From the NCBI GenBank assembly GCA_016183235.1, contig JACPFA010000026.1:33284-97283 (forward strand): a stretch of DNA of 64,000 nt. The letters run 5' to 3'. The notes under the pieces were generated by a model. That model saw nothing but the letters and a program-made list of their open reading frames with translations, made no database searches and had not been told where the DNA came from. Position 1 is the first letter of the stretch, and each line of letters starts with the position of its first letter. This DNA comes from Deltaproteobacteria bacterium. Its GTDB lineage: Bacteria > UBA10199 > DSSB01 > JACPFA01. The translations under genes were made by a program, and so were the position numbers. Shown one piece after another: positions 1-64,000 of the stretch.

Positions 1-303
1 ATCAATGCTTGTGGCCACCACACCGGCTGCATCCCAACCAAAATCGGCCGTACCACCTACAAAGCCTTGGCAAAAAAGTCGAGTGGCGGCAAAAGTCCCA
101 CGGTAAGTGACCTGCATCCATTCGGGCATGTCGGGCATAACTTCTTTTGCTACATCATCGACTTCGTCAAAGGCTTCTCCTATGCCTGCCCTTAAACTGC
201 CCTTTTCTTCCCAATATGCAAAGGCGCCCCCAGATTCCATATTATCGTTGATGAAATTTTCGTAAGCATCGGCCGCTCGGCCCAACCAGGTAAAAATACC
301 CAT
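1..303 (-). CDS. hypothetical protein, N-terminal part only (ORF runs off the left edge)
   Basis: Not in the supplied track. Manual minus-strand translation from ATG 303..301 (MGIFTWLGRAADAYENFINDNMESGGAF...) stays open for all 101 codons to position 1. A G-rich SD-like GGGGGGA lies 7 nt upstream. Confidence 0.4.
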   Translation of the reverse strand, partial: MGIFTWLGRAADAYENFINDNMESGGAFAYWEEKGSLRAGIGEAFDEVDDVAKEVMPDMPEWMQVTYRGTFAATRLFCQGFVGGTADFGWDAAGVVATSID

Positions 304-480
304 GCAGTTGTCCCCCCAGACAATAGTTTCCTCTTAAGACGTTGTGCAAATACCATGCCGGTTTAAATCTTACTATTAATTATAACTCTTTGAATTTATT
401 TGATTTTAATAATAGAGGCTGAGTAAAATGCTTTTATTGTAGACTTTTTACCCCATTGCTGGGGGCGGCAGCCCCTACCT

Positions 481-1863
481 TTAGGTGGCCTTGCGGGTTC
501 CGCCTGAAACGAGTTTTAAACGACGATTTTTCTCTGTATTGGATTCGAGAATATCCATAATGACATTATCGTCGTTGCTGGCCTGGCGCATTTTGGCTTC
601 GTCGTTTTCTACCATTTCGCGGGTCATTTCTATCCCATAAGAACTCAAAATGCTGCGAATGTGTTCAAACTGGCTGCTAATCGAAGCATAAACTGACTCA
701 AAGCCCAATTTGGCGGCCTTGGCACGGGTCCAAAAAGCAAAGGGGTTCATTTCAAAAAAGTAGCTATCGTCTTCTTCGGGTTCGATGAGAATAATATCGC
801 CTTTGAAATTAGGATCTTGTTGATAACGCTCGATCACATACTGCAAACGAGAATGATAGAGGCAGCGAAACACCTGATTAAAAATCCCAATCGCACCACT
901 ATCGCTGATCCGACGATCACGGGTGACATAACGCATCTCTTCCCGCAAATATTCAACGTCAACCTTGTTACGGATGGGGCGAAAAGGATTGTAGCAAATA
1001 ACCAGCTCGGCGCCCTTGGCAATGGCAACATCGATGTTAGCGGTTTTACGCACACCCCCATCAATATAATCCACCCCTTTGATGCGCGCTGGTTTATAAA
1101 AGCCTGGCATGGCCGTTGAGGCACGCACCGCCTCGCTGATGGTTACGTCATTTTTTTCATCCCAACCAAACACCACATTCTGCGCCGTATCGAGTTCCAT
1201 AGCACTGATGTAAAGATCTTTACCCCGCATGCGTTTGAGCACTTTAAAGCGATTGCTCATTTGGTTACGCCGCATGTTTTCGCGCAGGTATTGCTCGAGC
1301 GGGCTGTTGTCAAATATGCCCGTAGGCAAAGCCGAAATAAACGAGGGCAGGGGGCGAGAGCTATAAATCGATCGAATCAAGGGCCGCACCATCTTTTCAT
1401 AATTAGAATAACTGGGCGACTTAAGATAACCAAGAATACCTTCTTTTAAACGCGGCGTTAGTTGAGGCAAGGCGCTGAAAAATTCGACGGCTAAATTAGG
1501 AAAGTAGGTGAGACGTTCGTAAAAATAACGCAACGGCCGTTCATAAAATTCTTTGTAATTGGGGTAATAAAGCTCAAAGGGTGATAATTGAGAAAACCGC
1601 TCAGAGTTGCCATCGAGACTTTTTAAAATTTCTTCGGGATGAACCCCACCGGCCAGCGGCGCGGCTAAAAAGGCCCCTGCGGATATGCCCACATAAATAT
1701 CAAAATCTGTAACTTTACGATTGAGTAAAAAATCGTTGAGGGCCTTGAGGCCACCCACTTTGAAAGCACCACCCGAAACAGCACCACCTGCCAACACCAA
1801 AGCTGTCTTGGCATGCAGTTTCTTACGGGAGATATCACTTTTTTGAACGATGGTAATTCCCAT
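481..1863 (-). CDS. patatin-like phospholipase
   Basis: 460-aa ORF with the patatin hallmarks: Gly-rich oxyanion loop (LAGGAVSGGAF), G-x-S-x-G nucleophile elbow (GISAGA) and catalytic Asp in DGG (YIDGGVRK). Confidence 0.85.
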   Translation of the reverse strand: MGITIVQKSDISRKKLHAKTALVLAGGAVSGGAFKVGGLKALNDFLLNRKVTDFDIYVGISAGAFLAAPLAGGVHPEEILKSLDGNSERFSQLSPFELYYPNYKEFYERPLRYFYERLTYFPNLAVEFFSALPQLTPRLKEGILGYLKSPSYSNYEKMVRPLIRSIYSSRPLPSFISALPTGIFDNSPLEQYLRENMRRNQMSNRFKVLKRMRGKDLYISAMELDTAQNVVFGWDEKNDVTISEAVRASTAMPGFYKPARIKGVDYIDGGVRKTANIDVAIAKGAELVICYNPFRPIRNKVDVEYLREEMRYVTRDRRISDSGAIGIFNQVFRCLYHSRLQYVIERYQQDPNFKGDIILIEPEEDDSYFFEMNPFAFWTRAKAAKLGFESVYASISSQFEHIRSILSSYGIEMTREMVENDEAKMRQASNDDNVIMDILESNTEKNRRLKLVSGGTRKAT

Positions 1864-1900
1864 CGGAGTGAAGGTAATGCATCATTTAACCAATTGTCAA

Positions 1901-1994
1901 CAAAAGAGATTGCTTAGCCATCGTGGATCCCGGATCCCCGGATCAAGTCCGGGGCAAGCTCGTCCGGGATGACGTGGGGTCGCAATGACAGAAG
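1901..1994. repeat. composite palindromic repeat (GGATCC-GC hairpin units plus a TCGCAATGACAG terminus)
   Basis: The sequence ...ggatcccggatccccggatcaagtccggggcaagctcgtccgggatgacgtggggtcgcaatgacag shares units with more than 10 other loci in the window. Confidence 0.8.
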
Positions 1995-1996
1995 TT

Positions 1997-3163
1997 TTAT
2001 TTTTTGGCGCGCATTTTTTGCACCTGTTGCAAGTTACCTTTAAAATCAGGATAAACTCGTGAGCCCTGTTTAAATTTTTCAAAGGCCGCTTTGGTTTTGC
2101 CTTCACTTAAATCAAGATGCCCTAGGTTGTAGAGGGCATAGGCCTCCCAGGCCGGGGCAGGTTTGTGTTGCAAAAACATTTCTAAAGATTTTCTCGCTTC
2201 TTGTGACCGTTTGAGTTTGAGCTGGCAATAGCCAATAAAGTAACGCGTCAAATAAATATCAGGATATTTTGTTTCCATCGCAGTGAACACTTGCAAGGCT
2301 TCTTGAAATTTGGCTAACCCAGTCAACATATTTCCTTTTAAAATTTGCGCCACCGCACTACCAGGATACGATTGCTCTAAGGTTTGGGCGATGCTCAAGC
2401 CTTTGGCGTAATTATGATATTCCCAATACACGAAAATGATGCCTGCCATAGCTAGGGGTTTGCCCACGCCACCTTTTTCAATGGCCAAATTCATTTTGCG
2501 AATCCCTTCTTGGCGCTGGTCTTTAAAAAAGGGCAAAAACTTGAACTTTTGCGTATAAACACTGCGCCAAAATTCATACATCCCCAACCCAAACCACGGA
2601 TCAAAAAAGTTAGGATCTTTTTGCACGCTCATTTGTAAGGCCTGCTTAGTATCGCCAGCTAGGCTTAAGGCCTTGAAGAGTTGGTCGGCCCGGATGTAAT
2701 AAAATGCCATTACCCCGCTAGAAGCCCCAGTGAGATAAAGGTCCCATGCGCTAGCATTAGGATCTTTTAAAATGACATCGTTGATGCTTTTAATTTTTTC
2801 GGTGATGGGTTTTAAACTGGTGTCTAAGCGAAAATCAAAATTTTCAAACATCTTGGATTGCAAAATCGCCATTTGCCCAAAAAGCCCCAACGGCGACTTT
2901 GGATATTTGTTTTCTAGGTTGTGAAAATAAGCCTCGGCCTCGGCGTATTTTCGATTTAAAACTAAATCGCGCCCGGTAATGGCGTCTTGGATGATTTCAG
3001 GGGTGGCCCCTTGGGGGATATAAATTTCGGCCCTTGCTAATTGAGGAGGGAGAAATAAGAAAAATAAAAGGAAGATTGCTTCGCTTGCGCTCGCAATGAC
3101 ACCTATATTAAAAAGGGATCTCTTCATAAGAGAAGTTGTGATGGATTTTAGATTTCGCTGCAA
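1997..3163 (-). CDS. exported TPR-repeat protein
   Basis: 388-aa ORF with repeated TPR-like helical units and a hydrophobic N-terminus ending LARA/EIY. The likelier start is ATG 3127 (MKRSLF...). Codons 3070-3103 of the signal region match the repeat family (VIASASEAI). Confidence 0.7.
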   Translation of the reverse strand: MQRNLKSITTSLMKRSLFNIGVIASASEAIFLLFFLFLPPQLARAEIYIPQGATPEIIQDAITGRDLVLNRKYAEAEAYFHNLENKYPKSPLGLFGQMAILQSKMFENFDFRLDTSLKPITEKIKSINDVILKDPNASAWDLYLTGASSGVMAFYYIRADQLFKALSLAGDTKQALQMSVQKDPNFFDPWFGLGMYEFWRSVYTQKFKFLPFFKDQRQEGIRKMNLAIEKGGVGKPLAMAGIIFVYWEYHNYAKGLSIAQTLEQSYPGSAVAQILKGNMLTGLAKFQEALQVFTAMETKYPDIYLTRYFIGYCQLKLKRSQEARKSLEMFLQHKPAPAWEAYALYNLGHLDLSEGKTKAAFEKFKQGSRVYPDFKGNLQQVQKMRAKK

Positions 3164-3180
3164 GGTGTTTTTTTGGTAAG

Positions 3181-3215
3181 AAAAAAGGGTGCTGCGTTTT
3201 TGAGCCGCAGCACCC
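3181..3215 (-). terminator. intrinsic-terminator-like hairpin with no upstream gene on its strand
   Basis: The minus strand reads GGGTGCTGCG-GCTCAAAAA-CGCAGCACCC followed by TTTTTT: a 10-bp GC-rich stem, a 9-nt loop and a T6 tract. It lies 18 nt upstream of the TPR ORF. Confidence 0.5.
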
Positions 3216-3312
3216 TGCCTGGAAGGAAAGAGGAACTTTTAACTTGCTAAAAAATACTACAGCACTACTTATATAACTATTTTATGACTCGCAATATGAT
3301 CTTAATCAGGCC

Positions 3313-3936
3313 ATGAAACTCACCACGAAAATACTCAAAAAATTAGAGGCTATGTACCCTAGCTCCCATTGTGAATTGTACCATCAAAGCCCCTATCAAT
3401 TGTTAGTTGCCACCATTTTATCGGCCCAATGCACAGATAAACGGGTCAACATGGTAACTCCTGGGCTATTTAAAACCGCCCCCACCCCTAAGGCCATGTT
3501 AGAATTGAGGGAAAACCGCTTAATGGAAATGATCAAATCTTGCGGGTTTTACCGTACCAAGGCCAAAAATATCTTAAAAACCAGTCAGATCCTTTTAGAA
3601 AAATTTGGGGGGGAGGTACCACGCACCCAAGAAGAATTAATTCAATTACCAAGTGTGGGGCGAAAAACTGCCAATGTTGTACTTTACAATGCCTACGGGA
3701 TTGCCGCTATCGCGGTAGACACTCATGTCTTTCGAGTCTCTCAACGCCTAGGGTTGGCCAAGGGCAAGACCCCCGACCAAATTGAACAGCAACTCATGAA
3801 GGTGTTTGCCAAGCAAGATTGGGGCAAGGCCCATCATTTGCTTATTTTTCACGGTCGTTACCATTGCAGCGCACGCCGCCCCAAATGCGAAACTTGCCCC
3901 CTAACCGCTGAATGCCAGTATTATCAAACGCTATAA
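3313..3936 (+). CDS. nth: endonuclease III (DNA glycosylase/AP lyase)
   Basis: 207 aa with an HhH-GPD core (LPSVGRKTANVVL, VDTHVFRVSQRLGL) and the C-terminal 4Fe-4S Cys cluster C-x6-C-x2-C-x5-C (CSARRPKCETCPLTAEC). Confidence 0.92.
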   Translation: MKLTTKILKKLEAMYPSSHCELYHQSPYQLLVATILSAQCTDKRVNMVTPGLFKTAPTPKAMLELRENRLMEMIKSCGFYRTKAKNILKTSQILLEKFGGEVPRTQEELIQLPSVGRKTANVVLYNAYGIAAIAVDTHVFRVSQRLGLAKGKTPDQIEQQLMKVFAKQDWGKAHHLLIFHGRYHCSARRPKCETCPLTAECQYYQTL

Positions 3937-4347
3937 TTTGTAAATATTGTAGGTACCCATGGCCATGGCAATATCTTTCCCCTTATGCCGATAAACATGG
4001 GCTTCGGTAACGGCATGGGATTTACCACGGTATTTAACCTTCGCATCGCAATAGATAATTTCGTTTAATTTGACGGTTGAGATATAATTAATTTTAAATT
4101 CGATCGTTGAGCAACGCTCCCCTGCCTTTAGCCCGCTAAACAAACAAGCCCCCATAGAAAAATCAACAAAGGTAGAAATAACCCCACCATGAACCATCCC
4201 CGCAGGGCTGATATGCTTTGACTCGATTTTAAGGGAAGTCTTGGCAAAGTTTTCCTTGGCCTCAACAATTTCATAACCTACCAACTCGCCAAAATTATCT
4301 GGATGGGAGAATACCGCCGCGACCAACTGTCGATAATTTTTCACCAT
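3931..4347 (-). CDS. hotdog-fold thioesterase (PaaI/4HBT type)
   Basis: 138 aa with the motif PAGMVHGGVISTFVDFSMG typical of PaaI-family thioesterases. It converges on nth with a 6-nt overlap. Confidence 0.7.
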   Translation of the reverse strand: MVKNYRQLVAAVFSHPDNFGELVGYEIVEAKENFAKTSLKIESKHISPAGMVHGGVISTFVDFSMGACLFSGLKAGERCSTIEFKINYISTVKLNEIIYCDAKVKYRGKSHAVTEAHVYRHKGKDIAMAMGTYNIYKL

Positions 4348-4408
4348 AGAAGGCCAAATTAACCCAAGCCCCCAATAACGGCAAATTTATTTTAAATATC
4401 ACTGCACC

Positions 4409-4665
4409 TAAAAAGTTTTAGTGAAGAGGGCTAAGGGGTTGAGCTAGAATCCGCACCCGTAAAGCCTGCTCGGCTCAAAAAATTATTTATTTTTAATTGA
4501 ATTAGAGTATTCCTTCGTCATCCTCTAATTTCGTCATCCTCTAATTCAAAAAAATAATATAATTTTTTGAACCTCCGGAGCCTGTCCTGAGGCTTTGCGA
4601 AGGAGCTTTACTCCTGCTACAGGTTCTCAACATACCCCCTTAGGCCACTTCAGGAAGACTTTTTA
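4409..4665. repeat. F-type long hairpin element, copy 1
   Basis: The termini AAAAAGTTTTAGTGAAG...CTTCAGGAAGACTTTTT are inverted repeats. The interior holds smaller palindromes and a tandem tcgtcatcctctaatt x2. The termini match the element at 62609-62825. Confidence 0.7.
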
Positions 4666-4690
4666 TATCTCTGCAAATATTTGAGAAGAA

Positions 4691-4931
4691 GTCTTTTCGA
4701 GGTAGGGAGAGGCCAAGGGAGAGCCTTTTACCAGGAGGGCGGCCTATGATAGTTTCTGTCATTGCGAACTTAAGCGGGTGAAGCAATCTCTTCTGCCTAA
4801 GCGATGGGATTGCCACGCTCGCTATCATGGGTCCCCGCCTTCGCGGGGATGACACCGCTCGCAATGACAGAGGCCCTCATAGGCCGACCGGGCGCGGGCT
4901 CTCCATTGGCCTCTCCCTACCTCGAAAAGAC
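4691..4931. repeat. three-level nested palindrome (outer stem, then A-type element, then GC hairpin)
   Basis: The outer arms gtcttttcgaggtagggagaggccaagggagagcc / ggctctccattggcctctccctacctcgaaaagac enclose ggcctatga/tcataggcc. These enclose the ctgtcattgcga...tcgcaatgacag element (4756-4870), which in turn encloses atcatgggtccccgccttcgcggggatgacac (4824-4855). Confidence 0.85.
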
Positions 4932-4952
4932 GTGGTGTTAATTGTGAATGAA

Positions 4953-5002
4953 AGAAAAAAATACGTGGGGGATGGGCTGGGTGCCCTTTGGTATCCCCCA
5001 CG
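4953..5002 (-). terminator. Rho-independent terminator of the metalloprotease gene
   Basis: The minus strand has CGTGGGGGAT / ATCCCCCACG as a perfect 10-bp stem with a 19-nt loop, followed by a T-rich run (TATTTTTTT). It lies 30 nt after the stop at 5032. Confidence 0.6.
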
Positions 5003-5031
5003 CTTTGGACCTGGGATAAGGAGCTCTAAAT

Positions 5032-6690
5032 CTAGTTGGCCCTGATAACTACCCCCGATGCGGCGGCTCCACTCGGCCCTGATATAGCCACCTCGCTACC
5101 AGCGGATGAAACCTGAGTCCCGGTCATTTCAATGAAGAGACAGCTGGGTGAGTTCACACTACCTGACGTCGAAGACCCTGAGTAACTCGTCACCGCCGGG
5201 CCACTGAGCACCGTACCCCGATTATCATTTTGGCTACCGCGCAAATCGATCCCAGAAAAATCATAATTATTGTCACTCGACAGGCCAAGCCCGTCTAAAT
5301 AAACCGCTGAACAAAAATCTCTTAACAAATCTTGAAAACCTTCCCCCGTAACATCGGCAATATTATCGGTGCCGGTGTTGGCCCCGTTGATCAGCCCGCT
5401 CAACACCGCATCACCCGTGCTCACCCCACTGATATTGCCGTTGTTGGCCTGTTCATACAAATATCGTAAAAAGAGATAAGACCCACCCCGCTGCGTCAAA
5501 CTCGTGCCGCCGGTGAAGGCCACACTATTGATAGAATCTAAATACAAACTCACCCGTGAGGGGTTTTCTTCACTGACGTTCGCAAAACTATAGCTCGACC
5601 CCGACATATCCATATCTTCAGCAAAGTGGCTCATGGCTTCATTCAGCCAGCTAGCTTCCGAAGAATGCCCGTCAAAGAAGACCCGTTGGTTAAAATTGAT
5701 CAAATGCTGAAACTCGTGGGGCATGACCATGGGGCCAATGTTAGAGAGATAAAAACTCTTACTTAACGAAATCCCACTACAATAAAGATCGCCGCTGGGA
5801 TTGGGTGAAGCAATATAAATGATCGACCGCTCATTCGAGGCAGCAATTTGACTATCATCATATTGGTCGCCCCCATAAAAATAACCGGTGACAAAGCCGC
5901 CCCCACTGGCCCCCAAACAATTGACCACAGGCGACATGGCCACGGTAAACCGACACTCGCTGGCATGGTCCCAGTCGCCAAACACACTTTTTTCAGAGGC
6001 GATTTTATTGTCAAAAGCGGTAAATAATTCATCTAATTCAGCATCGCTGATGATGGAGCTGGTCACGAGTGAATCAACCGCAAATACTGCATTACTGGTG
6101 ACCTTCTTCACGGTTAAACTGCGGGTTGCAGTGCTGGAACCGCTGAGGCTGGTGAAAATTTTGATCGAAATGCTAGAATCGATCGAGGGCCCAGCACCAC
6201 AGTTGGTAACCGTTGGGTCAATCCCAACGGCAAAAGAGGCATCCCCTTGATTTTGGCTTGTGGTCACGGCGGCAATGATTTCTTCGCGATTGCGCAAGGT
6301 TTCGTGAAAGCTAGGGGTTAAATCGGGATTGGCATCTTCAAGGGTAGAAGCTGTGGCATCGGCCTCATGCAGAGAAAACGCCATGTCTTGTTCAAGAGAC
6401 GTATCGGCGCTGGTGGCGCCACTTAAGGTCCAGGAGAGGCTACCGGCATTGACATCGGCATTACTCAAACCAAAAACAAAAACCTCGCCCCCCGACAGGG
6501 CCCCAAACGTAACCGTGGCTTGATTAGAACTACCCAGATTAAGCACGACGACTTGACCCAGAGAGAAGCCTCCCCCCAAATTGTTATTGACGACCTCTCC
6601 CGAACCGCTCCCACAAGAAAGCCCAAACCAGGAAGAACAAACTGCCAAAATGAACCAGAAGCTAAAACGCTTCCTAAACCCCACAACCAT
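5032..6690 (-). CDS. secreted or lipoprotein zinc-metalloprotease candidate (HExxH)
   Basis: 552 aa with a signal or lipoprotein-like N-terminus (FWFILAVCSSWFGLSCGSG), a Ser/Gly/Thr-rich body and the motif MVMPHEFQHLINF (HExxH). Family is not assigned; an M30/hyicolysin-like guess is unverified. Confidence 0.6.
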   Translation of the reverse strand: MVVGFRKRFSFWFILAVCSSWFGLSCGSGSGEVVNNNLGGGFSLGQVVVLNLGSSNQATVTFGALSGGEVFVFGLSNADVNAGSLSWTLSGATSADTSLEQDMAFSLHEADATASTLEDANPDLTPSFHETLRNREEIIAAVTTSQNQGDASFAVGIDPTVTNCGAGPSIDSSISIKIFTSLSGSSTATRSLTVKKVTSNAVFAVDSLVTSSIISDAELDELFTAFDNKIASEKSVFGDWDHASECRFTVAMSPVVNCLGASGGGFVTGYFYGGDQYDDSQIAASNERSIIYIASPNPSGDLYCSGISLSKSFYLSNIGPMVMPHEFQHLINFNQRVFFDGHSSEASWLNEAMSHFAEDMDMSGSSYSFANVSEENPSRVSLYLDSINSVAFTGGTSLTQRGGSYLFLRYLYEQANNGNISGVSTGDAVLSGLINGANTGTDNIADVTGEGFQDLLRDFCSAVYLDGLGLSSDNNYDFSGIDLRGSQNDNRGTVLSGPAVTSYSGSSTSGSVNSPSCLFIEMTGTQVSSAGSEVAISGPSGAAASGVVIRAN

Positions 6691-6962
6691 AGAAAGCCCC
6701 TATCCCTTATTTGGTTTCGAGCTCCACGCCCCAGTGAGTTAGTTTGCAAGCTTCATACCCAAAGTTAAGACCTAATGAATTATTTTTTATTGAATAATTT
6801 CAAATAGATAGGATCGTCAATTTTGATGACGGAGGAAGACTGTGCAAGGTCATGGGTTAAAAAAAACCCATTTTATTGGGTTAGGCTTATCAAACACGAT
6901 GATTTTAAACAGGTTTTTATTTTAGTAGAATCTTACAAAAGTGGGGCAAAAAAGACTCTCTT

Positions 6963-7077
6963 CTGTCATTGCGAACCCAGCAGGGTGAAGCAATCTCTTC
7001 TGTTTAAGCGGTGAGATTGCCACGCTCGCTATCATGGGTCCCCGCCTTCGCGGGGATGACACCGCTCGCAATGACAG
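6963..7077. repeat. A-type composite palindromic element with a GC hairpin at its apex
   Basis: Near-identical to 4756-4870 (ctgtcattgcgaaccc...gattgccacgctcgct-atcatgggtccccgccttcgcggggatgacac-cgctcgcaatgacag). It ends 2 nt from the xseA stop codon. Confidence 0.9.
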
Positions 7078-7079
7078 AG

Positions 7080-8303
7080 TCACAATGACTTCACCATGGC
7101 ACTTATTTCCCCCTCCCCCAGCAATATTTGAAGCCCATCCCCCAGTTGCACGGCCGTGGCCTCACGAACCAAGACTTTTGACCCATCTTCTAACCACCGA
7201 TAGGTCAAACTATAGCCCCGTTGCAACACCGCCAAAGGCGAAACCAAGTGAATTTGCTCCGACAGGCTACGGAGATGCTGTTGGTGGGTTTTTAAAAAAT
7301 GCTCAATGGCACGATGCAAGCGAGCACTCCATTCATCGACCCTTAAGTTTAATTCTTCTAAACGCCGCGCCGGGTGTTTTAACCGTTGCACCAGGTGAGC
7401 CACCTTTTCTCGGTTCCAATGCAGCCACGCCTCCACCCCCCGTTGCAAACGGCTTTCGATGGCTTTTGCTTGTAAACGCAGTTCGGCTAAGTTGGGGGAA
7501 ATGAGCTCCGCTGCAGCACTGGGGGTGGGGGCCCTCAGGTCAGCCACAAAATCGGCAATGGTAAAATCGGTCTCATGCCCCACGGCGCTCACCACCGGAA
7601 TTTTAGAACGGGCAATGGCTTGAGCCACGATTTCAGTGTTAAACGCCCACAGATCTTCCAGCGACCCACCCCCGCGCCCCACAATCATCACTTCGGCTAA
7701 GCCATGTTCATTGATAAGGTCAATCGCCGCTGCAATTTCAGGCGCCGCTTTTTCCCCCTGCACATTCACCGGCACTAAAAAGAGATGCAGGCGTGGGTCA
7801 CGCCGGCTTAAAACATTAATAATATCTCGAATAACCGCACCCGTGGGGCTGGTCACCACACCAACATGCTTGGGGAATTTAGGCAAAGGCCGCTTGCGTT
7901 CTGCCGCAAAGAGCCCGGCCGCGGCCAATTTGGTTTTTAACTGTTCAAAGGCTAGCTGCAAGGCACCTAGGCCTTGTGGCTCGATGGATTCTACAACCAA
8001 TTGATATTTGCCCTGCGGTTCATAAAGAGAAATGCGGCCCAAACACAACATGGCCAAGCCATCTTCGAGTTTAAATTTCAACTGGCGATTGGCCCCCCGA
8101 AACATGACCACTGGCAAATGCGCACGTTCATCTTTGAGGGAAAAATAATAATGCCCACTGGAATGGGGACGAAAATTACTAATTTCGCCCGCCACCCACA
8201 CATGGGAAAAATTGCGTTCTAAGATTTTTTTTAATTCGCCAGTAAGTTCGGTGACGGTGTAAATATGCCGCTCTTCCGGAAGAGCGGAAAGTTCTAATTG
8301 CAT
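7080..8303 (-). CDS. xseA: exodeoxyribonuclease VII large subunit
   Basis: 407 aa. The N-terminal OB-fold segment (VWVAGEISNFRPHSSGHYYFSLKD), the catalytic core (VGRGGGSLEDLWAFN, GHETDFTIADFVAD) and the C-terminal coiled coil are typical of XseA. Confidence 0.92.
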   Translation of the reverse strand: MQLELSALPEERHIYTVTELTGELKKILERNFSHVWVAGEISNFRPHSSGHYYFSLKDERAHLPVVMFRGANRQLKFKLEDGLAMLCLGRISLYEPQGKYQLVVESIEPQGLGALQLAFEQLKTKLAAAGLFAAERKRPLPKFPKHVGVVTSPTGAVIRDIINVLSRRDPRLHLFLVPVNVQGEKAAPEIAAAIDLINEHGLAEVMIVGRGGGSLEDLWAFNTEIVAQAIARSKIPVVSAVGHETDFTIADFVADLRAPTPSAAAELISPNLAELRLQAKAIESRLQRGVEAWLHWNREKVAHLVQRLKHPARRLEELNLRVDEWSARLHRAIEHFLKTHQQHLRSLSEQIHLVSPLAVLQRGYSLTYRWLEDGSKVLVREATAVQLGDGLQILLGEGEISAMVKSL

Positions 8304-8346
8304 GGGAGGGATTTAGCGCTAATGAGGGAGGGGGTCAAGGATTGGT

Positions 8347-8490
8347 GTGTCATTGAGAAGGAGCGTCTGTCATTGCGAGGCCTGTGTGGGCGGCCTTCTG
8401 TCATTGCGAACCCAGCGGGGTGAAGCAATCTCTTCTGCCTAAGCGGTGGGATTGCCACGCTCGCCAACGGGGCTCGCTCGCAATGACAGA
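8347..8490. repeat. cluster of A-type palindromic elements (short-apex variant)
   Basis: Three gtcattg(c/a)ga units. The 8396-8490 copy has the apex aacgggg where other copies carry a 32-nt hairpin. It supplies the last ~15 codons and the stop of the 8439..9965 ORF. Confidence 0.85.
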
Positions 8491-9965
8491 AGTACCCCAA
8501 TCGGCAGCAACAAACTCAACAACCCCAAATTAAGCCCTTGGCTACTATGTGCCGGGCTCAAACTCATTGTGCATTTCAAAAAGGGTTCGTCTGCTTTGGG
8601 CTCAACCCCATCATCAACTGCGGGGTCTCCCTGCCCTTCGGCAATACCAGGGTCTATCATCGGGGCAGGCGCAGGCGGGGCCTCACCCGGCGTCATATCA
8701 CAGGCATTACCCGCGGCATCTTGGTCATAATCGAGTTGATCGGGGTTTGCCACATTGACGCAATTGTCTGCGTCATCTTTAACCCCGTCGCCGTCTAAAT
8801 CATCGGGCACTTTACTAAAATCTTGATCACAGGCATCGCCCAAACCATCGGCATCTGAATCGATTTGTTCGATATTCGGCTCTAACGGGCAATTATCGAT
8901 TTCATTGGCAAAGCTGTCGCCGTCTTCATCAGCTGGTTTGTAATCTGGGTCGCAAACATTGCCTAAACCATTCTTGTTGCCATCGGCTTGATCGGCATTG
9001 GGCTCCATGGGGCAATTGTCGACCCCATTGGGAATGCCATCACCATCGTCATCTTTTGACGCACTGGCAGGCGGTTCTGACGCATCATCGCTCGCCCCAC
9101 CATTATTATCTGCATTGCCGTTGTTAGCCCCACCGTTATTTGCAGCATCTGCTGCATCCGCAATCAAACCACCATAACCCCAGGCTTCATCCCTGGCTTC
9201 AACCACGGGGTCGATCGGTACTCCATAATCGACCACCACAATCGTGGTATAGCCTTCTGCATCAGCAGCTTCTTCTTCAATCACCGGTTCTTCTTCATCA
9301 CTTGGGGGATCAAAACTTGCTTCATCGTTGATTGCACCTTCATCTTCATCGGGAGGTGGTGGGGGGGGAGGTGGTGGTGGTTCTTGCGGCAATTTCCCTT
9401 CGGAATTTAATTGAACCTTTTTTCCGGAGGCATCTTCAACCCATACGTTTTCAAACTTATTGCTGGGCATGGTACACAAGGCTTTCTTAATATCTTTAGC
9501 TTTCACCGTAAAATTTTTGAAGAGGCTATCGGTGATGTTGATATTAAAAACACACTGGCCTTCGGGTGGGTTGACGTTCAACCCATTGAGCACCACCGAT
9601 TGAGCCTTGGATCCATCAAAAATCAGATTCTTGCCATCACCATTGAGATCATTCTGAACTTCCTGACCATAGTCATTATAAGACACAGGCCCCACCTCTA
9701 TGTTCAAACTTAAAATTGGAATGGGAATATTAAAAGATTTACCAGCCGCAAAATCGATTCTTTCCCGGCATTCTCGAGGTTGGCCATTGGCCCCATTAAA
9801 AACATTGATTTTTCGGCATAAGGATATGACCTTGCCAGGATCGCAAGTTTTGGTGCTCACCACCGAGGCATCGTTGGCATCGGTGCAAAAATCTTCTGCC
9901 TGGGCGGCCTGGGCCAGGAATAAATGAAGCAGCACGGCCCCCAAGATACCCACACCCCTTTTCAT
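8439..9965 (-). CDS. secreted thrombospondin type-3 repeat (Ca-binding) protein with a C-terminal Cys + TM tag
   Basis: The likely start is ATG 9965 (MKRGVGILGAVLLHLFLAQAAQA, a signal peptide), in an ATGA overlap with the upstream gene. It has an 11-Pro run, an acidic linker and three DNCPxxxNxxQxDxDxDGxGDxCD repeats. The C-terminus reads KCTMSLSP...LLSLLLPIGVLLSL. Confidence 0.8.
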   Translation of the reverse strand: MKRGVGILGAVLLHLFLAQAAQAEDFCTDANDASVVSTKTCDPGKVISLCRKINVFNGANGQPRECRERIDFAAGKSFNIPIPILSLNIEVGPVSYNDYGQEVQNDLNGDGKNLIFDGSKAQSVVLNGLNVNPPEGQCVFNINITDSLFKNFTVKAKDIKKALCTMPSNKFENVWVEDASGKKVQLNSEGKLPQEPPPPPPPPPPDEDEGAINDEASFDPPSDEEEPVIEEEAADAEGYTTIVVVDYGVPIDPVVEARDEAWGYGGLIADAADAANNGGANNGNADNNGGASDDASEPPASASKDDDGDGIPNGVDNCPMEPNADQADGNKNGLGNVCDPDYKPADEDGDSFANEIDNCPLEPNIEQIDSDADGLGDACDQDFSKVPDDLDGDGVKDDADNCVNVANPDQLDYDQDAAGNACDMTPGEAPPAPAPMIDPGIAEGQGDPAVDDGVEPKADEPFLKCTMSLSPAHSSQGLNLGLLSLLLPIGVLLSLRASPVGERGNPTA

Positions 9966-11173
9966 AAAGATCCCCGCTTTCGTCTTAAAATCAATCCCCA
10001 CAACACTGGGATTCCCCACAACCAGCTCCCCAAATGAGGCGCAGCTGCAGTTAAGCTAAACAAACAATCCGTTCCTTCATCATGCACGCTGGTACCAATG
10101 GTAGCGACCGGTGGTTGGTTCACCGTGGGGGTTTCACTGGTGGCAGGTTTACAAACTTCGGCATTTTGATCGGCATTGGCAAGCGTTGGGCAATTATCTT
10201 GGGCATCGGCCACGCCATCACAATCAGCATCGCCCTCACAGGCAATGTCAAAGATGGGAGTGGGCGTTGGGCTTGAAGCGGGTGCAGTTGGCGTTGGAGT
10301 GGGGGTTGGTGTACCTGAAGGCTGTGTCTCGGGCTCGCCGCTAGGGCTAGGCGTCGGTGATTCGGAAGGTTGTGTTTCGGGTTGAGTTTCGGGTTGAGTC
10401 TCAGGCTCGCTACTAGGGCTTGCCACAGGTGGTGTGCTTGGGCTGGGCGCCGGGCTGGGTGATTCAGATGGCTGTGACTCCGGTTGTGTCTCCGGCTCGG
10501 GTTCCCCCTCGGGAGTTTCATCACAAATATCACCTGTCGCATCATTATCGGTGTCTTTTTGATCTGCATTGGCATGCTCAGGGCAGTTGTCTTGTTCATC
10601 AGGCATGTGATCGAGATCTTTATCGCCTTCAACTTCAACATTTTCTAAAACCAAGTCAAAATCGTCTGGGGCATATTTCCCCTCTTCAATGAAAGGCAGA
10701 TAAGTGCCCGTTTCTACTATCTGCACGGGTAAATTACGCACAACGAAATTGCGGATGACCACCCGCCCTTTGGGGGCATCCACCGTCATGAGGGCGTCAC
10801 CGGGGTCGAGCTTGCTGCCATCTAAAATAACTTTGTAGCCTTTACCCAAATTGCCATCGATCACGAGCAGATTTTTATCTTCATCTTTGGTCGTATCAGA
10901 CAAATTCATGACCCCAATCGTGCTATCGGGGGTAACGGTATAGGTGGTTTCATCATCGGCCTTAAAATTGACGAGCTTAAAATCGATTTTGTTGAGGCAT
11001 TCGAGGTTGAGGTTATAGGCTTGATAGATTTTGCGAGCCAGTGACCCCAGATGGGAAATGTCGTATTTTTTAACCTCGACCGTGCAATGATAGGGATCAG
11101 AAGGCTTGGCCATGGCCGACACCCCCCACAACCCAAAACTTATGACATAGAGTGTCAAGAAAAATCGTTTCAT
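9962..11173 (-). CDS. secreted thrombospondin type-3 repeat protein, paralog of the downstream gene
   Basis: 403 aa with a signal peptide (FGLWGVSAMA) and an N-domain similar to the 8439 protein (NLLVIDGN vs NLIFDGS, IRNFVV vs LFKNFTV). It has DNCPEHANADQKDTDNDATGDICD and DNCPTLANADQ repeats, a P/E/T/Q/S low-complexity linker, and the C-terminus DCLFSLTAAAP-WLWGIPVLWGLIL-RRKR. Confidence 0.8.
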   Translation of the reverse strand: MKRFFLTLYVISFGLWGVSAMAKPSDPYHCTVEVKKYDISHLGSLARKIYQAYNLNLECLNKIDFKLVNFKADDETTYTVTPDSTIGVMNLSDTTKDEDKNLLVIDGNLGKGYKVILDGSKLDPGDALMTVDAPKGRVVIRNFVVRNLPVQIVETGTYLPFIEEGKYAPDDFDLVLENVEVEGDKDLDHMPDEQDNCPEHANADQKDTDNDATGDICDETPEGEPEPETQPESQPSESPSPAPSPSTPPVASPSSEPETQPETQPETQPSESPTPSPSGEPETQPSGTPTPTPTPTAPASSPTPTPIFDIACEGDADCDGVADAQDNCPTLANADQNAEVCKPATSETPTVNQPPVATIGTSVHDEGTDCLFSLTAAAPHLGSWLWGIPVLWGLILRRKRGSL

Positions 11174-11299
11174 TCTAATAGGGTATCGGAGTTCCCCACA
11201 AAATGTTTCGGGGGAATTCTTTTATAATTGCACGAAACAAAATCACCATCCCCACGATAACCCTATTAGACAGGGTAGCACTTACGAAAGAGGTGCCCT

Positions 11300-12004
11300 G
11301 TGAACGATTGGTGGCAATACTTAAAAGGTGCTGAGCTACGTCTGAACTGGCTAATCGATCGCAGCCCCTTTGATACAAGCACGACGAATGTTTTTTCGAA
11401 CACCCATGAAATGAAAGATAGTAGCAAGCCTTCGGGTTTCGGCGTTGGTTATCTTCACAGTGTGGTGGGTAATCGCGATTTAATGGTGGGTGGTATGTTA
11501 GATTTTAATTGGTCCCACCCTCTGCTTAAGAACATTTATCTTGATGATGATGAGGATGGTGATGGTAAACCCGACTTTTGGAAAGCAAGCGAGGTTGAAG
11601 AATTTGTTTGGACGATCAAAGCCCAAGCCCTTTGGAATATCCCAGGAACCGTTGACCAATTTTATGAAGTAGGCCTGGCCGCATTCTTGGGCGGTGGAGA
11701 GCAAGCACTTACCTGTAATTGTGACACAGATGGCGGGATGGTACGTGAAGGGGTAGAATCCAGCGATTTCGTACTCCAAGCGGGAGCCGAATTGAGATTG
11801 CTTTGCGGTCTTTGGTTTATAGCTGTGGGGTTGGATCTTGTCTCTAAACCTATTTTTAATCGAGCAAATGCCGTTCTTGGGCACCCTAGCCAAAAAGTTG
11901 GCTATAATAATAATGGCGATAACCCTCCCTATCGAGTCACAACGGGAATCGACGTTATGGCCCTCTTTGGATTGGGTAAAGATGTTTATGATGCCCTTAA
12001 GTAA
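11300..12004 (+). CDS. hypothetical protein (MNDWW family, short paralog)
   Basis: 234 aa with a GTG start after AAAGAGG. By eye it is ~70% identical to the first ~230 aa of the next gene. An alternating hydrophobic pattern suggests beta-rich structure. No signal peptide is seen. Confidence 0.65.
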   Translation: MNDWWQYLKGAELRLNWLIDRSPFDTSTTNVFSNTHEMKDSSKPSGFGVGYLHSVVGNRDLMVGGMLDFNWSHPLLKNIYLDDDEDGDGKPDFWKASEVEEFVWTIKAQALWNIPGTVDQFYEVGLAAFLGGGEQALTCNCDTDGGMVREGVESSDFVLQAGAELRLLCGLWFIAVGLDLVSKPIFNRANAVLGHPSQKVGYNNNGDNPPYRVTTGIDVMALFGLGKDVYDALK

Positions 12005-12095
12005 AGCTCGCCCATAATTCACGAAACAAAATCACCACCCCAACGATAACCCTAGTAGACAGGGTGAGGGGGCTTTTAAAAAAGAGGTTTTATTT

Positions 12096-13937
12096 ATGAA
12101 TGATTGGTGGAAAGGTTTTGAAGCACGTTTAAATTGGCAAGTTCACCGTAGCGACTTTGATACCAGCGATACGGGGGCTTTTTCGAACACCCATGTAATG
12201 GAGGATGGTGCCAAACCGTCAGGTTTCGGCATTGGTTATCTTCACAGTGTGGTGGGTAATCGCGATTTAATGCTGGGTGGTATGTTAGATTTTAATTGGT
12301 CCCACCCTTTGCTCATGGCCATTAATGATGATGATGGCAACCTTTGGAAAACAAGCGAACTTGAAGAATTTGTTTGGACCATCCAAGGCCAAATGCTTTG
12401 GAACATCACTGGCACTGTTGATAAATGGTATGAAATAGGCTTAGCAGCCTTTATAGCGGGTGGACAACAAGATCTTACCTGTAATTGCGACACGGGGGGT
12501 GGCAATTTACGTAAAGGCTTAGACTCCAGTAGTTTCGTACTCCAAACCGGATTAGAGCTTAGATTACTTCGTGGTCTTTTGTTTGTAAACGTAGGTTGGG
12601 ATGTGATTTCTGGACCCGGTTATAATCGAGAAGATGCCATTGAAGGCGCTCCCAGCCAAGGAATCGATTATAATAATAATGGTGATGATTCCCCAGTTCG
12701 AGTCAAAACAGGGATCGATTTTGGAGCCCTCGCTGGTTTGGGTAAAGATGTTTATGATGCCGCTAGTGGGATTAATGCACGCTATGAGGCAGATGACCGA
12801 AACCACGCTATTGTCCAGGTAAAAGATGCCCTTAGAAGGGTGAAAGATCAAATTGCAGAAGGGAACGGGTTAGTCGCATCTAATGTGAGCGGGGCAGAGG
12901 GCAAAGCTAATGGGGCAAGAGCCGATCTCTCAAGTGCTCAAGGAATCGCCAATTCAAACAATTTAGGCGAAACCGATTATCAAGACAGTGAGATTAATTT
13001 AGTAGCTATTGAAAGAGATCTCGCCACGCTTGACACCGCTATTGCTGCGGCCAAAGCCCGCGCAACTGCCGCTACTCCACGAACACCGTTAGACTTAAAG
13101 GGTGCGGATAATACTAGTGGAAGTACCGAACTAGGTCAGCTTGGTGTGGTAAAAAAAAAGTTTGAAGGTGACAGTGGCTACTTAGCCTTAATCACAGAAG
13201 ATACTTCCGTAGCTGCACGCCAAGTTTCCCTGGCTAGTGGGGGTGACACAACCCTAGCCAACACTCACCTCCCCATTGCTCGCGCTGCCCTAGAAAGCGC
13301 CCAACGAAGATATAGCGACGCTCTAGCTTACGCCAAAGAGGCCAACGACGGCGTCACCCAGTATTATTCAAGCAACGCCGCATACACCACCCTACGAGAT
13401 GCAATCCTCACTCACACCCGCGCCGCCCACGGTAATTTAAGCCGAGCCATTAACGAATACAATACTGCCATTACAGCCTATAATCGCCAGCCCGGCGTAA
13501 CCGCGATTGCAACGCTCAGCTCCCCCTCCCCCGAAGCCCCTCCCGCAGCCGCTGCTGCACGCACAGTAGCACCTCGTCGCGCTGAACCATCCAGACCCAC
13601 AGATTATAAAAGGGTTATCACTGGCCTACTCGACGCCGCAGATAAAAAAATTACCGACGCCAGGACCGCGCTAGAAAAAGATCCTAAAAGAGCCAAACAA
13701 CTCGCCCAGCAAGCCAAAGGTAATGCCACCCGAGCAGGTACCATTGCTAACAAACAAGGAATCACTGACTTTGATGCCCGGATCAAGACTGCTGGGTCTA
13801 CGGCCGTTGGAATCATTAACACCGCCAACGAAAAAATTGCCGTTGCGGCTGCTGCTGCCAAAACAAAGACTGCTGCTCCGGCTCAACCCGCCACCAACCC
13901 CCCAGCTGAACCCGAACCAGAACGCTCAGTGGAATAA
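12096..13937 (+). CDS. hypothetical protein (MNDWW family, long paralog with an Ala-rich helical C-terminal extension)
   Basis: 613 aa with an ATG start after AAGAGG. The N-terminal 230 aa are paralogous to 11300..12004. The C-terminal ~380 aa are Ala/Thr/Lys-rich and predicted helical by composition. Confidence 0.7.
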   Translation: MNDWWKGFEARLNWQVHRSDFDTSDTGAFSNTHVMEDGAKPSGFGIGYLHSVVGNRDLMLGGMLDFNWSHPLLMAINDDDGNLWKTSELEEFVWTIQGQMLWNITGTVDKWYEIGLAAFIAGGQQDLTCNCDTGGGNLRKGLDSSSFVLQTGLELRLLRGLLFVNVGWDVISGPGYNREDAIEGAPSQGIDYNNNGDDSPVRVKTGIDFGALAGLGKDVYDAASGINARYEADDRNHAIVQVKDALRRVKDQIAEGNGLVASNVSGAEGKANGARADLSSAQGIANSNNLGETDYQDSEINLVAIERDLATLDTAIAAAKARATAATPRTPLDLKGADNTSGSTELGQLGVVKKKFEGDSGYLALITEDTSVAARQVSLASGGDTTLANTHLPIARAALESAQRRYSDALAYAKEANDGVTQYYSSNAAYTTLRDAILTHTRAAHGNLSRAINEYNTAITAYNRQPGVTAIATLSSPSPEAPPAAAAARTVAPRRAEPSRPTDYKRVITGLLDAADKKITDARTALEKDPKRAKQLAQQAKGNATRAGTIANKQGITDFDARIKTAGSTAVGIINTANEKIAVAAAAAKTKTAAPAQPATNPPAEPEPERSVE

Positions 13938-13961
13938 TAATAAAAACAAGCAATCCGAAAT

Positions 13962-14045
13962 GGAAGATTCTTTACCATCATGGGTCCCCGCCGGAGTTTA
14001 CCCCTGCGTAGGCAGGGGCAGGGATGACATGGTTCAGAATGACAG
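13962..14045. repeat. GC-hairpin repeat with an inner insert
   Basis: ggaagattc...atcatgggtccccgccggagtttacccctgcgtaggcaggggcagggatgacatgg...aatgacag has a near-copy at 18670-18753. Confidence 0.85.
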
Positions 14046-14069
14046 ACCGATTAAGAAGATGAAATTTTC

Positions 14070-14405
14070 TTAGGCATGCACTTCGTGATTTTCAAATTCC
14101 CTCTGTCTTACAAATTTAATTTCTAAGCGACATTTTAAAGCTTCAGCAACTTGCTGAAGTTTCTCTACAGAATTTCCCTCGTAATCTGCATCTTCCAATC
14201 TCGCAATAGCAGATTGCGAAGTCTTTAGCAGCTTTGCAAGGTCTTTCTGAGAGAGCCCAGCTTCCATTCTTAATTCGCGCACTTGTCTGGCAATTTGATC
14301 TTTTAACTTTTCTTCCTCATAGAGCCGCTGCCATTCGGGATCTTTTTCTATTCTTCGTTTTAGAATTTCTAAACCGTTTGTCGTTTTTCCCATATTGTTC
14401 TCCAT
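14070..14405 (-). CDS. higA: HigA-type antitoxin (XRE-family HTH)
   Basis: HTH motif LSQKDLAKLLKTSQSAIARLE. It lies downstream of the HigB/Gp49-like gene. The start is taken as ATG 14405, directly after AAGGAG (ATG 14393 is also possible); the track ORF extends to 14456. Confidence 0.75.
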   Translation of the reverse strand: MENNMGKTTNGLEILKRRIEKDPEWQRLYEEEKLKDQIARQVRELRMEAGLSQKDLAKLLKTSQSAIARLEDADYEGNSVEKLQQVAEALKCRLEIKFVRQREFENHEVHA

Positions 14406-14412
14406 TATCTCC

Positions 14413-14784
14413 TTAATTATTTTCAGAATAAGAATGAACTGCAGGATTTTTCTCAAAAGTAATTTTTCTTTTTAAGGCCAGCTCAATTTCTTTTAAAGGC
14501 ACCTTTGATGCTTGCTTAATAATTCCATGACTTAAAACAACTGCTTCTCTCCCATGAAAAAAATACAACAACCGATATTGAATGCCCCGAAGGTGCCACC
14601 GTAGTTCATAAATTCCATCTCTTAGAAAATCTGCTTCAGGACGTCGAAGCGCATTTCCTAATTCGGCAAGCCTATCTAATCTAACCTTGCCTTTCGCGCT
14701 CGCTTTCCTAGGGATCTCTTCCATAAATTCCAAAATTGGAACCGAGTTCCCTTCCTTGTAAAATATGATGTTAACAGCGCTCAT
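14413..14784 (-). CDS. higB: HigB / phage Gp49-like toxin (RelE/ParE superfamily)
   Basis: The sequence ...IIFYKEGNSVPILEFMEE...DGIYELRWHLRGIQYRLLYFFHGREAVVLSHGIIK matches the Gp49/HigB pattern. ATG 14784 is preferred over the TTG start of the track ORF at 14817. Confidence 0.75.
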   Translation of the reverse strand: MSAVNIIFYKEGNSVPILEFMEEIPRKASAKGKVRLDRLAELGNALRRPEADFLRDGIYELRWHLRGIQYRLLYFFHGREAVVLSHGIIKQASKVPLKEIELALKRKITFEKNPAVHSYSENN

Positions 14785-14826
14785 AGGAATTATCTCAAAT
14801 CTGAGGTTGTATTTCAAGGGAGAATA

Positions 14827-14842
14827 ATATCAAATTTGATAT
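14827..14842. promoter_or_regulatory. perfect 16-bp palindrome, candidate higBA operator
   Basis: ATATCAAATTTGATAT is its own reverse complement. It lies ~45 nt upstream of the higB ATG. Confidence 0.45.
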
Positions 14843-14916
14843 ATTGCAAGCCCTTGATTTTCAATTGATTTTCACTCGGCAGTTAGAGTCAGAATGGGGG
14901 TCACCCATTCACTACC

Positions 14917-15111
14917 TCATTTTCCACTTGGAGCAACCACCGAGAGATCCTTGCAAATCTTCTTTGCCAACAAGTCGTGAATTTCACGATGCCTTGGAAT
15001 AGTCGAGGTTTGCCTCGTAACAGGATTGAAATAAACCGTATGACTGCCTCCTTCGCGCAAAAACATGCAGCCCTGGCGTTCAAGATGGCGAATAAGTACT
15101 TTTCGTTTCAT
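14917..15111 (-). CDS. hicA: HicA mRNA-interferase toxin
   Basis: 64 aa, ...LERQGCMFLREGGSHTVYFNP...IPRHREI, typical of the HicA/YcfA family. Its start overlaps the upstream hicB stop by 4 nt. Confidence 0.85.
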   Translation of the reverse strand: MKRKVLIRHLERQGCMFLREGGSHTVYFNPVTRQTSTIPRHREIHDLLAKKICKDLSVVAPSGK

Positions 15112-15329
15112 CGAGATATCTTGACCGTTTCACGGATAAAATGACGATCGTGGAGTTGAGACTTTGCAAGGATTTGATTGGTATCTAGAATAAGTTTCAA
15201 CGCCTCTTGCAAATTGCGGCGGGCCTCTTTTAATGTTTTCCCTTGGGTGTTTACCCCCGGCACCTCTTCTATACAGGCTACATACCACTTCCCCACCTTC
15301 TCATAAATTGCGGTAAACACTCGTGTCAT
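15108..15329 (-). CDS. hicB: HicB antitoxin (UPF0150-type)
   Basis: 73 aa, FTAIYEKVGKWYVACIEEVPGVNTQGKTLKEARRNLQEALKLIL, the HicB N-terminal fold pattern. Confidence 0.8.
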   Translation of the reverse strand: MTRVFTAIYEKVGKWYVACIEEVPGVNTQGKTLKEARRNLQEALKLILDTNQILAKSQLHDRHFIRETVKISR

Positions 15330-15545
15330 AAAAACCTCTCATTACTCGTTACTTGCTTCTTACCCGATTTTATTAATGCCACAAAAACTTCTGAAAAACA
15401 ATATGAGATTACCCACCACCCCGGAACGCAAGAATCATGATAGGGGTCTTTCATTACCTCAAAACTTATAAGGCCTTTAGCTAAGATAACCATTTGAGTT
15501 TTAACCAAAACCTATGATACTCTTAAAAAATCAGAGGAGTTTTTT

Positions 15546-15761
15546 ATGAAGTTTTCAGCCATCATCACAAAAGAAGAAAAATGGTATGTTGCACGGTGCC
15601 CTGAACTTAATGTGACCAGCCAAGGCAAGACCTTTGAAGAAGCTCAAAAAAATCTTTCCGAAGCCATCGAATTATACTTAGAAAGTTTTGGAGAAGAAGA
15701 CTTACCCCCCATTGAAGGATCGCCCATTTGGACAACGATTGAGGTTGCTTCGCATGCCTAA
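15546..15761 (+). CDS. hicB: HicB antitoxin (second copy, divergent from the first pair)
   Basis: 71 aa, FSAIITKEEKWYVARCPELNVTSQGKTFEEAQKNLSEAIELYLE. AGAGGAG precedes the ATG. Confidence 0.8.
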   Translation: MKFSAIITKEEKWYVARCPELNVTSQGKTFEEAQKNLSEAIELYLESFGEEDLPPIEGSPIWTTIEVASHA

Positions 15762-15978
15762 GCTTCCCGTTCTTTCGGGGAAAGAACTCATTAAAATTTT
15801 AAAGAAGTTCGGTTTTGAAGAAGTTCGGCAAAAGGGTAGCCACGTTTCATTGCAAAAGATCGCCTCTGAAAAAACTTACCGAACGGTAGTCCCTCTTCAT
15901 TCAGAACTTGCTAAAGGAACCCTGCGCGACATTTTAAATCAATGCGGCATTAAAAAAGAAAATCTCTTTAATCCTTAA
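15754..15978 (+). CDS. hicA: HicA toxin (second copy)
   Basis: The start ATG 15754 overlaps the hicB stop (ATGCCTAA). MPKLPVLSGKELIKILKKFGFEEVRQKGSHVSLQK is classic HicA. The track ORF start at 15688 is an upstream extension. Confidence 0.85.
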   Translation: MPKLPVLSGKELIKILKKFGFEEVRQKGSHVSLQKIASEKTYRTVVPLHSELAKGTLRDILNQCGIKKENLFNP

Positions 15979-15984
15979 GTTGCA

Positions 15985-17277
15985 ATGAGTAAAATTTCTC
16001 AATCTCAAAAATTATTTGCACGGGCAGAGAAAGTGATGCCCGGTGGGGTGAACAGCCCGGTGCGGGCCTTTCAGTCGGTGGGGGGAATTCCGCGGTTTAT
16101 TCAACGGGCCAGCAAAGCCTATCTGATTGACGCAGATGGTAATCGTTACATTGACTATGTGGGCAGTTGGGGGCCGATGATCTTGGGCCATGGGCACCCT
16201 GCGGTTAACCAGGCCTTGCGTCAAACCCTCAAACACGGCACCAGTTTTGGGGCACCGGCTGAAGCCGAAGTCAAGATGGCGGAATTTTTATGTGCACAAA
16301 TCCCTAGCCTCGAAAAGGTGCGGATGGTCAATTCGGGCACAGAGGCCGTGATGGGGGCCTTGCGCGTGGCACGCGGTTTTACGGGTCGGAATAAAGTTTT
16401 GAAATTTGCGGGCTGTTACCATGGCCATGCCGATTACTTACTCGTCAAAGCCGGCTCGGGCGCCCTCACCTTGGGTCAGCCCGATAGCCTGGGCATACCG
16501 GCAGAATTTGCTGCTCACACGTTGGTGGCCCCCTACAACGACTTGGCGGCGGTTCAAGAACTCGCCGAAACTCATGCCGCTGATCTTGCGGCCATCATCG
16601 TGGAGCCGGTGGTAGGCAACATGGGTTGTGTTTTACCTAAGCCTAATTTTTTGCAAGGGTTGCGTCAAATTTGCGATCAAACCGGCGCCTTATTGGTGTT
16701 TGATGAAGTCATGACCGGCTTTCGCGTGCACGAAGCTTGCGCCCAAGGGCTCTACGACATCAAACCCGACCTCACGACCTTAGGCAAAATTATTGGTGGC
16801 GGGCTGCCGGTGGGCGCCTATGGCGGCCGCAAAGACATTATGGCCCTGGTAAGCCCGGAGGGCGGCGTTTACCAGGCAGGCACCCTGTCGGGCAATCCTT
16901 TGGCCATGGCCGCAGGGCTTGCCACGCTTAAAGCCACCCGTCGAAAAAATTTTTACCGCCAATTAGAAAAACAAACGAAGGCCTTAAGCGATGGCCTGTT
17001 GGCTTTAAGCAAAAAACATGGGATTGGCCTTCAAGTGCCCAGTACCTGCGGCATGTTATCGGTGTTTTTTAACGCAAGGCCCGTGCTTAACTTAGATGAT
17101 GCGATGCAATCTAACACCGTGCACTTCAAAAAATTCTTTCATGCCATGCTAGAACAAGGCATTTATCTACCCCCCAGCCCCTTTGAGGCCTGGTTTATCG
17201 GTGCAGCTCATGGCTCAAAAGGAATTGCCAAAACTTTACAGGCCGCTGACAGAGCGTTTGAAAGGTTGGGAACTTAA
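15985..17277 (+). CDS. hemL: glutamate-1-semialdehyde 2,1-aminomutase
   Basis: 430 aa of a class-III aminotransferase, with MPGGVNSPVRAF near the N-terminus and the PLP-Lys context DLTTLGKIIGGGLPVGAYGG. Confidence 0.93.
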   Translation: MSKISQSQKLFARAEKVMPGGVNSPVRAFQSVGGIPRFIQRASKAYLIDADGNRYIDYVGSWGPMILGHGHPAVNQALRQTLKHGTSFGAPAEAEVKMAEFLCAQIPSLEKVRMVNSGTEAVMGALRVARGFTGRNKVLKFAGCYHGHADYLLVKAGSGALTLGQPDSLGIPAEFAAHTLVAPYNDLAAVQELAETHAADLAAIIVEPVVGNMGCVLPKPNFLQGLRQICDQTGALLVFDEVMTGFRVHEACAQGLYDIKPDLTTLGKIIGGGLPVGAYGGRKDIMALVSPEGGVYQAGTLSGNPLAMAAGLATLKATRRKNFYRQLEKQTKALSDGLLALSKKHGIGLQVPSTCGMLSVFFNARPVLNLDDAMQSNTVHFKKFFHAMLEQGIYLPPSPFEAWFIGAAHGSKGIAKTLQAADRAFERLGT

Positions 17278-17322
17278 GTGAAGAAAATGCCTCCCCATCA
17301 TGGATCCCGGGTCAAGCACGAG

Positions 17323-17943
17323 ATGACGTGGATTGTAGTAACAATCGTTCTGTTTTGGATCTTTCCCGCCCATGCTCAAGAATTCCCCAAAGACCACGCC
17401 AAGGCCTTGGCCGAACTGAAAGCCGGCCACTACGAAAAGGCCTATGACTATTTTGAAAAGGCCCGCCTTCACACCACCGATGACGCAGAATTACTCAAAG
17501 ACATTGGAATTACGGCCACAATCTTAAAAAAATATGACGCGGCCAATACCCATTTGATGAAAAGCTTTAAACTCGACCCCGAGGATTTTCGCACCTATTT
17601 AGCGCTGTATGATTTAGCCAAAGCCCAAGGCCAAGTCGACCAACAACAACAGTGGGCAAACTTACTCACCGAACACTTCCCCAACCTTTATCTCGGCTAC
17701 GCCCTGCAAGGGTCAATGCTCGCCAAAGCCGGCAAACTAAAAGCGGCATTCGAAAAGTTTGAACAGGCCAAAGCCAAAAACCCCCAAGACCCTTACTTCG
17801 AAAGCGACCGCGCCTTACTTTTGGCCAAACTAGGCCAAAAAGACCAGGCTATTGAAATTCTTGAGAAATTGGTTAAAGAGGCCGGCAGCAAAGAACCGCT
17901 GTTTCAAAAAAACCTCGAACAACTCAAAGCCATAAACCCTTAG
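17323..17943 (+). CDS. exported TPR-repeat protein
   Basis: The ORF opens at 17278, but codons 17290-17322 are a repeat unit (catcatggatcccgggtcaagcacgagatgacg). ATG 17323 gives the signal peptide MTWIVVTIVLFWIFPAHA/QE. The body is TPR-like. Confidence 0.65.
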   Translation: MTWIVVTIVLFWIFPAHAQEFPKDHAKALAELKAGHYEKAYDYFEKARLHTTDDAELLKDIGITATILKKYDAANTHLMKSFKLDPEDFRTYLALYDLAKAQGQVDQQQQWANLLTEHFPNLYLGYALQGSMLAKAGKLKAAFEKFEQAKAKNPQDPYFESDRALLLAKLGQKDQAIEILEKLVKEAGSKEPLFQKNLEQLKAINP

Positions 17944-17966
17944 GGCACCTCTAATAACTTGGATTT

Positions 17967-18119
17967 GGGGGGACCTCTAAAAAGGGCGTGAGATGCAAGG
18001 CGCCCGCAAAGGCGCGACCGGAGCGTATATGGAAATACGTGAGGATCGCGGCTTTGCGGGCAATCCTTCGCTTACGCTCTGGACAGGCTCTGCAGATGGG
18101 TCGTTTTTAGAGGTCCCCC
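17967..18119. repeat. D-type structured palindromic element, copy 1
   Basis: Terminal inverted repeats GGGGGACCTCTAAAAA / TTTTTAGAGGTCCCCC and an internal 15-bp stem (18002-18016 with 18047-18061). It is homologous to 56903-57028 and abuts the stop codon at 18120. Confidence 0.85.
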
Positions 18120-18596
18120 TTAATGAGTGGCATTTCTTTCTAACTGCTCCAAACGAGAATAAAGGTTCAACACATCTTGTTTGAGCGTAGTAATCTCTCC
18201 TTGTAACTCCCCTTTGGTAACATAATTTTTTTCAATGCGCTTGAGTTGCTCGTTGGCAAATAGATATTCCTGGCGCAGATCTTCGAATTTTTTGTAAAGA
18301 TCTTCAAAATGTTCATTCATTTCTTGGCGCAGGTCTCCCACCTCTTTTTTGATGATACCATGGATGTCAGGTTTAATAACTTTGTGATAATATTCTTCAA
18401 ATTGAATTAGATTCCCGGGCCGAATCACCTTCTGATAGTACTCACCAAACTGCTCAACATTAGCGGGCCGAATCACCTTTTGATAATATTCACTAAACTG
18501 TTCTAAATTAGCGGGCCGAATCACCTTTTGATAAAACTTCTCCAGCTGCGAAAGAGTAAGGGGGTTTTCTGTTTCTGTCTTTTTCTTTGGAGGCAT
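18120..18596 (-). CDS. coiled-coil protein with 15-aa tandem repeats
   Basis: 158 aa with four tandem copies of YYQKVIRPANxEQFxE (45-nt period, 18369-18545), followed by a heptad-like helical C-terminus. Confidence 0.6.
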   Translation of the reverse strand: MPPKKKTETENPLTLSQLEKFYQKVIRPANLEQFSEYYQKVIRPANVEQFGEYYQKVIRPGNLIQFEEYYHKVIKPDIHGIIKKEVGDLRQEMNEHFEDLYKKFEDLRQEYLFANEQLKRIEKNYVTKGELQGEITTLKQDVLNLYSRLEQLERNATH

Positions 18597-18669
18597 TTCT
18601 CTTTTATGACAAAATTTAATTTTGAAAACAATGAATATTTATCCATTGGAGAGAATTGAAGAATAAAAT

Positions 18670-18753
18670 GGAAGATTGCCACGGCATCATGGATCCCTGC
18701 CGGAGTTTACCCCTGCGCAGGCAGGGGCAGGGATGACATTGCTCGCAATGACA
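18670..18753. repeat. GC-hairpin repeat with an inner insert (copy of 13962-14045)
   Basis: ggaagattgccacggcatcatggatccctgccggagtttacccctgcgcaggcaggggcagggatgacattgctcgcaatgacag. Confidence 0.85.
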
Positions 18754-18768
18754 GGGGGCCCCATGACA

Positions 18769-19728
18769 TTATGAAAAAATGGCTTCGATTTTTGACGCAA
18801 GTTCTTGCGTCATAGAGATGTTTAACGCCCCTAGGTTTTCCTGCAGTTGCGTCAATTGCGTTGCCCCTAAAATAACGCTCGACACGTTAGGTTGGGCTGC
18901 CACCCAAGCCAAGGCCAGCTGCGCCCGGCTACACCCTGCTTCCTTGGCCAAGGTTTTGAATTGCCTGACACGTTCAATGTTACCATCGGTCAAGACCATC
19001 TCCCGTAACCAAGGAATCTGATCGAGCCTGGAGCCTTTGGGAATGCCTTCATCATATTTGCCGGTCAAAATACCTGAACCGAGCGGGCTCCACACCACCA
19101 TCCCCATCCCCGCAGCTTTCACCGCCTGTCGCACCCCTGGTTCCACCTTGTTGCGAGCCACTAAGCTATACTGTGGTTGCTCGACCTTGGGGCGATAATA
19201 CCCGCGGGACTTGCATAACTCAACACTGGCGGTGATTTGCTCAGCTGTCCATTCACTGGTACCCCAATAAAGCACCTTACCCTGATGCACTAAATCGTCC
19301 ATGGCCCGCACGGTTTCTTCTAAAGGCGTTGCTTCGTCATAGCGATGGCAAAAATACAGATCTAAATAGTCGGTACCCAAACGTTTGAGGCTTTTTTCGA
19401 CCGATTCCATGATGTGTTTGCGTGACAAACCCCGATCGTTGACATCTTCGCTCATGGGCCAAAATACCTTGGAAGAAAGCACCAAGGTATGGCGAGGAAA
19501 CTCTTTTAATACCTGCCCCATCACCTTTTCGGTCTCGCCCTTGGCATAAATATCAGCCATGTCAAAAAAATTAACGCCCACACCATAGGCATGATGCAAA
19601 ATTTGATGGATCACTTTTGGATCGGTCACGCTACCCCCAAAGGTTGTCCAACCCCCCAAGGCAAAGGTGCTCACCTTCACCCCGCACTGCCCTAAGGCCC
19701 GATAAGGCATGGTTATTTCGCTCATCAT
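18769..19728 (-). CDS. aldo/keto reductase (Kv-beta-like subfamily)
   Basis: 319 aa with YRALGQCGVKVSTFALGGW, NFFDMADIYAKGETE and DLYFCHRYD, typical AKR signatures. Confidence 0.85.
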   Translation of the reverse strand: MMSEITMPYRALGQCGVKVSTFALGGWTTFGGSVTDPKVIHQILHHAYGVGVNFFDMADIYAKGETEKVMGQVLKEFPRHTLVLSSKVFWPMSEDVNDRGLSRKHIMESVEKSLKRLGTDYLDLYFCHRYDEATPLEETVRAMDDLVHQGKVLYWGTSEWTAEQITASVELCKSRGYYRPKVEQPQYSLVARNKVEPGVRQAVKAAGMGMVVWSPLGSGILTGKYDEGIPKGSRLDQIPWLREMVLTDGNIERVRQFKTLAKEAGCSRAQLALAWVAAQPNVSSVILGATQLTQLQENLGALNISMTQELASKIEAIFS

Positions 19729-20088
19729 GTCTTGAAGCTTTACATTTTTTTAAGATTTTACGCAACCCGTCAGGAGGGATGACGATAAGGGTATTGTAAG
19801 GGGTGAGGGACAGGGGATAAAAAGGGTTTAGGTTAAGTTGAGTTTAGATCCCCTTCCACAAACGAAAAGCCGTGCTGAGGTCAAACTTAGTGCGGCTTTT
19901 TTACTCACCGCCTTTCATGAACTCTCTCGTTGTCACGTAGTTGTGCTGAATTCCCACACACATCTTTAAAATGGAGCCTTTAATCCCCATTTTTATCAAT
20001 AAAAATTATCATGAATTAACAATAAAAACAAACATTGATTTAAGTGATTTCAAATAGTTATATTATGAATCGGTTGGACGTGTCAATT

Positions 20089-20104
20089 TGGCATTCAACT
20101 TGCA
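20089..20104 (+). promoter_or_regulatory. sigma-54 (-24/-12) promoter candidate
   Basis: TGGCAT-TCAAC-TTGCA matches the consensus TGGCAC-N5-TTGCW with correct GG..GC spacing. It lies 118 nt upstream of the lipoprotein ATG and is preceded by a long AT-rich tract. Confidence 0.6.
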
Positions 20105-20150
20105 TACGACAAGATCAAACCCATTACGGGGAGACTTAGCTGGGTCTTAG

Positions 20151-20201
20151 GCCATGATAACGCCGGGTCAAGCCCGGGGCAGGCTTAGGGCTCGCAATGA
20201 C
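20151..20201. repeat. GC-hairpin repeat unit in the 5' UTR
   Basis: gccatgataacgccgggtcaagcccggggcaggcttagggctcgcaatgacatg. Confidence 0.7.
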
Positions 20202-20221
20202 ATGAATTGAAGGAGTTGATT

Positions 20222-20950
20222 ATGAAGAAGACATTACATTTAATAGCTTATGCTTTAATATCTTTATTGGTGGCGTGCGGCGGTGGTAATCCCATTGAAG
20301 ACCTCACTAAACAATTAGAAGACACACCCCAAGGCACAGGGCCTACTTTTGCTGAATCGGGCGCAAATAACGCCACAATTGATGCCTGGGTTACGAATGT
20401 TTTGGAAATGGTAAGCCAAGCTAATTTTGATTTGGCCGATAAGGCCTATGACCAAGCAGGGATTGATGACAATGCCACGACCTTCTCGCTTAACGAAGGT
20501 AATGTAAACCTCAATGGTTTCAAAACAGGGACTGTGAACGCAAAGGTTTCAGGCTCAGGCACACAAAATGGTTCTGGCGCTGGCTCGGCTTCTTTTTCTG
20601 TTGATTCGAACTTTGATAATTTTAGTGATAAAGCAACCCTGACCATCACCGGCACCACACATTATGCCTTAACCGCTTCGGGCAATAATGATAGCGCGGT
20701 GTTCGACATTAACACCAATGGCGTGCTTGCTTTGTCGGGTGACTATGGTGCCAAGATGAGCTTTGACGTTGCTGTAAAGTTTGATTTGGCTGAACTCGAA
20801 GATGGTGACCCCAACAACGACGACGAAGCCAATGTAGAAGTGCAAGGTTCGGCCGTTGTGGTTTCAGGCAACGACACTTACGAATGTAGCTTTAGCGTCG
20901 ATACCAGCATTTCTTCGATAGCCACGGCTGCCCACTGCACCAAAAAATAA
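20222..20950 (+). CDS. lipoprotein, function unknown
   Basis: ATG 20222 lies 7 nt after GAAGGAG. MKKTLHLIAYALISLLVACGGG has a lipobox (LVAC). The track's TTG start at 20207 is rejected. Confidence 0.7.
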   Translation: MKKTLHLIAYALISLLVACGGGNPIEDLTKQLEDTPQGTGPTFAESGANNATIDAWVTNVLEMVSQANFDLADKAYDQAGIDDNATTFSLNEGNVNLNGFKTGTVNAKVSGSGTQNGSGAGSASFSVDSNFDNFSDKATLTITGTTHYALTASGNNDSAVFDINTNGVLALSGDYGAKMSFDVAVKFDLAELEDGDPNNDDEANVEVQGSAVVVSGNDTYECSFSVDTSISSIATAAHCTKK

Positions 20951-21003
20951 CGCCGACTTTTGCATTGACGGCTTTTAGCCTCAAGAGTTAAAGACCAGGG
21001 GGC

Positions 21004-21237
21004 ATGACCAAAAAACTCCCATTTGAAAAGGCCATGGAACGCCTGGAAGAGATTGTAGGTGCGCTCGAAGAAGGCGACCTGGCCTTAGAAAAATCTCTCA
21101 AGCTGTTTGAAGAAGGGGTGGGGCATATTCGCCGGCTCAATACCGAACTCGAAGCCGCTGAACTCACGGTTGAAAAGCTCATGAAAAAGAACGGTGAGCT
21201 TGAAACCGCCCCCTTTGAAAGCGATGAAACCCCATGA
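21004..21237 (+). CDS. xseB: exodeoxyribonuclease VII small subunit
   Basis: 77 aa, LPFEKAMERLEEIVGALEEGDLALEKSLKLFEEGV, typical of XseB. It overlaps ispA by 4 nt. Confidence 0.9.
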   Translation: MTKKLPFEKAMERLEEIVGALEEGDLALEKSLKLFEEGVGHIRRLNTELEAAELTVEKLMKKNGELETAPFESDETP

Positions 21238-22121
21238 TCGACCTCAAGGCCTACCTGGCTAATCGCAAGACTCTCATCGAGGCCGCCTTAGAAAAATTTT
21301 TGCTCCCCACCACAACTTGGCCTACAAGTTTGCATCAAGCCATGCGTTATAGCATGATGGCGGGCGGCAAGCGCTTGCGCCCTATCTTGGTATTAGCAGG
21401 CTGTGAAGCGGTGGCTGGGGATATCGAGGTTGCCATTCCTACGGCCTGCGCCATGGAGATGATCCACACCTATTCGCTCATTCACGACGACCTGCCCGCC
21501 ATGGATGATGACGATTTGCGCCGCGGGCACCCCACCAATCACAAAGTTTACGGCGAGGCCATTGCAATTTTAGCCGGTGATTCATTACTCACCGAGGCCT
21601 TTAGCATGATCGCCAAAACGCCTATTCCATCTACACACACCGCTCAACTTTTAAAGGTCATTGCCTTGATTGCCGATGCGGCAGGGTCTGGTGGCATGGC
21701 GGGGGGGCAAGTGGTTGACCTCGAGAGTGAACATAAAAAAATTAGCGCTGAGGAATTAAAAAAAATCCATGTGCATAAAACCGGCAAATTAATTCAAGCC
21801 TCGGTGACGGCAGGGGCCATGCTGGGCAAGGGTTCGGAAGCACAAATTAACAACCTAGGCCATTACGGCATGAACATTGGGCTCGCCTTTCAAATCGCCG
21901 ACGATATTTTAGACATTGAAGGCGGTGAAGCGATTGGCAAAGATGTAGGCAGCGACCTCGCCAAAGAAAAATCGACCTACCCCTCTGTGCTAGGTATGGA
22001 AACTTCGCGCAAACTCGCCCATGATTTAATCGAGGAAGCCCTAGGCAACCTCCAAGGCTTCTCCGCCCATGCCGACCCCCTCCGGGCCATTGCTCAATAT
22101 GTCATTAGCCGTAAAAATTAA
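21234..22121 (+). CDS. ispA: farnesyl/geranyl diphosphate synthase
   Basis: 295 aa with the first Asp-rich motif LIHDDLPAMDDDDLRRG and the second FQIADDILD. Confidence 0.92.
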   Translation: MIDLKAYLANRKTLIEAALEKFLLPTTTWPTSLHQAMRYSMMAGGKRLRPILVLAGCEAVAGDIEVAIPTACAMEMIHTYSLIHDDLPAMDDDDLRRGHPTNHKVYGEAIAILAGDSLLTEAFSMIAKTPIPSTHTAQLLKVIALIADAAGSGGMAGGQVVDLESEHKKISAEELKKIHVHKTGKLIQASVTAGAMLGKGSEAQINNLGHYGMNIGLAFQIADDILDIEGGEAIGKDVGSDLAKEKSTYPSVLGMETSRKLAHDLIEEALGNLQGFSAHADPLRAIAQYVISRKN

Positions 22122-22558
22122 AGGAGAGGATTGACCACTTTTATTTTGGGGAATCGGTGCAGATCCGAATCTGCCGTATAAATGATAGAAATATCATGTT
22201 CTCTCATCAGGGCTACGTGATGGGCGTCGTGAATTAAATTCCCAACCAGTCGGAAATTCCACTTTGATAAGTCCCGCAAATAAGTAAGATGGTCCTCGGT
22301 TTCAGCCAAAATAGTAATGTTAGGAGCGGAAGAAAAAAAGACAACATTTTGTAAGGCCGCTTCAAGGGTTAAGGTTTGCCCCTTAAAAAGTTGGGGATGC
22401 GTCACAACCCTTAAATATTCATAAATGACTCCCCAACTAAAATACCATAAGTCATTTTCTTGAAGGCAATTTTTTAGAAAGTCCTTGGCCTTAGAATGTT
22501 CTGGAAAACTGGAATAAGTTGCATACACGAATAGGTTGGTGTCGATAAATGCCTTCAC
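22118..22558 (-). CDS. vapC: PIN-domain toxin (VapC family)
   Basis: 146 aa starting MKAFIDTNLFVYA (the first acidic PIN residue). It is conserved in position after a small antitoxin gene, and its 3' end overlaps the ispA 3' end by 4 nt. Confidence 0.8.
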   Translation of the reverse strand: MKAFIDTNLFVYATYSSFPEHSKAKDFLKNCLQENDLWYFSWGVIYEYLRVVTHPQLFKGQTLTLEAALQNVVFFSSAPNITILAETEDHLTYLRDLSKWNFRLVGNLIHDAHHVALMREHDISIIYTADSDLHRFPKIKVVNPLL

Positions 22559-22803
22559 AGGTTATTTTTGGAAATTAAATCAAAATAGGTTGAACGATCA
22601 GAAGGATCGAAATGAGCAACCGGTTCTGCCTTGCTACTATTCCAGTGAAATTCGACCTTTTTTTTATTTCGAATTCGATAAGACTGAAGACCTTCGCGCA
22701 ATAATTCATTCACGAGTTCTTTAAAACTGCGCTTCTCTTGCAAAGAAAGAAGCCTTAGTTCTTTTTCAACTTTTGTTTCTAATGGGATGGTCGTCCGATG
22801 CAC
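22555..22803 (-). CDS. vapB: VapB-type antitoxin
   Basis: 82 aa with a 4-nt overlap with vapC. The N-terminus (TTIPLETKVEKELRLLSLQEKRSFKELVNELL) is RHH/CopG-like. Confidence 0.65.
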   Translation of the reverse strand: MHRTTIPLETKVEKELRLLSLQEKRSFKELVNELLREGLQSYRIRNKKKVEFHWNSSKAEPVAHFDPSDRSTYFDLISKNNL

Positions 22804-22858
22804 GCTTTTAAGTTTTATATAAAAACATCAAAATGTCAATATAGAATCATCTTGATGC

Positions 22859-23060
22859 GTAATGCTTCAGTCTTGCAGGGAGAGCGCTTGGGTTATTTCG
22901 TCAGCCGCGCTCCATCGGCGACCCTCATGGGGCTAGCCGGCACGGAAGCCTTCCGGTATAACCGGCTTTCCATGCCGGCTAACCCGCATGGGGGCCCCGC
23001 CGCTTCCGCGATGGCTTCCTCAACAACCCAAGCACTCTCCCTGCAAGACTGAAGCATTAC
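22859..23060. mobile_element. MITE-like palindromic element (E-type, copy 1) with an 8-bp target-site duplication
   Basis: 202 bp with terminal inverted repeats of ~36 bp and one mismatch (gtaatgcttcagtcttgcagggagagcgcttgggtt / aacccaagcactctccctgcaagactgaagcattac). It is flanked directly by CTTGATGC at 22851-22858 and 23061-23068. Confidence 0.8.
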
Positions 23061-23347
23061 CTTGATGCTAAATTGGATTTCAAAGCAAAATCTTCGTAAA
23101 TTGTCTTGCGAGCCCCTAAGGTGAGAATTTCGATTTGTTTTTCTTCCTCAGCCACACGGTATAAAACCCTAAAATGTTTGACGCGCAAGGATCTTAGACC
23201 CGTCAACTCTTTTTGCAGGGCTTTTCCCGCCCAAGGATCTGCCTGGAGGCTATCTAATGCCAACCGAATCAATGATTTTAAAACGGGATGTAATTGACGA
23301 ATGCGTAGTTTTGCCTCGGAGGTATAAATGAGATGAAACGCTCTCAA
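23057..23347 (-). CDS. RelE/ParE-family toxin
   Basis: 96 aa, ...DPWAGKALQKELTGLRSLRVKHFRVLYRVAEEEKQIEILTLGARKTIYE, the RelE/ParE pattern. The stop codon TAA is supplied by the terminus of the inserted element. Confidence 0.8.
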   Translation of the reverse strand: MRAFHLIYTSEAKLRIRQLHPVLKSLIRLALDSLQADPWAGKALQKELTGLRSLRVKHFRVLYRVAEEEKQIEILTLGARKTIYEDFALKSNLASR

Positions 23348-23613
23348 TCCTCAAAAACCTCTTGATGAGAATGCCAGTTTTTAGCACGGCTTTCTTTTAA
23401 GGCACGGTGCAAAGAACGGAGTAAGCTTTGGTCATGCAAAATTTCTAACGTCTCTAACAAACCCTCATATTCCTCAGGGCTCATTAAAATACCCGCGGCT
23501 TGCCCATCTTTCGTAATAGCCACTACACCCCCTTGATTTTGAAGAGACTTGAGCAGCTTCATTAGCTCTCGCTTAACTTGGGTCACAGGTAGAATTTTGT
23601 CGGAATGAATCAT
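23344..23613 (-). CDS. Phd/YefM-family antitoxin
   Basis: MIHSDKILPVTQVKRELMKLLKSLQNQGGVVAITKDGQAAGILMSPEEYEGLLETLEI is classic Phd/YefM. ATG 23613 (after AAAGGA) is preferred over the track start at 23670. Confidence 0.8.
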   Translation of the reverse strand: MIHSDKILPVTQVKRELMKLLKSLQNQGGVVAITKDGQAAGILMSPEEYEGLLETLEILHDQSLLRSLHRALKESRAKNWHSHQEVFED

Positions 23614-23778
23614 TTTAAAGTATCCTTTAAAGGGCCTTTTAAAGGTAAACTTTAAAGCATTCATTGTCAAGGTCTATCACAGAACTTTCATGGTTCTCAC
23701 GGTTCTCAAATTACACAACCCTTTTTTAAAATAACCGATAATTTAACTAGTTTGGGGTGGATTAACGAAGGGGTTTTT

Positions 23779-24969
23779 ATGGGAAAAATAGGGGAATATC
23801 CATTACCACAAGATTCGACTCATATCGCGCTATGCAATAATGGCCATACTTCCATGGCTTGGGGAACCACCCAAACTCAATTTTCGGGACAAGCCCTAGA
23901 CTTAAGTCTGGTAGCATCTAACGATTGTCTCCTGATTCCAAGAAGCACACAGGCTGGCCAAAAAATTGAGCAAGAATTGGTGGGTCAAAGTGCCCTCGAG
24001 TTGGCTAATAGTGCCAAGCCTTATCTTACAGACTTCCGACGTTATTATGAAACGAGTTTCCTACCCTCAGGAACCGAACCTGTGGCCTGGGCTTGTGAAG
24101 TTAATGGAGAACTCAGCCTTGGTTTAGAAAGTAACCAAAGCGAAGCGCTGGAGGCAAGCCGCCGAGTGACAGACCCTGTTGCCGCTCACTCTTTTTATAC
24201 AGAATCGGCTTGCAATTATTATCGCCCTAAGGATCCCGAGTTTGCGATGCTAAGCGGGGCCTTGCAAATGGCGCTCGATCAACAATTTTTAGGGTGGGTT
24301 GATTATGAGGCCATGCAATTAGCCGCTCACGCAACCCCTGATCTGCAAGGCGCCGATGCCTTTTTGATTTCAGACGAATCGACCCTTTTAAAGGGCTATG
24401 CTTGGCAATGCCAGGGTGAGGCAGGCCCAGTTATCGGCTGGGCATTGAACGAAACTGAAGCTTACACGCAAGTGGCGTGGCGGCAACGGATCTTCAATCA
24501 AGAGTTTGCGATGTGGCAGCATCCTGAAGTGGCAGCAAGTGGGCAAAAACACACAAATAACTGTTCGGTTGATAAGGCTGATACCCTTACTGGCATGATC
24601 AACCTTGCGGCCTATTCTCAAATGTTAAATCAAACCATTCTAGAATCTGCCCTCCTAGCCTCAGCCTCTCCAGACCTTAAGTATGACCCGCAAGGCTTTG
24701 CAAGGCATGCCACACAACAAATTGATTCTCTTATTTATGATTCACCCACTCCTCCGCCAGGTTGGGCGTGGACTTGTTTAAGCCAGGACGGCTTGGTAAA
24801 GGCGGGTTGGAACGAGGATTTTCTGACTTCTTTCCTTTATGCCACAGTCTATCAAATGTTCTCGGGAGCGCCTTGCGAAATCACCTCAGACAATACTTTT
24901 AAAGGTCTCATCATCTATACCGCCATCTATTTTAGACTAACGAGTATAGAAAATTCTACTCCGATTTAA
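23779..24969 (+). CDS. hypothetical protein with four W-x-C...G-W repeats
   Basis: ATG 23779 is preferred over TTG 23752. Four spaced copies of a motif are present: IALCNNGHTSMAWGTT, VAWACEVNGELSLGLES, YAWQCQGEAGPVIGWALNE and WAWTCLSQDGLVKAGWNE. No family is recognised. Confidence 0.55.
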   Translation: MGKIGEYPLPQDSTHIALCNNGHTSMAWGTTQTQFSGQALDLSLVASNDCLLIPRSTQAGQKIEQELVGQSALELANSAKPYLTDFRRYYETSFLPSGTEPVAWACEVNGELSLGLESNQSEALEASRRVTDPVAAHSFYTESACNYYRPKDPEFAMLSGALQMALDQQFLGWVDYEAMQLAAHATPDLQGADAFLISDESTLLKGYAWQCQGEAGPVIGWALNETEAYTQVAWRQRIFNQEFAMWQHPEVAASGQKHTNNCSVDKADTLTGMINLAAYSQMLNQTILESALLASASPDLKYDPQGFARHATQQIDSLIYDSPTPPPGWAWTCLSQDGLVKAGWNEDFLTSFLYATVYQMFSGAPCEITSDNTFKGLIIYTAIYFRLTSIENSTPI

Positions 24970-25046
24970 GGAATAACGTAGAACTTAATCGCAAAATAAT
25001 GGCAGGCGCCATGTTGGGAAAGGGTTCCGAAGCACAAATATTGACA
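24968..25046. other. chimeric recombination scar: a copy of the hlyIII 3' end fused to a copy of an ispA-internal segment
   Basis: 24968-25006 matches 26512-26550 (about 37/39). 25001-25040 matches ispA 21815-21855 (about 36/40). The two join at GGCAGG. Confidence 0.7.
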
Positions 25047-25107
25047 CAACCCTTTTTTAAAATAACTGATAACTTGACTAGTTTGGGGTGGATTAAGGGG
25101 TAATAGG

Positions 25108-25860
25108 GTGTGGTTTGTTCCTAATCGAATTTTTGTTCTTACAGAGTGCGAGGACTACGGATCCAGGCGTTATCTCTATCAATGCAAAGATAGTGCTGGA
25201 GGAACGTATCCAGTGCAAATTGAAGGTTTTCCTGAGGAAGGGCAACCTCTTCCCATAGCCATTGTTGGACGGCGTGAAGAAGGAGAATCTCTACATACTC
25301 ATTATTATACACCTCAAGGTTTTGACAGGTTTCTAAAGAAACAGGTCATCCAACTGACGGATTCTAATCATCCCGATGCCAAGCCCCCATGGAAAAGGGC
25401 TTTTATTTTGTTCGGCCCCACTGCTTTTGAGACTCAAAAAGGCAAACATCGAGAAAATTTGGCCAACGGACTCCCTCTGGCCCTACAAATGCTGGATGTT
25501 GCACTTGAGGCACAGAGTGACTTGGTTGCCACTATGCTAACCTTTCAAACAACTCACTGTAAAAGGCCGGGAGAAAGCTGCAAGGTTGACTCGCTAGCTA
25601 TTGTCCGAAATCCAGCCAAAAATTCCACGGAATCAAACCCCTATAATAACATTGCTCTTTTATTTCACTTCATAGGATCCGATGAAATTCATATTCAAAC
25701 AGGAGTTGGTTCGTCGGATATGATTCCTAATCCAGAGCAAAATGCAGTTAAAATTTTCGAAGGGGCCAATACAAGGGCCATGATCGTGAGAGGGGACCAA
25801 GCAAGACAAATCTATCAAAAGCTGCAACAAAAAGGAATGCCATATACGATTTATCCCTAG
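25108..25860 (+). CDS. hypothetical protein
   Basis: 250 aa with a GTG start after AAGGGG. No recognisable motif. It shares its ~55-nt upstream leader with the 23779 gene. Confidence 0.5.
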   Translation: MWFVPNRIFVLTECEDYGSRRYLYQCKDSAGGTYPVQIEGFPEEGQPLPIAIVGRREEGESLHTHYYTPQGFDRFLKKQVIQLTDSNHPDAKPPWKRAFILFGPTAFETQKGKHRENLANGLPLALQMLDVALEAQSDLVATMLTFQTTHCKRPGESCKVDSLAIVRNPAKNSTESNPYNNIALLFHFIGSDEIHIQTGVGSSDMIPNPEQNAVKIFEGANTRAMIVRGDQARQIYQKLQQKGMPYTIYP

Positions 25861-25938
25861 TGAAAGGGTTACAGTGGAAGGAACCACTACTTGCAATCTT
25901 TCTAGAATAATAGTAAATTTAAATTAGATTTAAATTAT

Positions 25939-26208
25939 ATGAAATCGAACCTTAAACAAGACATTATCCCTGTAACGGAACTCATGCATCAGGCAGGAAG
26001 GGTTATCAAAAAAATTCGTCAAACTCGTAGGCCTATTTTAATTACTCAAAATGGCAGGGCCGCCATGGTTTGCCTGGACGTTCAAGAATATCAGGAACAA
26101 CTTAAACGGCTCGAAATGATTGATGCCATCCTCGCCGGCGAAACCGCATTTGCATGTGGTGATTTTTCAGAATGGAAAGATTTCGAAGTTCAACTCGATA
26201 AGATGTAA
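25939..26208 (+). CDS. Phd/YefM-family antitoxin
   Basis: 89 aa, IIPVTELMHQAGRVIKKIRQTRRPILITQNGRAAMVCLDVQEYQE. Its stop overlaps the next start by 1 nt. Confidence 0.8.
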   Translation: MKSNLKQDIIPVTELMHQAGRVIKKIRQTRRPILITQNGRAAMVCLDVQEYQEQLKRLEMIDAILAGETAFACGDFSEWKDFEVQLDKM

Positions 26209-26525
26209 TGAAAAGAAAAATCTTTCTCTCCAACCCTGCCCAAAAAGACATTGAGCGAATGATTCAGTACATTCGCCTCGACAAACCCATGGCTGCTGAG
26301 AAATTTAAAGTTCTCTTGAAAAACAAAATTAAATCTTTGGAAAATTTTGCTGAAAGAGGAAGAAAAGTTCCAGAACTTAAAGGAACTTTATTTGAGAATT
26401 ACCGCGAACTTATCATCACTCCTTGCCGCATTATTTATAAACTTCATTCAAAAGAAGTGCGAATTTTAAGAGTGTTACATTCAAAAAGAATCTTCTCCTT
26501 ATTTAGTACTCAAGGAATAACGTAG
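26208..26525 (+). CDS. ParE/RelE-family toxin
   Basis: 105 aa, LSNPAQKDIERMIQYIRLDKPMAAEKFKVLL...ELIITPCRIIYKLHSKEVRILRVLHSKR, the ParE plasmid-stabilisation pattern. Confidence 0.8.
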   Translation: MKRKIFLSNPAQKDIERMIQYIRLDKPMAAEKFKVLLKNKIKSLENFAERGRKVPELKGTLFENYRELIITPCRIIYKLHSKEVRILRVLHSKRIFSLFSTQGIT

Positions 26526-27166
26526 AACTTAATCGCAAAGTAATGACAGGCACTGCCGGCTAGCACGAAGACGTGCCAAACGGTGTGGCCATAAGGGAGG
26601 CGTTTGAGGGAATAAATGCCGGCCCCCACGGTATAAAAAAGCCCGCCCCATAAGAGCCATTTTAGCCCAGCGGCGGGGAACATTTGCAACAGGGGCTTGA
26701 GGGCGACAACGATGATCCAACCCATCAACACGTACAAGAGGGTTGATAACCATGAAAATCGCTTGCGTAATAAAGTCTTAAAAAGAATGCCGACGATGGC
26801 AATGCCCCACACCACACCAAAGATCGACCAACCCCAGGGCCCACGTAAGCTTACTAAGGTCAACGGTGTGTAGGTGCCAGCAATTAAAATAAAAATGGCC
26901 GAATGTTCGATGACGCGAAAGACAAACTTGGCCCGAGGGTTGGTGAGGCTGTGATAGAGTGTTGACGCGGCATACATGAAAACCAGGGTTGCGGCATAAA
27001 TGCTGCAACTCACAATGTGCCACGCATTGCCAAATTGAGCGGCTTCAACCACCAACACAATCAGCCCCACGATGGCTAATAACCAGCCAATACCGTGGGT
27101 GATGCTGTTGGCAATTTCTTCCCCTAATTTGCGAGGAGGAAGTTCATAGGTTTTGCACGAGTTCAC
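26510..27166 (-). CDS. hemolysin III / PAQR-family membrane protein
   Basis: 218 aa with 7 hydrophobic segments and motifs EEIANSITHGIG, STLYHS and HTVWHVFVLAGSACH, typical of the HlyIII/YplQ family. Confidence 0.85.
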   Translation of the reverse strand: MNSCKTYELPPRKLGEEIANSITHGIGWLLAIVGLIVLVVEAAQFGNAWHIVSCSIYAATLVFMYAASTLYHSLTNPRAKFVFRVIEHSAIFILIAGTYTPLTLVSLRGPWGWSIFGVVWGIAIVGILFKTLLRKRFSWLSTLLYVLMGWIIVVALKPLLQMFPAAGLKWLLWGGLFYTVGAGIYSLKRLPYGHTVWHVFVLAGSACHYFAIKFYVIP

Positions 27167-27819
27167 TGAACGAATTCCTCTTCTTGCTCGTTTTGAGCTG
27201 ATTTTATTTTTTTAAAAGTGCCTTTGGTGGGAATTTTTTTAGGGTTATAGTATTGCTTGTATTGATTGGGGAAATTTTCAGGCACCTCAACTTCGGCCGG
27301 GGCTTGTTGGTGCCGAGGATCATCTTCGGCAATTGAAACAATATCAAAATTTTCACCCAACCCTGAGTTATAAAAACTCACCGAACGAAACGCCTCTAAA
27401 TCGGTATCTTCGGGAAAAAATACATCAAAGGTTTCGGTATAGCCCACGGATATGCCACTGGGATAGTCGATCAATTTTTTGACCTGGGCAGGCAACATGG
27501 CAAACACCCGAGGGTCTTGAATGCGAACACTATTGGTGGCCTTGTGTTTGCGACCATTGGCATCTTCAATAACCCAGCGGTCTTTGAGCGGGTTGAGTTT
27601 TAAGACCTCGAAGGAATTATTGGTTAACGCAATGGTAATAACTTTATAGCCAGGGATTAAATTATCTAACCGAGGGTCATAGTTGGCATCGATGGTGAGC
27701 CCTTTTTTGGGAACTTTTAAACCAACGGCCGAAACGTTTTTATTCACCCCAGATTGCCGTGCTGAAAAACAGGCCGTGAAGATTAAAAAAAGAGTTAGGA
27801 TTAGAAATAATTTCTTCAT
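27163..27819 (-). CDS. lipoprotein, function unknown
   Basis: 218 aa. MKKLFLILTLFLIFTACFS has a lipobox (FTAC). It overlaps hlyIII by 4 nt. Confidence 0.65.
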   Translation of the reverse strand: MKKLFLILTLFLIFTACFSARQSGVNKNVSAVGLKVPKKGLTIDANYDPRLDNLIPGYKVITIALTNNSFEVLKLNPLKDRWVIEDANGRKHKATNSVRIQDPRVFAMLPAQVKKLIDYPSGISVGYTETFDVFFPEDTDLEAFRSVSFYNSGLGENFDIVSIAEDDPRHQQAPAEVEVPENFPNQYKQYYNPKKIPTKGTFKKIKSAQNEQEEEFVQ

Positions 27820-27868
27820 AGTATTGCATGACAGATCTCCCCTTCATAGATTACAAGGGGAAGGCATG

Positions 27869-28858
27869 TCAAGATCCGTTGGAATTTACGGGTGGAATCT
27901 CTCGGGCCAAATGGCAGGCCACCCACTTGCCAGGTTCAAAGGTTTCTAAGCCGGGCCGTGTGTTTTTGCAAAGGTCTTGGACATACTGACAGCGTTTGTG
28001 AAAAACGCAACCCTCCGGAAGATTGATGGGCGAAGGCACCTCACCGCCCAATAATTTAGGGGGTTTACGCTCCACCGAAACCTCCATCACACTACCCAAC
28101 AGGGCCTGCGTATAAGGATGACGGCATTGAAAAAGCTGATCGGCAGGCAGGGTTTCTACCACGTGGCCCAAATACATCACCGCAATTTCGTCGCTGATAT
28201 GCCGCACCACTTTAATATCGTGGGCAATAAAAATATAGGTGAGGTTCATCTCTTGCTGCAGCTCTTTTAAAAGATTAATAATTTGGGCTTGAATTGAAAC
28301 ATCGAGCGCGCTCACCGGCTCGTCGGCCACGACTAATTGCGGATGCAACATGAGGGCACGGGCAATGCCAATGCGTTGGCGCTGGCCGCCGGAAAATTCG
28401 TGGGGATATTTGCTACGGGCGTTGTGCGGCAGCCCCACTCGGTCGAGCATGGCCTCCACTTGTTTTTGCCGTTCTGGATAATCCCCAATTTTTTGCACGA
28501 TGAGGGGTTCTTCTAAAATGTCCCCCACTCGCATCCGGGGATTGAGTGAAGAATAAGGGTCTTGAAAAATCATTTGAAAATGCCGGCGCAAGGGCCGCAA
28601 TTGCCCCTCGGTAAGATCGGTAAGGTTGGTGCTGTCAAAATAAATTTTGCCTTGGCTTGGGTTAATCAGGCGCATGATCATGCGCCCCAGCGTGGTTTTG
28701 CCACAGCCCGACTCGCCAACAAGACCCAAAGTCTTGCCCTTTTGCAAGGTAAAACTCACCCCATTGACCGCTTGCACTTGGCCAACGGTGCGGCCCAGAA
28801 ATCCCTTGCGGATGGGAAAATGTTTCACTAAATTGTCAACTTTAAGAAGTTCAGTCAT
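27869..28858 (-). CDS. oligopeptide/dipeptide ABC transporter ATP-binding protein (OppF/DppF type)
   Basis: 329 aa with Walker [10 protein letters not shown], signature FSGGQRQR, Walker B LVVADEP and the C-terminal oligopeptide-type extension. Confidence 0.9.
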
Positions 28859-29125
28859 AATTTCATATCATTACAAAGCACATGTTTTCTGTCATTGCGA
28901 ACGATGTCATCCCCGCGAAGTATGCCCTCGACCCCGATCGGGGGGCGGGGACCCATGATACCGAGCGTGGCAATCCGACCAAAGGTCGTCCTGAGGCTTT
29001 AGCCGAAGGATCTCTTACAAACGAAGAGATCCCTCGCAAAACCTCGGGACAATGCTTCGCATTGGATTGCTTCACCCTGCTGGGTTCGCAATGACAGAGA
29101 ATAAAAGGCTCGCAATGACAAAAGA
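28859..29125. repeat. 267-bp mosaic of A-, GC-hairpin- and C-type repeat modules between two ATPase genes
   Basis: It contains ctgtcattgcgaac, gtcatccccgcg...cggggacccatgat, cgagcgtggcaatcc, the C module gtcctgaggctttagccgaaggatctcttacaaacgaagagatccctcgcaaaacctcgggac, and two tcgcaatgaca termini. Confidence 0.9.
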
Positions 29126-30127
29126 TTAATAATTCAGACATCGTAAATTCTGCCCTTCTCCTACGTACTTTTCGCTTGGCACTTTTAAGTGACAAGCCGC
29201 GCTCACATTAAAGCAGCGGTCGGCAAAACGACAGCCCTCTGGTAATTCTGCCAAATCAGGGACCTTGCCAGGAATTGACGCAAGAGTTCCGGTTTTTTGA
29301 CGCAAGGTGGGGATGGAATGCAGTAGCCCTAGCGTGTAGGGATGTTTGGGTAAACTAAGTAGCCGCCCTACGGGAGCCTGCTCCACCACCATGCCGGCGT
29401 ACATCACCAACACTTCATCACAAATTTGCGAAACCACCCCTAAATCGTGGGTGATGAGGATGACCGCCATGCCCATCTCGGCAACCAATTCACGAATTAA
29501 TTGTAAAATTTGCGCTTGCACCGTTACATCCAGCGCGGTGGTGGGTTCATCGGCAATTAAAATATCGGGGTGGCAAGACAAGGCCATGGCGATCATCACC
29601 CGTTGCCGCATGCCACCGCTCATTTGGTGAGGGTAGTCATCAATGCGACGTTCGGGGTCAGGGATTTTAACCTTGGTTAACATTTCAATCGCCAACTCGC
29701 GGGCCCGCCCTTTATTGACCTTTTGATGCAAAATAATGGCCTCCATAATTTGTTGGCCCACCGTATAAACCGGGTTGAGGCTGGTCATGGGTTCTTGAAA
29801 GATCATGGCGATCTTGGCCCCTCGCACCTCGCACATTTTTTCTTCGTTGAGTTTCAATAAATCAACCGGCAAGGCAGGCTGCTCTTCTTGGCTGGTAAAT
29901 AAAAAGACTTCTCCAGATTCAATCTTACCCGGGGCATCAACCAGCCGCATTAAAGATAAACTAGTGACCGTCTTGCCACAGCCCGATTCGCCCACAATCC
30001 CCAAAATCTGCCCCCGCCGTAGGTCAAAACTCACGTGGTCGACCGCCACGAGTTTTTTGCCTTTAAGCGTAAAGGTCGTAACCAGGTCTTTGACTTTTAA
30101 CAATAATGGATCCGCAGCTTTTTTCAT
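29126..30127 (-). CDS. oligopeptide/dipeptide ABC transporter ATP-binding protein (OppD/DppD type)
   Basis: 333 aa with Walker [10 protein letters not shown], signature MSGGMRQR and Walker B ILIADEP. Confidence 0.9.
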
Positions 30128-31158
30128 TCTACACTCTTGAGTTTTGGATCAATGGCGTCACGCAACCCCTCTCCCACCAAATTAAACGCCGTGATCGTCA
30201 AAAAGATAGCTATACCCGGAAATAATGTTAACCACCAAGCGATATCGATAAAATCACTGGCCTGCGAAAGGATATCGCCCCAACTGGGGGTGGGCGGCTG
30301 CACTCCAAAGCCAATAAACGAAAGGCTCGATTCCACCAAAATGGCACTGGCCACCCCAAAAGTGGCTGACACAAATACCGGCGCTAAAGCGTTGGGCAAG
30401 AGGTGTTTGCGCATGATGCGAAAGACCCCCATACCCTGCGCTCGACAGGCCACGATAAAATCTTGATGACGCAGTTTTAAAAATTCCCCCCGAATGAGCC
30501 GGGCAATACCGGTCCAGCCGGTTAGGCCAATGACGATCATGATATTATAAATAGAGCCTCCCACGAGAGTGATGATCGTGATGATTAAGAAAAATGTTGG
30601 AAAACAAATCATTACCTCAATGACGCGAGAGAGAATCCAATCCATTTTGCCACCAAAATAGCCAGCCAGCGCCCCGAAGAAAACCCCAATCAAGGTATAA
30701 ATCGACACCGCCACGAAACCGACGGACAATGAGATGCGACTACCATGAATCATGCGGCTTAAAATGTCGCGGCCTTGTTCGTCGGTGCCTAACCAATGCG
30801 CCGAACTTGGGGCTAAGAGACTTGCGTCAAGATCATAATCGCCTGGTGAATAAGGCACGGGGGCAAAATAGGCCCAACCGGTTTCTTCCATCATCGTTTG
30901 CCAGGTATCGTCATCGATTTGAGGATAAAGTTTGAGATACGAAAAGGGCCAGAGGTTTTGCAAAACAGGGAAATAAGTGCTGCCCTCATGACGCAACAAC
31001 AAAGGCCGGCCATTGGCCAAGAAAGGGGCAGACAAAGCCATGAGGGCAAGCAGAATCACGATACATAGGCCCAAGCGATTAAGCCAACTGACTTTAAATT
31101 GTCGCCATACCATTTGGCGGTAACTCAAGACTTTTTCCATATTAATTTCTTCCATCAT
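30124..31158 (-). CDS. peptide ABC transporter permease (OppC/DppC type)
   Basis: BPD-transport permease with an EAA-like loop (AQGMGVFRIMRKHLLPNA). The start is taken at ATG 31158 (MMEEINMEK). The track's TTG start at 31266 would translate a repeat unit. Confidence 0.85.
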   Translation of the reverse strand: MMEEINMEKVLSYRQMVWRQFKVSWLNRLGLCIVILLALMALSAPFLANGRPLLLRHEGSTYFPVLQNLWPFSYLKLYPQIDDDTWQTMMEETGWAYFAPVPYSPGDYDLDASLLAPSSAHWLGTDEQGRDILSRMIHGSRISLSVGFVAVSIYTLIGVFFGALAGYFGGKMDWILSRVIEVMICFPTFFLIITIITLVGGSIYNIMIVIGLTGWTGIARLIRGEFLKLRHQDFIVACRAQGMGVFRIMRKHLLPNALAPVFVSATFGVASAILVESSLSFIGFGVQPPTPSWGDILSQASDFIDIAWWLTLFPGIAIFLTITAFNLVGEGLRDAIDPKLKSVE

Positions 31159-31252
31159 GGATCCCGGGCCTGCCCCGGACTTGGATCCGGGGTCAAGCCC
31201 GGGATGACGGGGGCACATCAATCCGGATCTAGCCCGGGATCCATAAATGACA
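31159..31252. repeat. two GC-hairpin repeat units between the permease genes
   Basis: catggatcccgggcctgccccggacttggatccggggtcaagcccgggatgacggggg...ggatctagcccgggatccataaatgac. Confidence 0.85.
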
Positions 31253-32332
31253 TCATAATTTTTCAAACGTAATGCGCGGATCGGCCCACTTGTAGGCTAG
31301 ATCCGCTAAAAATAAACTAATTAAGGTTAACCCTGCTGAAATCGTCGCAATCCCCATAATGGTGGTATAATCGCGCGCCTTCAGTGATTCAAAACTTAAC
31401 AACCCCATGCCGGGAATATTAAAAATCTCTTCAATGATCACCGAGCCACCCAACAATTCAGGCAACAGGGTACCAATGAGCGTGATGAGTGGAATCATGG
31501 CATTGCGTAAACCATGGCGCCAAATCACCACCCCTGGGCTAAGCCCCTTGGCCCGCGCGGTGCGCACATAGTCTTGGCCTAGCACCTCGAGCATATTGGC
31601 ACGCGTAAAGCGGCTCAAAAAAGCAAAACTGCCATACACCATCACCACAACCGGCAAAACCAGGTGCCATACAATGTTGCCCGCCTTAGCGTACCAAGCT
31701 GCGGTGTCCATGCCATCGGACAAAAAGCCCCCTAAAGGGAACCATGAAAAATGTTCGCCCCCGGCAAAATACATGAGCAACAAAATAGCGATCCAAAAGC
31801 TGGGCAAACTGTAAAGGACAAACATCCCCACCATCATGATTTTATCTTTGAGGGTGTTGCGATTTAGAGCCGAATAAACCCCCAACAGCACCGACACTGT
31901 ATAAACAATGATGATATCTAAAATGTTGAGAGTTAAAGTCACGGGCAAGGCTTCGCGGATTTTATCAAGCACGGGGCGACGATCGGGTTTAAGCGAACGC
32001 CCAAAGTCAAACACGGCAATACGAAGGAACCACTTGCGATACTGAATGGCATTTTCACCAAACCAACGCCCGGCTTTGGCTAACCATTGGGGTTTTAGGT
32101 TTTTGATGAGTCGATCGTAGTGGGTGGGCAATGGCGTATCTAAGCCATATTGCCGACGCATCATTTTAATGACCTCAGGTGAAACTTCTTCGCTTTTAGC
32201 CAACCCTTCTAAATTGAGTTTCATGGTAATGGGATCGCCCGGGGCTAGCTTGATCATGAAAAATGTAACCAGCGTAATGCCCAGCATGGTGGGAATCATG
32301 AGTAACAGGCGTTTGAAGATATAGTTTAACAT
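31253..32332 (-). CDS. peptide ABC transporter permease (OppB/DppB type)
   Basis: 359 aa with an N-terminus MLNYIFKRLLLMIPTMLGITLVTFFMIKLAPGDP and the motif ARAKGLSPGVVIWRHGLRNA. Confidence 0.9.
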   Translation of the reverse strand: MLNYIFKRLLLMIPTMLGITLVTFFMIKLAPGDPITMKLNLEGLAKSEEVSPEVIKMMRRQYGLDTPLPTHYDRLIKNLKPQWLAKAGRWFGENAIQYRKWFLRIAVFDFGRSLKPDRRPVLDKIREALPVTLTLNILDIIIVYTVSVLLGVYSALNRNTLKDKIMMVGMFVLYSLPSFWIAILLLMYFAGGEHFSWFPLGGFLSDGMDTAAWYAKAGNIVWHLVLPVVVMVYGSFAFLSRFTRANMLEVLGQDYVRTARAKGLSPGVVIWRHGLRNAMIPLITLIGTLLPELLGGSVIIEEIFNIPGMGLLSFESLKARDYTTIMGIATISAGLTLISLFLADLAYKWADPRITFEKL

Positions 32333-32338
32333 AGTTGT

Positions 32339-34003
32339 TTATGGCGCGGCCTTGACTGTCCATTCTAAGGGGTCAAGGCCACCGCGATAGAGCTGTACGT
32401 TGCTAAACCGTTTATCAAGGGCTACCAAACTCATGGTAGCATACAAAAATGTGTAAGGCTGTTCATCATAAATAATGCGATGGATGCGTTTAAGCAACAA
32501 GTCGCGCTCGGCCTGATCAAAGGTCACTCGCACTTGTTCGATGAGGCTGTCGGCCTCGGCATTTTGAAAACTGACAAAATTATGCCCTTCTTTAATTTGA
32601 GAAGAATGCCAAATTTGGTAAGGATCGGGGTCAAAACTGCCACTCCAGCCTAAAGACACTGCATCAAAATCACGTTGGTTGACTTTTTGTAAAAACACTG
32701 ACCATTCTATCCGACTTAAAGTTACATCGATCCCCACCCGTGCCATGTTATTTTTCATGATGCTCCCCAGCCGTTCATAAAAACGAGCCCCGGCGGGAAA
32801 AAGGAATGTAAAGCGAAAGGGCTTTCCATCTTTGTCAATAACGCCATCGCCGTCATGATCTTCCCAACCCGCCGCTTTCAACAATTGTTTGGCCGAAGCG
32901 GGGTTAAACTCGATGGGGGGCAAACTATGGTCATAACCATAAACTTGTGGCGAAAAGGGGCCAGTGGAAGCTTCGCCCAAATTAAATTCGAGTTTTTCAA
33001 CGATCTCTTTTTGATTAATTAAGTGCGACAAGGCCTTGCGCACGCTTGCATCTTTAAACCAAGGGCGCTTGGCATTCCACCCAATGTAACGATAGCCTAA
33101 ACTTGAATATTGAAAACGGTAAAACTTCTTTTGAAATTTTTCAGATTGAGTTTGTTTAACCCACTGAATGGGCCTTAAACCAGCCTGGTCTAAATCGCCT
33201 TTTTTGAGCATTTGCAAGGCGACCGTATCGTTCGATACAATTTTAAAATAAATCCGCTTAATCTCGGGGGTGTGTTGTTTGTCCCAATAATTGGGATTGG
33301 CCTCTAAAACAATGGCCGCCCCCGATTCCCACTTTTTGAAAACATAAGGACCTGACCCCACCGGATGGCGATTGATTGCCGCCGTGTTAAAATCGTAGCT
33401 GTCGTCTTTGACTAACTGCCTAACCCAAGAATGTTCGGAAAAACTTTTGAGTTGGTTGTCGGCCGAACCATATAAATGACGAGGTAAAATGGGCATGCCC
33501 CCAATAAATTCCAAGGCTCGGAAATAGGGCCGAGCATAGGTAAATTTAACCGTGTGGGCATCGAGCTTTTCAACCGACTTTATGTCTTGATAATAATTGC
33601 GTAAGTGCGCGGCATTTACCTTGGGGTCTCGAATGCGGTCATAACTAAACAAAATATCATCGGCCGTTAAAGCTTGGCCATCGTGCCAGGTCACATCTTT
33701 GCGCAAATGAAAGATGTATTCTAAATGATCATCGCTCACCTCCCAACGCCAGGCAATTTTGGGAACAAACTCTAGGGTTTTATTGTCGCGAATAATCAAA
33801 TAATCAAAAATGAAATTATCGACCCTACTTTCATAAACATCTTGCCCCAAGATGGGGTTGAGCACATCGGGCTCGCCGCCCATATGATCGATCAAGGTGT
33901 AAGGATCTTTGGGTGGCTGCCAACTTGAGCAACTAAGCATCAATGTCATCCCCGCGAAGGCGGGGATCCATGATAGTAAAGCAATCTTCAACCTTAGTTT
34001 CAC
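32339..34003 (-). CDS. ABC transporter substrate-binding lipoprotein, family 5 (OppA/DppA type)
   Basis: 554 aa with family-5 SBP features. The signal peptide MKLRLKIALLSWIPAFAGMTLMLSC has its hydrophobic core (33939-33990) encoded by a GC-hairpin repeat unit. Confidence 0.85.
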   Translation of the reverse strand: MKLRLKIALLSWIPAFAGMTLMLSCSSWQPPKDPYTLIDHMGGEPDVLNPILGQDVYESRVDNFIFDYLIIRDNKTLEFVPKIAWRWEVSDDHLEYIFHLRKDVTWHDGQALTADDILFSYDRIRDPKVNAAHLRNYYQDIKSVEKLDAHTVKFTYARPYFRALEFIGGMPILPRHLYGSADNQLKSFSEHSWVRQLVKDDSYDFNTAAINRHPVGSGPYVFKKWESGAAIVLEANPNYWDKQHTPEIKRIYFKIVSNDTVALQMLKKGDLDQAGLRPIQWVKQTQSEKFQKKFYRFQYSSLGYRYIGWNAKRPWFKDASVRKALSHLINQKEIVEKLEFNLGEASTGPFSPQVYGYDHSLPPIEFNPASAKQLLKAAGWEDHDGDGVIDKDGKPFRFTFLFPAGARFYERLGSIMKNNMARVGIDVTLSRIEWSVFLQKVNQRDFDAVSLGWSGSFDPDPYQIWHSSQIKEGHNFVSFQNAEADSLIEQVRVTFDQAERDLLLKRIHRIIYDEQPYTFLYATMSLVALDKRFSNVQLYRGGLDPLEWTVKAAP

Positions 34004-34383
34004 TTGTCACACTCCCATGATTGAAAATAAAAATGAAGTTGCACCTTCGGCCGTTTGAGCTTAAGCAACATGGAGTTTCCAGAAGATTGCCTCAAGAATA
34101 GATCCACCCATTCTTTGCGTTTTAATTTAAAACCAAAAATTTTTTTGAACTGCTTTTCATCGCCTTCAAACTGATAAAGAGTTTGGCCAAAATCGTCGAG
34201 CATTTCAAAGCGGATTTGATCGGGGGCCTGGGCTTCGATAACTAAATCAAAATGCAGCTTTTTCTTTTTCGCTTCTAAATCAACTTGGGCCACGGCCTTA
34301 ACGCCAAGACAGGCCACTGCGGGATCATCGCCCCAGGCGACCCCTGGCCAAACCAAGATCAAAGCTAATAAAAAACATGTCAT
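34000..34383 (-). CDS. small exported protein, function unknown
   Basis: The start is taken at ATG 34383 (MTCFLLALILVWPGVAWG/DD, a signal peptide). The upstream 62 codons of the track ORF are repeat sequence. It overlaps the SBP gene by 4 nt. Confidence 0.55.
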   Translation of the reverse strand: MTCFLLALILVWPGVAWGDDPAVACLGVKAVAQVDLEAKKKKLHFDLVIEAQAPDQIRFEMLDDFGQTLYQFEGDEKQFKKIFGFKLKRKEWVDLFLRQSSGNSMLLKLKRPKVQLHFYFQSWECDK

Positions 34384-34565
34384 TGCGCGGAACTCTGTCA
34401 TTGCGAACCCAGGGGACTCTCTGTCATTGCGAGCCCAACGGGCGTGGCAATCCCACCGGTTAGACGCAGAGAGATTGCTTCGCCCTGCTGGGCTCGCAAT
34501 GACAGAGAATTCCCTTGGCTCGCAATGACAGAGAATTCCCTTGGTTCGCAATGACAGAATAAAGC
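34384..34565. repeat. array of gtcattgcga / tcgcaatgac units, including a 26-bp tandem repeat
   Basis: Three forward and three reverse termini. ctcgcaatgacagagaattcccttgg is repeated in direct tandem with no spacers. Confidence 0.9.
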
Positions 34566-36227
34566 TCATGGCGTTATTTTCTTTCGAATTTTTTCTAAGT
34601 CTTCTTTTTCGCGCCGATCTAAGGTTTTCTTTTCTTCCAATAATTTTAAGGCCCGGCGAAAATATTCTTGGGCTTTGGTCTCTTGATTGAGCTTGCGATA
34701 AACCTCACCTAAATGATCTAGCAAGGTATATTCGTTGGGCGCCATAAGGTCGGCCTTTTTTAAATAAAAGAGCGCCTTTTCTAAATCGCCTAAGCGAAAA
34801 TAAACCCAGCCTAAACTATCGGTAATATAACCATCGGCGGGATCTAGTTTGATTGCCTTCTGAATAAGCTCCAAGGCCTCTTGCAACTTAATGCCTTGAT
34901 CGGCCCAGGCATAGCCCACATAATTCAATGCCATCGGGCTTTTGGGATTAACCTCTAAGAGCTTTTGCATGGTGGTGACACTCGCTTCTACCTTCCCCAC
35001 TTTGTCGTAGGCAACTCCCAAAGAAAATAATAATTTTTCACTCCCGGCAAAGGTTACGAGTGCTTTTTCTAAAACAGCAATGCCTTCGGAATATCGATTT
35101 TGCTTACTTAGTACGGCGGCTAAAATATCGTAATAGTCAGGGTCGGCTTTTTTCTTAAGTAAGGCCTTGAGTTCAGATTCAATGAGTTTATATTTTTCTT
35201 GGTCAAATAATAGCACCCATTTGCGAATCGAGACCTCGTGAAATAGGGTCGAATCGGGGGGTAGTTTGGCATAAGCGTTAACGGCTTCATCCATCTTTTT
35301 TTGCACTTCATAGGTGAGCCCCAAATAATAAAGCAACTGGTCGCTATTGGGATTAAACCGCAACACCTTGGCAAAGCGTTTTTCAGCCTCGGGGTAATTT
35401 TGCAATTGAAAGTAGAGAATGCCCGCCCGCAGGGTAATGTCTAAATCGCCAATGGCGAGCTTTTCTAATCTACTCATGTAACCTTCGGCTTCTTTAAATT
35501 TTTTAGCATCGATGTAAATGCGGGCCAGGCTTGCCAATGCCCGAATGTCGTCGGGATCAAAATCTAAAACCTTTTTGAATGCGATAATGGCTTGTGCGTC
35601 ATTTTTTAGTTGCACCGAATAAATCGACCCCAACGAATAATAGGCTAGTTTGGCCTTGGGGTTTTGCCGAATCCACTGTTGGGTAGCCACCAGGGCGGTT
35701 GGGTAATTCTTCATCAACAGATATTCCCTCACCAACATTTTATGTGCATCTTCATAGGTAGCATTTAAACGAATAGCGGTGCGGTATTCTTGCAGTGCCG
35801 CCGCATGATTTTCTTGTAAAGAATAGACCTGCCCCACTAACACATGATATCGGCTATTGCTGGGTTCGCGATGAGTGGCTGCTTTGGCTTGCACCAGGGC
35901 TTGTGGCAATTGATGGGTCTCGGTTAAAGTGCGGGCGTATTCATAGTGTAAATAAGCCGACTCTGGATCCGCTTCTACCGCACGTTGTAGGGCGTTTTCT
36001 GCTTGGGAATTGGCACCGCGGAAGGCAAAGAGTTGGGCATCGAGGAAATTGAGAATGGCATCGGGGGCTGCCGGTGTTACTTCTTTTTCGCCTGCCCACG
36101 GCAGGGCCCTTTGTGGAGGCGGCCTGCCTTTGGCCTTGTGAATTGAACCTTGCGTATGACTACAAGCAACTTGAATGCCGAATAGGGGAATCGCGATTAG
36201 TAATCGAAAGGCGAGCTTCAGTTTCAT
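34566..36227 (-). CDS. TPR-repeat lipoprotein
   Basis: The start is taken at ATG 36227 (MKLKLAFRLLIAIPLFGIQVACSH, with a lipobox). More than 10 TPR units run through the body. The track start at 36290 lies in repeat sequence. Confidence 0.75.
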   Translation of the reverse strand: MKLKLAFRLLIAIPLFGIQVACSHTQGSIHKAKGRPPPQRALPWAGEKEVTPAAPDAILNFLDAQLFAFRGANSQAENALQRAVEADPESAYLHYEYARTLTETHQLPQALVQAKAATHREPSNSRYHVLVGQVYSLQENHAAALQEYRTAIRLNATYEDAHKMLVREYLLMKNYPTALVATQQWIRQNPKAKLAYYSLGSIYSVQLKNDAQAIIAFKKVLDFDPDDIRALASLARIYIDAKKFKEAEGYMSRLEKLAIGDLDITLRAGILYFQLQNYPEAEKRFAKVLRFNPNSDQLLYYLGLTYEVQKKMDEAVNAYAKLPPDSTLFHEVSIRKWVLLFDQEKYKLIESELKALLKKKADPDYYDILAAVLSKQNRYSEGIAVLEKALVTFAGSEKLLFSLGVAYDKVGKVEASVTTMQKLLEVNPKSPMALNYVGYAWADQGIKLQEALELIQKAIKLDPADGYITDSLGWVYFRLGDLEKALFYLKKADLMAPNEYTLLDHLGEVYRKLNQETKAQEYFRRALKLLEEKKTLDRREKEDLEKIRKKITP

Positions 36228-36237
36228 AATAAAAAGC

Positions 36238-36292
36238 CACCATTGCGAAGTAAGAGAGATTGCTTCGCCCTGCTGGCCTCGCAATGACACAG
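36238..36292. repeat. A-type palindromic unit
   Basis: accattgcgaagtaagagagattgcttcgccctgctggcctcgcaatgacac. Confidence 0.8.
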
Positions 36293-36320
36293 TAACGTAG
36301 CATATTTTTTTGAGAAAGCC

Positions 36321-37040
36321 ATGGAAAGATTAAGCCTCTGGGCCACTTTAGGTATTTTTTTAGCCATTGCCCTGTTGTTTGTGGGCGCCGAACTCGTGGT
36401 AGGCATGGGATTCATGGCCATACAAACTTGGCGCCACCCCGAAAGCGATCTTGCGCTTTATGTCCACAATTTAAGTTTCGATGGTATTTATTTTAGCCTC
36501 ACCACTTTAGCTCGCGCCTTGTTTTGCACCGCCTTGCTCGGGGGATTTTTGAAAATGCAAGGGCTACCGGTCGCTCGTTATTTGGCCCTCAAAAAATTTG
36601 CCTGGCCTCGTTATTTATTTTGGCAGATCACTTTGATCGCCTATTTAGTTTGCAGCGAATATGGGATGCAGAAGTTAGGCTTTCCCGTCGTGCATGAATT
36701 TATGGAAACCATCTACAAAAATGCAGGGTCTCTGCTCCTCTTGTGGATTGCGCTCATCATCGCTGCACCTTTATTAGAAGAATTAGTGTTTCGTGGGTTG
36801 CTTTACCAAGGCATTGCCACCACTAGGCTAGCCGTGCCCGGGGCTATTATCATCCCCGCCTTGCTTTGGGCTTTGACGCACTTTCAATACCACGGAATCT
36901 TCATGGGCATCATCTTGGGGGGTGGAATTTTATTGGGGCTGGCGCGCTGGCATACCGGTTCTACCTTGGCAACCCTTGGGCTACATGCCTCGTGGAATCT
37001 CATTTCTACACTGCTCGCCCATTATTACTTGGGCTCATAA
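36321..37040 (+). CDS. CPBP-family intramembrane glutamic endopeptidase (CAAX protease-like)
   Basis: 239 aa, polytopic, with motif 1 LLEELVFRGLLY, a later ALTHFQYH, and HASWN near the C-terminus. Confidence 0.85.
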   Translation: MERLSLWATLGIFLAIALLFVGAELVVGMGFMAIQTWRHPESDLALYVHNLSFDGIYFSLTTLARALFCTALLGGFLKMQGLPVARYLALKKFAWPRYLFWQITLIAYLVCSEYGMQKLGFPVVHEFMETIYKNAGSLLLLWIALIIAAPLLEELVFRGLLYQGIATTRLAVPGAIIIPALLWALTHFQYHGIFMGIILGGGILLGLARWHTGSTLATLGLHASWNLISTLLAHYYLGS

Positions 37041-40000
37041 CCAAGGTAGGCCTCCGTTTGACGCACTTCTTGACGCAGGGTGGGTCTTTTTTCGAACAAG
37101 GGGGCAAAGGGCTCATAGGCCGAGGGGCCGCTTATTTGGGCCTCTTTAACCATGTATTCCGAAAGCACCAGGGCTAAGTGATCGGACTCTGCAATGTGCC
37201 CCAACCAAAATTCGATGGCTCGGTCGGGTAATTTATCTTTTAAATGTGCCCGCCCTATATTCCATAACATGGTTGAATGGGTATCGTGGCCGGGCGGTAA
37301 GAACTCGAGATATTTCTGCCCTATTTCAGCGGCCATCCCATAAGAAGCTCGGTCATAATAATCATCAAACTGTCGGAGATACACCCTAAGCAAGCCCTCG
37401 CGGGGTTCGTGAAAATTAGGGTCTAAACGCAATGCCATTTCCAAATGGCGGATGGCCTTGGCTTCATCGTGTTGGTGAAGAAAATAGACCCCAACACTGT
37501 AGTTTAACTTGGCCATGGTCTGCCGTGGATAGCCCATGAGGCCGTCAATACCCAATGCCTCGTGGTAGCTGAGCAAACCCTTTCGTACGGATTCAGGGAT
37601 CAGAGCTGCTACTTCAGCTAAGCGACGCTCATTAACCAAGATTTCTGAGAGCAGCGCAAAGGCATCGAGTTGATGAGGATCTCGGGCAAGCATGTCCCTT
37701 AAAATCTTTTCAGCATCGGCTACTTGGCCCAAACGATAGTGTTTTTCAGCAGATCTTATCAAGATGTTACGATCGGCAAGAAACTGTGTGCCTAAACGTT
37801 TCACCCTAACCAACCCTTCATCAACAGAACCTCGTGCGGCCCACTGAGCCAATGGAACCGCCAAAAGATGCTCTAAGCCGGGGGGCTCGGCCAAATGCCT
37901 TGCCGCTACCCGCCCCGCGCCCACGTAACGTTTGGGATGATAAAGTTTGCCCCGAAATGGGTCAAAAAATGCACCTTCCCCCAGGGGCGCCCAGAGTGCG
38001 TAATTGCGATCCAGGGGCACGGCGCGAAAGGCAATGCCGGCTTGGTGTCCCAGATGGGCAGCCAGGGCGTTCAAGGCGTAAGTGGGTTCGGTATAAGGAT
38101 AGGCACCTAACTCTCCCCGCAACAGGGCGGCTAATTCTGTGGGATATTCCCACCTGCTGCGGAAGGGGGTTAACACGCTCGCGGGGCCACCAAAATAAGT
38201 CTTTAGTTGGGCCAACCGATAAAGCAGATCATAATCGCTGCCACCGTGGTTTAAAGAAATGCCTCCCCTAATCGCTTGTTCGGCCAGCTCTCTTGATGCA
38301 TCTAAAAATGCAGGGAATCGTAAGGGGTCTTGCCTGAATCCTTCAAAATAAGCCTCCAAACCTTGCACCAATGGCGTCAATGCGCTTACAGACGTATGCC
38401 CGTTGGGATAAGTTAACTCTTCTGCTACCAGATAGGCCTCGGCAATCCTGCCTGCTGCAACCAACTTCAAGAGATCGGGCCAAGCATGGGCACGCCCCTC
38501 GGCAAAATCTTGAGCCAAGTGATCTAATGGAATTCTCTCGAGGGGGTCATGAGTCAAGGGGGGTGGCTGCCAGGCCAATGCTCTCGCCACTAGTACAGGA
38601 TCGTGAGTGGTCAAATCGTCTGCAAAGGCCTTGGCTAAAGCATAGGCAGTGGCGTAATCCCGCCTTGTTTCAAGAAGTTCAATTTGGGTCAATAAAAATG
38701 GGACTATTACCTCCGGCTCTAAAGTAGCCGCGTGACGAAAATAGGCTATGGCTTCGTCTAAATAACCTTGCCCTAGGCTAGTCGTTCCTAAATCACTATA
38801 AACTTCAACCGCATTGGGCCTGAATTGGGCCAACTTAAGCAATACCTCGCGAGCCTTCCGGAATGTATTGCGGAATGCCTTGGTACGTTGGCGGGCATCA
38901 GTAGCATAAGACTGCCGCTTGATTGCCTCCAATTGCACATGATAGGCTTCAACCAATAAGTTTTGTATCTCTTGGCCTTGAGGAAAAAGCTTATGACCCA
39001 ACTCGAGCACCCTGACAGCGTTGTCATAGTTGGTTTCAGCCAAATACATGCCCCCTAAATTGGCAAAGGCCGCTTGAGCAGTATGATCGTCCACCCACAA
39101 ATGAGACCCTTGGTAGGCCCTGCCCTCTCCCCCTGCTCGCACGGTCAAAATCGCCACGGCTGCTTCTAGGTGTTGCCTAACCTCAACTTCAGTGGTGGCA
39201 TCACCCCCTTCTTCTATCAACCACTGCGCTAAGGCAACGCGAGCAAAAACATAGCGCGGATGCTGGCTAACAAAGATTCGCAAGTGAGCGATGGCTTCTT
39301 TTTTAAGCCCTTTATCTGCTAGAAAAAAAGCTTTATTTATCTGAACAGTAGTCGTCTCCAGCCCTAGCGCTTCGAGTAAAACCACTATTTTGTCTCGATG
39401 TTCTGAACTTCTTGCAAACCTAAGTAAGGGATTGGTCAAGAGGGCCTCTACAGGCTGTGGCTGTTGATCGGCATTCAAAACCTGTTTTTTTGACTCATAA
39501 TAGGCAGGGGGCAGCAAATCTCCGCTCTGTGGTTCGAAATAAAGCCCACCCCCTTGCGGGGTAAAAAGGGCAACGTGCCGTTCAGGAGAAAGGGTCTGGA
39601 ACTCCACCCCTACCCGGTGCCCCAAATGAGCAGCCAAGACAGCCGCAGGATGGCAGCTCCCTCGGTCAGCCAAACGTCCGGGTCGCTTCATCAACAAGTC
39701 GGTGAGCGTGGTGGGAAGGTTCCCCCTTTCAAAGGGGCGCAAGATCCTCCAATGATGAACCATAAAATCGGCGATCTGAGCAATCTTGTAAAAATGATCG
39801 ATGGTATTAGGGTCTAAGACAATGCCCTGCATAAAATTCGCAACGTTGATCTCACGATCATCGAGCGTTCGCTGAATTAAGTCCAATTTTTCCCCAAAAG
39901 GGACTTGCCTGGGCTCGCGATAATGGTCGGCAAAATCTCTCTCCATGAATCTTAAGGCCCCCGAAGCCAGTTCATAATCCCTGACATCAAACCCCCCTGT

Positions 40001-40489
40001 CTCTGCTGCATCCGCTTCGATTTTCAAGAGGGCGTCGGCCAACAGGCCTTCTTCTCGCAACGCGGTTAATCTTGCACGCGCTGGGGCTGCCTCTTTGGTT
40101 TTGTTAATTTCATCCAGGAGTTCCCTAACCCTGGTTTTACGGGGATCCGAGGTTCTACCACCCTTTGCGTTGGGGCCTTGTTCGCTCATCATCCAAGTTT
40201 GGGGAGGTCGCCCACGACCTGCGGCTGCCCAGGCAAGGCTTGGCCCCGCGGCCAGGCCCGCTGGGAGGTTGTTGAAAAAGCCCGGCAAATTACGCCCCGC
40301 ATGTTCGTAAATGCGAGTGAGCCGCGGATTTCGCGCAATGCTGCGATGCAGCCGTGCTTCCAAAGCTTGCCTGGTTTCAAATCGATGCACCTGCGGTATC
40401 GCCGCTCGCACCAAATAGCCCGCCGCACCTAACTCCGCCGTCGTGGCCGTTGCATGCACCCCCGCATATCGGCACCGCATGTCTTGCAA
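37025..40489 (-). CDS. large TPR protein with two transglutaminase-core-like (SirB1/UPF0162-like) modules
   Basis: 1154-aa ORF with an internal duplication: RGSCHPAAVLAAHLGHRVGVEFQTLSPERHVALFTPQGGGLYFEPQSGDLL vs EPTYALNALAAHLGHQAGIAFRAVPLDRNYALWAPLGEGAFFDPFRGKLY. Each copy is followed by TPR-like helices. The N-terminal boundary is uncertain: TTG 40489, ATG 40480 or ATG 40192. Confidence 0.6.
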   Translation of the reverse strand: MQDMRCRYAGVHATATTAELGAAGYLVRAAIPQVHRFETRQALEARLHRSIARNPRLTRIYEHAGRNLPGFFNNLPAGLAAGPSLAWAAAGRGRPPQTWMMSEQGPNAKGGRTSDPRKTRVRELLDEINKTKEAAPARARLTALREEGLLADALLKIEADAAETGGFDVRDYELASGALRFMERDFADHYREPRQVPFGEKLDLIQRTLDDREINVANFMQGIVLDPNTIDHFYKIAQIADFMVHHWRILRPFERGNLPTTLTDLLMKRPGRLADRGSCHPAAVLAAHLGHRVGVEFQTLSPERHVALFTPQGGGLYFEPQSGDLLPPAYYESKKQVLNADQQPQPVEALLTNPLLRFARSSEHRDKIVVLLEALGLETTTVQINKAFFLADKGLKKEAIAHLRIFVSQHPRYVFARVALAQWLIEEGGDATTEVEVRQHLEAAVAILTVRAGGEGRAYQGSHLWVDDHTAQAAFANLGGMYLAETNYDNAVRVLELGHKLFPQGQEIQNLLVEAYHVQLEAIKRQSYATDARQRTKAFRNTFRKAREVLLKLAQFRPNAVEVYSDLGTTSLGQGYLDEAIAYFRHAATLEPEVIVPFLLTQIELLETRRDYATAYALAKAFADDLTTHDPVLVARALAWQPPPLTHDPLERIPLDHLAQDFAEGRAHAWPDLLKLVAAGRIAEAYLVAEELTYPNGHTSVSALTPLVQGLEAYFEGFRQDPLRFPAFLDASRELAEQAIRGGISLNHGGSDYDLLYRLAQLKTYFGGPASVLTPFRSRWEYPTELAALLRGELGAYPYTEPTYALNALAAHLGHQAGIAFRAVPLDRNYALWAPLGEGAFFDPFRGKLYHPKRYVGAGRVAARHLAEPPGLEHLLAVPLAQWAARGSVDEGLVRVKRLGTQFLADRNILIRSAEKHYRLGQVADAEKILRDMLARDPHQLDAFALLSEILVNERRLAEVAALIPESVRKGLLSYHEALGIDGLMGYPRQTMAKLNYSVGVYFLHQHDEAKAIRHLEMALRLDPNFHEPREGLLRVYLRQFDDYYDRASYGMAAEIGQKYLEFLPPGHDTHSTMLWNIGRAHLKDKLPDRAIEFWLGHIAESDHLALVLSEYMVKEAQISGPSAYEPFAPLFEKRPTLRQEVRQTEAYLGYEPK

Positions 40490-41549
40490 CCCCCTCCGTC
40501 ACCTTCAAATATTCCAAATGTCTCGTCGCTAATCCCGCTGCATTGATCCCATGAATCGCTTCTCGCCCCGCCAACCCTATGCCAACCCCAGCCCTCACTC
40601 CCCCAAAAATAACCGCATTATGCGCCCAGGTTTGCCAATAACGACCCCAGTTGATTTCCCCATGCTGGCTCATTTCCATCCAGGCTGTCACATACGTCAC
40701 TTCTGCCGCAGTTGCAGTCGTTGCCGATAATAACTCCCACACCCTCGCTTGACTTGCTCCCTCCACTAAACCTATCCCTCGCTGCATCACCCAGCCCTTC
40801 ACCCACCGCGAGAGCAAACTCCCAGTGATCAGCATCCCCATCATATTCAGGCTACCTAATCTGCCTTGCAGCCCACGCGCGGCATGCACCACTTCAGCTG
40901 TTTTGTATTTTCCTTCTCCCTGCATCACACTCAAGGCCATGCTGGCATCGGCCACCACTTTGCCCTTGGCTAATCCCATGAGGCCGCTATCTAAAGATTG
41001 ATAAACAACTAAGGCACCGGCTTCGTGGCCTTCGCTCAAGTTATAGCTCGAAGCTAAAGCCAAAAGTTGTTGGCTTAAGATTTCTAGATGACTGGCGGAA
41101 GCGATTTGGCGGAGTTGGGTTAAAAAACCGTGACCACCCAGGGCTTGGGCAATGTGCGTTTTTTCTTCATCAGAAAGATTTGAATAGGCTTGTGAAAAGC
41201 TTTTGCCAGCCGCAATGGCTTGTTCTAATTTTTGCCAACTCACTTGATGAGAAACGGCATCGAAGCTTTCAGCCCCGGCCAACATTCGAGCGATGTCTTG
41301 AGCCACCCCTAAGACCACGAGGCCTTGGCGGTTTAAACGCAAATCTTCCCATAGCTTGAGTAAACGATCGGCCTCAGGGTTCCCCTTTGCTTTGGCTAAT
41401 TCGCCAATGCCGGCTTCTAAATCACCGGCCAGCACGTGCTCGGTGGCCGTGGCAATGTGCACCCCGGCTACGTCGCCCATAGCGTAGGCATCTGCCCGCC
41501 ATTGGCTAATTTTATCCTGTGAAATCGATGGAATAGACGGAGGCCCCAT
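40377..41549 (-). CDS. hypothetical protein (helical N-half, hydrophobic C-half)
   Basis: 390-aa ORF with no recognisable family. The last ~40 codons are Gly/Cys-rich and overlap the next ORF out of frame by 113 nt. Confidence 0.55.
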   Translation of the reverse strand: MGPPSIPSISQDKISQWRADAYAMGDVAGVHIATATEHVLAGDLEAGIGELAKAKGNPEADRLLKLWEDLRLNRQGLVVLGVAQDIARMLAGAESFDAVSHQVSWQKLEQAIAAGKSFSQAYSNLSDEEKTHIAQALGGHGFLTQLRQIASASHLEILSQQLLALASSYNLSEGHEAGALVVYQSLDSGLMGLAKGKVVADASMALSVMQGEGKYKTAEVVHAARGLQGRLGSLNMMGMLITGSLLSRWVKGWVMQRGIGLVEGASQARVWELLSATTATAAEVTYVTAWMEMSQHGEINWGRYWQTWAHNAVIFGGVRAGVGIGLAGREAIHGINAAGLATRHLEYLKVTEGVARHAVPICGGACNGHDGGVRCGGLFGASGDTAGASI

Positions 41550-41593
41550 AACGGGACATCTATCGAATGACCTTAAAAAAAGTTGTTACGAGT

Positions 41594-42340
41594 TTAACGC
41601 GTTGCGTAAACTAGATATTCTTGATTACCTTTGTCACCCAAGATCGGAGAAGCCAAAACCCCTTGAACCTGAAAATCACACCCCTTTAGAAACTCCAAAA
41701 TTTTCTTTATCACCGCTTGTTGTTTTTCCGAGCTATGAATCACCCCACCTTTTTCCACCTCTCCCTTCCCCACTTCAAACTGGGGCTTGATCAACGCAAC
41801 TAAATTCCACTGGCCAGGGATCGCACGCACCAAATGAGGGATCACTTGGGTTAGAGAAATAAAGGCTACATCTACCACCACCAAGTTGATGGGTTCGGCA
41901 AAAATTTCGGGGCGCAAATCTTTCACGTGCAACTTTTCGAAACTGATCACCCGCGGGTCTTGACGCAAAGTATAGGCTAGCTGATTGGTACCCACATCAA
42001 TGGCGTAAACTTTTGACGCACCCGCTTGCAGCAGACAATCCGTGAATCCCCCGGTTGACGCACCCATATCCACACACACAAAATCTTTGACGCAGATTTT
42101 AAAATGGTCCAGGGCGGCCTTGAGTTTGAGGCCGCCCCGGCTCACATAGGGATGATCAACGCCTTTGAGGCGAAGGGTAGCGTTGGAGTTAAATTTTTCG
42201 CTGGACTTTAAGACCAAATGGTCATCTGCCACCACCTTGCCGGCCATAATGAGGCTCTGCGCCCGTTCGCGGGATGGGGCTAGTTTTTTTTCTACCAGCA
42301 ATAGATCAATACGTTTTTTCTTGGGTTGATGAGAAGTCAT
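41594..42340 (-). CDS. tlyA: TlyA-family rRNA 2'-O-methyltransferase (hemolysin A-like)
   Basis: 248 aa with an S4-like N-terminus (RIDLLLVEKKLAPSRERAQSLIMAGKV) and a SAM-binding motif VCVDMGASTGGFTDCLLQAGASKVYAIDVG. Confidence 0.9.
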   Translation of the reverse strand: MTSHQPKKKRIDLLLVEKKLAPSRERAQSLIMAGKVVADDHLVLKSSEKFNSNATLRLKGVDHPYVSRGGLKLKAALDHFKICVKDFVCVDMGASTGGFTDCLLQAGASKVYAIDVGTNQLAYTLRQDPRVISFEKLHVKDLRPEIFAEPINLVVVDVAFISLTQVIPHLVRAIPGQWNLVALIKPQFEVGKGEVEKGGVIHSSEKQQAVIKKILEFLKGCDFQVQGVLASPILGDKGNQEYLVYATR

Positions 42341-43583
42341 AGAATTTCTCTGGAGTTATAATATCAACCTGTTTCCCTAAAATGGGGGGCACAGTTTGCA
42401 TGCTACTCTTCACCTCATAGAGGCGAAGACGCTCCCCCTCACGAACCAAGATATCCGCCTCACGTTGGGTGTTCGATGAATACCAAGAATAAACACGTTT
42501 ATATTTTCGCGCAAAATGATTAACCACCACTGCCTCAAAAACCTTCCCTTTCATTTCTGAATCTTGAAGTTGATTTTTCCACCATTCAAAAATATTTTTT
42601 AAACCACGCAATAATCCTCCTGCCACCGCATAAAGTAGAGGATCAATAAAATAAATCTTTTTTGCCTTGCGCGGGGCCTCCATGTCTTTGTCGGGATCAT
42701 AGCACCCCAGCACATGACACAGAAAAGCAAGTTCCAAATGCGCAACATAGGCAGCCGCGGTCTCATGGCTTTTGACAGGGGATTTTTCAATCAAACGTTG
42801 ATACGTCACTTGACTTGTAAGTGTGTCAAAAATCCGAAACATGATGTGCACGAGGATGTCACGAGAAAGTTCAAAACGATGGGCATCTCCAAAGATCCAA
42901 TTCGCATAGGTTTCATAGGTTTCATCAGAAACCCCACCTAATTGGCAATAATCACGAATTGCATGTGGAAACCCACCCACTTCTAAATATATTTGAAACC
43001 GAGCATGAGCATCGATGTGTTGAAAGCAGGGAAGGCCTGCATAGTCTCGAAGCGAGAGCGGGAAAAGGCTCACCTCTTTTACATTTCTCCCGGGAAAACG
43101 CTCTGCCATTTTTTTAAGATCTCTGGCATTAGAACCCGAGATCAAAAGAAAGGATTTTCGAAGTAAACCAGAATTTAAAAGCCATAAGATACCCCTCTGC
43201 CATTCCTCCACAAAAGTAATCTCATCAAGGCAAAGGAAAAGCCGCTCATGTTGTTTTGCTTTTAGCCAATCCACTAAAATTTGCTGCAATTCTGAATAAT
43301 TCTCGATGGCTTCACACGTTAAAAATAAACAATGGGCTGCCTTGACGCCATCCAACGAAATGGCTCGAGCGATGAGTTCTTTCATCAATGTCGTTTTTCC
43401 AATTTGTCTTGGGCCACGAATCAAAAAAGAATGCCCCATCTGAAATTGGAGTTCTTTTTTTATAGGATGATCAAAATACCAAGGTTTGTTCAAAACGGCG
43501 ATAAGATGGGGATCCTGTTCATGGGCATGTGGGTTAGCCCACCAAGGATTGAGAATTTCAAGACTTTTTGTATCTATAACCAT
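42306..43583 (-). CDS. AAA+ ATPase of the AAA_14/DUF4143 type
   Basis: 425 aa with Walker A IRGPRQIGKTT and Walker B-like FLCLDEI. The C-terminal half resembles the DUF4143 region. The assignment is from memory of the family pattern. Confidence 0.65.
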   Translation of the reverse strand: MVIDTKSLEILNPWWANPHAHEQDPHLIAVLNKPWYFDHPIKKELQFQMGHSFLIRGPRQIGKTTLMKELIARAISLDGVKAAHCLFLTCEAIENYSELQQILVDWLKAKQHERLFLCLDEITFVEEWQRGILWLLNSGLLRKSFLLISGSNARDLKKMAERFPGRNVKEVSLFPLSLRDYAGLPCFQHIDAHARFQIYLEVGGFPHAIRDYCQLGGVSDETYETYANWIFGDAHRFELSRDILVHIMFRIFDTLTSQVTYQRLIEKSPVKSHETAAAYVAHLELAFLCHVLGCYDPDKDMEAPRKAKKIYFIDPLLYAVAGGLLRGLKNIFEWWKNQLQDSEMKGKVFEAVVVNHFARKYKRVYSWYSSNTQREADILVREGERLRLYEVKSSMQTVPPILGKQVDIITPEKFYDFSSTQEKTY

Positions 43584-43617
43584 TTGATTTTATTTATAAA
43601 TTTTGTATATTTTATAT

Positions 43618-43637
43618 TATGCAATTATAATCGCATA
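43618..43637. promoter_or_regulatory. near-perfect 20-bp palindrome containing TATAAT, a possible promoter/operator of the ATPase gene
   Basis: TATGCAATTATAATCGCATA (18 of 20 positions symmetric) lies 35-54 nt upstream of the ATG at 43583. Confidence 0.3.
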
Positions 43638-43677
43638 ATTTTGTGAAAGGATCAATGTCTGATTTGCCGTAAGGTTA

Positions 43678-44973
43678 TTATCCAAAAAACCGCAGGGCTT
43701 CCTTTAACTCAGGTTTTCCTTGTGCATAAACTTCCAGAGAAGTTCCTTGCTGCACGGCTTCCCAGGCTTGTTGCAGGCTTTTCGCCCCCGCACTCACCCC
43801 CATGGGATGGTTAAAGACCCCACGCCCCGAAATAAAACCAAAATCAACGTGGCCAATTTTTTCATACACGCGAGGCAGGCTACCCGCCCAATCGCTGCCA
43901 CCGGGGATGGGAAGGCTAGCAGAAATCTGCCCCAGGGGGGCCAAACAGGCTGCCACGTTGGCCAAGACTTCTTCGTCGGTATTGTGCATGCGCTCGCCAA
44001 AACCGGAAAGGCCAATCATGTCACAGCCGGCCAAACGCAAGAGTTTGGTCCACACCACGGTATGCACCCCAAAATACTGCATGCGCGAGCTAATGGCCTC
44101 ACCGGCAAAATGACCCATTATAGGTAGTTTAGAAATTTTGCGCAAACTCACCACCGACGAAATGCCCATGGTGAAAGGATTCACCATCACGGCATTACTT
44201 CCGCTTGCTTCTACTTTTTGGTAATTCGCCAATAATTCGTCGGCTTCTCCACTGATATTCATGATCATCATTTTCTTATCGCCAGTTTCTTTTTCAGCAG
44301 CCTGCCGCCTATGCCCACATTGCTTGGCCCGCCGCTCGAGGGGCGAATTTACCTGATCAGCCAACATTTCATCGTCTTTGGTAATGTCTAACCCCCCCAA
44401 CCAGGCTTCATAAGCCCGCTGGGCAAAATCCCCCACGGGCAAGCCTAAGTTGGGCTTTACCACACCAATAAAAAAAGGCCTCCCCTTCACGCCCAAACTT
44501 TGACGCAAGCCCGCTAGCCCAAATTGGGGGCCCACAAAATTTTGCAAAAAGGTATCGGGAAGTTCCAGATTCATCAATTTAATAGTGGTAATGCCCGGAC
44601 AATAAAAGGGGCCCTCGCCAGCTAGCGCGGTTAAAAGATTAGCGAGCCTTGGCCCAAAATTAATATGGGGGTGAGCCACCCTCACCCGGCAGCGAGAATA
44701 GCGTTCTGAAATCCTGGCCGCCTCTGGGTATAAAGGCTTGCTCGATTCCCCCACCACTTCTAGATTCAAAACAAAGGCCCCGTGAATTTTGCGAAAATCT
44801 TCTTTCACCCCCGGGCGTTTCCACTGCACAGTACTTTGCTCACAAGCCAAGCTCGCCGCCGCAAGCTGTGGCTCAACTGTGCATTCAAAAAAATAATCGG
44901 CCAGCACATATTTTTCTAAATCAAGCTGTTCGGGATTAATAAAAAAGCCTTCGGCCTCTTGGAGGGTCAACAT
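43678..44973 (-). CDS. RuBisCO large-subunit-like protein (form IV RLP), not a carboxylase
   Basis: 431 aa. GRPFFIGVVKPNLGL...AWLGGLDITKDDEML aligns to RuBisCO GCTIKPKLGL...GGLDFTKDDEN. K175, K201, D203 and E204 are kept. K177 is N, and the H294/R295, H327 and K334 positions are substituted in my manual alignment. Confidence 0.8.
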   Translation of the reverse strand: MLTLQEAEGFFINPEQLDLEKYVLADYFFECTVEPQLAAASLACEQSTVQWKRPGVKEDFRKIHGAFVLNLEVVGESSKPLYPEAARISERYSRCRVRVAHPHINFGPRLANLLTALAGEGPFYCPGITTIKLMNLELPDTFLQNFVGPQFGLAGLRQSLGVKGRPFFIGVVKPNLGLPVGDFAQRAYEAWLGGLDITKDDEMLADQVNSPLERRAKQCGHRRQAAEKETGDKKMMIMNISGEADELLANYQKVEASGSNAVMVNPFTMGISSVVSLRKISKLPIMGHFAGEAISSRMQYFGVHTVVWTKLLRLAGCDMIGLSGFGERMHNTDEEVLANVAACLAPLGQISASLPIPGGSDWAGSLPRVYEKIGHVDFGFISGRGVFNHPMGVSAGAKSLQQAWEAVQQGTSLEVYAQGKPELKEALRFFG

Positions 44974-45057
44974 AATCCTGGCTTAAATCCAAAGGCCTCA
45001 AGGGTCAAGGCTATATTGCCACCTGATAACTGTCTTATGGGTTGGTTAAAACATCTT

Positions 45058-45087
45058 GCTATGATGCTAATTTTATGGCATCATAGC
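45058..45087. promoter_or_regulatory. inverted repeat, candidate vapBC operator
   Basis: GCTATGATGC-N10-GCATCATAGC has perfect 10-bp arms and ends 8 nt upstream of the vapB ATG. Confidence 0.45.
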
Positions 45088-45094
45088 ATCATAT

Positions 45095-45367
45095 ATGAGA
45101 ACCACAATGACAGTTGATGACGACATAGCCATCAAATTAAAAAAACAAGTCCGCGAATCGGGGAAATCTGCTAAAGAAGTGATCAATGATTTGTTACGGT
45201 TGGCTTTGTTAGAAAAAAGCCGGCTAAAGCCAAAAATTCTTAAGCCTGTTGAATTTGAACCGACTATTTTTAAAGGAAAACCGGGGCTTATGCCAGGCTA
45301 TTCTTGGGAATTGTCAGCCGCCCAAATCATGGATCAGCTTGACGAAGCCGATATTATTCACCCATGA
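45095..45367 (+). CDS. vapB: VapB-type antitoxin
   Basis: 90 aa, MRTTMTVDDDIAIKLKKQVRESGKSAKEVINDLLRLAL (RHH-like), with an ATGA overlap with the PIN gene. Confidence 0.7.
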   Translation: MRTTMTVDDDIAIKLKKQVRESGKSAKEVINDLLRLALLEKSRLKPKILKPVEFEPTIFKGKPGLMPGYSWELSAAQIMDQLDEADIIHP

Positions 45368-45789
45368 TTTTACTCGATATCAATTTCCTCATTTACGCCC
45401 ACCGTTCAGATTCTCCTCACCATGCTCAAGCGTTAAAGAAATTGAAAGAATTAGCTCAAACAGGTGCACCTCTCGGGCTCACTAGTTTTACAATGGTTGG
45501 TTTTTTACGGATTGTTACAAATCACCGAATTTTTAAAGAACCCACATCCTTCAATCAGGCCATTGCCTTTATCGATACGATCTTCAATTTACCTCAAGCT
45601 CACAGGCTTGAACCGCAAGAACGCTATTGGGATATTTTAAAGGCCGCCATCCGCGATACCGCCTCCACTGCCAACTTGATTTCAGATGCCCACCTAGCAA
45701 CGGTTGCTACCGAACATGGGGCTTCTATTCTCACGATGGATGCTGACTTTAGGCGCTTCAAAGGAATCAACGTCCTTAAGTGGAGCTAA
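45364..45789 (+). CDS. vapC: PIN-domain toxin (VapC family)
   Basis: 141 aa with MILLDINFLIYAH, a later SDAHLATVA and ILTMDADF, the PIN acidic residues. Confidence 0.8.
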   Translation: MILLDINFLIYAHRSDSPHHAQALKKLKELAQTGAPLGLTSFTMVGFLRIVTNHRIFKEPTSFNQAIAFIDTIFNLPQAHRLEPQERYWDILKAAIRDTASTANLISDAHLATVATEHGASILTMDADFRRFKGINVLKWS

Positions 45790-45790
45790 A

Positions 45791-47587
45791 ATGAAACCCG
45801 CCTATTTTACCAAGGGCTTTAAGGCCTTTCTCATGACCCAAATGTTGGGCGCCTTCAACGACAATTTTTTCAAAATGCTGCTTTCCCTTTATTTTATCAG
45901 CATTTTACAATTTCCCAATGCTGAAGAACTGCTGTTTCAGGCCAGCCTTGCCTTTACCGCCCCCTTTCTCATCTTTGGCCCCTGGTCGGGTTATTTGGCA
46001 GATCGCTATGCCAAAACCAAAGTGTTGCAAATCACCAAGGCCGCTGAAATCCCGATTATGATTTTGGGTACTCTGGCTGTAGCGTCTGCTCAACCAACGT
46101 TCATGAATATTGTTTTGTTTTTGATGGCCAGCCAAAGTGCCTTTTTTTCGCCTGCCAAGGCAGGCTTTATTCCCGAAACCGTGGGCGAAGCAGAAATCAG
46201 CCATGCCAATGGTTGGGTCGAAATGACGACTTTTTTTGCCATCATTGCAGGCCAGGCCTTAACCGGAATTTTGCTCAACCTTCATCATAATCGCGCCATT
46301 GTGATCACCTATTATTGTATTGTCATTGCGATTATGGGCACGCTCGCCAGCCGGTTTATTACCCCAACCGCGCCAAGCGGCGCCAAAGGCCCCTTCCCTT
46401 GGAACCCGTTCAGCGCCATCTTCAAAGACCTGCGTTATCTTAAATCGTATCGCGGGCTTTTTTTAGCCGGCCTAGGCAATAGTTATTTTTGGTTATTGGG
46501 TTTAATTTTTCAGGTGAATATTATTGTTTACGGAAAAAGTTTTCTTCATCTCAGCGAAACCTACAATTCATTGCTCGCTGCCTTCTTAGCCGTGGGCATT
46601 GGGGTTGGGTCGATGCTGGCGGCCAAACTGTCGGGCAAAAAAGTGGAATTGGGGTTGGTCCCTTTAGGGGGCATAGGGCTTACCTTTTTTAGCACCCTGT
46701 TATTTTTCACCAAAACTTCTTATCTGGCCAGCGGCATGACTCTCTTTCTCTTAGGAATCTCGGGTGGTTTTTACATCATCCCTTTATTTGCCTTTTTGCA
46801 ATTCGAAGCCGGCTTTAACGAAAAGGGCCGCGTGCTCGCCACCGTTGGGGTTATGAACGCCCTATTTTTGGTGATCGGCGCCTTTCTTTACAAACTTTTG
46901 GCCGTTCAATTAGGGCTCGCCCCTGATGTGCTCTGTTTAATCATGGGGATTCTTACCCTTGCCGTGGTTATTTATATTTGCACCCTCATTCCCGAATATT
47001 TCATTCGCTTTTTGGCCTGGCTGCTCACGCACAGTCTTTATCGCATTAAAATTAAGGGCCAAGAAAATGTCCCCTTTCATGGCCCGGCTTTACTCGTGGT
47101 TAATCATATTTCATTTATTGACGCACTTTTAGTGGGCGCCACCATTCAACGATTTATTAAATTTATCATGTGGAAAAAGATTTATGACATGCCGGTGATT
47201 CACTTTTTTTGTAAAATCATGCACGTGATTCCGATCGCCCCTTACGAAGGCCGTGAAGCGGTGATGGCAAGCCTGGCCCAAGGCCGCGCGTGCTTACAGG
47301 CCGGCGAGCTGGTTTGCATTTTCCCCGAAGGGGGCATCACTCGCACGGGCGAATTGCAACCTTTTAAAAAGGGATTTGAAACCATTATGGAAGGCATCCA
47401 CGCCCCCATCATCCCCGTTTGTTTAAAAAATGTGTGGGGAAGCATCTTTAGTTTCGAGGGCGGAAAAGTCTTTTTCAAATGGCCTAAAAAATTCTTTTAT
47501 CCGGTCACCGTTGAATATGGCCAACCCTTACCTCCCCACACTACAGCTGAGGCCGCCGAGAGTGTCTTGCGCCAAATGTTGGCCTAG
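45791..47587 (+). CDS. fused MFS transporter and 1-acyl-glycerol-3-phosphate-type acyltransferase (LplT/Aas-like)
   Basis: ATG 45791 lies 1 nt after the vapC stop. About 12 TM segments are followed by the acyltransferase motifs VNHISFIDAL (HxxxxD) and FPEGGITR. The track start at 45704 overlaps vapC and is rejected. Confidence 0.8.
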   Translation: MKPAYFTKGFKAFLMTQMLGAFNDNFFKMLLSLYFISILQFPNAEELLFQASLAFTAPFLIFGPWSGYLADRYAKTKVLQITKAAEIPIMILGTLAVASAQPTFMNIVLFLMASQSAFFSPAKAGFIPETVGEAEISHANGWVEMTTFFAIIAGQALTGILLNLHHNRAIVITYYCIVIAIMGTLASRFITPTAPSGAKGPFPWNPFSAIFKDLRYLKSYRGLFLAGLGNSYFWLLGLIFQVNIIVYGKSFLHLSETYNSLLAAFLAVGIGVGSMLAAKLSGKKVELGLVPLGGIGLTFFSTLLFFTKTSYLASGMTLFLLGISGGFYIIPLFAFLQFEAGFNEKGRVLATVGVMNALFLVIGAFLYKLLAVQLGLAPDVLCLIMGILTLAVVIYICTLIPEYFIRFLAWLLTHSLYRIKIKGQENVPFHGPALLVVNHISFIDALLVGATIQRFIKFIMWKKIYDMPVIHFFCKIMHVIPIAPYEGREAVMASLAQGRACLQAGELVCIFPEGGITRTGELQPFKKGFETIMEGIHAPIIPVCLKNVWGSIFSFEGGKVFFKWPKKFFYPVTVEYGQPLPPHTTAEAAESVLRQMLA

Positions 47588-47666
47588 TCATCAGCGCGCT
47601 TCGCAACCAAATCCAATTGACGCCGAGAATACTTTTTAAATTTTTTTAAACTTAGGGGATAATTTT

Positions 47667-48905
47667 ATGGGCGATCTTACATGTAATCAACTGCCACACT
47701 CTGTTGAAATTCAATCCTTCAAAGATGGACAGGTTTATACTGTCAGTCCAGAGCCCACCATACCTCAAGCCCAATACATCTTTGATATCGCGTTTCCCAC
47801 TAACGATCTTTATTTGGCCATGCTCAAAGATAGTAACAATGGCCTGTTTTGCGTGTACCCCGTTAAAGGCAGCGAACGCCTAATATCTGATGTCTTGCTT
47901 CGCGCGTATCAGCTTGAAAATAGCGAAATCCTACCCTTTGGAATCCCCTTTCCCTTGGCTTCTACGAATACTCGTATCCCAACGCTCGGAGTTCTCTACC
48001 ATCCTGACTCTAGTATTTTTCTCACCCTAAGTACCGAAAGTCTTCAGTGGCACTTGATTGGCTATGGGGTTGCGGTGGCTCATTATATGGGCTTATTTAC
48101 TACACTGAACGGCATTTATTACGATGCTTATAAACAACTAGCTGATGCCTCACCCCTTACTTCTGCTACATCCCAAACACCCGCTGTTTCACCACCACCA
48201 ACCTATCAAAGAGAGTTGCCCCTGTTCTTAGATTGGTTGTCTATGAATCACCCCATGCTAGCGCTCCAATGGGAACCTTTACTAACCTATGACGATGGCC
48301 CCAACCCCTTTGCAACCAGCCTTGCGCAATATAACCCCAGCCAAGATAAAATTGTGCTCCGCCCAGCGGCCCTAGAAATGATGCTTCAAGGGGAATATGA
48401 ATTGCTATTTTATTTCCTGCTTCACGAGGCAACGCATCGCGAATTGGTGATGGCAAACGTGCTTTCTCCCATTGCTATCATTGGCCCCAAAGTGGTTGCT
48501 TCTTACGCCACTCGGCTTTATGACGCTCGCCCCGGCAAAACAATTAACGAATGGAAACAAGCGCTTGGTTCTTTGCAACCTCTCTATTACCCTGATGAAG
48601 AAATTTTAGCCTATTTAAAACAATTCGATGCCATGCGCAGCGATCCGGATATTCCAGAAAGTGAATTAGAAAATGTGACTTTAAGTTTATGGAATCATAT
48701 CCAACAAACTTTAGATTACGGGAAGCACGAAAGCACGCTCGTTTTGGGCTATCTCTTATATGGTGTTGATTTTTTACTCCCCCAAAGCCCTCATGCTAAG
48801 CAATATAAAAACCTTTTTGTCGGTTGTTTTGACTACCAGAACGACCCCAGTTGCCAGGATCCCGTATCACTCTACACTCAACTCATGGCTCCGGAGGCTC
48901 CCTAA
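47667..48905 (+). CDS. hypothetical protein with an HExxH motif
   Basis: 412 aa with no signal peptide. LLFYFLLHEATHRELV is the only recognisable motif. Confidence 0.5.
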   Translation: MGDLTCNQLPHSVEIQSFKDGQVYTVSPEPTIPQAQYIFDIAFPTNDLYLAMLKDSNNGLFCVYPVKGSERLISDVLLRAYQLENSEILPFGIPFPLASTNTRIPTLGVLYHPDSSIFLTLSTESLQWHLIGYGVAVAHYMGLFTTLNGIYYDAYKQLADASPLTSATSQTPAVSPPPTYQRELPLFLDWLSMNHPMLALQWEPLLTYDDGPNPFATSLAQYNPSQDKIVLRPAALEMMLQGEYELLFYFLLHEATHRELVMANVLSPIAIIGPKVVASYATRLYDARPGKTINEWKQALGSLQPLYYPDEEILAYLKQFDAMRSDPDIPESELENVTLSLWNHIQQTLDYGKHESTLVLGYLLYGVDFLLPQSPHAKQYKNLFVGCFDYQNDPSCQDPVSLYTQLMAPEAP

Positions 48906-48910
48906 TTTTA

Positions 48911-49183
48911 TCACCAATAGGCGCAGCGCACTTCGGCTGGATCGATCACTCCATTATGGTTATGATCACAGCGGTATTCGAAGCGTGTGTTCACGCCCGA
49001 GGCTTTAATAATACGGCGCTCTCTTCGGCTAATCCACCCATCGTGGTTTAGATCGTACTTACGTTCAATACGAGTATTCACTTTAGGATCACGGATTTTA
49101 TATTGGTAGGGCCGGCTATAGGCCAAAGAAGTTATGAGTAAACTCATCATGCCTAATCCAAAAAAGAACCATTTCTTTTGCAT
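48911..49183 (-). CDS. small secreted protein with two EF-hand Ca-binding loops
   Basis: 90 aa with the signal peptide MQKKWFFFGLGMMSLLITSLAYS. The loops DLNHDGWISRRE and DHNHNGVIDPAE fit the DxNxDGxIxxxE pattern. Confidence 0.7.
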   Translation of the reverse strand: MQKKWFFFGLGMMSLLITSLAYSRPYQYKIRDPKVNTRIERKYDLNHDGWISRRERRIIKASGVNTRFEYRCDHNHNGVIDPAEVRCAYW

Positions 49184-49332
49184 AACGTGTCACCTCTCGA
49201 TTAAAAAATTGTTACAGGGTTTGCTCTGTTGGACACTCAAAGACCGAAAAAGGTTAAACTGTGTAAGTTGTTTTAATTTTATAAAGTTGGGGGCCAAGAG
49301 ATGCGGCAAGTCTATTTAAACCTTCTACCGCA

Positions 49333-49348
49333 CGGCATGAGAATTGCT
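49333..49348 (+). promoter_or_regulatory. sigma-54 (-24/-12) promoter candidate
   Basis: CGGCAT-GAGAA-TTGCT has GG and GC elements at canonical spacing. It lies 41 nt upstream of ATG 49389. Confidence 0.5.
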
Positions 49349-49388
49349 TAGTATTAAAGATACTATTAGGAAGGAAGGGGCTTGGGGC

Positions 49389-51404
49389 ATGGTTGGCTCG
49401 TGTCAAAATAAAATAACGTTAACGTCAGAAGATCAGGATTTTCTTCTCACCCTGGCTACCGAGCGCTATGACTCGCTTAATCCTAGCGAACATCCTGATA
49501 TTGATAGCCTGCCTGACCCCATTCTTTCGCTAAGAGATATTGAAAAAGCCCAAAGTAGATGGGCAGACACCTACGAAGACCGCGTATTATTGGGTGTACC
49601 ACCCGACGTGCCACCATTAGTTAATTGCTCTAAAGAAATTATTTACCAAACCGCTAAAGAATTTTTACAAAGCAAGGGGTTGGTGGCCAAAGAAGACGCA
49701 CGGGGGCTGCATTTAAAACCTAGTGACTATCATTGGGCCCTTTATGAAACGGGCGAAATTTTTACTCAACCAAGGCTTGTGGGACTAACGCAAAATTTTT
49801 ACGAAAGAGGAGAATATGAACGCGCCTCCCAAGTTTGGGAAAGTTACGTAAAAGCAAAAAATAACCCTGAGAATTCTGATACCCATTGGCTGAATTTTTT
49901 ACGAACCACAGCCCTTCGTTTTAAAGCCGGCAAAACTGTGATTCGAACCTACGACTTTTACACGGAGCATTCCAAACAACCGCTGTTTTTTTCCTCCCTG
50001 ATCGGCTCTTCTTTAAGCGTAAACATGCCCCATTCCGATGGACAAAATTACGCCCTTACCAAAGACATAACCCACTATTTAGGATTCCTTGCCGATATCG
50101 ATTTTGAAAATCTTTCTTTAGAAATGATTCAAGGTCATCCTGATCCTCTCGTACGAGAAAAACTCTCGATGGTGTTAAGTAGTTTGAGCCAAGATGAACT
50201 CCCCCGTCAAATCCCTGCTCCGCTTCGCACCCTCATTGATGTTGACGCCGCAGGCGTTTCCCTTGAAGGCCTAGCCCATTTGCGCAATTCTTTTATTCCC
50301 GAAACCCTCGAACGTGCTCGGCAATTTGTGCAAAATACTTTGGGCTTTACGCCTGCGGCCCTAAGCGAACGATTTCATGTGGCTATCACCCAACTTCCGG
50401 GTAAAAAACATCGTTCGCATGCGTATACTCAAAAAGCCCTTCTTATTTTAGACCTGGAGGGCAGGCCCGAGCCCAAACAACTTCATCGCGTTACCGTGCA
50501 TGAATGGACGCATCTTTTTACCAACAACCTTTGCATAGCCGGGGGACCTAGCGAATTTTTTTGTGAGGGCATTGCCTCATGGGTCGATACCCGATTTGCT
50601 GAATTAGAAGTCGATGACCCTACCCCTCCCGATACAACTCAATTTTATCGACCTCAGGAAACTTACAACCGATTTCATCGACCGCAGCAAGATACCCCAC
50701 AAGAAATCCAAGCAGAAAATCAAGATTACGTTTTGGGGCATCATGCCTGGCTCATGATCGAACAAGAATTTGGAGCCTCCACCGTTACGGCCATGGTGCA
50801 AGCCATTGAAGCTTTACCCGCTCCATCGCCCGAATTGCTCAATACTGAGATTGACAAAATATTTTTAGCTAAAACCGGGCTTGGCATGGAAGCTTGGTTG
50901 GCCAAAACTTCCCATCATCTGCAAACCACCCCCTATGGATTGCTTCGGCATTTTAATTTCTCTTTTTGGGCAAACCCTCAAAAAGATTTTTTGGCTGGCC
51001 TTGAAGTAGCAATCACCGAAACTAATCTTTTTCGTCAAAGCCTTCGCATGGGGGGAGGCCTCTTAGAGGCTCCTTCAGGTACCTTTGTCGCCGCCTATGC
51101 TGGGTATGGATCTGAACTTCCCCCCCTGGTTCCCTTTTATTACAATCGAAGGGGTTTAAGACTCTTGCAATTGAGTAGTGAAGCTGGCCTGTTATTTTTG
51201 GGTGCGATCAAACTTGTCCCTGAAGAACGTTATCTGCTTCGGCCTTACGCTAGTGTAAAAGCCGACCTGATCGGTTACGGGGATCGTGAGGGTGCAGCAT
51301 TTGTAAGGTTTGGCTTGGGTTTACAAAAATTTTTCGTGGTAGGAAATGCAGCTGAAGTTGGTGAACTCCCTTTCGCGGGAATTACCATCTCGATGGAAAA
51401 ATAA
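49389..51404 (+). CDS. zincin-like protein (HExxH...EG, peptidase-MA-like) with a beta-rich C-terminal region
   Basis: ATG 49389 after AGGAAGGAAGGGG is preferred over the TTG at 49344. VTVHEWTHLFTNNLCIAGGPSEFFCEGIASW resembles the gluzincin HExxH plus downstream Glu. Confidence 0.6.
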   Translation: MVGSCQNKITLTSEDQDFLLTLATERYDSLNPSEHPDIDSLPDPILSLRDIEKAQSRWADTYEDRVLLGVPPDVPPLVNCSKEIIYQTAKEFLQSKGLVAKEDARGLHLKPSDYHWALYETGEIFTQPRLVGLTQNFYERGEYERASQVWESYVKAKNNPENSDTHWLNFLRTTALRFKAGKTVIRTYDFYTEHSKQPLFFSSLIGSSLSVNMPHSDGQNYALTKDITHYLGFLADIDFENLSLEMIQGHPDPLVREKLSMVLSSLSQDELPRQIPAPLRTLIDVDAAGVSLEGLAHLRNSFIPETLERARQFVQNTLGFTPAALSERFHVAITQLPGKKHRSHAYTQKALLILDLEGRPEPKQLHRVTVHEWTHLFTNNLCIAGGPSEFFCEGIASWVDTRFAELEVDDPTPPDTTQFYRPQETYNRFHRPQQDTPQEIQAENQDYVLGHHAWLMIEQEFGASTVTAMVQAIEALPAPSPELLNTEIDKIFLAKTGLGMEAWLAKTSHHLQTTPYGLLRHFNFSFWANPQKDFLAGLEVAITETNLFRQSLRMGGGLLEAPSGTFVAAYAGYGSELPPLVPFYYNRRGLRLLQLSSEAGLLFLGAIKLVPEERYLLRPYASVKADLIGYGDREGAAFVRFGLGLQKFFVVGNAAEVGELPFAGITISMEK

Positions 51405-51406
51405 AT

Positions 51407-53998
51407 CTAAAACCCAAATTGCACCATCGTAATGCCTTGGGCCCCTTTTGCGGCTACAAAATTTTCATATTTCCCCAAAATAGCGGCGCCTAGAATTTCT
51501 TTGCCACTTTTAAATTGGGCAACCCGCGAAGGGCTTTTGGGGTTTGAAATATTATAAACCGCCAACCCCTCAACCCCGGTGGGAACAAAAAGAAAATTGG
51601 CATCTGGCGTAAGGGCTAGGGGTAGAACCTTCCATTCAGGGCCCGCTCGGTAGGCCGGCACACCACTCACGGTGCCCACTTCGATCATTTTATAGCCATC
51701 TTGTACCGAATAGAGTTTAATCAAAATTTCTTGGGTGGTCGGTCGCAAAAAGGCCCCCACTAACAAGTTGCCGTCGGCCGATAACCAAACACCCTTGGCG
51801 ATAAAATCGGCCAACACCAATCGCACCCTCGATTTGGGTCTGCCCTGCAATAAATCGACACAAGTGATCCCCTCGGCCCCGGTTGCCACATAGGCATAGG
51901 CACCACTCGGGGCCAAAACAACATCGTAGGCCTCAGTTAGAGGATAGGTCATGGTCATCGGGGTGCTGCTGGGCACTAACTCCGGAGTTTTAGTCGTTGA
52001 TGGGGGTTCTTTTTTCACAACGGGTTTTTCAACTTTTGTTGGTCCCGGCGGCCAAGGTTTCACGACTAAAGCCCCGCCGGGATTAGAGGGCATGGCGCTG
52101 ATGGCCAAATAATTTTTGCCAGCGATTTGAACCGCGTCAAACCCGGTAGGATTGAGCCCCGTATTGTCCCACGTAAAAATTTCTGTTTTCACCTTGGCCT
52201 TGACACTATCGGCATCAAAGAGCCAAAGTTTGAGCCCCGTGGGCTGCACATCGGCCAACAACCCCCAAAAATGCTGCTGCGTCATTTTTTTTGCAGGAAA
52301 CATTTGACGCGCAAAGGGCACGGGAAGATTCTCCACCACTTTAAGGTCAGGGATGGCTATTAAATTGAGAGCGCCCCCAACATTGTCGCCCACCAAAAGT
52401 AGTTTTTCATTCAAGCCCATCACCCAGCTAGCGTTTGCCAAACCTGGGATCATGAGCTTTTGCGCCACTTGGTAGTTTTTGCCATCGGCCTTAGGGGCAA
52501 AGCTAAGCACCTTTAACCCACCCCCATCCGCCACCACGGTAACGGGTTCAGCTTTAATCTTTCCGGTTTCTAAATCACTTAATTTTGTAAAACCAATGCC
52601 TTCTATCCCCTGCAAGGCAATTTCGGCACGGGTATTGAGATCAACTAAACGAAGACTGACTTGATTTTGATGACGCACCACCACCAACCCTTTGTTGGCA
52701 CCGGGAATAAGATGAAAGGCCTCCACTGGGGGATTGTCTTTGAGTAAAATCCTGCCCTCATCGCGTAGTTTCCCCGCTTCTTCAATGGCAAATAAGCGAA
52801 CCCCATAATCTTGCCGCCCCTGCCCGGTTCGATCCGTTCCCACCGTAACAATCAAAAAAACCTTGGGTTTGCCACTCACGTTGAGCTCGACCGTTTCCAT
52901 ATGAGTAATCGAACCACCCGAAGACAGCGAGGCCAGTAACAACGAATGATTAAAATCAAACAGATGAATGTTAGTTTCATCAGCCAAATAAAGATAGCGA
53001 TCATATTGCGACAAATGCACGGCTTGCGTTGACGCGCTGGGCATTTCTTTGCTTAACTTTGGAATTTTAGGGTCTTCTAAATCCCATAGTTTAACCCCTT
53101 GTGGGTCTAAGGTGTAGGCATAGGGTTTCCCCAATAAATAGAAAGAATGAAATTCATAAACCTCAGCCGGAAGCGCTTCTAGAGCTTGTTTCACGAGGAT
53201 GTTATTCGCCGCTAACTGAACAAATTCCCATTTACCCTGCACCGATTGCACATAGGCAAAAAATTGTTGGTGAGTATCGCGTAGCCCATAAATCTTTTTA
53301 ATAAAATCATCGCTAAGGCTTGAGGCCATTTTTGCAAAATTCGCGTCATAAAGTTGCAGTTCATTACCTTGCCCTACTAAATAGTTTTCTCCTAAATGGG
53401 CAACTGCATCAATGCTGCCACCCAGCGCCCCCTTTTCTTCTAATTTAGTGGCAAAAACTTGTAACTTAAGATCGGCACTGCTTTCATTGGCTCCATCCGA
53501 AACGGTCAAACGTAAAACGAAGGTTGTATCTTGAGTAAGCTCGCCCACCGTAAGCGTAGGGGTGAGGCTATTGCGCGGTTCAATCTTGATTGCCTCCCCT
53601 GGCCCAACTACTAATTCCCAAAAATAATTGAGGGCCTTACCCGTGCTCGATTGAACCGACACCCCCTCCAACGTTAAACGCACGCCTTCTGCCAAGGCCT
53701 TTTCAGGAGGCAAGGTTATTTTAATAAAAGGCGATGCTTGGGTGGCGGTTAAGGGTTGAGTTTCGGTAGGGGTTGATTCAGGGGTTAGGCCAAAAAGATC
53801 GGCCTTTTGAGTTTCTGAAAAAAGCCCGCTGGGTTTTGACTCAGCGAGATTTCTTTTGGGAGGGAGATTGGGTTTAGTGATTTGCGTTTTGGATGGCCTT
53901 GGTTTTTTATCAAAAAATTTCTTTTTGACCGTGTACCCACCCACGGCGGCTACGATGATCAAAATCGCTACCAAAAGAAGTGTTTTTTTGGACCGCAT
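51407..53998 (-). CDS. membrane-anchored protein with a PKD-like Ig domain and LVIVD-type beta-propeller repeats
   Basis: 863 aa with an N-terminal TM (LLLVAILIIVAAVGGY), a Pro/Thr linker and an Ig-like segment (YFWELVVGPGE...FVLRLTVSDGANES). Repeated units include GVKLWDLEDPKIPKL and GLAVYNISNPKSPSRV. Confidence 0.55.
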   Translation of the reverse strand: MRSKKTLLLVAILIIVAAVGGYTVKKKFFDKKPRPSKTQITKPNLPPKRNLAESKPSGLFSETQKADLFGLTPESTPTETQPLTATQASPFIKITLPPEKALAEGVRLTLEGVSVQSSTGKALNYFWELVVGPGEAIKIEPRNSLTPTLTVGELTQDTTFVLRLTVSDGANESSADLKLQVFATKLEEKGALGGSIDAVAHLGENYLVGQGNELQLYDANFAKMASSLSDDFIKKIYGLRDTHQQFFAYVQSVQGKWEFVQLAANNILVKQALEALPAEVYEFHSFYLLGKPYAYTLDPQGVKLWDLEDPKIPKLSKEMPSASTQAVHLSQYDRYLYLADETNIHLFDFNHSLLLASLSSGGSITHMETVELNVSGKPKVFLIVTVGTDRTGQGRQDYGVRLFAIEEAGKLRDEGRILLKDNPPVEAFHLIPGANKGLVVVRHQNQVSLRLVDLNTRAEIALQGIEGIGFTKLSDLETGKIKAEPVTVVADGGGLKVLSFAPKADGKNYQVAQKLMIPGLANASWVMGLNEKLLLVGDNVGGALNLIAIPDLKVVENLPVPFARQMFPAKKMTQQHFWGLLADVQPTGLKLWLFDADSVKAKVKTEIFTWDNTGLNPTGFDAVQIAGKNYLAISAMPSNPGGALVVKPWPPGPTKVEKPVVKKEPPSTTKTPELVPSSTPMTMTYPLTEAYDVVLAPSGAYAYVATGAEGITCVDLLQGRPKSRVRLVLADFIAKGVWLSADGNLLVGAFLRPTTQEILIKLYSVQDGYKMIEVGTVSGVPAYRAGPEWKVLPLALTPDANFLFVPTGVEGLAVYNISNPKSPSRVAQFKSGKEILGAAILGKYENFVAAKGAQGITMVQFGF

Positions 53999-54041
53999 AG
54001 GCGTTGGATTAAAACATGCCTGTTAAAATAAGAAAAGAGAA

Positions 54042-54473
54042 TTACTTACTAGTGCAGTAATCCCTCAGTCTTAGGGGCTTAGCTTTCAGAAACCCTTTGT
54101 GCGAGAGCGACGAGTCATGAGCGCTTAAAAAACATATGGTTTGTAGAAGCCTGTCCTGAGCCTTAGCGAAGGATCTCCTACGAACAAGGAGATCCCTCGT
54201 AAAACCTCGGGACAAGCTTCTAAACAAACCAAGAGTGCAAGCATCGGCTAAAATTTTAATTTGATCTTCTGCCACCTCTAAAACCCCACCCTCAACATCA
54301 AACTGCGTCATAGTTGAACCTTGACGCAAGGTCAAAACCCCTACACCCAAGCCTGACACCATGGTGGTATGGCCCGGCAATATCTCAAATTCGCCCAGTA
54401 ACCCCGGCGCTACGATGCTATCGTAATCACCTGATAAGATTTTTGCCCCGGGGGTTACAAATTCTATGTGCAT
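54042..54473 (-). CDS. atpC: ATP synthase F1 epsilon subunit whose C-terminal domain is replaced by repeat-derived sequence
   Basis: The start is ATG 54473 (MHIEFVTPGAKIL...). Residues 1-78 form a normal epsilon beta-sandwich (...VLEVAEDQIKILADA). Residues ~80-143 are read through a C-type repeat (54146-54220) and unrelated sequence. Confidence 0.8.
   Translation of the reverse strand: MHIEFVTPGAKILSGDYDSIVAPGLLGEFEILPGHTTMVSGLGVGVLTLRQGSTMTQFDVEGGVLEVAEDQIKILADACTLGLFRSLSRGFTRDLLVRRRSFAKAQDRLLQTICFLSAHDSSLSHKGFLKAKPLRLRDYCTSK
54146..54220. repeat. C-type palindromic repeat module inside the atpC ORF
   Basis: gaagcctgtcctgagccttagcgaaggatctcctacgaacaaggagatccctcgtaaaacctcgggacaagcttc. A close copy lies at ~28985-29058, and related pieces at 4570-4620 and 62725-62785. 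Confidence 0.85.
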
Positions 54474-54489
54474 AATAAATTCTTCCATG

Positions 54490-54532
54490 CGAGATTGCCA
54501 CGCTCGCCGACGAGGCTCGCTCGCAATGACAA
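54490..54532. repeat. A-type repeat half-element (short-apex variant) between atpD and atpC
   Basis: gagattgccacgctcgccgacgaggctcgctcgcaatgacaat. Confidence 0.8.
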
Positions 54533-54534
54533 TA

Positions 54535-56869
<2,335 letters not shown>

Positions 56870-56902
56870 ATTTTTATCTTACCTTTAACGACTCTATATT
56901 GT

Positions 56903-57028
56903 GGAGGCCTCGAAAAAGGGCCCAGATGCAAGGTGCCTGCAAAATCGCGCCCGGGGCGTATGTGCAAATACGTGAGGATCGCGATTTTGCAGGCAACGCC
57001 GCAGATGGGTCGTTTTTAGAGGCCTCCT
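56903..57028. repeat. D-type structured palindromic element, copy 2 (between atpA and atpG)
   Basis: Termini GGAGGCCTCGAAAAA / TTTTTAGAGGCCTCC and a perfect 15-bp internal stem (56935-56949 with 56980-56994). It is homologous to 17967-18119 and ends 2 nt from the atpA stop. Confidence 0.85.
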
Positions 57029-57029
57029 T

Positions 57030-58538
57030 TTACGCTACAAAGTGTTGTTTAAATTGCTCTAGCGCCTGATTGAGTCTTTGTTTAATTTCTGCCGTTAATT
57101 CTTTTTTGCTGCGCAGGTCATTCAATAAACCGTTGTGTTTGCTTTCCATATAAAGGGGCAATTCTTCCAAATATTTTTGAATCTTTGCCGTAGGATAAGC
57201 ATCTAAATAGCCATTGGTTGCGGCATAGATTTGAATGACTTGCAGCTCCACGGGCATGGGTTCGTATTGCCCTTGCTTTAACACCTCCACTAGGCGTTCC
57301 CCCCGGGCTAGCTGGGCCTGAGTGGCCGCATCCAAATCGCTCCCAAATTGGGCAAAGGCCGCCAACTCACGAAATTGGGCTAATTCTAACCGCAAAGTTC
57401 CCGCTACTTGTTTCATCATTTTCACTTGGGCATTCCCTCCCACCCGTGAAACTGAGAGCCCCACGTTAACCGCAGGCCGCACCCCTGAATAAAATAAGTC
57501 GGTTTCTAAATAAATTTGGCCATCCGTAATAGAAATTACGTTGGTAGGGATATAAGCCGAAACGTCCCCCGCTTGGGTTTCAATGATGGGCAACGCGGTT
57601 AAAGACCCGCCACCTCGCGCGCTACTTAGTTTTGCGGCCCGTTCCAAAAGACGGGAATGCAGATAAAAAACATCCCCAGGATAAGCCTCGCGCCCGGGCG
57701 GCCTACGGAGTAACAACGAAAGCTGGCGATAGGCCACCGCTTGTTTAGACAAATCATCATAAATGATAAGGGCGTGCTTGCCATTGTCTCGAAAATATTC
57801 GCCAATGGTGCAACCGGAATAAGGGGAAATAAATTGCAAAGGCGCCGGGGTAGAAGCCGCCGCCACCACAATGACCGTGTAATCCATGGCCCCATGTTTT
57901 TTAAGTTTTTCCACCACTTGGGCCACGGTAGATTGCTTCTGCCCAATGGCAACGTAAATACAATAACAGTCTTTGCCTTTTTGATTAATGATCGTATCCA
58001 AGGCCACCGCGGTTTTGCCGGTTTGACGGTCGCCAATGATCAACTCCCGTTGCCCACGCCCAATAGGGATCATGGCATCAATGGCTTTGAGCCCGGTTTG
58101 CAAAGGGATTTTAACCGGCTCTCGATCGACAATCCCGGGGGCTTTAATTTCAATGCGTCGAGAAAGTTTGGATTCAATCGGCCCTAAACCATCGAGCGGA
58201 TTCCCCAGTGCGTCAATGACGCGGCCTAATACCGCTTCGCCCACCGGGACTTCAGCAATTCTCCCCGTCCGTTTGACTTCATCCCCTTCTCTAATCTTAA
58301 CATCCTCGCCCATGATGGCCACGCCTACATTGTCTTCTTCTAAGTTGAGGGCCAAGCCATAAACCTCGCCCGGAAATTCTAACAACTCGCCCGCCATAAC
58401 CTTAGTCAACCCATACACCCGCGCAATCCCATCCCCCACCGAAAGAACCGTGCCTATTTCGGTCATTTCGACCAACTGCCCAAACCCAAGTATTTGTTTT
58501 TGAATAATCTCTGATATTTCATCTGGCCTGATTTGCAT
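57030..58538 (-). CDS. atpA: ATP synthase F1 alpha subunit
   Basis: 502 aa with Walker [10 protein letters not shown] and conserved alpha blocks ([21 protein letters not shown]). Confidence 0.97.
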
Positions 58539-58551
58539 GCGTTATTCTCCT

Positions 58552-59091
58552 CTAAAGCGCTACTTTTTCGACATTCGAACGTAGTTTGTTGAGCTGGGCT
58601 TTAAGGCTACCATCAAAAACTTGATCGCCAATTTTGATCATAATGCCCCCTAACAACGAAGCATCTTGCTCTTGTTTTAACAAAACTTTTTTCTTTAAAA
58701 TCTTTTCTAAGCGCAGGCCTAAATCACCCACCTGCGTTGCCATGGGCAAATGGACCATGGCCCGCACCCGCCCCAAATGCTCATCGGCCATGTTGCGATA
58801 TTCCCGCACCACCGAACTAAACACATAACTGCGTTTTCTTTCTAAAAGAATCCGCAATAAATTCCCCACCGCTCGGCTTAATCCCACCTGTTGAATGATC
58901 TTCTCTAAAACTTCTTTTTTCTCTCGAATCGAAATGGCCGGATTGCCTAACATGAGAGTTAGCGGGGCCTTGGGTAAGAAAGTCCCGTTCAAACTTTCTA
59001 ATTCGGCTAAAATTTCTTCTACTTGCGATGCGGTGATTGCAATCCTAAGCAGGGCCTTACCATAACGTTTGCCTAAAGAACCTTCGATCAT
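58552..59091 (-). CDS. atpH: ATP synthase F1 delta (OSCP) subunit
   Basis: 179 aa with an OSCP-like helical N-domain and GGIMIKIGDQVFDGSLKAQL near the C-terminus. It overlaps atpF by 4 nt. Confidence 0.9.
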   Translation of the reverse strand: MIEGSLGKRYGKALLRIAITASQVEEILAELESLNGTFLPKAPLTLMLGNPAISIREKKEVLEKIIQQVGLSRAVGNLLRILLERKRSYVFSSVVREYRNMADEHLGRVRAMVHLPMATQVGDLGLRLEKILKKKVLLKQEQDASLLGGIMIKIGDQVFDGSLKAQLNKLRSNVEKVAL

Positions 59092-60071
59092 GCCAATTTC
59101 TCCATCTTACCCAGGTATTCTTGCACTATACGGTTTTGATCTTCGGCTTGAATATTTTGGCGAATGTGCGTGCTTGCTAATTCAATGGCGATCTGGATAC
59201 CCTCTTCTTTGAGAACCTCTTTGGCCTTACGAACTTCTTGTTGAATCAGCTTGTGGCTCTCGGCTAACATGCGCTCTGATTGCATCTGCGCATCATTTAA
59301 GATTTTAGCCTTTTCCAATTCTCCCTCTTGGCGGATCGTTTCCACCAAACTTTTGATCTCGTCTTCAATACGCTTCAATTTTATTTCAACCGCTTGATAT
59401 TTTCCCAAGGCTTCGTCTCGTTTTTGCGCGGCGTCTTGTAGTTTATCTTTAAGTTGGGTTGCCCTTTCTCGAAAAAAATCTTTGACCGGCTTTTTAAGGA
59501 GAAAAAATAGTACGACTAAAAGTAAAGCAAAGTTGCCCAGGGCATACCATAGGGTGGTGGGGATGCCTTCGGTCGTATGGCCTTCAGCAGCCATAACGCT
59601 TGCGCTCGCCAACCAAAACAATAGGGTCACGGGCCAGAAATGAAAGGTCTTTTCTAAAAATTTTTGGGCAATGCTTTTTGATAAATCTTTAGCCAAACGG
59701 TGCAGCTCTACCCTGGCATGCTCGGTTTCGGTTTGAATAACTTTGCGCTGGTCCTGTAGTTGTTCATCGATTTTGCCACGCACTTGTTGAAATTTCTCCA
59801 TGGCTAAACGATTGGCCTCTCGCTTTAATTCTTCTTTAACCAAAACGCCTTTTAATTTAGCTGCATTGATTTTTTGAACATAGTCGGCGAACAATTTTTC
59901 AGTTTCACCATGCATGGCTTCAGCGGCCGCAACCCGTTCCACGGTGAGATTTTTACGCATGGCCAAGAGGGCTAAAACAGGCTTAAAGATTAAAAAATGA
60001 ACGATCAAGACCACCAAAAGAAAGATCCCAGACATTAAGATAAAACTGAGGTCCGGAACAAGATTTTCCAT
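59088..60071 (-). CDS. atpF: ATP synthase Fo subunit b'-b in-frame fusion
   Basis: One 327-aa ORF. Residues 1-141 are a complete b'-like subunit (TM plus coiled coil ending SIAQKFLEK). Residues ~148-327 are a complete b-like subunit (WPVTLLFWLASASVMA/AEGH..., a second TM, then a coiled coil). No stop codon lies between them. Confidence 0.8.
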   Translation of the reverse strand: MENLVPDLSFILMSGIFLLVVLIVHFLIFKPVLALLAMRKNLTVERVAAAEAMHGETEKLFADYVQKINAAKLKGVLVKEELKREANRLAMEKFQQVRGKIDEQLQDQRKVIQTETEHARVELHRLAKDLSKSIAQKFLEKTFHFWPVTLLFWLASASVMAAEGHTTEGIPTTLWYALGNFALLLVVLFFLLKKPVKDFFRERATQLKDKLQDAAQKRDEALGKYQAVEIKLKRIEDEIKSLVETIRQEGELEKAKILNDAQMQSERMLAESHKLIQQEVRKAKEVLKEEGIQIAIELASTHIRQNIQAEDQNRIVQEYLGKMEKLA

Positions 60072-60181
60072 TTAAATTTTCCCGCCTGGTTACAAGTGGT
60101 TAGGGCTTAAAGCTTAAGCCCGGTTTGTTTTGGCGGGGCTTGGGTAACACGACGCATCCACGCTGTCAAGATCAAGATGGG

Positions 60182-60631
60182 CTAAAATTCGCGGCGGGTA
60201 TAATCGGTAGGTGCAGGCGAGGTCAATTCAAAGACTTCGGCATTATTTTCGGGTGTAGGAGCGGCATAATGTTCAGGGGCTGTCTTCCCCATACTACAAT
60301 GACCTTCAAACAAGGCCCCCTCACCTACCACTAAGGCGGGCGACAAAATATCTCCATACACTTTGGCGTGTTCTAACATCTCAATTTTTTGCTTAGCCCT
60401 AATGCTCCCCAAAACCGTACCGGTAATAATTGCGGTGCCTACATCAATCGTAGCGCGTACCTCAGCGCCCTCTCCTATCACCAACACACCGTCTGAAAAA
60501 ATCTCCCCTTGAAATTTGCCATTGATTTGCACGGTGCCTTCAAAGGTTAATTTGCCTTCAAATTCTGCGTCACGCTCTAGCACGGTGGTAGATTCGGATT
60601 CTAACATTTTTAAGTTTCGTTCCCTAGCCAT
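60182..60631 (-). CDS. bactofilin
   Basis: 149 aa with the DUF583 beta-helix pattern (FEGKLTFEGTVQINGKFQGEIFSDGVLVIGEGAEVRATIDVGTAIITGTVLGSI...). Confidence 0.9.
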   Translation of the reverse strand: MARERNLKMLESESTTVLERDAEFEGKLTFEGTVQINGKFQGEIFSDGVLVIGEGAEVRATIDVGTAIITGTVLGSIRAKQKIEMLEHAKVYGDILSPALVVGEGALFEGHCSMGKTAPEHYAAPTPENNAEVFELTSPAPTDYTRREF

Positions 60632-60652
60632 GATCGGCCTCCTTATTATTCA

Positions 60653-60710
60653 TTTGTCATTGCGATCCACGTCATCCCGGGCCTGACCCGGGATCCACGA
60701 TGACGCAATC
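60653..60710. repeat. A-terminus plus GC-hairpin repeat unit
   Basis: tttgtcattgcgatccacgtcatcccgggcctgacccgggatccacgatgacgcaatc. Confidence 0.85.
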
Positions 60711-60722
60711 TTTATTCTTTTT

Positions 60723-61601
60723 TCATCCAATAACTGCGTTATAAATTCGATCTAAATCCTCATGCGTATAGTAATCAATCAACACCTTGCCTTTTTTCCC
60801 AGAAGGTTTGATTTTTACTTTAGTACCCAAAATCTTCATCATTTCATTTTCAATAAATTTTATTTGCGGATCTTCTATCTTGGCCACTGCAACTTTACGC
60901 AACTGCAGGCCGGTGCGCAGGTCTCGGATTAAGTTTTCTACTTCTCTAACGGATAATTGGTCTTTTATGATCTGATTTTTCACTTTAATCTTAAGCGCGT
61001 CATCGTCTAAGGCCAAAAGCGCTCGGGCATGCCCCATGCTTAAACGATTTTCAATAATGTCGCCTCGGATTTCTTCAGGCAATCCCAACAATCGTATGGC
61101 ATTGGCAATCGTCGATCGATCTTTGCCCACACGCTCGGCCAGTTGATCTTGCGTGTAATCATAACGTTCTAATAAATTTTTATAAGCCAAGGCTTCTTCA
61201 ATGGGATTTAAATCCTGCCGCTGAATATTCTCGATTAAGGCAATCTCCATCACCTCATCGTCTTCACAATCTAAAATGACAACCGGGACTTTATCGAGAT
61301 TGGCTAGCTTACTCGCCCTTAGCCTGCGCTCGCCCGCAACCAATTCGTATTTTCCACCTCCGGGCATTGCACGCACCAACAAGGGTTCAATGACACCCTT
61401 TTCACGGATGGAGAGAGCCAATTCTTCTAAACCTTTTTTCTCAAAAAGTTTGCGCGGCTGATCTTTGCTGGGAATAATATCATCAATCGGACATTCCAAA
61501 TATTTTGACACACCCTCTTCTGATATTTCTGGCGCACTTTTCGACAAAAGCATGCCGGGCAATAATGAAGCCAACCCTTTTCCTAATGCACGTTGATTCA
61601 C
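60723..61601 (-). CDS. parB: chromosome partitioning protein ParB
   Basis: 292 aa with the ParB box LVAGERRLRASKLA, an HTH region and a C-terminal dimerisation region. Confidence 0.93.
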   Translation of the reverse strand: MNQRALGKGLASLLPGMLLSKSAPEISEEGVSKYLECPIDDIIPSKDQPRKLFEKKGLEELALSIREKGVIEPLLVRAMPGGGKYELVAGERRLRASKLANLDKVPVVILDCEDDEVMEIALIENIQRQDLNPIEEALAYKNLLERYDYTQDQLAERVGKDRSTIANAIRLLGLPEEIRGDIIENRLSMGHARALLALDDDALKIKVKNQIIKDQLSVREVENLIRDLRTGLQLRKVAVAKIEDPQIKFIENEMMKILGTKVKIKPSGKKGKVLIDYYTHEDLDRIYNAVIG

Positions 61602-61653
61602 GCGAAAACCCTCCTTATAATTTAAATGATCATGCGCCTTTTATAAGGCTTGC

Positions 61654-62466
61654 TCATAATAAAACTTCGCCCTGAAACTGCCCCTCTTGAACTATATTTT
61701 GTACGTTTTTTATACCAACCAATTCTCGAGTCAAATCAAGATAACTTTGTGCCCCCTTAGAACGTACATCATAATTAATGATCGACTTACCATGTGATGG
61801 GCTCTCCCCCAACTTCACATTTCTTGGAATCACCGTTTGAAATACTTTTTCTCCAAAAAAATTGCGGATCTCTTCGGCCACTTGTCTGGCAAGATTATTT
61901 CTTGCGTCAAACATGGTTAAGATGATTCCACCAATTTGTAATTTTGGATTTAAATGGGTCTTTATTAATTCGATGGTGCGCGTCAATTCACTCAAACCTT
62001 CCAAGGCAAAATATTCACATTGCACAGGGATCAGCACTGCATCACAGGCCGTAAGCGCATTGACCGTCAACAAATTTAAGGAAGGAGGACAATCAATGAG
62101 AATAAAATCATAATCTTCTTCTAAATTTTTAAGAGCACTTTTTAATTTTGATTCTCGGGCAAACACCGACACCAACTCTAGCTCTGCCCCCACCAGCTGG
62201 GTGTTGGCGGGCAGCAGGTCTAAATATTCGAGATCGGTTGACACCACAGCCGCTTCCACCGCCACTTCATTAATCAACACTTCATAAATACTTTGCGTGA
62301 TTTCTTGTTTCACAAAACCCAAGCCGCTAGTGGAATTGCCTTGGGGATCTAAATCCACCAACAGAGTTTTGCGTTCGGCTGCCGCCAGGCAAGACGCCAC
62401 ATTGATGGCAGTGGTAGTTTTACCAACTCCGCCTTTTTGATTAGTGATGGCGAAAATTTTTGCCAT
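61654..62466 (-). CDS. parA: chromosome partitioning ATPase ParA/Soj
   Basis: 270 aa with the deviant Walker A NQKGGVGKTTTAINV and Walker B FILIDCPPS. Confidence 0.95.
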   Translation of the reverse strand: MAKIFAITNQKGGVGKTTTAINVASCLAAAERKTLLVDLDPQGNSTSGLGFVKQEITQSIYEVLINEVAVEAAVVSTDLEYLDLLPANTQLVGAELELVSVFARESKLKSALKNLEEDYDFILIDCPPSLNLLTVNALTACDAVLIPVQCEYFALEGLSELTRTIELIKTHLNPKLQIGGIILTMFDARNNLARQVAEEIRNFFGEKVFQTVIPRNVKLGESPSHGKSIINYDVRSKGAQSYLDLTRELVGIKNVQNIVQEGQFQGEVLL

Positions 62467-62581
62467 TTAATTTAAAATAAACCTATTTAATTGGATTTAC
62501 GTTGGATTGAGATACACACCTTTTATCGTAATCCAAAATTTTTAGCAACAAAAATATACATGTAATATAATGTATGTCATC

Positions 62582-62597
62582 GGTTGCACGTGAAACG
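62582..62597. promoter_or_regulatory. degenerate parS-like site
   Basis: GGTTGCACGTGAAACG matches the parS consensus TGTTTCACGTGAAACA at 13 of 16 positions. Confidence 0.35.
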
Positions 62598-62608
62598 CAA
62601 CTCGCTCA

Positions 62609-62825
62609 CCTAAAAAGTTTTACTGAAGTCGGCAGAGGCTTCCAGGGGTCCGTGTCGCCTGGGGGTTACGGCCCCCAGGCGCACTCAAAGTCTCAGCTTT
62701 CACGGCTATATAGCCATAGAGGTGAAAACTGGAGTTTACCCTGAGCACTTCGCCAAGACTCAGTGTAAACTCCGCGAAGGGACAAACCCCTTCCAGCCTC
62801 AGCCAACTTCAGTAAAACTTTTTAT
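62609..62825. repeat. F-type long hairpin element, copy 2
   Basis: Termini AAAAAGTTTTACTGAAGT / ACTTCAGTAAAACTTTTT. The interior holds several perfect small hairpins, e.g. GCCTGGGGG-ttacgg-CCCCCAGGC. It is followed by the 20-bp unit TTTATAT(T/C)TCTGCAAATATT x2 (62821-62860). Confidence 0.8.
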
Positions 62826-62870
62826 ATTTCTGCAAATATTTTTATATCTCTGCAAATATTTGTATGGATA

Positions 62871-63089
62871 TAAAAAGCGAGGGATGCGACTTTGCGGTTG
62901 AGTTAGCTTTTTCGACCCATCGCGGAATCGCCGGGGCCCCCAATGCGGGCTAGCCGGCATGGAAAGCCGAGGCCCGCCGCAGGCGGGAACGCGGAAGGCT
63001 TCCGTGCCGGCTAGCCCCATTAGGGTCGGCGATGGAGCGCCGGGTCGAAAAAGCTAACTCAACCGCAAAGTCGCATCCCTCGCTTTTTA
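62871..63089. repeat. E-type palindromic element, copy 2 (same core as 22907-23014, different outer stem)
   Basis: Outer arms taaaaagcgagggatgcgactttgcggttgagttagctttttcgaccc and their complement. The core 62917-63040 is about 94% identical to the reverse complement of the E1 core. Confidence 0.85.
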
Positions 63090-63154
63090 GTGCAACAATT
63101 TGAATATTTATTTGCGGTGATGACTTTATTCTCCAGGAGACTTTAACCCCCACT

Positions 63155-63170
63155 TGTTTCATGTGAAACA
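63155..63170. promoter_or_regulatory. parS centromere-like site
   Basis: TGTTTCATGTGAAACA matches the parS consensus TGTTTCACGTGAAACA at 15 of 16 positions. It lies 8 nt beyond the mnmG stop and ~690 bp upstream of parA. Confidence 0.6.
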
Positions 63171-63177
63171 AAAGCCC

Positions 63178-64000
63178 TCAAGCGGCTGCTTTGCCATTGA
63201 GTTGTTTTTTTAAAAAGATGGCCAGGATGCTTAAGGCTGCGGGGGTGATGCCTGATATTTTGCTCGCTTCATCAAGATTAGAGGGGGCGAACTTTTTTAA
63301 TTTCTCGACCACTTCCTGAGAAAGCCCTGGAATTTTATCAAAGGAAAATTTTTCTGGAAAGGCGTGCTCGGCCAGTTGTTGGTATTGCCGAGCTAAAATT
63401 TTGCCTCGTTCAATATAGCCGGAGTATTTAGTCTCCACCTCTGCTGTATAGAGATTCTCTGGATCGTAGGTCTTCATAAACCCAAGCTTTTCTGAAAAAA
63501 CCTCGACAAGATTTACTAGGTTGCATTCTGGTCGGCAAAGAATTTCAGACAAGGGCAGGGGTTTTTTAAGCGGAGCTGTTTTTAAGGTGTCTTCCATTAT
63601 CTGATTAATTTCTGGTGTGGGGTAAAAAATGATTTCTTTTAAAGCTTCTTGGATGGTGGTGACTTGAGTCCTCCGGTGAATAAAGTCCCCATATTCTTTG
63701 TGATCGATCAAGCCTAAAGTCATGCCTAGTTCTCTCAATCGAAGATCGGCGTTATCTTCCCTCAATAACAATCGATGTTCAGCTCGAGAAGTAAACATGC
63801 GATAAGGTTCACCACAGGTGCCTTTTGTCACCAGGTCATCAATCAACACACCAATGTAGGCCTGATCTCGAGTCAAAATGAAGGGTTTTTCTCCCCGGAT
63901 TTTCAACACAGCGTTAATTCCAGCCATCAGCCCTTGAGCCGCTGCCTCTTCGTAACCTGAAGTTCCATTGATTTGGCCGGCTAAAAATAAATTTTCGATG
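63178..64000 (-). CDS. mnmG: tRNA uridine 5-carboxymethylaminomethyl modification enzyme MnmG (GidA), C-terminal part
   Basis: The reading frame continues upstream of the track's Met at 63927 to the window edge (...LAGQINGTSGYEEAAAQGLMAGINA...YRMFTSRAEHRLLLREDNADLRL). The 5' end lies beyond 64000. Confidence 0.93.
   Translation of the reverse strand, partial: IENLFLAGQINGTSGYEEAAAQGLMAGINAVLKIRGEKPFILTRDQAYIGVLIDDLVTKGTCGEPYRMFTSRAEHRLLLREDNADLRLRELGMTLGLIDHKEYGDFIHRRTQVTTIQEALKEIIFYPTPEINQIMEDTLKTAPLKKPLPLSEILCRPECNLVNLVEVFSEKLGFMKTYDPENLYTAEVETKYSGYIERGKILARQYQQLAEHAFPEKFSFDKIPGLSQEVVEKLKKFAPSNLDEASKISGITPAALSILAIFLKKQLNGKAAA

Follow-up and report, generated by a model that had tools for sequence, protein, structure and literature searches.

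The window analysed here, a 64-kb stretch that is also the portion of the genome examined, raises the question of what the palindromic repeats lying between its genes are, and how they came to be there. About one third of the intergenic DNA consists of tiny hairpin repeats nested in one another. The initial annotation saw in them the signs of an undescribed system; the evidence set out below makes it probable that the gaps have been colonised by several small, non-autonomous, hairpin-forming mobile DNA families of the REP/REPIN/BIME type.

Abundance and design of the repeat units

The 12-mer GTCATTGCGARC has 18 exact matches in the 64-kb window, against 0.00 expected from 100 shuffles, and the shorter core GTCATTGCG is matched 10 times on the forward and 14 times on the reverse strand, with none expected, which is exactly the tally given in the initial annotation. 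The GGATCCC...GGGGATGAC hairpin, previously put at 10 or more copies, was recovered through the motifs ATCATGG[AG]TCCC (8 copies) and GTCATCCC[CGT] (10 copies), and the further modules are represented by C, E, F, G1 and K together with a classical MITE. Hairpins combining GTC with an AT-beginning stem number 26, as compared to 3.5 +/- 1.9 in Markov simulations, so that the window counts, for which a chance level had been raised as the alternative, stand far above both the shuffles and the simulations. On our own rough gene model, on which all gap and coverage figures rest, 25 mapped element blocks sum to 2817 nt (2.8 kb), or 33% of about 8.4 kb of intergenic DNA, and occupy 21 of 42 gaps overall and 16 of the 24 gaps of at least 100 nt. 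The earlier description of repeats in nearly every intergenic gap is therefore too strong, all the more as no element block maps between 37 and 54 kb of the window. The tags show a weak orientation bias, with about 21 on the minus strand versus 12 on the plus strand.

The two most frequent units, H and U1, have a plan in common, consisting of an unpaired 5' (T/C)GTC tag, a stem that opens with an A-T and then a T-A pair, and a short C-rich tail; single mobile units measure 28–34 nt. In H, the GGATCCC-containing hairpin, the TGTC or CGTC tag is followed by an 8-bp stem beginning with AT, a loop of 4–5 nt and a CCA tail. The canonical stand-alone copy (33944..33975, plus strand) reads TGTC-ATCCCCGC-GAAG-GCGGGGAT-CCA-TGATA; an H-type unit with a CGTC tag (17296..17328, minus strand, ...GGGATCCATGATG) lies within the first codons of ORF 17278-17943, and a cluster of overlapping H-type units, among them CGTC-ATCCCGGG-CTTGA-CCCCGGAT-CCA, occupies 31153..31252, between oppB and the real start of oppC. 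A degenerate H remnant accompanies a U1 tail (GCTCGCAATGACA) at 20152..20202 (minus strand).

U1, the GTCATTGCGA module, is longer, TGTC-tagged and the commonest of the units, with a closing stem of 5 bp that leads through an internal loop to a distal stem-loop. Its usual state is a dimer with an inverted partner, tags outward (HH), which folds as a hairpin of about 95 nt. Solitary arms occur on the minus strand at 3073..3101 (AGATTGCTTCGCTTGCGCTCGCAATGACA, a minimal arm of the 27–29 nt type common in other phyla), at 36255..36289, the 5' end of ORF 34566-36290, and at 54491..54532, between atpD and the real start of atpC. Module C (TGTCCTGAGG...CCTCGGGACA) is present at 28987-29052 and 54150-54216, with a half copy at 4581-4606; the second of these (TGTCCTGAGC...CCTCGGGACA) stands alone, and the 3' end of the atpC ORF reads through it. 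The predicted folds are highly significant, with z-scores of -8.0 (28887..29120), -14.1 (4691..4931) and -3.9 (1906..1994).

Nesting and the position of inner units

Alignments and folds support the nesting that the initial annotation described, with smaller units placed in loops of larger palindromes or exactly at their centres, and with nesting that reaches as many as four levels. The simplest composites are U1 arms that carry an H unit. At 1906..1994 (minus strand, GATTGC...TCGCAATGACA) the loop holds an H-type unit (1919-1974), which in turn holds the hairpin CCCCGGA-TCAAG-TCCGGGG, making three levels; at 18670..18755 (minus strand) the H in the loop (18685-18738) bears a GGAGTTTACCCCTGCG hairpin in its own loop. 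The U1-type arm at 13950..14047 (minus strand), with the covarying closing stem ATTCT/AGAAT, encloses an H unit (13976-14029) whose loop bears GGAGTTTACCCCTGCGTAGGCAGGGG, and the arm at 60654..60712 (plus strand, TGTCATTGCGA...CGCAATC) has in its loop the H unit CGTC-ATCCCGGG-CCTGA-CCCGGGAT-CCA (60670-60703).

Among the dimers, the one directly 3' of xseA (6960..7079) holds H (7030-7061) in its 3' arm, and the site upstream of xseA (8366..8492) comprises an extra U1 head (8366-8382) and an "empty" HH dimer (8395-8492) overlapping the stop codon of the TSP_3 ORF. The dimer between oppF and oppD (28887..29120) contains H (28905-28960), whose loop bears a further hairpin of 24 nt; the apical spacer of the dimer is occupied by module C, and a head is duplicated at 29100-29120. 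Concentric shells are seen at 34378..34559, where an inner "empty" dimer (34418-34508) is centred in outer 26-nt U1-type arms, made up of two additional heads to the left and two additional tails to the right. Five U1 dimers align along a common scaffold. Three of them share the arm position of H, and one of the five has further hairpins within the loop of H as well as module C at the apex of U1, which indicates that composites were built stepwise and then copied whole.

The larger palindromes repeat this arrangement. Element E (4691..4931; 35-nt arms, 97% complementary; -90.7 kcal/mol) has a U1 dimer with H (4754-4872; H 4823-4854) at its exact centre, the two centres being at 4811 for the palindrome and 4813 for the insert. 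Module K lies exactly at the centre of two outer palindromes that are unrelated to each other. The first is the classical MITE (22859..23060), whose terminal inverted repeats are 48 nt long and 88% complementary and which is flanked on both sides by an 8-bp direct duplication, CTTGATGC; K extends over 22907-23013, and the MITE is centred at 22959.5 versus 22957.5 for its strongest internal inverted repeat (22930-22985). The other, at 62871..63089, has 63-nt arms that are 92% complementary, and its K copy (62918-63040) carries an extra GC hairpin at its own apex; here the centres are 62980 for the palindrome and 62982 for the internal repeat (62947-63017). Element F (4409..4682), which has terminal inverted repeats TAAAAAGTTTTA(G/C)TGAAG and is followed by TCTGCAAATATTT, includes the half C module and aligns with two copies in the close relative L204 and with a second copy in the window (62611..62841), which has 39-nt inverted termini and internal hairpins including GGAGTTTAC...GTAAACTCC. 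The G1 palindrome is present at 17967..18119, with a 26-nt insert extra to the second copy (56903..57027), which fills the atpA-atpG gap, 160 nt here versus a median of 24 nt in 76 relatives.

Insertion aimed at hairpin loops, as previously proposed, is plausible: the positions in loops and centres stand, as do phage hairpins with and without the unit, while the targeting itself would be one reading of them. Survivorship could mimic it, because only apical insertions keep the outer stem intact; landing would then be untargeted, and nested forms would survive and re-amplify since only insertions in loops or centres stay foldable and copyable. We regard this as possible, though with less than even weight. 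It agrees with the units that lie outside any larger palindrome (H at 33944 and 17296, C at 54150, U1 arms at 3073, 36255 and 54491), with a phage group in which the unit sits between two hairpins and in no loop, and with the re-copying of composites whose outer ends are intact, but it sits less easily with the centring of inner modules to within a few nucleotides at four nesting levels, with a second phage group in which the unit is exactly inside a terminator loop, and with the fact that no example of a unit interrupting a stem was seen.

Turnover between relatives and spread across phyla

Two independent ENA groundwater assemblies of one close relative (L204 and L205, XseA 93% identical) provide the comparison for presence and absence. 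The 120-nt U1+H element 3' of xseA is missing from both, and the remainder of the spacer aligns with the relative with only scattered mismatches. Upstream of xseA, L204 has just a half-dimer of a different subfamily; at a third shared site 82 flanking nucleotides are identical and the palindrome cores are different, the orthologous E in L204 being without the U1+H core. The same assembly carries the subfamily of 13950..14047 without its insert and, at 6515-6575, the U1 arm with H in its loop seen at 60654..60712. Orthologous sites are thus filled, empty or differently filled, and the elements are real and recently gained or lost. Because sites differ in this way and composites recur as units, the copying of units and composites to new sites is shown, and the mobile-element behaviour suspected by the initial annotation is borne out. 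Target-site duplications were not seen for U1, H or C, nor was a precise empty-site junction found for U1 and H insertions, as the adjoining flanks are also altered.

That chimeric or collapsed reads produced the repeats has a negligible probability. Short-read unitigs do break at the elements, as an artefact would predict, but independent Logan xseA unitigs run some 30 nt into the flanking elements before they stop, as true multi-copy repeats would make them; the same families, including the U1 arm with H in its loop, are found in both ENA assemblies, and they recur in hundreds of unrelated public genomes and viral contigs.

None of these families was detected in 41 kb of relatives at 59% XseA identity, and U1 is found in about 20 bacterial phyla (at least 20 by one count) and in at least 120 viral contigs, a pattern in keeping with horizontal arrival and a subsequent burst. 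Related tailed phages (80–92% nucleotide identity in the flanks) either have or lack the 28–34 nt U1 unit, and in one phage group it occupies the loop of a hairpin 3' of the major-head gene that also occurs without it. When phyla are compared, the closing stem of U1 shows covariation (TTGC/GCAA 27, TTCT/AGAA 6, TCGC/GCGA 3, TTCC/GGAA 2, CCGC/GCGG 1), while the tag is either TGTC (30) or CGTC (14). The persistence of the tag and the AT-first stem across some 20 phyla and phages, while the rest covaries, points to sequence-specific recognition.

Covariation conserving a structure could also be expected of regulators selected by the host, whose abundance would reflect function and not selfish copying: RNA hairpins would stabilise or process polycistronic mRNAs, and the DNA forms would bind nucleoid proteins or gyrase. 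Many copies lie in operons after or between genes (oppF-oppD, oppB-oppC, atpA-atpG, atpD-atpC), U1 lies in the carA-carB gap of three unrelated lineages (L031, L032, L095) and closely follows the major-head gene in some 15 related fragments of phages, and mRNA stabilisation and transcription termination are among the roles proposed for REPs in the text of PMC3733652. We nevertheless find this explanation unlikely, given that presence at the same operon junctions differs between close relatives, that the atp junctions of the 76 relatives are short and have no such elements, that U1 dimers face both ways on the transcribed strand (three versus two), that copies overlap ORF starts and ends and have rewritten the C-terminus of atpC, and that the elements lack the T-run of an intrinsic terminator and match no Rfam family. 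For mobile families of the REP type, copies inside the opp and atp operons would probably act also as RNA hairpins, as a secondary effect.

Mobilisation and relation to known systems

The initial annotation had remarked on the absence of a mobilising gene, and Pfam agrees: in no major ORF of at least 100 aa in the window did it detect a transposase, HUH or integrase domain, the ORFs at 43.7-47.6 kb being judged by the Pfam labels that the identical contig L001 carries. At 120 genomic and 120 viral loci, enrichment of a gene family within 1.5–2 kb of U1 was not seen, and RAYT is absent from the surroundings of these 240 sampled copies as well as from the window. Copying would rely on a sequence-specific enzyme supplied in trans and encoded outside the window, which may read the tag at the foot of the folded single-stranded hairpin, by analogy with the GTAG guide of RAYT/TnpA(REP); single-stranded loops of existing hairpins would be its preferred or only tolerated landing sites.

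Alternatively, there may be no dedicated enzyme, cores being swapped or lengthened as replication switches template, or gene conversion takes place, between hairpins in events of the quasipalindrome type, with new cores arising at hairpin apices without target duplications. The missing duplications of U1 and H are in keeping with this, as are cores replaced and not cleanly inserted (CAACGGGGCT versus H among U1 dimers), the orthologous site with different E and F cores, the apparent inversion of one arm interior between the 8395 and 34418 copies, the tandem duplication of terminal heads (8366, 29100, 34378-34559), and the lack of any transposase association in the window, at the sampled loci and, for CGTC REPs, in PMC3733652. 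We consider it quite unlikely, as it leaves unexplained both the conserved unpaired (T/C)GTC tag with its AT-first stem and the arrival of elements at sites without a prior related hairpin, such as that 3' of xseA.

The elements can be set beside several known systems. Classical MITEs are represented by 22859-23060 with its long terminal inverted repeats and 8-bp target duplication, whereas U1, H and C have no such duplication and single units are far under the usual MITE size. The small dispersed repeats (SDR) of Nostoc punctiforme (Elhai et al. 2008), reportedly mobile, tens of nucleotides long and conserved in secondary structure, are said to insert into their own copies and other repeats, giving nested arrays; to our knowledge they are described only in a subgroup of cyanobacteria. 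The likeness, drawn from description, lies in the very small units and the nested arrays, but the HIP1 octamer, on which one SDR family is said to depend, is absent from the window. REPINs and BIMEs are closer, being non-autonomous and intergenic, with a tag at the hairpin foot and two inverted REPs plus a conserved spacer forming the one long hairpin that is copied; E. coli BIMEs offer a further precedent for mosaic combination of modules. The tag here is, however, (T/C)GTC and not GT[AG]G, no RAYT accompanies it, and U1 is conserved in sequence across phyla, unlike REPINs, which are described as species-specific.

The closest match is the class of CGTC-tagged REPs (families CGTC-1 to CGTC-4), which takes in Neisseria dRS3 and Rickettsia RPE-4 and RPE-6 (Di Nocera, De Gregorio & Rocco 2013, BMC Genomics 14:522; PMC3733652). 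Judged by sequence, H is a canonical member, fitting the definition in the text of that paper feature by feature: an unpaired CGTC/TGTC tag, 8-bp stems beginning A,T, 4-5 nt loops (here GAAG, CTTGA and CCTGA) and a CCA tail. The repeats of the window also share with the class tags-outside (HH) dimers, some intragenic copies and the lack of an associated transposase. The same text gives precedents for mosaic and nested organisation in the mosaic intergenic regions of Neisseria and in REP dimers inside larger palindromes. U1, whose sequence does not appear in its supplementary text and which was compared with the class by textual description, is on its motif pattern a TGTC-tagged relative, cosmopolitan and not confined to this genome. 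It differs in having a closing stem, internal loop and distal stem in place of a simple 8-9 bp stem, and in its reach, about 20 phyla and viral contigs versus the five phyla reported in the paper; a further difference is that REP units here are both host and guest. What had been put forward as an undescribed system is probably a non-autonomous mobile family of the REP type, with core units that belong to a class already described.

Anatomy and abundance of the repeat units

The commonest unit of the window, the TGTC-tagged U1, consists of two inverted arms separated by a conserved spacer of ~20 nt, with the tags facing outward in all five full dimers (alignment A1), and has the sequence TGTC-ATTGC-GA-GCCC-AGCA-GGGC-GAA-GCAAT-C ... 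G-ATTGC-CAC-GCCC-GTT-GGGC-TC-GCAAT-GACA. Each arm is a hairpin made of a 5-bp closing stem (ATTGC/GCAAT), an internal loop and a 4-bp distal stem, with 3–4 nt in the distal loop and an interior of 17–22 nt enclosed by the closing stem; the paired arms are predicted to fold into a single long hairpin. The arms of the window carry the tag TGTC and end in the tail C(T/C)C, which is often CCA(G) in Alphaproteobacteria. Modules A and B of the initial annotation are two parts of this one element. Dimers in the window are flanked by TTC on the left and GA(A/G) on the right, a pattern that fails in other genomes, and a consensus target was not found.

The second unit, H, is a short hairpin of the GGATCCC type that is mostly single and lies within U1 arms. 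It occurs in two forms, TGTC-ATCCCCGC-GAAG-GCGGGGAT-CCA and CGTC-ATCCCGGG-CCTGA-CCCGGGAT-CCA, that is, with a TGTC or CGTC tag, an 8-bp stem that begins with A and T (ATCCCCGC/GCGGGGAT or ATCCCGGG/CCCGGGAT), a loop of GAAG, CTTGA or CCTGA, and a CCA tail, the last seen after the copies at 33967, 60694, 31208, 18737 and 1973. Further palindromic modules are C (TGTCCTGAGG...CCTCGGGACA) and the larger E, F, G1 and K, and a classical MITE with 48-nt inverted termini and an 8-bp duplication, CTTGATGC, is located at 22859–23060. Neither C, G1, E, F and K nor the MITE had a match in ~1.5 Mb of fetched loci, and as far as these loci go they look lineage-specific by sequence. C-like repeats may be widespread.

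The sequence GTCATTGCGARC has 18 matches in the window against 0.00 expected, and a scan for GTC followed by an AT-first stem, with its complement within 130 nt, recovered 26 tagged hairpins, compared with 3.5 ± 1.9 in simulated sequence. The original count of the core 9-mer GTCATTGCG, 10 forward and 14 reverse, is exact, and the recurrent GGATCCC hairpin was found again, as eight matches to ATCATGG[AG]TCCC and ten to GTCATCCC[CGT]. An inverted-repeat search yielded 41 pairs, with arms that include 63, 50, 48, 39 and 35 nt. The 25 element blocks mapped in the window sum to 2817 nt, or 33% of the ~8.4 kb of intergenic DNA under a rough gene model, and none was mapped from 37 to 54 kb. Since blocks occupy 21 of 42 gaps, and 16 of the 24 that are at least 100 nt long, the first estimate of about 20 gaps is correct, whereas "nearly every gap" overstates the case. 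An assembly artefact is excluded: Logan unitigs bearing xseA end ~30 nt within the flanking elements, as expected of true multi-copy repeats, and two independent ENA assemblies of a relative hold the same families. The elements break short-read assemblies, and the unitigs recovered by exact-protein look-ups were all short and ended at the repeats.

Nesting and turnover

The nested arrangement proposed from the sequence was borne out by alignments of the U1 dimers and of module K (A1, A5) and by the inverted-repeat search, in which inner units occupy the loops or exact centres of outer palindromes. The five U1 dimers share one scaffold with H at the same place of the 3' arm in three; in one of these three, the H loop holds an extra 24-nt hairpin and the apex of U1 a C module (A1). 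H is nearly always enclosed by the closing stem of a U1 arm (1906, 13950, 18670, 28887, 60654). One count gives five H copies whose loop is enlarged by a nested hairpin (1919, 13976, 18685, 28905, 31161), another three. A composite of U1 and H sits at the centre of E (outer centre 4811, inner 4813), outer U1-type shells enclose a U1 dimer at their centre (34378–34559), and K lies at the centre of two unrelated outer palindromes, with a GC hairpin at the apex of one K copy itself (A5). The strongest internal inverted repeat of the MITE is centred at 22957.5, its host at 22959.5, and that of the second K host at 62982, its host at 62980, so that inner and outer centres coincide to within 2 nt. 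Predicted single-strand folds match the nested architecture (z = -8.0, -14.1 and -3.9). This placement in loops and exact centres through several levels restricts the possible mechanisms to ones with a folded single strand as substrate, or else to selection that favours foldability. It would be expected if insertion is targeted to loops and equally if units placed in loops are the ones that survive, and we give the two explanations roughly even odds.

The closest XseA among 5.8 billion proteins is 93% identical (P0001; loci L204 and L205, a lineage of the groundwater samples SRR1658344/ERZ978281 and ERZ28564302), and the next, from MAGs labelled Deltaproteobacteria, are 59% identical. The presence/absence check between relatives suggested in the initial annotation, run on the window versus L204/L205, revealed sites that are filled in one genome and empty or differently filled in the other. 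Downstream of xseA, 120 nt of U1 and H are absent from the 93% relative, and the rest of the spacer 3' of the gene mostly aligns, with scattered mismatches only (A2); upstream, a half-dimer belonging to a different subfamily is all that the relative carries (A3). Downstream of a 550-aa gene, the two genomes agree over the first 82 nt and both have an E–F composite; the E of the window has different arms, whose changes compensate one another, and holds U1 and H, and the F core differs as well (A4). Elsewhere in L204 the families of the window recur, among them a U1 arm whose loop holds H. In 41 kb of the relatives with 59% identical XseA (GC 56–64%), none of them was found.

Related tailed phages offer an independent test. 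In one group, whose flanks are 87–92% identical, two genomes carry the 28-nt unit TGTCATTGCGAGCGAAGCGAAGCAATCC and three lack it (L331, L332, L336), an extra copy of the adjacent hairpin takes its position in L334, and the loop of a hairpin 3' of the major-head gene contains the small hairpin CCCCTGC-GAAA-GCAGGGG in some genomes only (A6). In a second group, U1 lies in the loop of a GCCAGG...CCTGGC hairpin after the stop codon in 9 of 80 fetched phage loci, and is partly deleted in one phage and absent from others (A7). Over short times both units and composites are copied and lost, and close relatives differ by the gain or loss of units down to 28–34 nt. We lean, without great confidence, towards regarding the repeats as mobile elements; enzyme-free template switching is a rival account.

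Two further observations concern the phage hairpins. In the phage loci L329–L408, the spacer ~200 nt after the major-head gene is a hot spot of interchangeable hairpins, comprising G/C-rich GGGGAGGGGG...CCCCCTCCCC, CCCCCTTTAGAAAAGGGGG, A/T-rich stems and U1 units, and its content varies among genomes whose flanking genes are 80–92% identical. A mini-hairpin of the form CCCCTGC-GNNG-GCAGGGG lies in H loops of the window at 13993–14020 and 18702–18730, and its near-identical GAAA version comes and goes in phage terminator loops (L331, L332); this hairpin, too, may be a very small module that is widely shared.

Distribution and genomic setting

A scan for GATTGCYWCRC-N(0-30)-TCGCAATGACA, with one genome per species, matched at least 120 stretches, and those listed come from at least about 20 bacterial phyla, as judged from record titles, including isolates of Bradyrhizobium, Hymenobacter, Nostoc, Calothrix and Chloroflexus, with no archaea among them. 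The pattern also matches at least 120 IMG/VR viral contigs. With nearly the same sequence, the CGTC-tagged REP class or a close variant of it extends to about 20 bacterial phyla and to numerous phage contigs. The partner arm, which the scan pattern left free, is conserved as well, as (T/C)GTCATTGCGAGGAGCGNAGCGACGWRGCAATC, and the closing stem covaries across loci (TTGC/GCAA in 27, TTCT/AGAA in 6, TCGC/GCGA in 3, TTCC/GGAA in 2 and CCGC/GCGG in 1). Long U1 arms, mostly from other genomes, carry the tag TGTC (30), CGTC (14) or GGTC (2), and canonical CGTC-ATTCCCGC-GNAG-GCGGGAAT-CCA units co-occur in loci with the U1 pattern. Tag and stem geometry are conserved while the stems covary, which would also fit a second rival to mobility, an RNA or DNA function for which the host selects. 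In the plasmid collection, C, G1 and the U1 of the window were without a match, and a Bradyrhizobium U1 dimer matched only eight records (Novosphingobium, Methylosinus, Methylocystis, Halomonas), with no annotation under the match. Searching the literature by sequence returned only primers for core 10-mers and nothing for repeat-encoded peptide strings.

No gene family is enriched beside U1 in 120 genomic loci, where the neighbours are housekeeping genes and the largest cluster (two-component systems, carAB and similar) accounts for 4 of the 120. In the 120 viral loci, enrichment concerns genes of a single phage group, namely those for portal, major head and structural proteins, and no enzyme cluster is among them. 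At least two lineages that are unrelated have a U1 unit between carA and carB, namely a Planctomycetota MAG (L031, 3184–3215) and a Deltaproteobacteria MAG (L032, 5951–5977), and in a Desulfobacteraceae MAG (L095) a unit lies ~80 nt from carB. The Chloroflexus arm, GATTGCTTCGCCGCC-NNN-GGCGGCTCGCAATGACA, forms head-to-tail arrays, unlike the inverted dimers elsewhere (L006, 1371–1869; L075, 1718–2272; L111, around 3463; L067, 4851–4885), with copies spaced by ~50 nt in some cases and 100–360 nt in others; these arrays have no Rfam match.

In the window, as the initial annotation had stated, no mobilising gene is present: Pfam searches of all major ORFs, with those at 43.7–47.6 kb covered through the labels of the identical contig L001, found no transposase, HUH or integrase domain, the content being housekeeping genes, toxin–antitoxin pairs and several unknowns. 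Elements also lie within operons, at oppF–oppD, oppB–oppC, atpD–atpC and atpA–atpG, the last gap measuring 160 nt against a median of 24 nt in 76 relatives. L199 has long atp gaps, yet without such palindromes, and the best atpG relative in JGI metagenomes is 55% identical, too distant for a filled-versus-empty comparison. Several ORF starts are extended through units, and the elements create spurious ORF extensions in the atpC, oppC, TPR and TSP_3 genes. The atpC ORF (54042–54617) encodes a normal N-terminal beta-sandwich domain (residues 49–126) and, after ...ILADACTLG, reads through a C module, beyond which a recognisable C-terminal helical sequence was not found in any frame; the epsilon subunit may thus be truncated or rewritten by the repeat.

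The elements coincide with breaks of synteny. In the relatives with 59% identical XseA (L206–L208), the TSP_3 gene, xseA, xseB and ispA follow one another and either overlap or are separated by short gaps; in the window xseA (7080–8303) has elements on both sides and no xseB after it, ispA (21234–22121) is 13 kb away, and the break falls at the element-filled junctions. The right end (60182–64000) contains mnmG (gidA), parA, parB and bactofilin genes, followed by the atp operon, with a 711-nt parA–mnmG gap full of palindromes (F; an inverted repeat with K). This gene order is typical of an origin-proximal region. GC skew is negative over the whole window (cumulative -1.9).

Other repeats in the window are of a different kind. 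The 16-mer CGGGCCGAATCACCTT occurs three times with an exact 48-nt period (18416–18527) and looks like an in-frame tandem repeat in the protein encoded by ORF 18120–18596, whose only Pfam match is sub-threshold (TetR_C_8, 20.4 bits against a cutoff of 26.1). Self-BLAST detected repeated stretches at 11231–12392, across ORFs 11300–12004 and 12096–13937, which have no Pfam match and share GTGGTGGGTAATC, with its reverse complement at 15407; the stretches look like diverged paralogues outside the palindrome families. Toxin–antitoxin components are numerous (Gp49/HTH, PIN, Phd, ParE and a second PIN, at 14070–14817, 22118–22558, 23344–23670, 26208–26525 and 45364–45789), a RuBisCO-large-like gene (43678–44973) and an AAA_14/DUF4143 ATPase are also present, and no tRNA, tmRNA or HIP1 was found in the window.

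Proposed mobilisation and comparison with known systems

If the repeats are mobile, copying would presumably depend on a trans-acting, sequence-specific activity that reads the tag at the base of a folded single strand, much as TnpA(REP) uses its GTAG guide, and loops would be its preferred or only tolerated targets. A wider proposal, which we consider doubtful, is that U1 is a pan-bacterial, sequence-conserved hairpin whose 28–34-nt mobile units spread across phyla, possibly on phages, copied by a widespread candidate activity that reads (T/C)GTC at the hairpin foot and inserts into the single-stranded loops of other hairpins; mobilisation would then follow a route distinct from RAYT/IS200. 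An element-rich genome and a relative with 93% identical XseA and empty sites offer a comparative handle on the responsible enzyme, and with the recent burst would make this lineage a natural system for finding the activity.

Several other known classes were compared with the repeats. CRISPR arrays and integron attC cassettes were rejected, since the units form nested inverted structures in place of direct repeats at regular spacing, no cas or integrase domain was found among the major ORFs of the window, and the flanking genes belong to housekeeping operons. A riboswitch or other structured non-coding RNA was set aside for lack of an Rfam match: at gathering thresholds Rfam 15 gave none, either in the window or in the 16 loci taken from other phyla, and a sensitive E-value scan of 28700–29300 gave only a chance-level snoRNA match. 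The features of MITEs, terminal inverted repeats with a direct duplication, are present at 22859–23060, and a direct repeat was not found at the flanks of the examined copies of U1, H, C, E, F and G1. The GT[AG]G guide of REPIN/RAYT systems is absent, the tag here being (T/C)GTC, and there is no RAYT (Y1 HUH) gene in the 64-kb window or beside sampled copies.

The closest correspondence is with the CGTC-tagged REPs of Di Nocera et al. (2013; PMC3733652), a class that includes Neisseria dRS3 and Rickettsia RPE-4 and RPE-6. These have an unpaired CGTC tag (often TGTC), an 8–9-bp stem with complementary A and T at positions 1–2, a loop of 4–5 nt and a 3-nt unpaired tail, mostly CCA; dimers are mainly of the HH form (tags outside) with spacers of 20–100 bp, intragenic copies exist, some dimers lie within larger palindromes, and the authors found no dedicated transposase, nor did we find a later report of one in the literature searched. 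H matches the definition given there in tag, stem, loop and tail, and the initial suggestion of an undescribed system is for this reason not upheld. U1 resembles the class in its tag, AT-first stem, tail and HH dimers, and differs from it in the split stem (5 bp plus a 4-bp distal stem) and larger interior (17–22 nt), so that we treat it as a variant and not as a canonical member; it may be partly covered by that publication. The want of a transposase is likewise shared, none being found in the 64-kb window or among the neighbours in 240 loci, which are housekeeping or phage structural genes. The repeats are a variant of a described class, with exceptionally deep nesting, and the presence of U1 in about 20 phyla and in phages, together with the filled and empty hairpin loops, appears to go beyond the literature searched.

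Follow-up and report, generated by a model that had tools for sequence, protein, structure and literature searches.

We found that the gap between the terminator of a 552-aa gene and the start of a thioesterase gene, within the 64-kb stretch of DNA analyzed here (the window), is a mosaic of discrete, non-autonomous palindromic repeats of the REP class, arranged as hairpins within hairpins. Two hairpin elements, F (4405-4665) and H (4691-4931), stand in tandem with a 20-bp half-palindrome between them, and each has other hairpin modules at its apex; H encloses an A-type element, i.e., an inverted pair of TGTC-tagged units, with a CGTC-1 REP in turn at the apex of the pair's right unit. The nested gap is an unusually deep case of known selfish or regulatory repeat DNA and not a new kind of element. 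The best explanation, which we put at a probability of about 60%, is that pre-formed hairpin modules were added repeatedly into the unpaired loops, or at the loop/stem edges, of hairpins already in place. The features of the gap are as follows:

4405..4665, plus strand: F-type hairpin element (outer arms 4409-4438 and 4636-4665, inverted repeat I3; interior a mosaic).
4472..4573, unstranded: AT-rich palindrome module in F, GGCTCAAAAAATT...AATTTTTTGAACC (inverted repeats I4 and I5).
4579..4623, plus strand: small hairpin module in F, GCCTGTCCTGAGGCTTTGCGAAGGAGC... (family D18; matches at 54148-54176, 90%, and 29027-29051, 84%).
4662..4681, plus strand: 20-bp unit TTTATATCTCTGCAAATATT, a half-palindrome whose complete form in a related population is CTCTGCAAATATTTGCAGAG.
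4691..4931, unstranded: outer hairpin, long variant of the H family (arms 4691-4725 and 4897-4931, inverted repeat I1).
4733..4749, plus strand: left half of the second stem level, AGGAGGGCGGCCTATGA (inverted repeat I2; pairs with 4877-4896).
4754..4872, unstranded: A-type element, inverted pair of TGTC-tagged units (family D2; ends CTGTCATTGCGA at 4756-4767 and TCGCAATGACAG at 4859-4870).
4757..4790, plus strand: left A unit (head TGTC, stem ATTGC...GCAAT, tail CTC; unit scan).
4806..4869, minus strand: right A unit, whose apex holds a nested GC unit; a recurrent composite (unit scan).
4828..4854, minus strand: GC hairpin, a CGTC-1-type REP by the family definition in PMC3733652, TGTC-ATCCCCGC-GAAG-GCGGGGAC-CCA.
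4877..4896, plus strand: right half of the second stem level, TCATAGGCCGACCGGGCGCG (pairs with 4733-4749).
4950..5002, minus strand: hairpin (4964-5002) and then a U-run, probably the intrinsic terminator of the 552-aa gene; outside the repeat mosaic (inverted repeat I13 and RNA fold).

All of the inverted repeats reported in the initial annotation were found: the arms 4691-4725 and 4897-4931 (35 nt) are 97% complementary, 4737-4767 and 4859-4889 (31 nt) 84%, and 4409-4438 and 4636-4665 (30 nt) 83%. Folding of the segment as ssDNA and as RNA, a check proposed there, gave structures far stabler than shuffles. As ssDNA, 4686-4936 reaches -90.7 kcal/mol against -40.4 ± 3.8 for shuffles (z -13.3) and the F-type region 4405-4670 has a z of -8.8, while the RNA fold of the whole gap has a z of -12.8. 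The gap had been described as some 680 bp of essentially nothing other than nested palindromes, three levels deep. The nesting stands, but about 157 of the 684 bp are non-repeat, i.e., 4348-4404 upstream of the thioesterase gene and 4932-5031, where the 552-aa gene has its apparent terminator; the stem 4733-4749/4877-4896 can also be counted separately, giving four levels at this gap; elsewhere in the window the depth is possibly five. The GC hairpin (4824-4855 in the initial annotation) had been placed at the apex of the A-type element, but it is actually off-center, in the element's right half, where the right unit has its apex; the center of the element is a spacer at about 4791-4806.

Alignment of the levels with their other copies resolved discrete modules whose boundaries are common to the copies, as is clear for the A-type element and the GC unit. 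The A-type element within the outer stem (4754-4872) corresponds to 6961-7079, with an identity of 92%, and shares its ends with 8396-8490. The end CTGTCATTGCGA occurs 24 times in the 64 kb against 0.27 expected. Likewise, the GC unit at 4822-4854 corresponds to 33944-33976 at 97% identity, the core of the GC hairpin occurs four times in the window against 0.12 expected (copies include 7040-7060 and 33945-33965), and solo GC units are found at 31158-31209 and 17296-17330. The A+GC composite has at least seven copies in the window with the same geometry, the GC unit being at the A-unit apex in 7/7, and the segments 4820-4858 and 7027-7065 are 100% identical. A plus GC has been copied as one pre-formed block and, therefore, fewer events than levels are needed at the focal locus.

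The GC hairpin is of the same type as the CGTC-1 REPs of Di Nocera, De Gregorio & Rocco (2013, BMC Genomics 14:522; PMC3733652), a family that includes RPE-6 of Rickettsia and dRS3 of Neisseria. In that work, CGTC-1 is defined by an 8-bp stem that begins with A-T then T-A and closes a 4-nt loop, by an unpaired head (CGTC, TGTC, or CCTC), and by a short unpaired tail fitting CCA, and CGTC repeats are reported to have no dedicated transposase (PMC3733652). Read on the minus strand, the focal hairpin has TGTC, a listed variant of CGTC, before the stem, the stem halves ATCCCCGC and GCGGGGAC, the 4-nt loop GAAG, and the tail CCA(TGA), and no adjoining transposase gene was found. Its stem differs from the definition in the first pair, an A-C mismatch followed by seven perfect pairs; the copy at 33944-33970 has the perfect 8-bp stem ATCCCCGC/GCGGGGAT. 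The unit translates as VIPAKAG, and as ...PRLRGDD on the opposite strand, like the peptides VIPAKAGI, SFPRKRES, DSRFRGND, and DPGLRRDD listed for CGTC-1 in the supplement of PMC3733652. CGTC families mostly occur as head-to-head dimers, which is a typical arrangement and not a strict criterion (PMC3733652); in contrast, the GC units of the window are single, either nested in the same orientation at the apex of another tagged unit, the A unit (seven cases), or solo. The host also differs, i.e., an uncultured 'Deltaproteobacteria' lineage against a mostly alphaproteobacterial published range. The A unit itself (head TGTC, a stem starting with ATTGC, tail CTC or CCC) has a perfect stem of only 5 bp around an interior of 13-70 nt, where the CGTC-tagged superfamily has an A-T-first stem of 8-9 bp and a loop of 4-5 nt, and no ATTGC/GCAAT sequence occurs in the accessible portions of the text and supplements of PMC3733652. 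We treat it as a relative of the CGTC-tagged REPs and not as a member of the four published families.

Each level of the structure had initially been said to recur in the window. This does not hold for the outer stem, which has no second copy there and represents a lineage-specific hairpin family recurring outside it. Please note that our comparisons rest on one related population, about 90% identical (hereafter, the relative). The H family has at least nine other copies, most of them empty. Six distinct empty copies in the relative, including one at the orthologous site after the 552-aa gene, are 77-79 nt long with a 7-nt loop, whose counterpart in the window is TTTTACC (4726-4732). The occupants of H vary: A+GC in the window, the AT-rich palindrome at the apex of the long variants L136 and L131 (it is also found within an F-like element of L131), and, in the first hairpin of L136, some 70 nt of unrelated inserted sequence. 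The second stem level is missing from the short empty copies and is found in L131 (left side) and L136 (right side), both with another module at the apex; the right side of L136 reads ...GGAGAGCCCGCGCCCGGTCGGCCTA and then continues into a different module. In both L136 and the long variant of the window, the insert lies at the loop's 3' edge, and an insert takes the same position in the GC unit at 28905. Over the H family, 94% of the cells are paired and 12 of the 32 stem pairs show compensatory changes, a level that none of 500 shuffles reached. The empty 77-79-nt copies, the other apex modules, and these compensatory pairs support the serial nesting of discrete modules within hairpin loops. 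The initial proposal of serial insertion into loops survives in part: the discrete modules and the empty or differently filled H copies agree with it, whereas A and GC came together and the orthologous locus is not a simple empty site.

The F arms recur in the window at 62607-62638 and 62797-62824, and in contigs of the relative. The AT-rich module in F contains TCGTCATCCTCTAATT in duplicate. The second F copy of the window has a clean 47-nt hairpin insert (about 62726-62776), the flanks of which are 94-97% identical to three copies in the relative, and the inner hairpin of F shows compensatory changes on visual inspection. The 20-bp unit has four matches in the window at no more than three mismatches (one on the opposite strand) against zero expected, and in every copy of the relative it separates the F-type element from the outer hairpin. 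The nesting can also be reciprocal, i.e., in the relative the F + unit + H composite occupies the spacer at the center of an A-like element (GTCATTCTGA). A homology between the F and H arms was suggestive in some copies (z up to 6) and absent for the window pair; it is not relied on here.

Orthologous loci lacking one or more levels had been proposed as a further check on serial insertion, and the answer from the relative is mixed. An empty H hairpin is present at the orthologous site and the inner levels are absent, but the hairpin belongs to another subfamily, about 82-84% identical to the window over the unit and the first 23 nt of the arm only, and the downstream gene is LGT instead of the thioesterase gene. 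The pair is not a simple filled/empty site; the other subfamily and the other downstream gene mean that recombinational replacement could explain this particular difference. On a broader scale, recombination or gene conversion might generate the nested structure if similar palindromic repeats swap segments by homologous exchange, illegitimate exchange, or template switching, with no transposition step, and we regard this as unlikely to be the main process. It would account for the orthologous locus, where the entire F + unit + H is of another subfamily, and for the outer arm of the window being nearer to L136, a different locus (98% identity over window 4880-4931), than to the orthologous copy. 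The extra tandem ends at 34378-34565 and 8350-8410 of the window are of the expected kind as well, and so is the relative's counterpart of the A-type copy at 8396, where a clean empty site was ruled out and a hybrid truncated element was found instead. The A-type copy at 6961 is absent from the relative, with a junction blurred by divergence. However, recombination alone leaves unexplained the position of the inner modules at loops and apices, the clean 47-nt gain in an F copy otherwise 94-97% identical to its counterparts, the A-type architecture in about 18 phyla, and the high copy number of each module.

Across many phyla, 122 elements share the A-type architecture. Genomes labelled as belonging to about 18 phyla matched the end pattern, and in them the 12-nt ends and the inner box are unchanged; box 2 (GCAATC), which the search pattern did not demand, is present in 108/122. 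These elements fold as a unit, i.e., the mean energy is -37 kcal/mol for the whole against -10 for the two halves folded separately. Flanks that lengthen the palindrome by at least 7 nt were found for 7.5% of the A-type elements across phyla against 0.7% of controls; the nesting of A-type elements is, thus, enriched and not the rule. Around 120 A-type elements direct repeats were no commoner than in mismatched-flank controls, and no target-site duplications are visible at the window copies, which is equally in line with recombination and fits a mechanism of addition that does not duplicate its target. The A-type consensus was found in only 4 of 72,556 plasmid records, and the focal hairpin has no match in phage records.

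If modules are indeed added into loops or at loop/stem edges, a candidate enzyme would be one of the HUH type (IS200/IS605 or RAYT) that acts on single strands and recognizes hairpins; such an enzyme would fit because loops remain single-stranded in unwound DNA. Once in place, the copies retain their stems by compensatory changes and turn over rapidly between related genomes. We found no Y1/HUH domain in 20 small or medium ORFs of the window and no transposase among the ORFs beside the copies of the relative, which were checked for an HUH-like motif only and whose first residues resemble housekeeping genes. Nor did an autonomous parent with the same ends stand out among end pairs 400-4000 bp apart, as judged from coordinates only, in 967 kb. 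A bolder reading is that the TGTC/CGTC hairpins and, with them, the A-type doublet belong to a single, very widespread system that has no transposase of its own and spreads into single-stranded hairpin loops, with an enzyme that may be a conserved one of the host. We hold this as possible while leaning against it. If it were true, the nested stacks would record both target preference and polarity, i.e., the 3' loop edge and the orientation of the inner unit as that of its host unit.

Alternatively, the gap might be one functional structured element selected in place, e.g., an insulator, an mRNA 3'-end stabilizer, or a protein-binding platform. The very stable fold and the compensatory changes that keep the stems are what such an element would have, A units in the window often begin 4-16 nt past stop codons, and REP-class repeats are reported to affect termination and mRNA stability (PMC3733652). 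We consider this improbable, however. Every level represents a separate family, dispersed and with boundaries of its own, and the relative has no inner levels at the site although the adjoining terminator (4950..5002) is almost identical there, with one mismatch in the run before the hairpin; beyond it the sequence is all different. The array also lies after this apparent terminator, and no T-run follows any of the nested hairpins, i.e., none has the form of an intrinsic terminator. A simple scan of 4250-5100 reported no terminator-like site (the hairpin at 4964-5002 was missed because its loop exceeds 8 nt), and the single promoter-like site found compares with 0.9 in shuffles, which is no excess. 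The Rfam 15 covariance models gave zero matches over the whole window at the gathering score and, at E values up to 10, only chance-level hairpin matches in both mosaic regions. Literature queries with the repeat DNA strings and the encoded peptides returned only primers and unrelated papers, and RepRanger (2025) contributed nothing specific.

The nested order within 4516-4907 could in principle be a chimeric assembler join at palindromic repeats. Independent short-read contigs of 100% identity do end at the apex of the AT-rich palindrome (4515) and in the right arm (4908), and exact look-ups of three spurious ORFs that span junctions led to no other contig. Such breaks are usual for de Bruijn assemblers at palindromes and, being expected, are no sign of error. 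Both arms of all levels are in the right order and register, which would rarely result from a random mis-join; equivalent nesting is found in the independently assembled contigs of the relative, and the direct flanks of the A-type element (TAGTTT and AGGCCC) are found at the focal locus only. We therefore take an artefact to be highly improbable. That a small palindrome gained its outer arms stepwise, by fold-back priming or inverted flank duplication, is barely credible: A-type flanks do extend the palindrome about 10 times more often than controls across phyla, but the outer arms are not specific to the locus (a recurring family with at least nine other copies, which speaks against growth from the inner element), the same arms enclose unrelated inner modules, and the empty state of most other outer-hairpin copies largely refutes it.

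The module-addition reading can be set beside several known systems. REPINs, reportedly described by Bertels and Rainey in 2011 and by Nunvar and colleagues in 2010, are REP doublets that form hairpins and are mobilized by RAYT transposases. The link between RAYT and REP is summarized in PMC3733652. Like a REPIN, the A-type element consists of two short hairpin units in inverted orientation and folds as one long hairpin, single units look like remnants, H-family stems are kept by paired changes, and target duplications are absent. The heads in the window, however, are TGTC or CGTC and not GTAG, they face outward, and no RAYT gene turned up among the 20 small or medium ORFs tested from the 64 kb. 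A REPIN sequence is usually confined to one species or genus, in contrast to the A-type end sequence common to genomes from about 18 phyla. Mosaic clusters of intergenic repeats are known as BIMEs in Escherichia coli, as mosaic regions with dRS3 in Neisseria, and as RIMEs in Rhizobium, and they are mainly side-by-side arrays. The present gap resembles them as an intergenic region full of short palindromic families with a set arrangement (here F + unit + H) that is found at other loci, but its modules are nested in each other's loops and not placed side by side. Neisseria repeat clusters are mentioned in PMC3733652.

A precedent for the nesting itself is the REP dimers 'inserted within' longer palindromes in H. 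neapolitanus (CGTC-1), A. variabilis (GTAG-15), and T. roseum (GTAG-23) (PMC3733652). There, as here, a tagged REP occupies the center of a longer palindrome that recurs with it. Empty target palindromes were not found in H. neapolitanus and A. variabilis (PMC3733652), whereas the outer-hairpin copies of the relative are mostly empty and their apex occupants vary; nesting in the focal system is, moreover, recursive and reciprocal. With bacterial MITEs (cut-and-paste elements of DDE transposases) such as Correia, RUP, and QMITE1/2, the modules share a short, non-coding, dispersed nature, strong secondary structure, and a frequent location at gene ends, sometimes overlapping ORFs, and the A-type element has terminal inverted repeats of 12-14 nt (CTGTCATTGCGA/TCGCAATGACAG). 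The modules differ from MITEs in the lack of target-site duplications at 120 A-type elements, as opposed to the 2-11 nt duplications of Coxiella QMITE1/2 (PMC5896051), and in that none of the end pairs listed by coordinates in 967 kb stood out as a parent insertion sequence.

In practice, repeats of this kind break short-read assemblies, give rise to spurious ORFs, and can rewrite the ends of genes, as seen in the final codons of XseA in the window. What mobilizes repeats that have no dedicated transposase has been a question since CGTC-type REPs were defined (PMC3733652). The locus and its relatives provide a small comparison set of empty, differently filled, and reciprocally nested copies, and this set points to hairpin loops as the sites where new modules appear. 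Loops as the preferred target, and insertion rather than recombination as the route, are what we infer from it; if a full census confirms the loops, the search for the enzyme, whatever its type, would narrow to those that act on single-stranded, folded DNA.

Between the thioesterase-family gene and the 552-aa gene lies a gap of 684 bp with the following layout, in which all the inverted repeats listed in the initial annotation were found.

3931-4347, minus strand: thioesterase-family gene (Pfam 4HBT)
4348-4404: non-repeat part of the gap, upstream of the thioesterase
4409-4438 with 4636-4665: inverted repeat, arms of the F-type element (4405-4665)
4662-4681: 20-bp unit, a half-palindrome
4691-4725 with 4897-4931: inverted repeat, stem of the outer hairpin (35 nt, 97% complementary)
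4737-4767 with 4859-4889: inverted repeat
4754-4872: A-type element, two units in inverted orientation (each with head TGTC, stem ATTGC...GCAAT, tail CTC)
4854 down to 4828, minus strand: GC hairpin, TGTC-ATCCCCGC-GAAG-GCGGGGAC-CCA
4964-5002, minus strand: hairpin, then a U-run, probably terminating the 552-aa gene (inverted repeat and RNA fold)
5032-6690, minus strand: 552-aa gene, no Pfam match, HEFQH motif present

The ssDNA fold of 4686-4936 has an energy of -90.7 kcal/mol, compared with -40.4 +/- 3.8 for shuffled sequences (z -13.3), and that of 4405-4670 gives z -8.8 against shuffles; the entire gap folded as RNA gives z -12.8. The observation as a whole is confirmed, and the nesting at this locus is four levels deep. 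The gap is not made up of repeats alone: 4348-4404 and the terminator hairpin are outside the mosaic.

The A-type units follow the same grammar as the GC hairpin, with heads outward and a variable spacer between units. The window holds 24 instances of the A-type end CTGTCATTGCGA, where 0.27 are expected. Judged by its match to the published definition (head CGTC or TGTC, 8-bp stem opening A-T, T-A, 4-nt loop, CCA tail), the GC hairpin belongs to the known family CGTC-1 of CGTC-tagged REPs, which includes Rickettsia RPE-6 and Neisseria dRS3 (PMC3733652). Its translation, VIPAKAG, with ...PRLRGDD on the opposite strand, matches the kinds of peptide listed for CGTC-1 in the supplement of that paper (VIPAKAGI, DSRFRGND, DPGLRRDD). 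The loop of some GC units contains a further small hairpin, e.g., at 18690, 1924, 31158, and 28905. The GC hairpin had been placed at the apex of the A-type element; it does sit at the apex of the right-hand A unit, in the orientation of that unit, but is off-centre in the whole element. The window has at least seven composites of an A unit with a GC unit inside, alike in geometry but with differing GC stems, and 4820-4858 is identical to 7027-7065; A and GC therefore reached the focal locus as one block.

Tandem arrays of A-type ends are also present: three left and three right ends, spaced by ~26 bp, surround one core at 34378-34565, three left ends lie ahead of the 8396 copy (8350-8410), and similar arrays of ends lie beside elements of other phyla (L014, L035, L049, L066, L110, and L120, all from the species-genome scan described below). 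Six of 27 unit heads (1990, 7076, 18753, 29120, 34556, and 54531; minus strand) begin, head first, 4-16 nt past the stop codon of a same-strand gene, against ~1.5 expected (rough binomial P ~0.004), and two more genes have TGTCAT straight after the stop (TAA-TGTCAT at 18769, TGA-TGTCAT at 31253). In E. coli, translation is affected by REPs that lie no more than ~15 nt from a stop codon. At 7080-7095, GTCATTGTGA, which nearly matches the A-type end, supplies the final codons and the stop of XseA (..KSL*), where the relative, a groundwater metagenome population, has ..KPG*. A complete A unit (3072-3101) encodes ..GVIASASEAIF.. in the N-terminal part predicted for a TPR protein (ORF 1997-3163), the true start of which may be downstream of the predicted one.

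The initial annotation had each level recurring elsewhere in the window, which does not apply to the outer stem: no second copy of the outer hairpin was found there, and the hairpin is a member of a lineage-specific family. A homologue of the 552-aa protein, 95% identical, is encoded on contigs of the relative (~88-90% DNA identity to the window), represented by two separate assemblies, L002 and L003, in agreement. Past the orthologous gene and an almost identical terminator come an F-type element, then the 20-bp unit, then an outer hairpin, i.e., the same composite. This orthologous hairpin lacks the inner levels, being a plain 78 nt with a 7-nt loop (TTTGCTC); however, it is of a different subfamily (~82-84% identity, confined to the 20-bp unit plus 23 nt at the start of the arm), and the gene past the repeats is LGT rather than the thioesterase. 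Window and relative are therefore not a simple filled/empty pair, and between them the entire composite is replaced or the region rearranged. The two gene orders part precisely at the repeat mosaic (L002 3957-4436 vs window 4348-5031). As for other A-type copies, that at 6961 is missing from the relative, with a junction blurred by divergence, and site 8396 is a hybrid, truncated element there.

Scanning JGI metagenome contigs by pattern gave seven true composite copies, all from the relative's sample. Five matches carry an empty outer hairpin (L129, L130, L133, L134, and L135), L130 being the same place as the second composite copy on L002. In L136, an unrelated ~70-nt insert occupies the 3' edge of the loop of the first hairpin. 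The second hairpin of L136 (98% identical to 4880-4931) and that of L131 are long variants like the window's; both have the second stem level (GGCGGCCTA / TAGGCCGACC) and, at the apex, an AT-rich palindrome in place of the A-type, the same module as in the window's F element at 4472-4573. One outer hairpin thus exists empty and with three different occupants. The reverse nesting is also found in the relative, where an A-like element with ends GTCATTCTGA encloses a whole F + unit + outer hairpin composite in its central spacer.

The focal region is built from discrete modules, the inner ones occupy unpaired positions of the outer hairpins, and they come without target duplication. New modules would enter the loops of pre-existing hairpins, because loops remain single-stranded in unwound or extruded DNA. 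Enzymes acting on folded single strands, such as IS200/IS605-type HUH transposases and REP-linked RAYTs, would fit such a step; no gene of this kind was found among 20 small or medium ORFs of the window. For the CGTC repeats, no dedicated transposase is described (PMC3733652). We give this serial-nesting account of the focal gap a probability of about 0.6: its core, discrete modules and outer hairpins empty or otherwise filled, stands, but some details do not: A and GC came as one block and the outer stem is single in the window. Recombination between the many similar repeats, to which the subfamily swap and the changed neighboring gene at the orthologous site point, is a possible but unlikely source of the nesting. 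The stems are maintained: across eight aligned outer hairpins, 94% of stem positions pair and 12 of 32 pairs have changed on both sides with pairing kept, values reached by none of 500 shuffles (the L136 loop was simplified by removing its insert, leaving the pairs unaffected). That the whole is a single selected functional structure is improbable, given modules that are discrete. An assembly error is less probable still; 4516-4907 is covered by no independent contig (three look-ups found none), and the short-read contigs of the same population end at 4515 and 4908, both within palindromes. Outward growth of the palindrome is largely excluded by the empty outer hairpins.

Outside the focal gap, a second F-type element is present in the window.

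62607-62824: second F-type copy, then two tandem 20-bp units

This copy carries a clean 47-nt hairpin insert relative to three copies of the relative with 94-97% identical flanks. It belongs to a second repeat-filled gap of ~710 bp (62467-63177), flanked by a 270-aa ORF and a gene carrying C-terminal MnmG/GidA domains, which also holds one inverted 20-bp unit and, after the units, a repeat (62854-63043) seen again at 22903-23027, L129, and L135. The F-type copies (62607-62841 vs L130, L134, and L002) are 92-97% identical, against 88-90% for flanking protein-coding genes, which points to recent spread of the repeat, its exchange, or a strong constraint on it. Other repeats in the window are an 84-nt repeat of 81% identity (17980-18063 and 56913-56996, family D11; no Rfam match at gathering score), adjacent stretches 72-81% identical at 11324-11859 and 12111-12625 (D1, D3) overlapping neighboring ORFs, and a 48-nt tandem repeat in three overlapping copies (18375-18563, D5) inside ORF 18120-18596. 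Toxin-antitoxin-type genes (14070-14817, 22118-22558, 23344-23670, 26208-26525, and 45364-45789) comprise a Gp49-like gene with HTH partner, two PIN-domain genes, a Phd/YefM antitoxin, and a ParE toxin.

A one-genome-per-species scan for two 12-nt A-type ends 61-91 nt apart matched at least 120 stretches (L009-L128), and by record titles the architecture occurs in at least about 18 phyla. Hosts include Proteobacteria (Alpha-, Beta-, and Gamma-), Chloroflexota, Bacteroidota, Gemmatimonadota, Planctomycetes, several Patescibacteria groups, Elusimicrobia, Omnitrophota, Latescibacterota, KSB1, Caldithrix, Campylobacter, a Eubacteriales genome, Bdellovibrionales, sulfate-reducer lineages, and 'Moanabacter', which we take to be a Verrucomicrobia-type genome; isolates (Hymenobacter, Flavobacterium, and Flexilinea) are among them. 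The inner box GCAATC, outside the search pattern, is present in 108 of 122 elements among the matches listed, and the A-type is therefore one family, with 12-nt ends, an inner GCAATC/GATTGC box, and variable inter-box segments that often form mini-hairpins of their own. Among the matches listed, no target-site duplications were found, and the share with flanks that lengthen the palindrome by at least 7 nt is 7.5%, compared with 0.7% for controls; nesting of the A-type within an outer palindrome is enriched, not the rule.

Literature searches found no published description of the A-type by sequence. Like a REPIN, it is a doublet making one hairpin, but it lacks the GTAG head and has no known RAYT. 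Mosaic intergenic repeat clusters with modules side by side are present in E. coli, Neisseria, and Rhizobium; the focal region is alike as a whole, but its modules are nested. REP dimers 'inserted within' longer palindromes were reported in three species (PMC3733652), and in the text and supplements of that paper, Figure 2 aside, the A-type sequence is absent. To that report we add the four-level depth at the focal locus, empty and alternatively filled copies of one outer hairpin, reciprocal nesting, and the breadth of the A-type distribution. The focal locus is useful mainly for what it hints about the spread of REP-type repeats that lack a transposase.

Follow-up and report, generated by a model that had tools for sequence, protein, structure and literature searches.

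The A element of this 64,000-nt stretch of DNA (the window) consists of two copies of a hairpin frame, TGTCATTGCGA...apex...GCAATC, in inverted orientation with their tags outward. In this lineage the apex takes discrete alternative forms: a loop of 10 nt, a loop of 11 nt or an entire second hairpin. Judged by its sequence, this second, GC-rich hairpin belongs to the family of CGTC-tagged REPs, dRS3, NTS and Ssn-related motifs (SRM hereafter). Two features are new: Ssn-type motifs are nested one in the apex of another, and the published SRM pattern misses a widespread frame that is tied to GIY-YIG nuclease genes.

The frame is composed of a TGTC tag, a stem of 5 bp (ATTGC/GCAAT), shoulders rich in GA, an apex that varies freely and a tail, CTC or CCC. 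Its 5' part, TGTCATTGCGA, occurs 26 times in the window with up to one mismatch, against 1.4 expected. Read on the strand beginning TGTCAT, the apex-bearing (beta) half of the A element is TGTCATTGCGAGCG-X-GCGAGCGTGGCAATC, where X is AGCCCCGTTG in the short copies and GTGTCATCCCCGCGAAGGCGGGGACCCATGATA in the filled copies. The other (alpha) half is TGTCATTGCGAACCCAGCGGGGTGAAGCAATC, and a 19-nt spacer lies between the two. Each frame is predicted to fold into its outer stem of 5 bp, with a small hairpin at the apex, and the whole doublet is predicted to fold strongly as single-stranded DNA, both in the short form (8396-8490, -26.7 kcal/mol, z = -5.1) and in the filled form (4754-4871, -33.9 kcal/mol, z = -6.3). 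The conserved tag is unpaired and gives the frame hairpin its orientation, as in SRM-type motifs. In a frame variant, TGTCATTCTGA...AGAATC, the stem is preserved by double changes (ATTCT/AGAAT vs ATTGC/GCAAT). The A elements end in inverted repeats (TCTGTCATTGCGA/TCGCAATGACAGA), are 95-212 nt long and have no coding capacity, as is typical of MITEs; no target-site duplication was found at orthologous filled vs empty sites or at the hairpin junctions. All elements located in the window are collected in Table 1.

Table 1. Positions of A elements, solo units, composites and nested hairpins in the window
Feature	Position	Strand	Details
A doublet, short apex	8396-8490	+	alpha 8399-8430 (+), 19-nt spacer, beta 8450-8488 (-)
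Short apex of the 8396 copy, AGCCCCGTTG	8465-8474	-	10 nt
A doublet, filled apex	4754-4871	+	alpha 4757-4788, beta 4808-4869 (-)
Complete 33-nt SRM hairpin of the 4754 copy, GTGTCATCCCCGCGAAGGCGGGGACCCATGATA	4823-4855	-	SRM pattern match 4827-4854
A doublet, filled apex	6961-7078	+	alpha 6964-6995, beta 7015-7076 (-), SRM 7030-7062 (-)
A doublet, three nested levels	28887-29098	-	between two opp ATPase genes
Beta half of the 28887 copy	28890-28975		SRM whose loop carries a 24-nt GC hairpin (28921-28944)
C-type inverted pair, spacer of the 28887 copy	28985-29014 (+), 29026-29050 (-)		
Alpha half of the 28887 copy	29065-29096	-	
Solo beta half-unit, short apex AGCCTCGTCG	54493-54531	-	atpD-atpC spacer
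SRM and 3' frame part (GTAAAGCAATC), no 5' frame	33944-33986	+	just upstream of the oppA-like gene
Frame ends TGTCATT...GAAGAA around two SRMs	31147-31252	-	one SRM with a nested insert (31153-31208)
Cluster	34378-34558		short A doublet (34422-34452 +, 34473-34504 -), 26-nt minimal units on both sides
Composite: frame TGTCATTGCGA...GCAATC, CCCGGG-type SRM at the apex	60655-60710	+	fold z = -4.65
Composite: frame, SRM with a second hairpin in its loop (CCCCGGACTTGATCCGGGG)	1908-1990	-	
Composite: frame, CCCTGCC-type SRM with nested hairpin	18674-18753	-	
Sister of the 18674 composite, frame variant TGTCATTCTGA...GAATC	13966-14044	-	
Solo alpha-type unit	36258-36289	-	
Solo minimal unit	3074-3101	-	
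Outer 35-nt inverted repeat, 97% complementary	4691-4725 and 4897-4931		filled A copy at its centre

A sequence-only reading of the window had described the A element as existing in short-apex and filled-apex forms, and the alignments bear this out. After the shared sequence GATTGCCACGCTCGC, the short-apex units at 8396 and 54493 read CAACGGGGCT and CGACGAGGCT, respectively, followed by CGCTCGCAATGACA. At the same position the beta halves of the 4754 and 6961 copies, an identical pair, read TATCATGGGTCCCCGCCTTCGCGGGGATGACAC before continuing with CGCTCGCAATGACA. The 28887 copy carries the same GC hairpin with 24 extra nucleotides in its loop (TATGCCCTCGACCCCGATCGGGGG), and the C-type module that had been noted nearby is an inverted pair within its spacer. 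The unit at 54490-54532, which had been taken for a further A copy, is not a truncated A; it stands alone as a half-unit in the spacer between atpD and atpC. Aligning the A copies revealed no continuum of apex sequences: three discrete states with sharp boundaries are present, the third being GCCCAACGGGC, found at 34422-34452 and in one other locus (L130).

The same reading had proposed that the GC hairpin is a discrete unit inserted at a defined position. Its discreteness holds, given the sharp boundaries, a 97% identical copy at 33944-33976 outside any A element, free-standing SRMs elsewhere and membership in a published repeat family. Simple insertion into the short form does not hold. The filled copies lack the 10-nt short apex, and apex filling is therefore a replacement of the apex rather than a clean insertion, the two forms being alternative states and not an empty site and its insert. 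The position is the same in the framed copies of the window, but it is the variable tip of a conserved frame. Duplications at the junctions had also been suggested as a check; the one repeat that flanks the hairpin, GCGAGCG, belongs to the frame and occurs in short copies too, and thus does not represent a target duplication. The apex states do differ between copies, and a single event could underlie all three filled A copies. "Inserted" thus overstates the evidence; the observation itself is real, and the GC hairpin is a known repeat type.

The GC hairpin has the structure TGTC-ATCCCCGC-GAAG-GCGGGGAy-CCA, with GCGGGGAT on the 3' side of the stem, and folding of 33940-33985 gave an 8-bp stem and a 4-nt loop. 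All copies carry an unpaired 5' tag, TGTC or CGTC, before the stem. The stem, loop and tail of the hairpin agree with those of the family, namely 8-9 bp starting with AT, 4-5 nt and CCA, respectively. The published degenerate SRM pattern, HGTCWYN(0-2)YYVSBRHN(0-5)WNVSBRGN(0-2)RNCYNB (PMC11893778), had five matches in the window, where 50 shuffles gave an expectation of 0.04. The 24-nt hairpin core was found three times (up to 3 mismatches) against 0 expected, and GATTGCCACGCTCG seven times (up to 2 mismatches) against 0.35. None of the frames in the window, and none of the 270 frame units in the 120 loci listed by the scan described below, matched the SRM pattern. Nine SRM copies in the window, of three subtypes (CCCCGCG, CCCGGG and CCCTGCC), follow TGTCATTGCGA by 4-5 nt and precede GCAATC by 2-9 nt, or else lie in a decayed or partial frame. 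Just left of the window, one SRM, a CCCGGG-stem hairpin of a different subtype, is free-standing (L150:6009) and another has a 3' frame only. Altogether, 11 of the 12 SRMs observed in the source genome lie within at least a partial frame; in other phyla, canonical SRM hairpins also occur without any frame (L062, L115, L118). Rfam and tRNA scans matched no family, a literature search with the raw sequence returned primers only, and a paper on Coxiella MITEs held no sequence matching the elements. Searches for similar DNA in plasmids found none, and viral contigs gave no match to the beta-unit pattern.

A near-canonical Neisseria-type NTS (TGTCATTCCCGCGAAAGCGGGAATCCAG) is present in Parcubacteria, Sedimentisphaerales and Melainabacteria MAGs (L045 5306-5333; L062, L115, L118), and in L045 the NTS-like sequence occupies the spacer of a frame doublet. 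In the composites at 60655, 1908, 13966 and 17296, and at 2545-2597 of a contig from a related genome (L147), CCA, the hairpin's own 3' tail, directly precedes the hairpin tag. CCAYG consequently flanks the hairpin core on both sides in these five composites, and not in the filled A copies; it could mark the tail-to-tag junction of tandem units or be a duplication.

Nesting recurs at several levels. Small further hairpins lie in the loops of four SRMs, SRMs lie in frame apices, and doublets lie in the spacers of other doublets and at the centre of a larger palindrome. Elements thus appear, from their sequences, to occupy the tips of other hairpins as a recurring pattern. Several copies share descent, which leaves the number of independent events uncertain. 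At palindrome centres, nesting could also mean that elements are tolerated there and not that they are targeted to the site. Symmetric nesting does not fully account for the 34.4-kb cluster, where the same-side 26-nt units are identical at 25 of 26 positions, pointing to local tandem duplication. The copies are also mosaic. Between the 4754 and 6961 copies, which have identical beta halves and differing alpha halves, there are nine differences in the first 54 nt and none in the last 65 (Fisher p = 5.5e-4). A lineage-specific metagenome scan added only two further A copies, both short, on a related metagenome contig; Logan assembly contigs break at repeats and so do not span the elements. Counting the two metagenome copies, all four combinations of alpha-apex and beta-apex states exist, indicating that the modules reassort.

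Orthologous sites were compared with those of a relative (L147, L148; 80-92% nucleotide identity). At the oppB-like/oppC-like junction the relative has a 31-nt short unit, TGTCATTCTGAACCCAGCAGGGTGAAGAATC (L148 20333-20367), whereas in the window the same frame ends enclose about 100 nt with two SRMs. The relative has no element at the sites corresponding to 54493-54531, 60655-60710 and 36258-36289, and no target duplication; its atpD-atpC spacer is 11 nt long. Site 33944 differs in another way: in the relative the 5' frame and the tail of the SRM, CCATGAT, are present and the tag-stem-loop-stem core is missing, and the window genome has the hairpin and the 3' frame with no 5' frame. This looks like a full composite ancestor that suffered different losses, which is the simplest reading, and loss clearly also occurs. 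At the site of the 34.4-kb cluster, the native sequence of the relative shares 10 of 11 positions with the tag (P ~0.0016 per 40-nt window). Resemblance of empty sites to the tag was considered as a rule and dropped, being significant at one of four sites; the other three are not tag-like.

The frame extends well beyond this lineage. A scan anchored on the beta half, with one genome per species and the source genome not among the loci listed, recovered at least 120 loci in many phyla; hosts among the matches listed include Patescibacteria, Chloroflexota, Planctomycetota, Helicobacter, Nitrospira, Melainabacteria, Proteobacteria and others. Those matches comprise 270 units and 78 tags-outward doublets, the latter in 60 of the 120 loci listed, and the A architecture is therefore general. 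Anchor spacing among the matches listed is 11-14 nt in 71% of 124 units; in the rest the inserts vary, and many are GC hairpins. Both the sequence and the length of the apex vary freely between phyla.

In several genomes the frame encloses a gene. The scan placed a GIY-YIG gene of about 100 aa (Pfam PF01541) exactly between two frames at three loci (L026, L042, L074). A protein-first search found frames flanking the gene at four of five informative loci (L128, L138, L142/L144, L146). L132 also has frame flanking, in a more complex arrangement; L127 is a GIY-YIG locus with canonical SRMs, and L129 was not informative. In total, eight distinct gene loci (nine locus ids) have frames on both sides of GIY-YIG genes of about 100 aa, tags outward. 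Since the frame flanks such genes on both sides in other genomes, the A element looks like the gene-less counterpart of a frame-nuclease-frame unit. Comparison of the frame-flanked nucleases, candidate members of the Ssn family (cd10448), with NCBIfam gave sub-threshold matches only, and their sole PDB relative is 1ZG2, a UPF0213 protein. Within the 64-kb window, hmmsearch and tblastn (E>0.1) found no GIY-YIG gene. A weak tblastn match at 3934-4086 was set aside, the ORF that contains it (3931-4347) appearing on inspection unlike a GIY-YIG gene. In the Staskawiczbacteria MAG (L026 265-655), the frame-GIY-YIG-frame unit starts directly after the atpD stop codon, and the solo frame unit of the window (54493-54531) begins 3 nt past the atpD stop codon; the parallel may be coincidence.

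The closest known system is that of SsnA, a 94-aa single-domain GIY-YIG protein and site-specific single-stranded DNA nuclease (Chenal et al. 2025, PMC11893778). SsnA binds NTS hairpins as single-stranded DNA and cuts upstream of them, and its gene is typically flanked by the motif, as NTS-ssnA-NTS (PMC11893778). The likeness is threefold: the GC hairpin fits the SRM pattern and is close to the NTS CGTCATTCCCGCGMAVGCGGGAATCYRG, the frame lies on both sides of small single-domain GIY-YIG genes, and the copies are many, mostly intergenic and spread across phyla. The differences are that the frame falls outside the published pattern, with an outer stem of only 5 bp and a free apex, that motif-in-motif nesting and apex swapping are absent from the main text of PMC11893778, and that the 64-kb window holds no ssn gene. 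CGTC-tagged REPs, which include Neisseria dRS3 and Rickettsia RPE-4 and RPE-6, have a CGTC or TGTC tag, an 8-9 bp stem starting with AT, a 4-5 nt loop and a CCA tail, and are stated to have no dedicated enzyme (Di Nocera et al. 2013, PMC3733652). Tag, stem, loop and tail are common to those REPs, mostly head-to-head dimers, and to the elements here, but in the present case a tagged repeat of the same superfamily itself serves as the host palindrome, and nesting is three to four levels deep. The means by which CGTC-type REPs (dRS3, NTS, RPE and relatives) multiply has been an open question since their first description.

Other repeats offer more distant parallels. The REPIN/BIME-RAYT systems of E. 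coli and Pseudomonas resemble the present elements in their inverted short-hairpin doublets and mosaic clusters, in a single-copy gene flanked by the same hairpins and in presumed recognition as single-stranded DNA; they differ in tag (GTAG vs YGTC here) and in enzyme (an HUH tyrosine transposase vs a GIY-YIG nuclease). ERIC/IRU repeats exist in short and long forms, the long form having an extra block at a fixed place inside the repeat, but for ERIC that block is not known to be an independent repeat family. Rickettsia palindromic elements lie in frame inside coding regions, as does the cluster at 34378-34558. The sequences of ERIC/IRU and of the Rickettsia palindromic elements are unrelated to the elements described here.

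We give slightly better than even weight to an explanation by nicking and repair, in which the hairpins act as single-stranded DNA, an Ssn-type nuclease acts on them and apices are copied from donors. An Ssn-type single-strand nuclease, whose gene would lie elsewhere in the genome, would recognize the hairpins. Copying from another family member would then repair a nick made close to the tag or at an exposed hairpin tip, with the conserved frame flanks TGTCATTGCGAGCG and GCGAGCGTGGCAATC serving as homology, such that the apex of the donor would replace that of the recipient with no target duplication. The same process would seed new copies at tag-like sites. Counting for this explanation are the SRM family identity, the spread of the frame over many phyla, the GIY-YIG link, the sharp and discrete apex states, the mosaicism, the same-locus difference in apex, the empty orthologous sites, the compensated stem, the one tag-like site and the predicted nested folds. 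Counting against it are the lack of a GIY-YIG gene within the 64-kb window, a frame unmatched by the published SRM pattern, the tag-like character of only one of four empty sites, the apparent loss of the hairpin by the relative at site 33944 and the part of the 34.4-kb cluster that resembles a 26-nt unit duplicated locally in tandem. Also to be set against it, GIY-YIG enzymes cut DNA and do not join it. Chenal et al. (2025, PMC11893778) showed the nuclease partner and demonstrated no SRM mobility experimentally, which likewise counts against the explanation. A stronger version, in which the tagged hairpins form a nuclease-driven, non-autonomous mobile system whose hairpins are swapped at apices and seeded at tag-like sequences, including inside genes, seems to us rather doubtful; if true, it would be a homing-like counterpart of REPIN/RAYT across many phyla and would explain the spread of CGTC-type REPs.

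Loss rather than gain could also have produced the two forms. The filled composite of frame and SRM would be ancestral and the short apex would arise by loss of the hairpin, for instance through replication slippage across the palindrome. Palindromes are prone to deletion, nearly all SRMs of the source genome lie in frames, and at site 33944 the relative retains the 5' frame and CCATGAT without the hairpin core. However, AGCCCCGTTG consists of 10 nt that are absent from the filled form and so is not its deletion product, deletion between the two GCGAGCG repeats would leave one repeat, which is not observed, and among the matches listed none of the units with 11-14 nt between anchors has a tagged SRM. 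We regard loss as unlikely to be the general explanation. Still less probable is that the apex differences are neutral divergence of a loop and that the elements act at the level of RNA, as stabilizers or processing sites like REP/BIME in E. coli operons. The positions at the three opp intercistronic junctions examined and in the atpD-atpC spacer fit such a role, as does the hypervariable apex across phyla, but the filling is a complete repeat of an independent family, with its own tag and tail and a 97% identical copy elsewhere. Conservation of the unpaired tags across phyla points instead to recognition by a protein, and no Rfam family matched. The least probable account takes A as a classical MITE or a transposase-moved REPIN (DDE, RAYT/IS200-like), with the hairpin a second element transposed into it; we consider it very unlikely. 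Terminal inverted repeats of 13 bp, the strong fold, the REPIN-like doublets and presence or absence between related genomes all suit it, but no junction shows a target-site duplication, the gene found between the same termini elsewhere is a GIY-YIG nuclease and not a transposase, such that the parent IS of a MITE is missing, and the tag is YGTC and not the RAYT-linked GTAG. For the question whether Ssn nicking drives hairpin copy-in and copy-out, the locus offers concrete substrates and predictions: a second, widespread frame type outside the published pattern, natural short, filled and doubly filled alleles, mosaics, same-locus differences between genomes, and the structural regularity of elements in the tips of other hairpins.

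The elements touch genes directly, at apparent ATG start codons, in a signal-peptide coding region and at opp and atp cistron junctions. In the opp-type ABC transporter operon (27869-34003), elements are present at the three intercistronic junctions examined (28887-29098, 31147-31252 and 33944-33986). The reverse complement of the tag (TGTCAT to ATGACA) appears to provide start codons to downstream genes (33936-33950, minus strand; 34300-34320, minus strand; L148 ~17600). The oppA-like gene starts at ATGACATTGATG here, within an SRM tag, vs ATGATAGGG in the relative, within a frame tag, and ATGACATGTTTT, where the cluster ends, could serve as a restart point for a 189-aa ORF. The cluster at 34378-34558 lies within the signal-peptide part of ORF 34000-34569 (minus strand), which stays open throughout, placing about 180 nt of repeat units in frame in a small secreted-type protein; this recalls Rickettsia palindromic elements inside genes. 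In 8439-8490, a 526-aa ORF with thrombospondin type 3 repeats (8439-10019, minus strand) enters the beta half of the short A copy, with its last ~16 codons and its stop codon inside the repeat.

Other features of the window stand apart from these elements. Two long palindromes of about 200 nt (22859-23060 and 62871-63089), with arms of up to 63 nt that are 92-96% complementary, have no sequence in common with the A, SRM or C modules. An unrelated 84-nt repeat is present at 56913-56996 and 17980-18063, the copies being 81% identical, and in the relative the orthologous site lacks the stretch of ~160 nt that includes the copy downstream of atpA. The segment 47619-48908, which carries a 412-aa ORF (47667-48905) with no Pfam match, is likewise absent in the relative, where its flanks lie about 10 nt apart.

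Follow-up and report, generated by a model that had tools for sequence, protein, structure and literature searches.

A probable MITE-type mobile element with a long hairpin at gene junctions of a deltaproteobacterial genome

The two D-type elements identified in the window (the whole 64-kb stretch of DNA that was analysed) are most probably mobile insertions of the MITE kind. They would represent a new sequence family within a kind of element that is already known, and not a new kind of regulator. An apparent structured-RNA candidate was thereby turned into a mobile element, and this result explains both of the traits that looked functional, namely the position at stop codons and the compensated changes in the stem. 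The observation on which the original prediction was based was confirmed and extended, while its functional reading was partly supported.

Copies of the element and their surroundings

Both copies were located where they had been predicted, at 17967-18119 (D1) and 56903-57028 (D2), and both were in the plus orientation. The exact blocks GCAGATGGGTCGTTTTTAGAGG and AAATACGTGAGGATCGCG were common to D1 and D2, and each occurred twice in the 64-kb window, even when three mismatches were allowed (~0 expected). The cores of the two copies were 81% identical over 84 nt.

A scan of the JGI metagenomes identified two real additional copies (L011 and L013), both from metagenome Ga0209211. The remaining four of the six matches (L008, L009, L010 and L012) were chance and were rejected. 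L011 is a full copy, 92% identical to D1 and without the 28-nt insert of the latter, and Pfam confirmed that the genes on its two sides are nuoC and nuoD. In L013, a contig end truncates the copy to its right half, which is located upstream of a hydrolase gene. The copy set is limited to three full copies and one partial copy from two lineages, and these occupy four unrelated loci: between atpA and atpG, between a TPR gene and a 158-aa ORF, between nuoC and nuoD, and upstream of the hydrolase gene. The orientation relative to the genes was informative for only two copies; L013 was oriented differently. The parts of D1 and D2 are listed below.

17939-17943, no strand: left target-site duplication of D1, CTTAG, which includes the TAG stop of the TPR gene; boundaries from the three-copy alignment, with 4/5 bases equal to the right copy, CTTAA
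17944-17968, plus strand: left tail of D1, GGCACCTCTAATAACTTGGATTTGG, the terminal repeat at the outer left; also conserved in L011, with a more degenerate form in D2
17969-18118, plus strand: imperfect palindrome (hairpin) of D1, approximately the 17967-18119 originally predicted; from folding and pair counts
18064-18091, plus strand: nested insert in the right arm of D1, part of a different repeat motif, CTTCGCTNNNGCTCNGGACAGGC; not present in D2, L011 or L013
18119-18123, no strand: right target-site duplication of D1, CTTAA, which includes the reverse-strand TAA stop of the 158-aa ORF
56872-56876, no strand: left target-site duplication of D2, TTTTA, 2 nt from the atpG start codon (56867-56869, minus strand)
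56877-56902, plus strand: left tail of D2, a degenerate outer terminal repeat, TCTTACCTTTAACGACTCTATATTGT; gap-free alignment to the tails of D1 and L011
56903-57027, plus strand: imperfect palindrome (hairpin) of D2; from folding, with a covariance model score of 174 bits
57028-57032, no strand: right target-site duplication of D2, TTTTA, which includes the reverse-strand TAA stop of atpA
Terminal sequence of the D-type element: GGGGNACCTCTAAAAACG

The 28-nt insert described for D1 was real and resulted in a net gain of 24 nt. Its motif was present three times in the window (18064-18091; 4580-4602 and 54149-54171, both on the minus strand), compared with 0 expected. The insert is thus a copy of another short repeat, and one small repeat is nested within another.

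The genes adjoining the two copies are as follows.

17278-17943, plus strand: TPR-repeat protein gene, convergent on D1; matched by Pfam TPR families
18120-18596, minus strand: 158-aa ORF with internal 48-nt tandem repeats, convergent on D1; no significant Pfam match
56006-56869, minus strand: atpG (ATP synthase gamma), downstream of D2 in the operon; Pfam PF00231, E = 5e-94
57030-58538, minus strand: atpA (ATP synthase alpha), upstream of D2; Pfam PF00006, PF00306 and PF02874

D2 is therefore positioned between the atpA stop and the atpG start, within the minus-strand atp operon. As mnmG, parA and parB adjoin this operon, the window is chromosomal and probably near the origin. The 158-aa ORF beside D1 contains three tandem 48-nt repeats (18375-18563), in which a recurring YYQKVIRPxNxxQF motif is encoded. 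Neither AtpG nor the 158-aa ORF had a match in exact look-ups.

The element family is rare, being present in one JGI metagenome only and not found among 185,579 species-representative genomes, in which a scan with an 18-mer from the right end, ATGGGTCGTTTTTAGAGG, gave five matches, all by chance and none accompanied by the rest of the element. Scans of viral contigs with two 16-mers likewise gave chance matches only. BLASTN of the element against plasmids returned nothing meaningful (E of at least 2). A covariance model built from the four copies (R1) detected neither further nor degenerate copies across the window and the fetched loci; the lower-scoring matches of the model were other long hairpin repeats.

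Logan short-read contigs from six runs (SRR12113385 to SRR12113426) were 100% identical to the window. All of these contigs stop either inside D2 (L025-L028, at 56993) or at the tail end of D1 (L031-L033, at 17969). The breaks may reflect further copies elsewhere in the genome, or poor coverage of the hairpin. An inference of copy number from the break points was set aside, as one break lies in unique atpG sequence and poor coverage near the hairpin would be an equally good cause.

Empty site, mobile unit and target-site duplications

The nearest AtpG among 5.8 billion proteins was 94% identical (P0001, on an ENA contig), with the next match at 61%. The contig encoding P0001 (L006) was syntenic with the window over 46308-58322, at ~89% DNA identity. 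Its atpA-atpG junction reads TAA-ACGAACC-ATG, with a 7-nt spacer, and a more distant relative has a spacer of 3 nt. The spacer in the window is 160 nt, comprised of 2 nt, the 125-nt hairpin and 33 nt. The atpA-atpG site was empty in both L006 and L007. Given the 7-nt spacer in the relative compared with 160 nt in the window, D2 is a derived insertion into a tightly coupled junction. The left tail of D2 forms part of the DNA missing at the empty site of the relative. Removal of the element and one duplication from the D2 site leaves TAA-AAAT-ATG, which is not exactly the junction of L006.

The extent originally given for the two elements, essentially that of the hairpin, had to be revised. No duplication flanked the hairpin alone in the D1, D2 or L011 sequences, and the hairpin alone was rejected as the mobile unit for this reason. 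The match between L011 and D1 extends 22 nt to the left of the hairpin, where D2 aligns more weakly. This 25-nt left tail starts with a third copy of the terminal repeat and is conserved in all three full copies. In the D1 tail, GGCACCTCTAATAAC agreed with the reverse complement of the right end, GGGACCTCTAAAAAC, at 13/15 bases (shuffle p ~2e-4), and the corresponding values were 11/15 in L011 and 8/15 in D2; the inner left arm agreed with the right end at 14-15/15 bases. When the tail was included, the flanks were TCATG/TCATG in L011 (1464-1468 and 1619-1623), CTTAG/CTTAA in D1 (4/5 bases) and TTTTA/TTTTA in D2, the last matching at 5/5 only with the left boundary moved by 1 nt relative to the alignment. 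At fixed alignment boundaries, 12 of the 15 flank bases in the three full copies matched (binomial P ~9e-5). As judged by these alignments, the mobile unit is the hairpin together with the 25-nt left tail, and it is flanked by the 5-bp duplications; its mobility is indicated by the empty site and the unrelated loci. The unit is 150-175 nt in length and non-coding.

We propose that the element is a non-autonomous transposable element (MITE) of ~150 nt, in which a 25-nt left terminal repeat is followed by a 125-nt imperfect palindrome. In the palindrome, the outer left arm would be the terminal repeat again, in direct orientation, and the outer right arm its inverted counterpart at the right end of the element. 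Movement of the element would depend on a transposase supplied in trans from another locus of the genome, most likely a DDE enzyme of the Tn3 family; no transposase was present among the 40 window ORFs of at least 200 aa. Insertion would duplicate 5 bp of an A+T-rich target. The surviving copies are found precisely at gene boundaries, with the 5-bp duplication restoring the stop or start codons of the genes on both sides.

The abutment of stop codons that had been reported was accurate. The last base of the predicted D1, 18119, touches the reverse-strand stop at 18120-18122, and the atpA stop (57030-57032) is 2 nt from the end of D2. This arises because the 5-bp duplications contain the neighbouring stops, which makes it the footprint of insertion at gene junctions, and the abutment does not point to a function at 3' ends. 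In the L011 copy, CATGA (in the mRNA sense) is duplicated and provides nuoC with its TGA stop on one side and nuoD with its ATG start on the other, which points to an ancestral ATGA stop/start overlap. The D1 duplication provides each of the two convergent genes with its own stop (TAG and TAA), and the D1 site appears, from its sequence, to have ancestrally carried two overlapping stops. The survivors are probably those insertions that left both neighbouring genes intact. Small elements can accordingly settle in conserved, translationally coupled operons (atpA-atpG, nuoC-nuoD) when the duplication restores both gene ends.

For the annotation of metagenome-assembled genomes, such repeats are of relevance as they break short-read contigs and create spurious ORFs or N-terminal extensions. 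An example was noted in L011 (274-1632, minus strand), in which reading through the element gives nuoD a spurious N-terminal extension of 55 residues from a TTG start, an annotation artefact.

Other small insertions and repeats were observed in the window. Three small insertions in the atp operon are missing from the relative L006: D2, an insert at the atpC 3' end and a repeat between atpD and atpC. The insert at the atpC 3' end (54058-54229) is ~172 nt, is absent from the corresponding stretch of the 94% relative (L006, 3880-3910) and folds into a long hairpin. In Logan contigs with 100% identity to the window elsewhere (L029 and L030), the flank is the same one, but the far end of the insert is attached to it in reverse orientation; the segment may be invertible, or may have been inserted twice. 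The repeat between atpD and atpC (54493-54540) is a short REP-like hairpin, TGTCATTGCGAGCGAGCC...GGCGAGCGTGGCAATC. A 412-aa ORF (47667-48905) with no Pfam match fills ~1.3 kb (47618-48909) that is also absent from the syntenic L006. The source genome is unusually rich in small intergenic repeats, with other families present in many copies, often as long inverted repeats, and including the modules TCTGTCATTGCGA, GGGTGAAGCAATCTCT and CATCATGGGTCCCCGCC. Their positions in the window are listed below.

1900-2000: other repeat families
4740-4930: other repeat families
6950-7080: other repeat families
8360-8520: other repeat families
28860-29130: other repeat families
33940-33980: other repeat families
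34380-34570: other repeat families
36250-36300: other repeat families

Folding, covariation and possible roles

The predicted minimum free energies were -92 kcal/mol (plus strand) and -75.8 kcal/mol (minus strand) for D1, and -80.6 and -69.5 kcal/mol, respectively, for D2. The fold z-scores of D1 and D2 ranged from -7.7 to -10.3, and none of the 200 shuffled sequences folded as well. The plus strand folded 11-16 kcal/mol better in both copies, the mRNA-sense strand being the weaker. Conserved G.T pairs and a GA/GA internal loop favour the plus strand, the antisense strand for both the atp and the nuo mRNAs. The better fold of the plus strand does not fit selection on the operon mRNA.

The 15-bp inner stem was paired as previously described (15/15 in D2 and 14/15 in D1), and the two compensated positions reported within it were real (alignment columns 39-92 and 45-86). 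With the third full copy, L011, two more compensated pairs were identified in the outer stem (columns 5-150 and 7-148). Pairs were counted in the four-copy alignment, using the structure predicted for D2. Across the 48 stem pairs, 96.7% of the cells were paired, compared with 32-48% when the partners were slid by 1-3 columns. Four both-side, pair-preserving changes were observed, compared with 0.44 expected when the 17 substitutions between D2 and L011 were placed at random (P ~1.5e-4; 0.015% of trials). As the compensated changes are far above chance, some process keeps the arms complementary, in agreement with the original prediction that they indicate selection on the hairpin or its symmetrising maintenance. 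The pairing of the arms is maintained, whether as RNA, as single-stranded DNA or as two ends matching one transposase.

Covariation along the stem was incomplete. Besides the four compensated pairs, stem position 11 (T-A in D2, G.G in D1 and A.G in L011) is uncompensated, and the T-A pair at column 12/143 is lost in D2. All four compensated pairs separate D2 from the group of D1, L011 and L013. They therefore lie on a single branch, and the evidence from covariation is shallow. All eight compensated substitutions were transitions, compared with four transitions and five transversions among the other nine. Compensation solely by transitions fits change via G.U or G.T intermediates.

The separation of the same two lineages by all four pairs would also be consistent with maintenance at the DNA level, either by arm-to-arm template switching in a quasi-palindrome or through two sub-families inherited from parent elements in which both ends are constrained to match the same transposase. 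Two of the compensated pairs belong to the terminal 7 nt, which a transposase would bind at either end, and the weaker fold of the mRNA-sense strand points in the same direction. However, the restriction of compensated changes to transitions, against five transversions in nine elsewhere, fits passage through G.U/G.T intermediates. Asymmetries between the arms (two G.T pairs, the GA/GA internal loop and bulges) are conserved in all of the copies, which argues that the arms have not been recently homogenised, and the tail, as the third terminal repeat, does not follow the changes of D2. Maintenance at the DNA level was considered possible but doubtful. In the proposed mechanism, the hairpin would be mainly a consequence of the long inverted arms and would be co-transcribed within operon mRNAs; the complementarity of the arms is actively kept, as the four double transitions show, likely via G.U/G.T intermediates under selection on the folded single strand, and any effect on mRNA processing or stability would be secondary and putative.

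A non-mobile, cis-acting RNA element selected at gene ends, such as a bidirectional intrinsic terminator or a 3'-end stabiliser, is improbable. The hairpin is very stable on both strands, its stem changes are compensated, the A5 and T5 runs flanking the inner stem place U5 after the inner hairpin in either direction, and three copies begin 0-2 nt past a stop codon, all of which would suit such an element. However, the atpA-atpG site is empty in a close relative, the copies occupy unrelated junctions with flanking 5-bp duplications, and L013 is upstream of a gene rather than after a stop. Furthermore, D2 and L011 are located mid-operon, before the essential atpGDC and nuoD, respectively, with no promoter-like site after them. 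Efficient termination at these sites is thus unlikely, as it would be harmful, and a bidirectional terminator at D2 and at the nuoC-nuoD copy is implausible. In a consensus scan for terminators, D2 gave no prediction and D1 just a trivial internal stem of 5 bp, and the outer stem encloses the U5 run. The copies do not match the form of an intrinsic terminator, which is a short G+C-rich stem-loop with a U-rich tract immediately after it at the end of a transcription unit. Weak termination may occur. A terminator role for D1, between convergent genes, may apply. No Rfam family was matched at the gathering threshold in the whole window, and a relaxed Rfam search returned only generic microRNA-hairpin matches, at 13-17 bits compared with thresholds of 70-97.

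The possibility that the repeat encodes a small protein was also considered, since ORFs of 56 and 63 aa run in the same frame through both copies. The frame MQGA..GAY..IREDR.FAGN..ADGSFLE is open in D1, D2 and L011, and the D1 insert, which adds 24 nt net, keeps it. However, four of the six frames pass through the element without a stop, the ORFs extend into neighbouring genes on the opposite strand, and the changes in the paired arms fit the fold and not codons. A search of all six frames of both copies, concatenated, against 5.8 billion proteins returned nothing at E <= 1, so that no copies were recoverable via called ORFs. A coding role is hardly credible.

In the mRNA sense, the hairpin was predicted to form a domain of its own, with both the tail and the start codon remaining unpaired. 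The tail of L011 reads AGAGGUGCAC-AUG, with a Shine-Dalgarno-like motif at a workable distance from the nuoD start; in D2 the corresponding motif is weak, at a distance of 14 nt. Donation of a ribosome-binding site by the element is speculation from the sequence of a single case, L011. In a more extended reading, which we regard as unlikely, a chromosomal MITE family would colonise translationally coupled junctions of essential operons (atp, nuo). It would be tolerated there through the codon-rebuilding duplication and through the Shine-Dalgarno-like AGAGGUG that the mRNA strand of its terminal repeat places shortly ahead of the following start codon, nuoD in L011 being the example. The hairpin would be selected as RNA and, by governing processing or stability within the operon, would fix how much of the upstream product is made relative to the downstream one.

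Comparison with known elements

GGGG termini together with a 5-bp A+T-rich duplication are hallmarks of the Tn3 family, and the repeats of this family have a conserved inner part, ending in TAAG. The hairpin termini of the D element start with GGGG. The outer 20 nt of the D termini, GGGGGGACCTCTAAAAAGGG, matched the Tn21 inverted repeat, GGGGGCACCTCAGAAAACGG, at 16/20 bases (shuffle p < 1e-3), in a post hoc comparison with one sequence; the Tn21 repeat was confirmed as exact in plasmid R100, next to merR. The similarity does not extend past ~20 nt, the inner TAAG is missing, and GGGG is not found at the outer left terminus. A Tn3-type origin, as suggested by the termini, is tentative, with the balance leaning somewhat against it. 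The elements known as TIMEs have 5-6-bp A+T-rich duplications and fold as RNA (PMC4133298); they are 244-262 bp in length, have 38-bp repeats in which the inner part is conserved, and are found mostly on plasmids (PMC13367494). The D element resembles TIMEs in being non-coding and in its 5-bp A+T-rich duplications, GGGG termini and predicted RNA fold. In contrast to TIMEs, the D unit is 150 nt and chromosomal, its similarity to Tn21 covers only ~20 nt, its outer left end has no GGGG, and no Tn3 transposase is present in the window.

ERIC and Correia elements duplicate TA, compared with the 5 bp duplicated by the D element, which they resemble in size and in operon-internal positions. ERIC/IRU (a 127-bp enterobacterial MITE) and Correia elements (Neisseria) are imperfect palindromes of 100-160 bp located within operons or just after stops (PMC2229807). 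They are co-transcribed, internal inserts are found in some copies, and mRNA stability can be altered by them, depending on their orientation (PMC2229807). BLASTN of D2 against 5,426 complete E. coli genomes, performed as a test for ERIC, returned no match at E <= 0.01.

REP/REPIN sequences are, like the D element, intergenic hairpin repeats, and are often found at gene 3' ends. REPs measure 20-40 nt, carry a GTAG or CGTC head and produce no duplication (PMC3733652), whereas the D element, at 150 nt, lacks a head of this kind and is flanked by duplications. The hairpin could, in principle, have been moved as single-stranded DNA, either as a REPIN mobilised by RAYT or as a palindrome-associated element derived from IS200/IS605. 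The form of the element as one long hairpin, the consistently better fold of one strand, and the shared orientation of the window copies, on a strand with uniform GC skew, are consistent with this. However, such elements duplicate no target, in contrast to the 5-bp duplications observed here, and the GTAG or CGTC head typical of REPs is lacking (PMC3733652). Moreover, no conserved target tetra- or pentanucleotide was seen at one end (the flanks being TTAA, AAAA, ATGA and TATT), and the window contains no RAYT or TnpA gene. Movement of this kind is very improbable.

Among the known elements compared, bcr1 of the Bacillus cereus group is the closest analogue of the proposed MITE in behaviour. 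It is ~155 bp in length, has 5-bp direct repeats and varies in location between strains (PMC3184786). It is transcribed with neighbouring genes, and compensatory changes keep its long double-stranded fold (PMC3184786). The similar size, the 5-bp repeats, the variable location and the compensatory changes are shared with the D element, as compared by description. The two differ in that bcr1 has a cruciform-like fold, whereas the D element forms a single long hairpin with an unpaired tail and is hosted by an uncultivated lineage of Gram-negative type.
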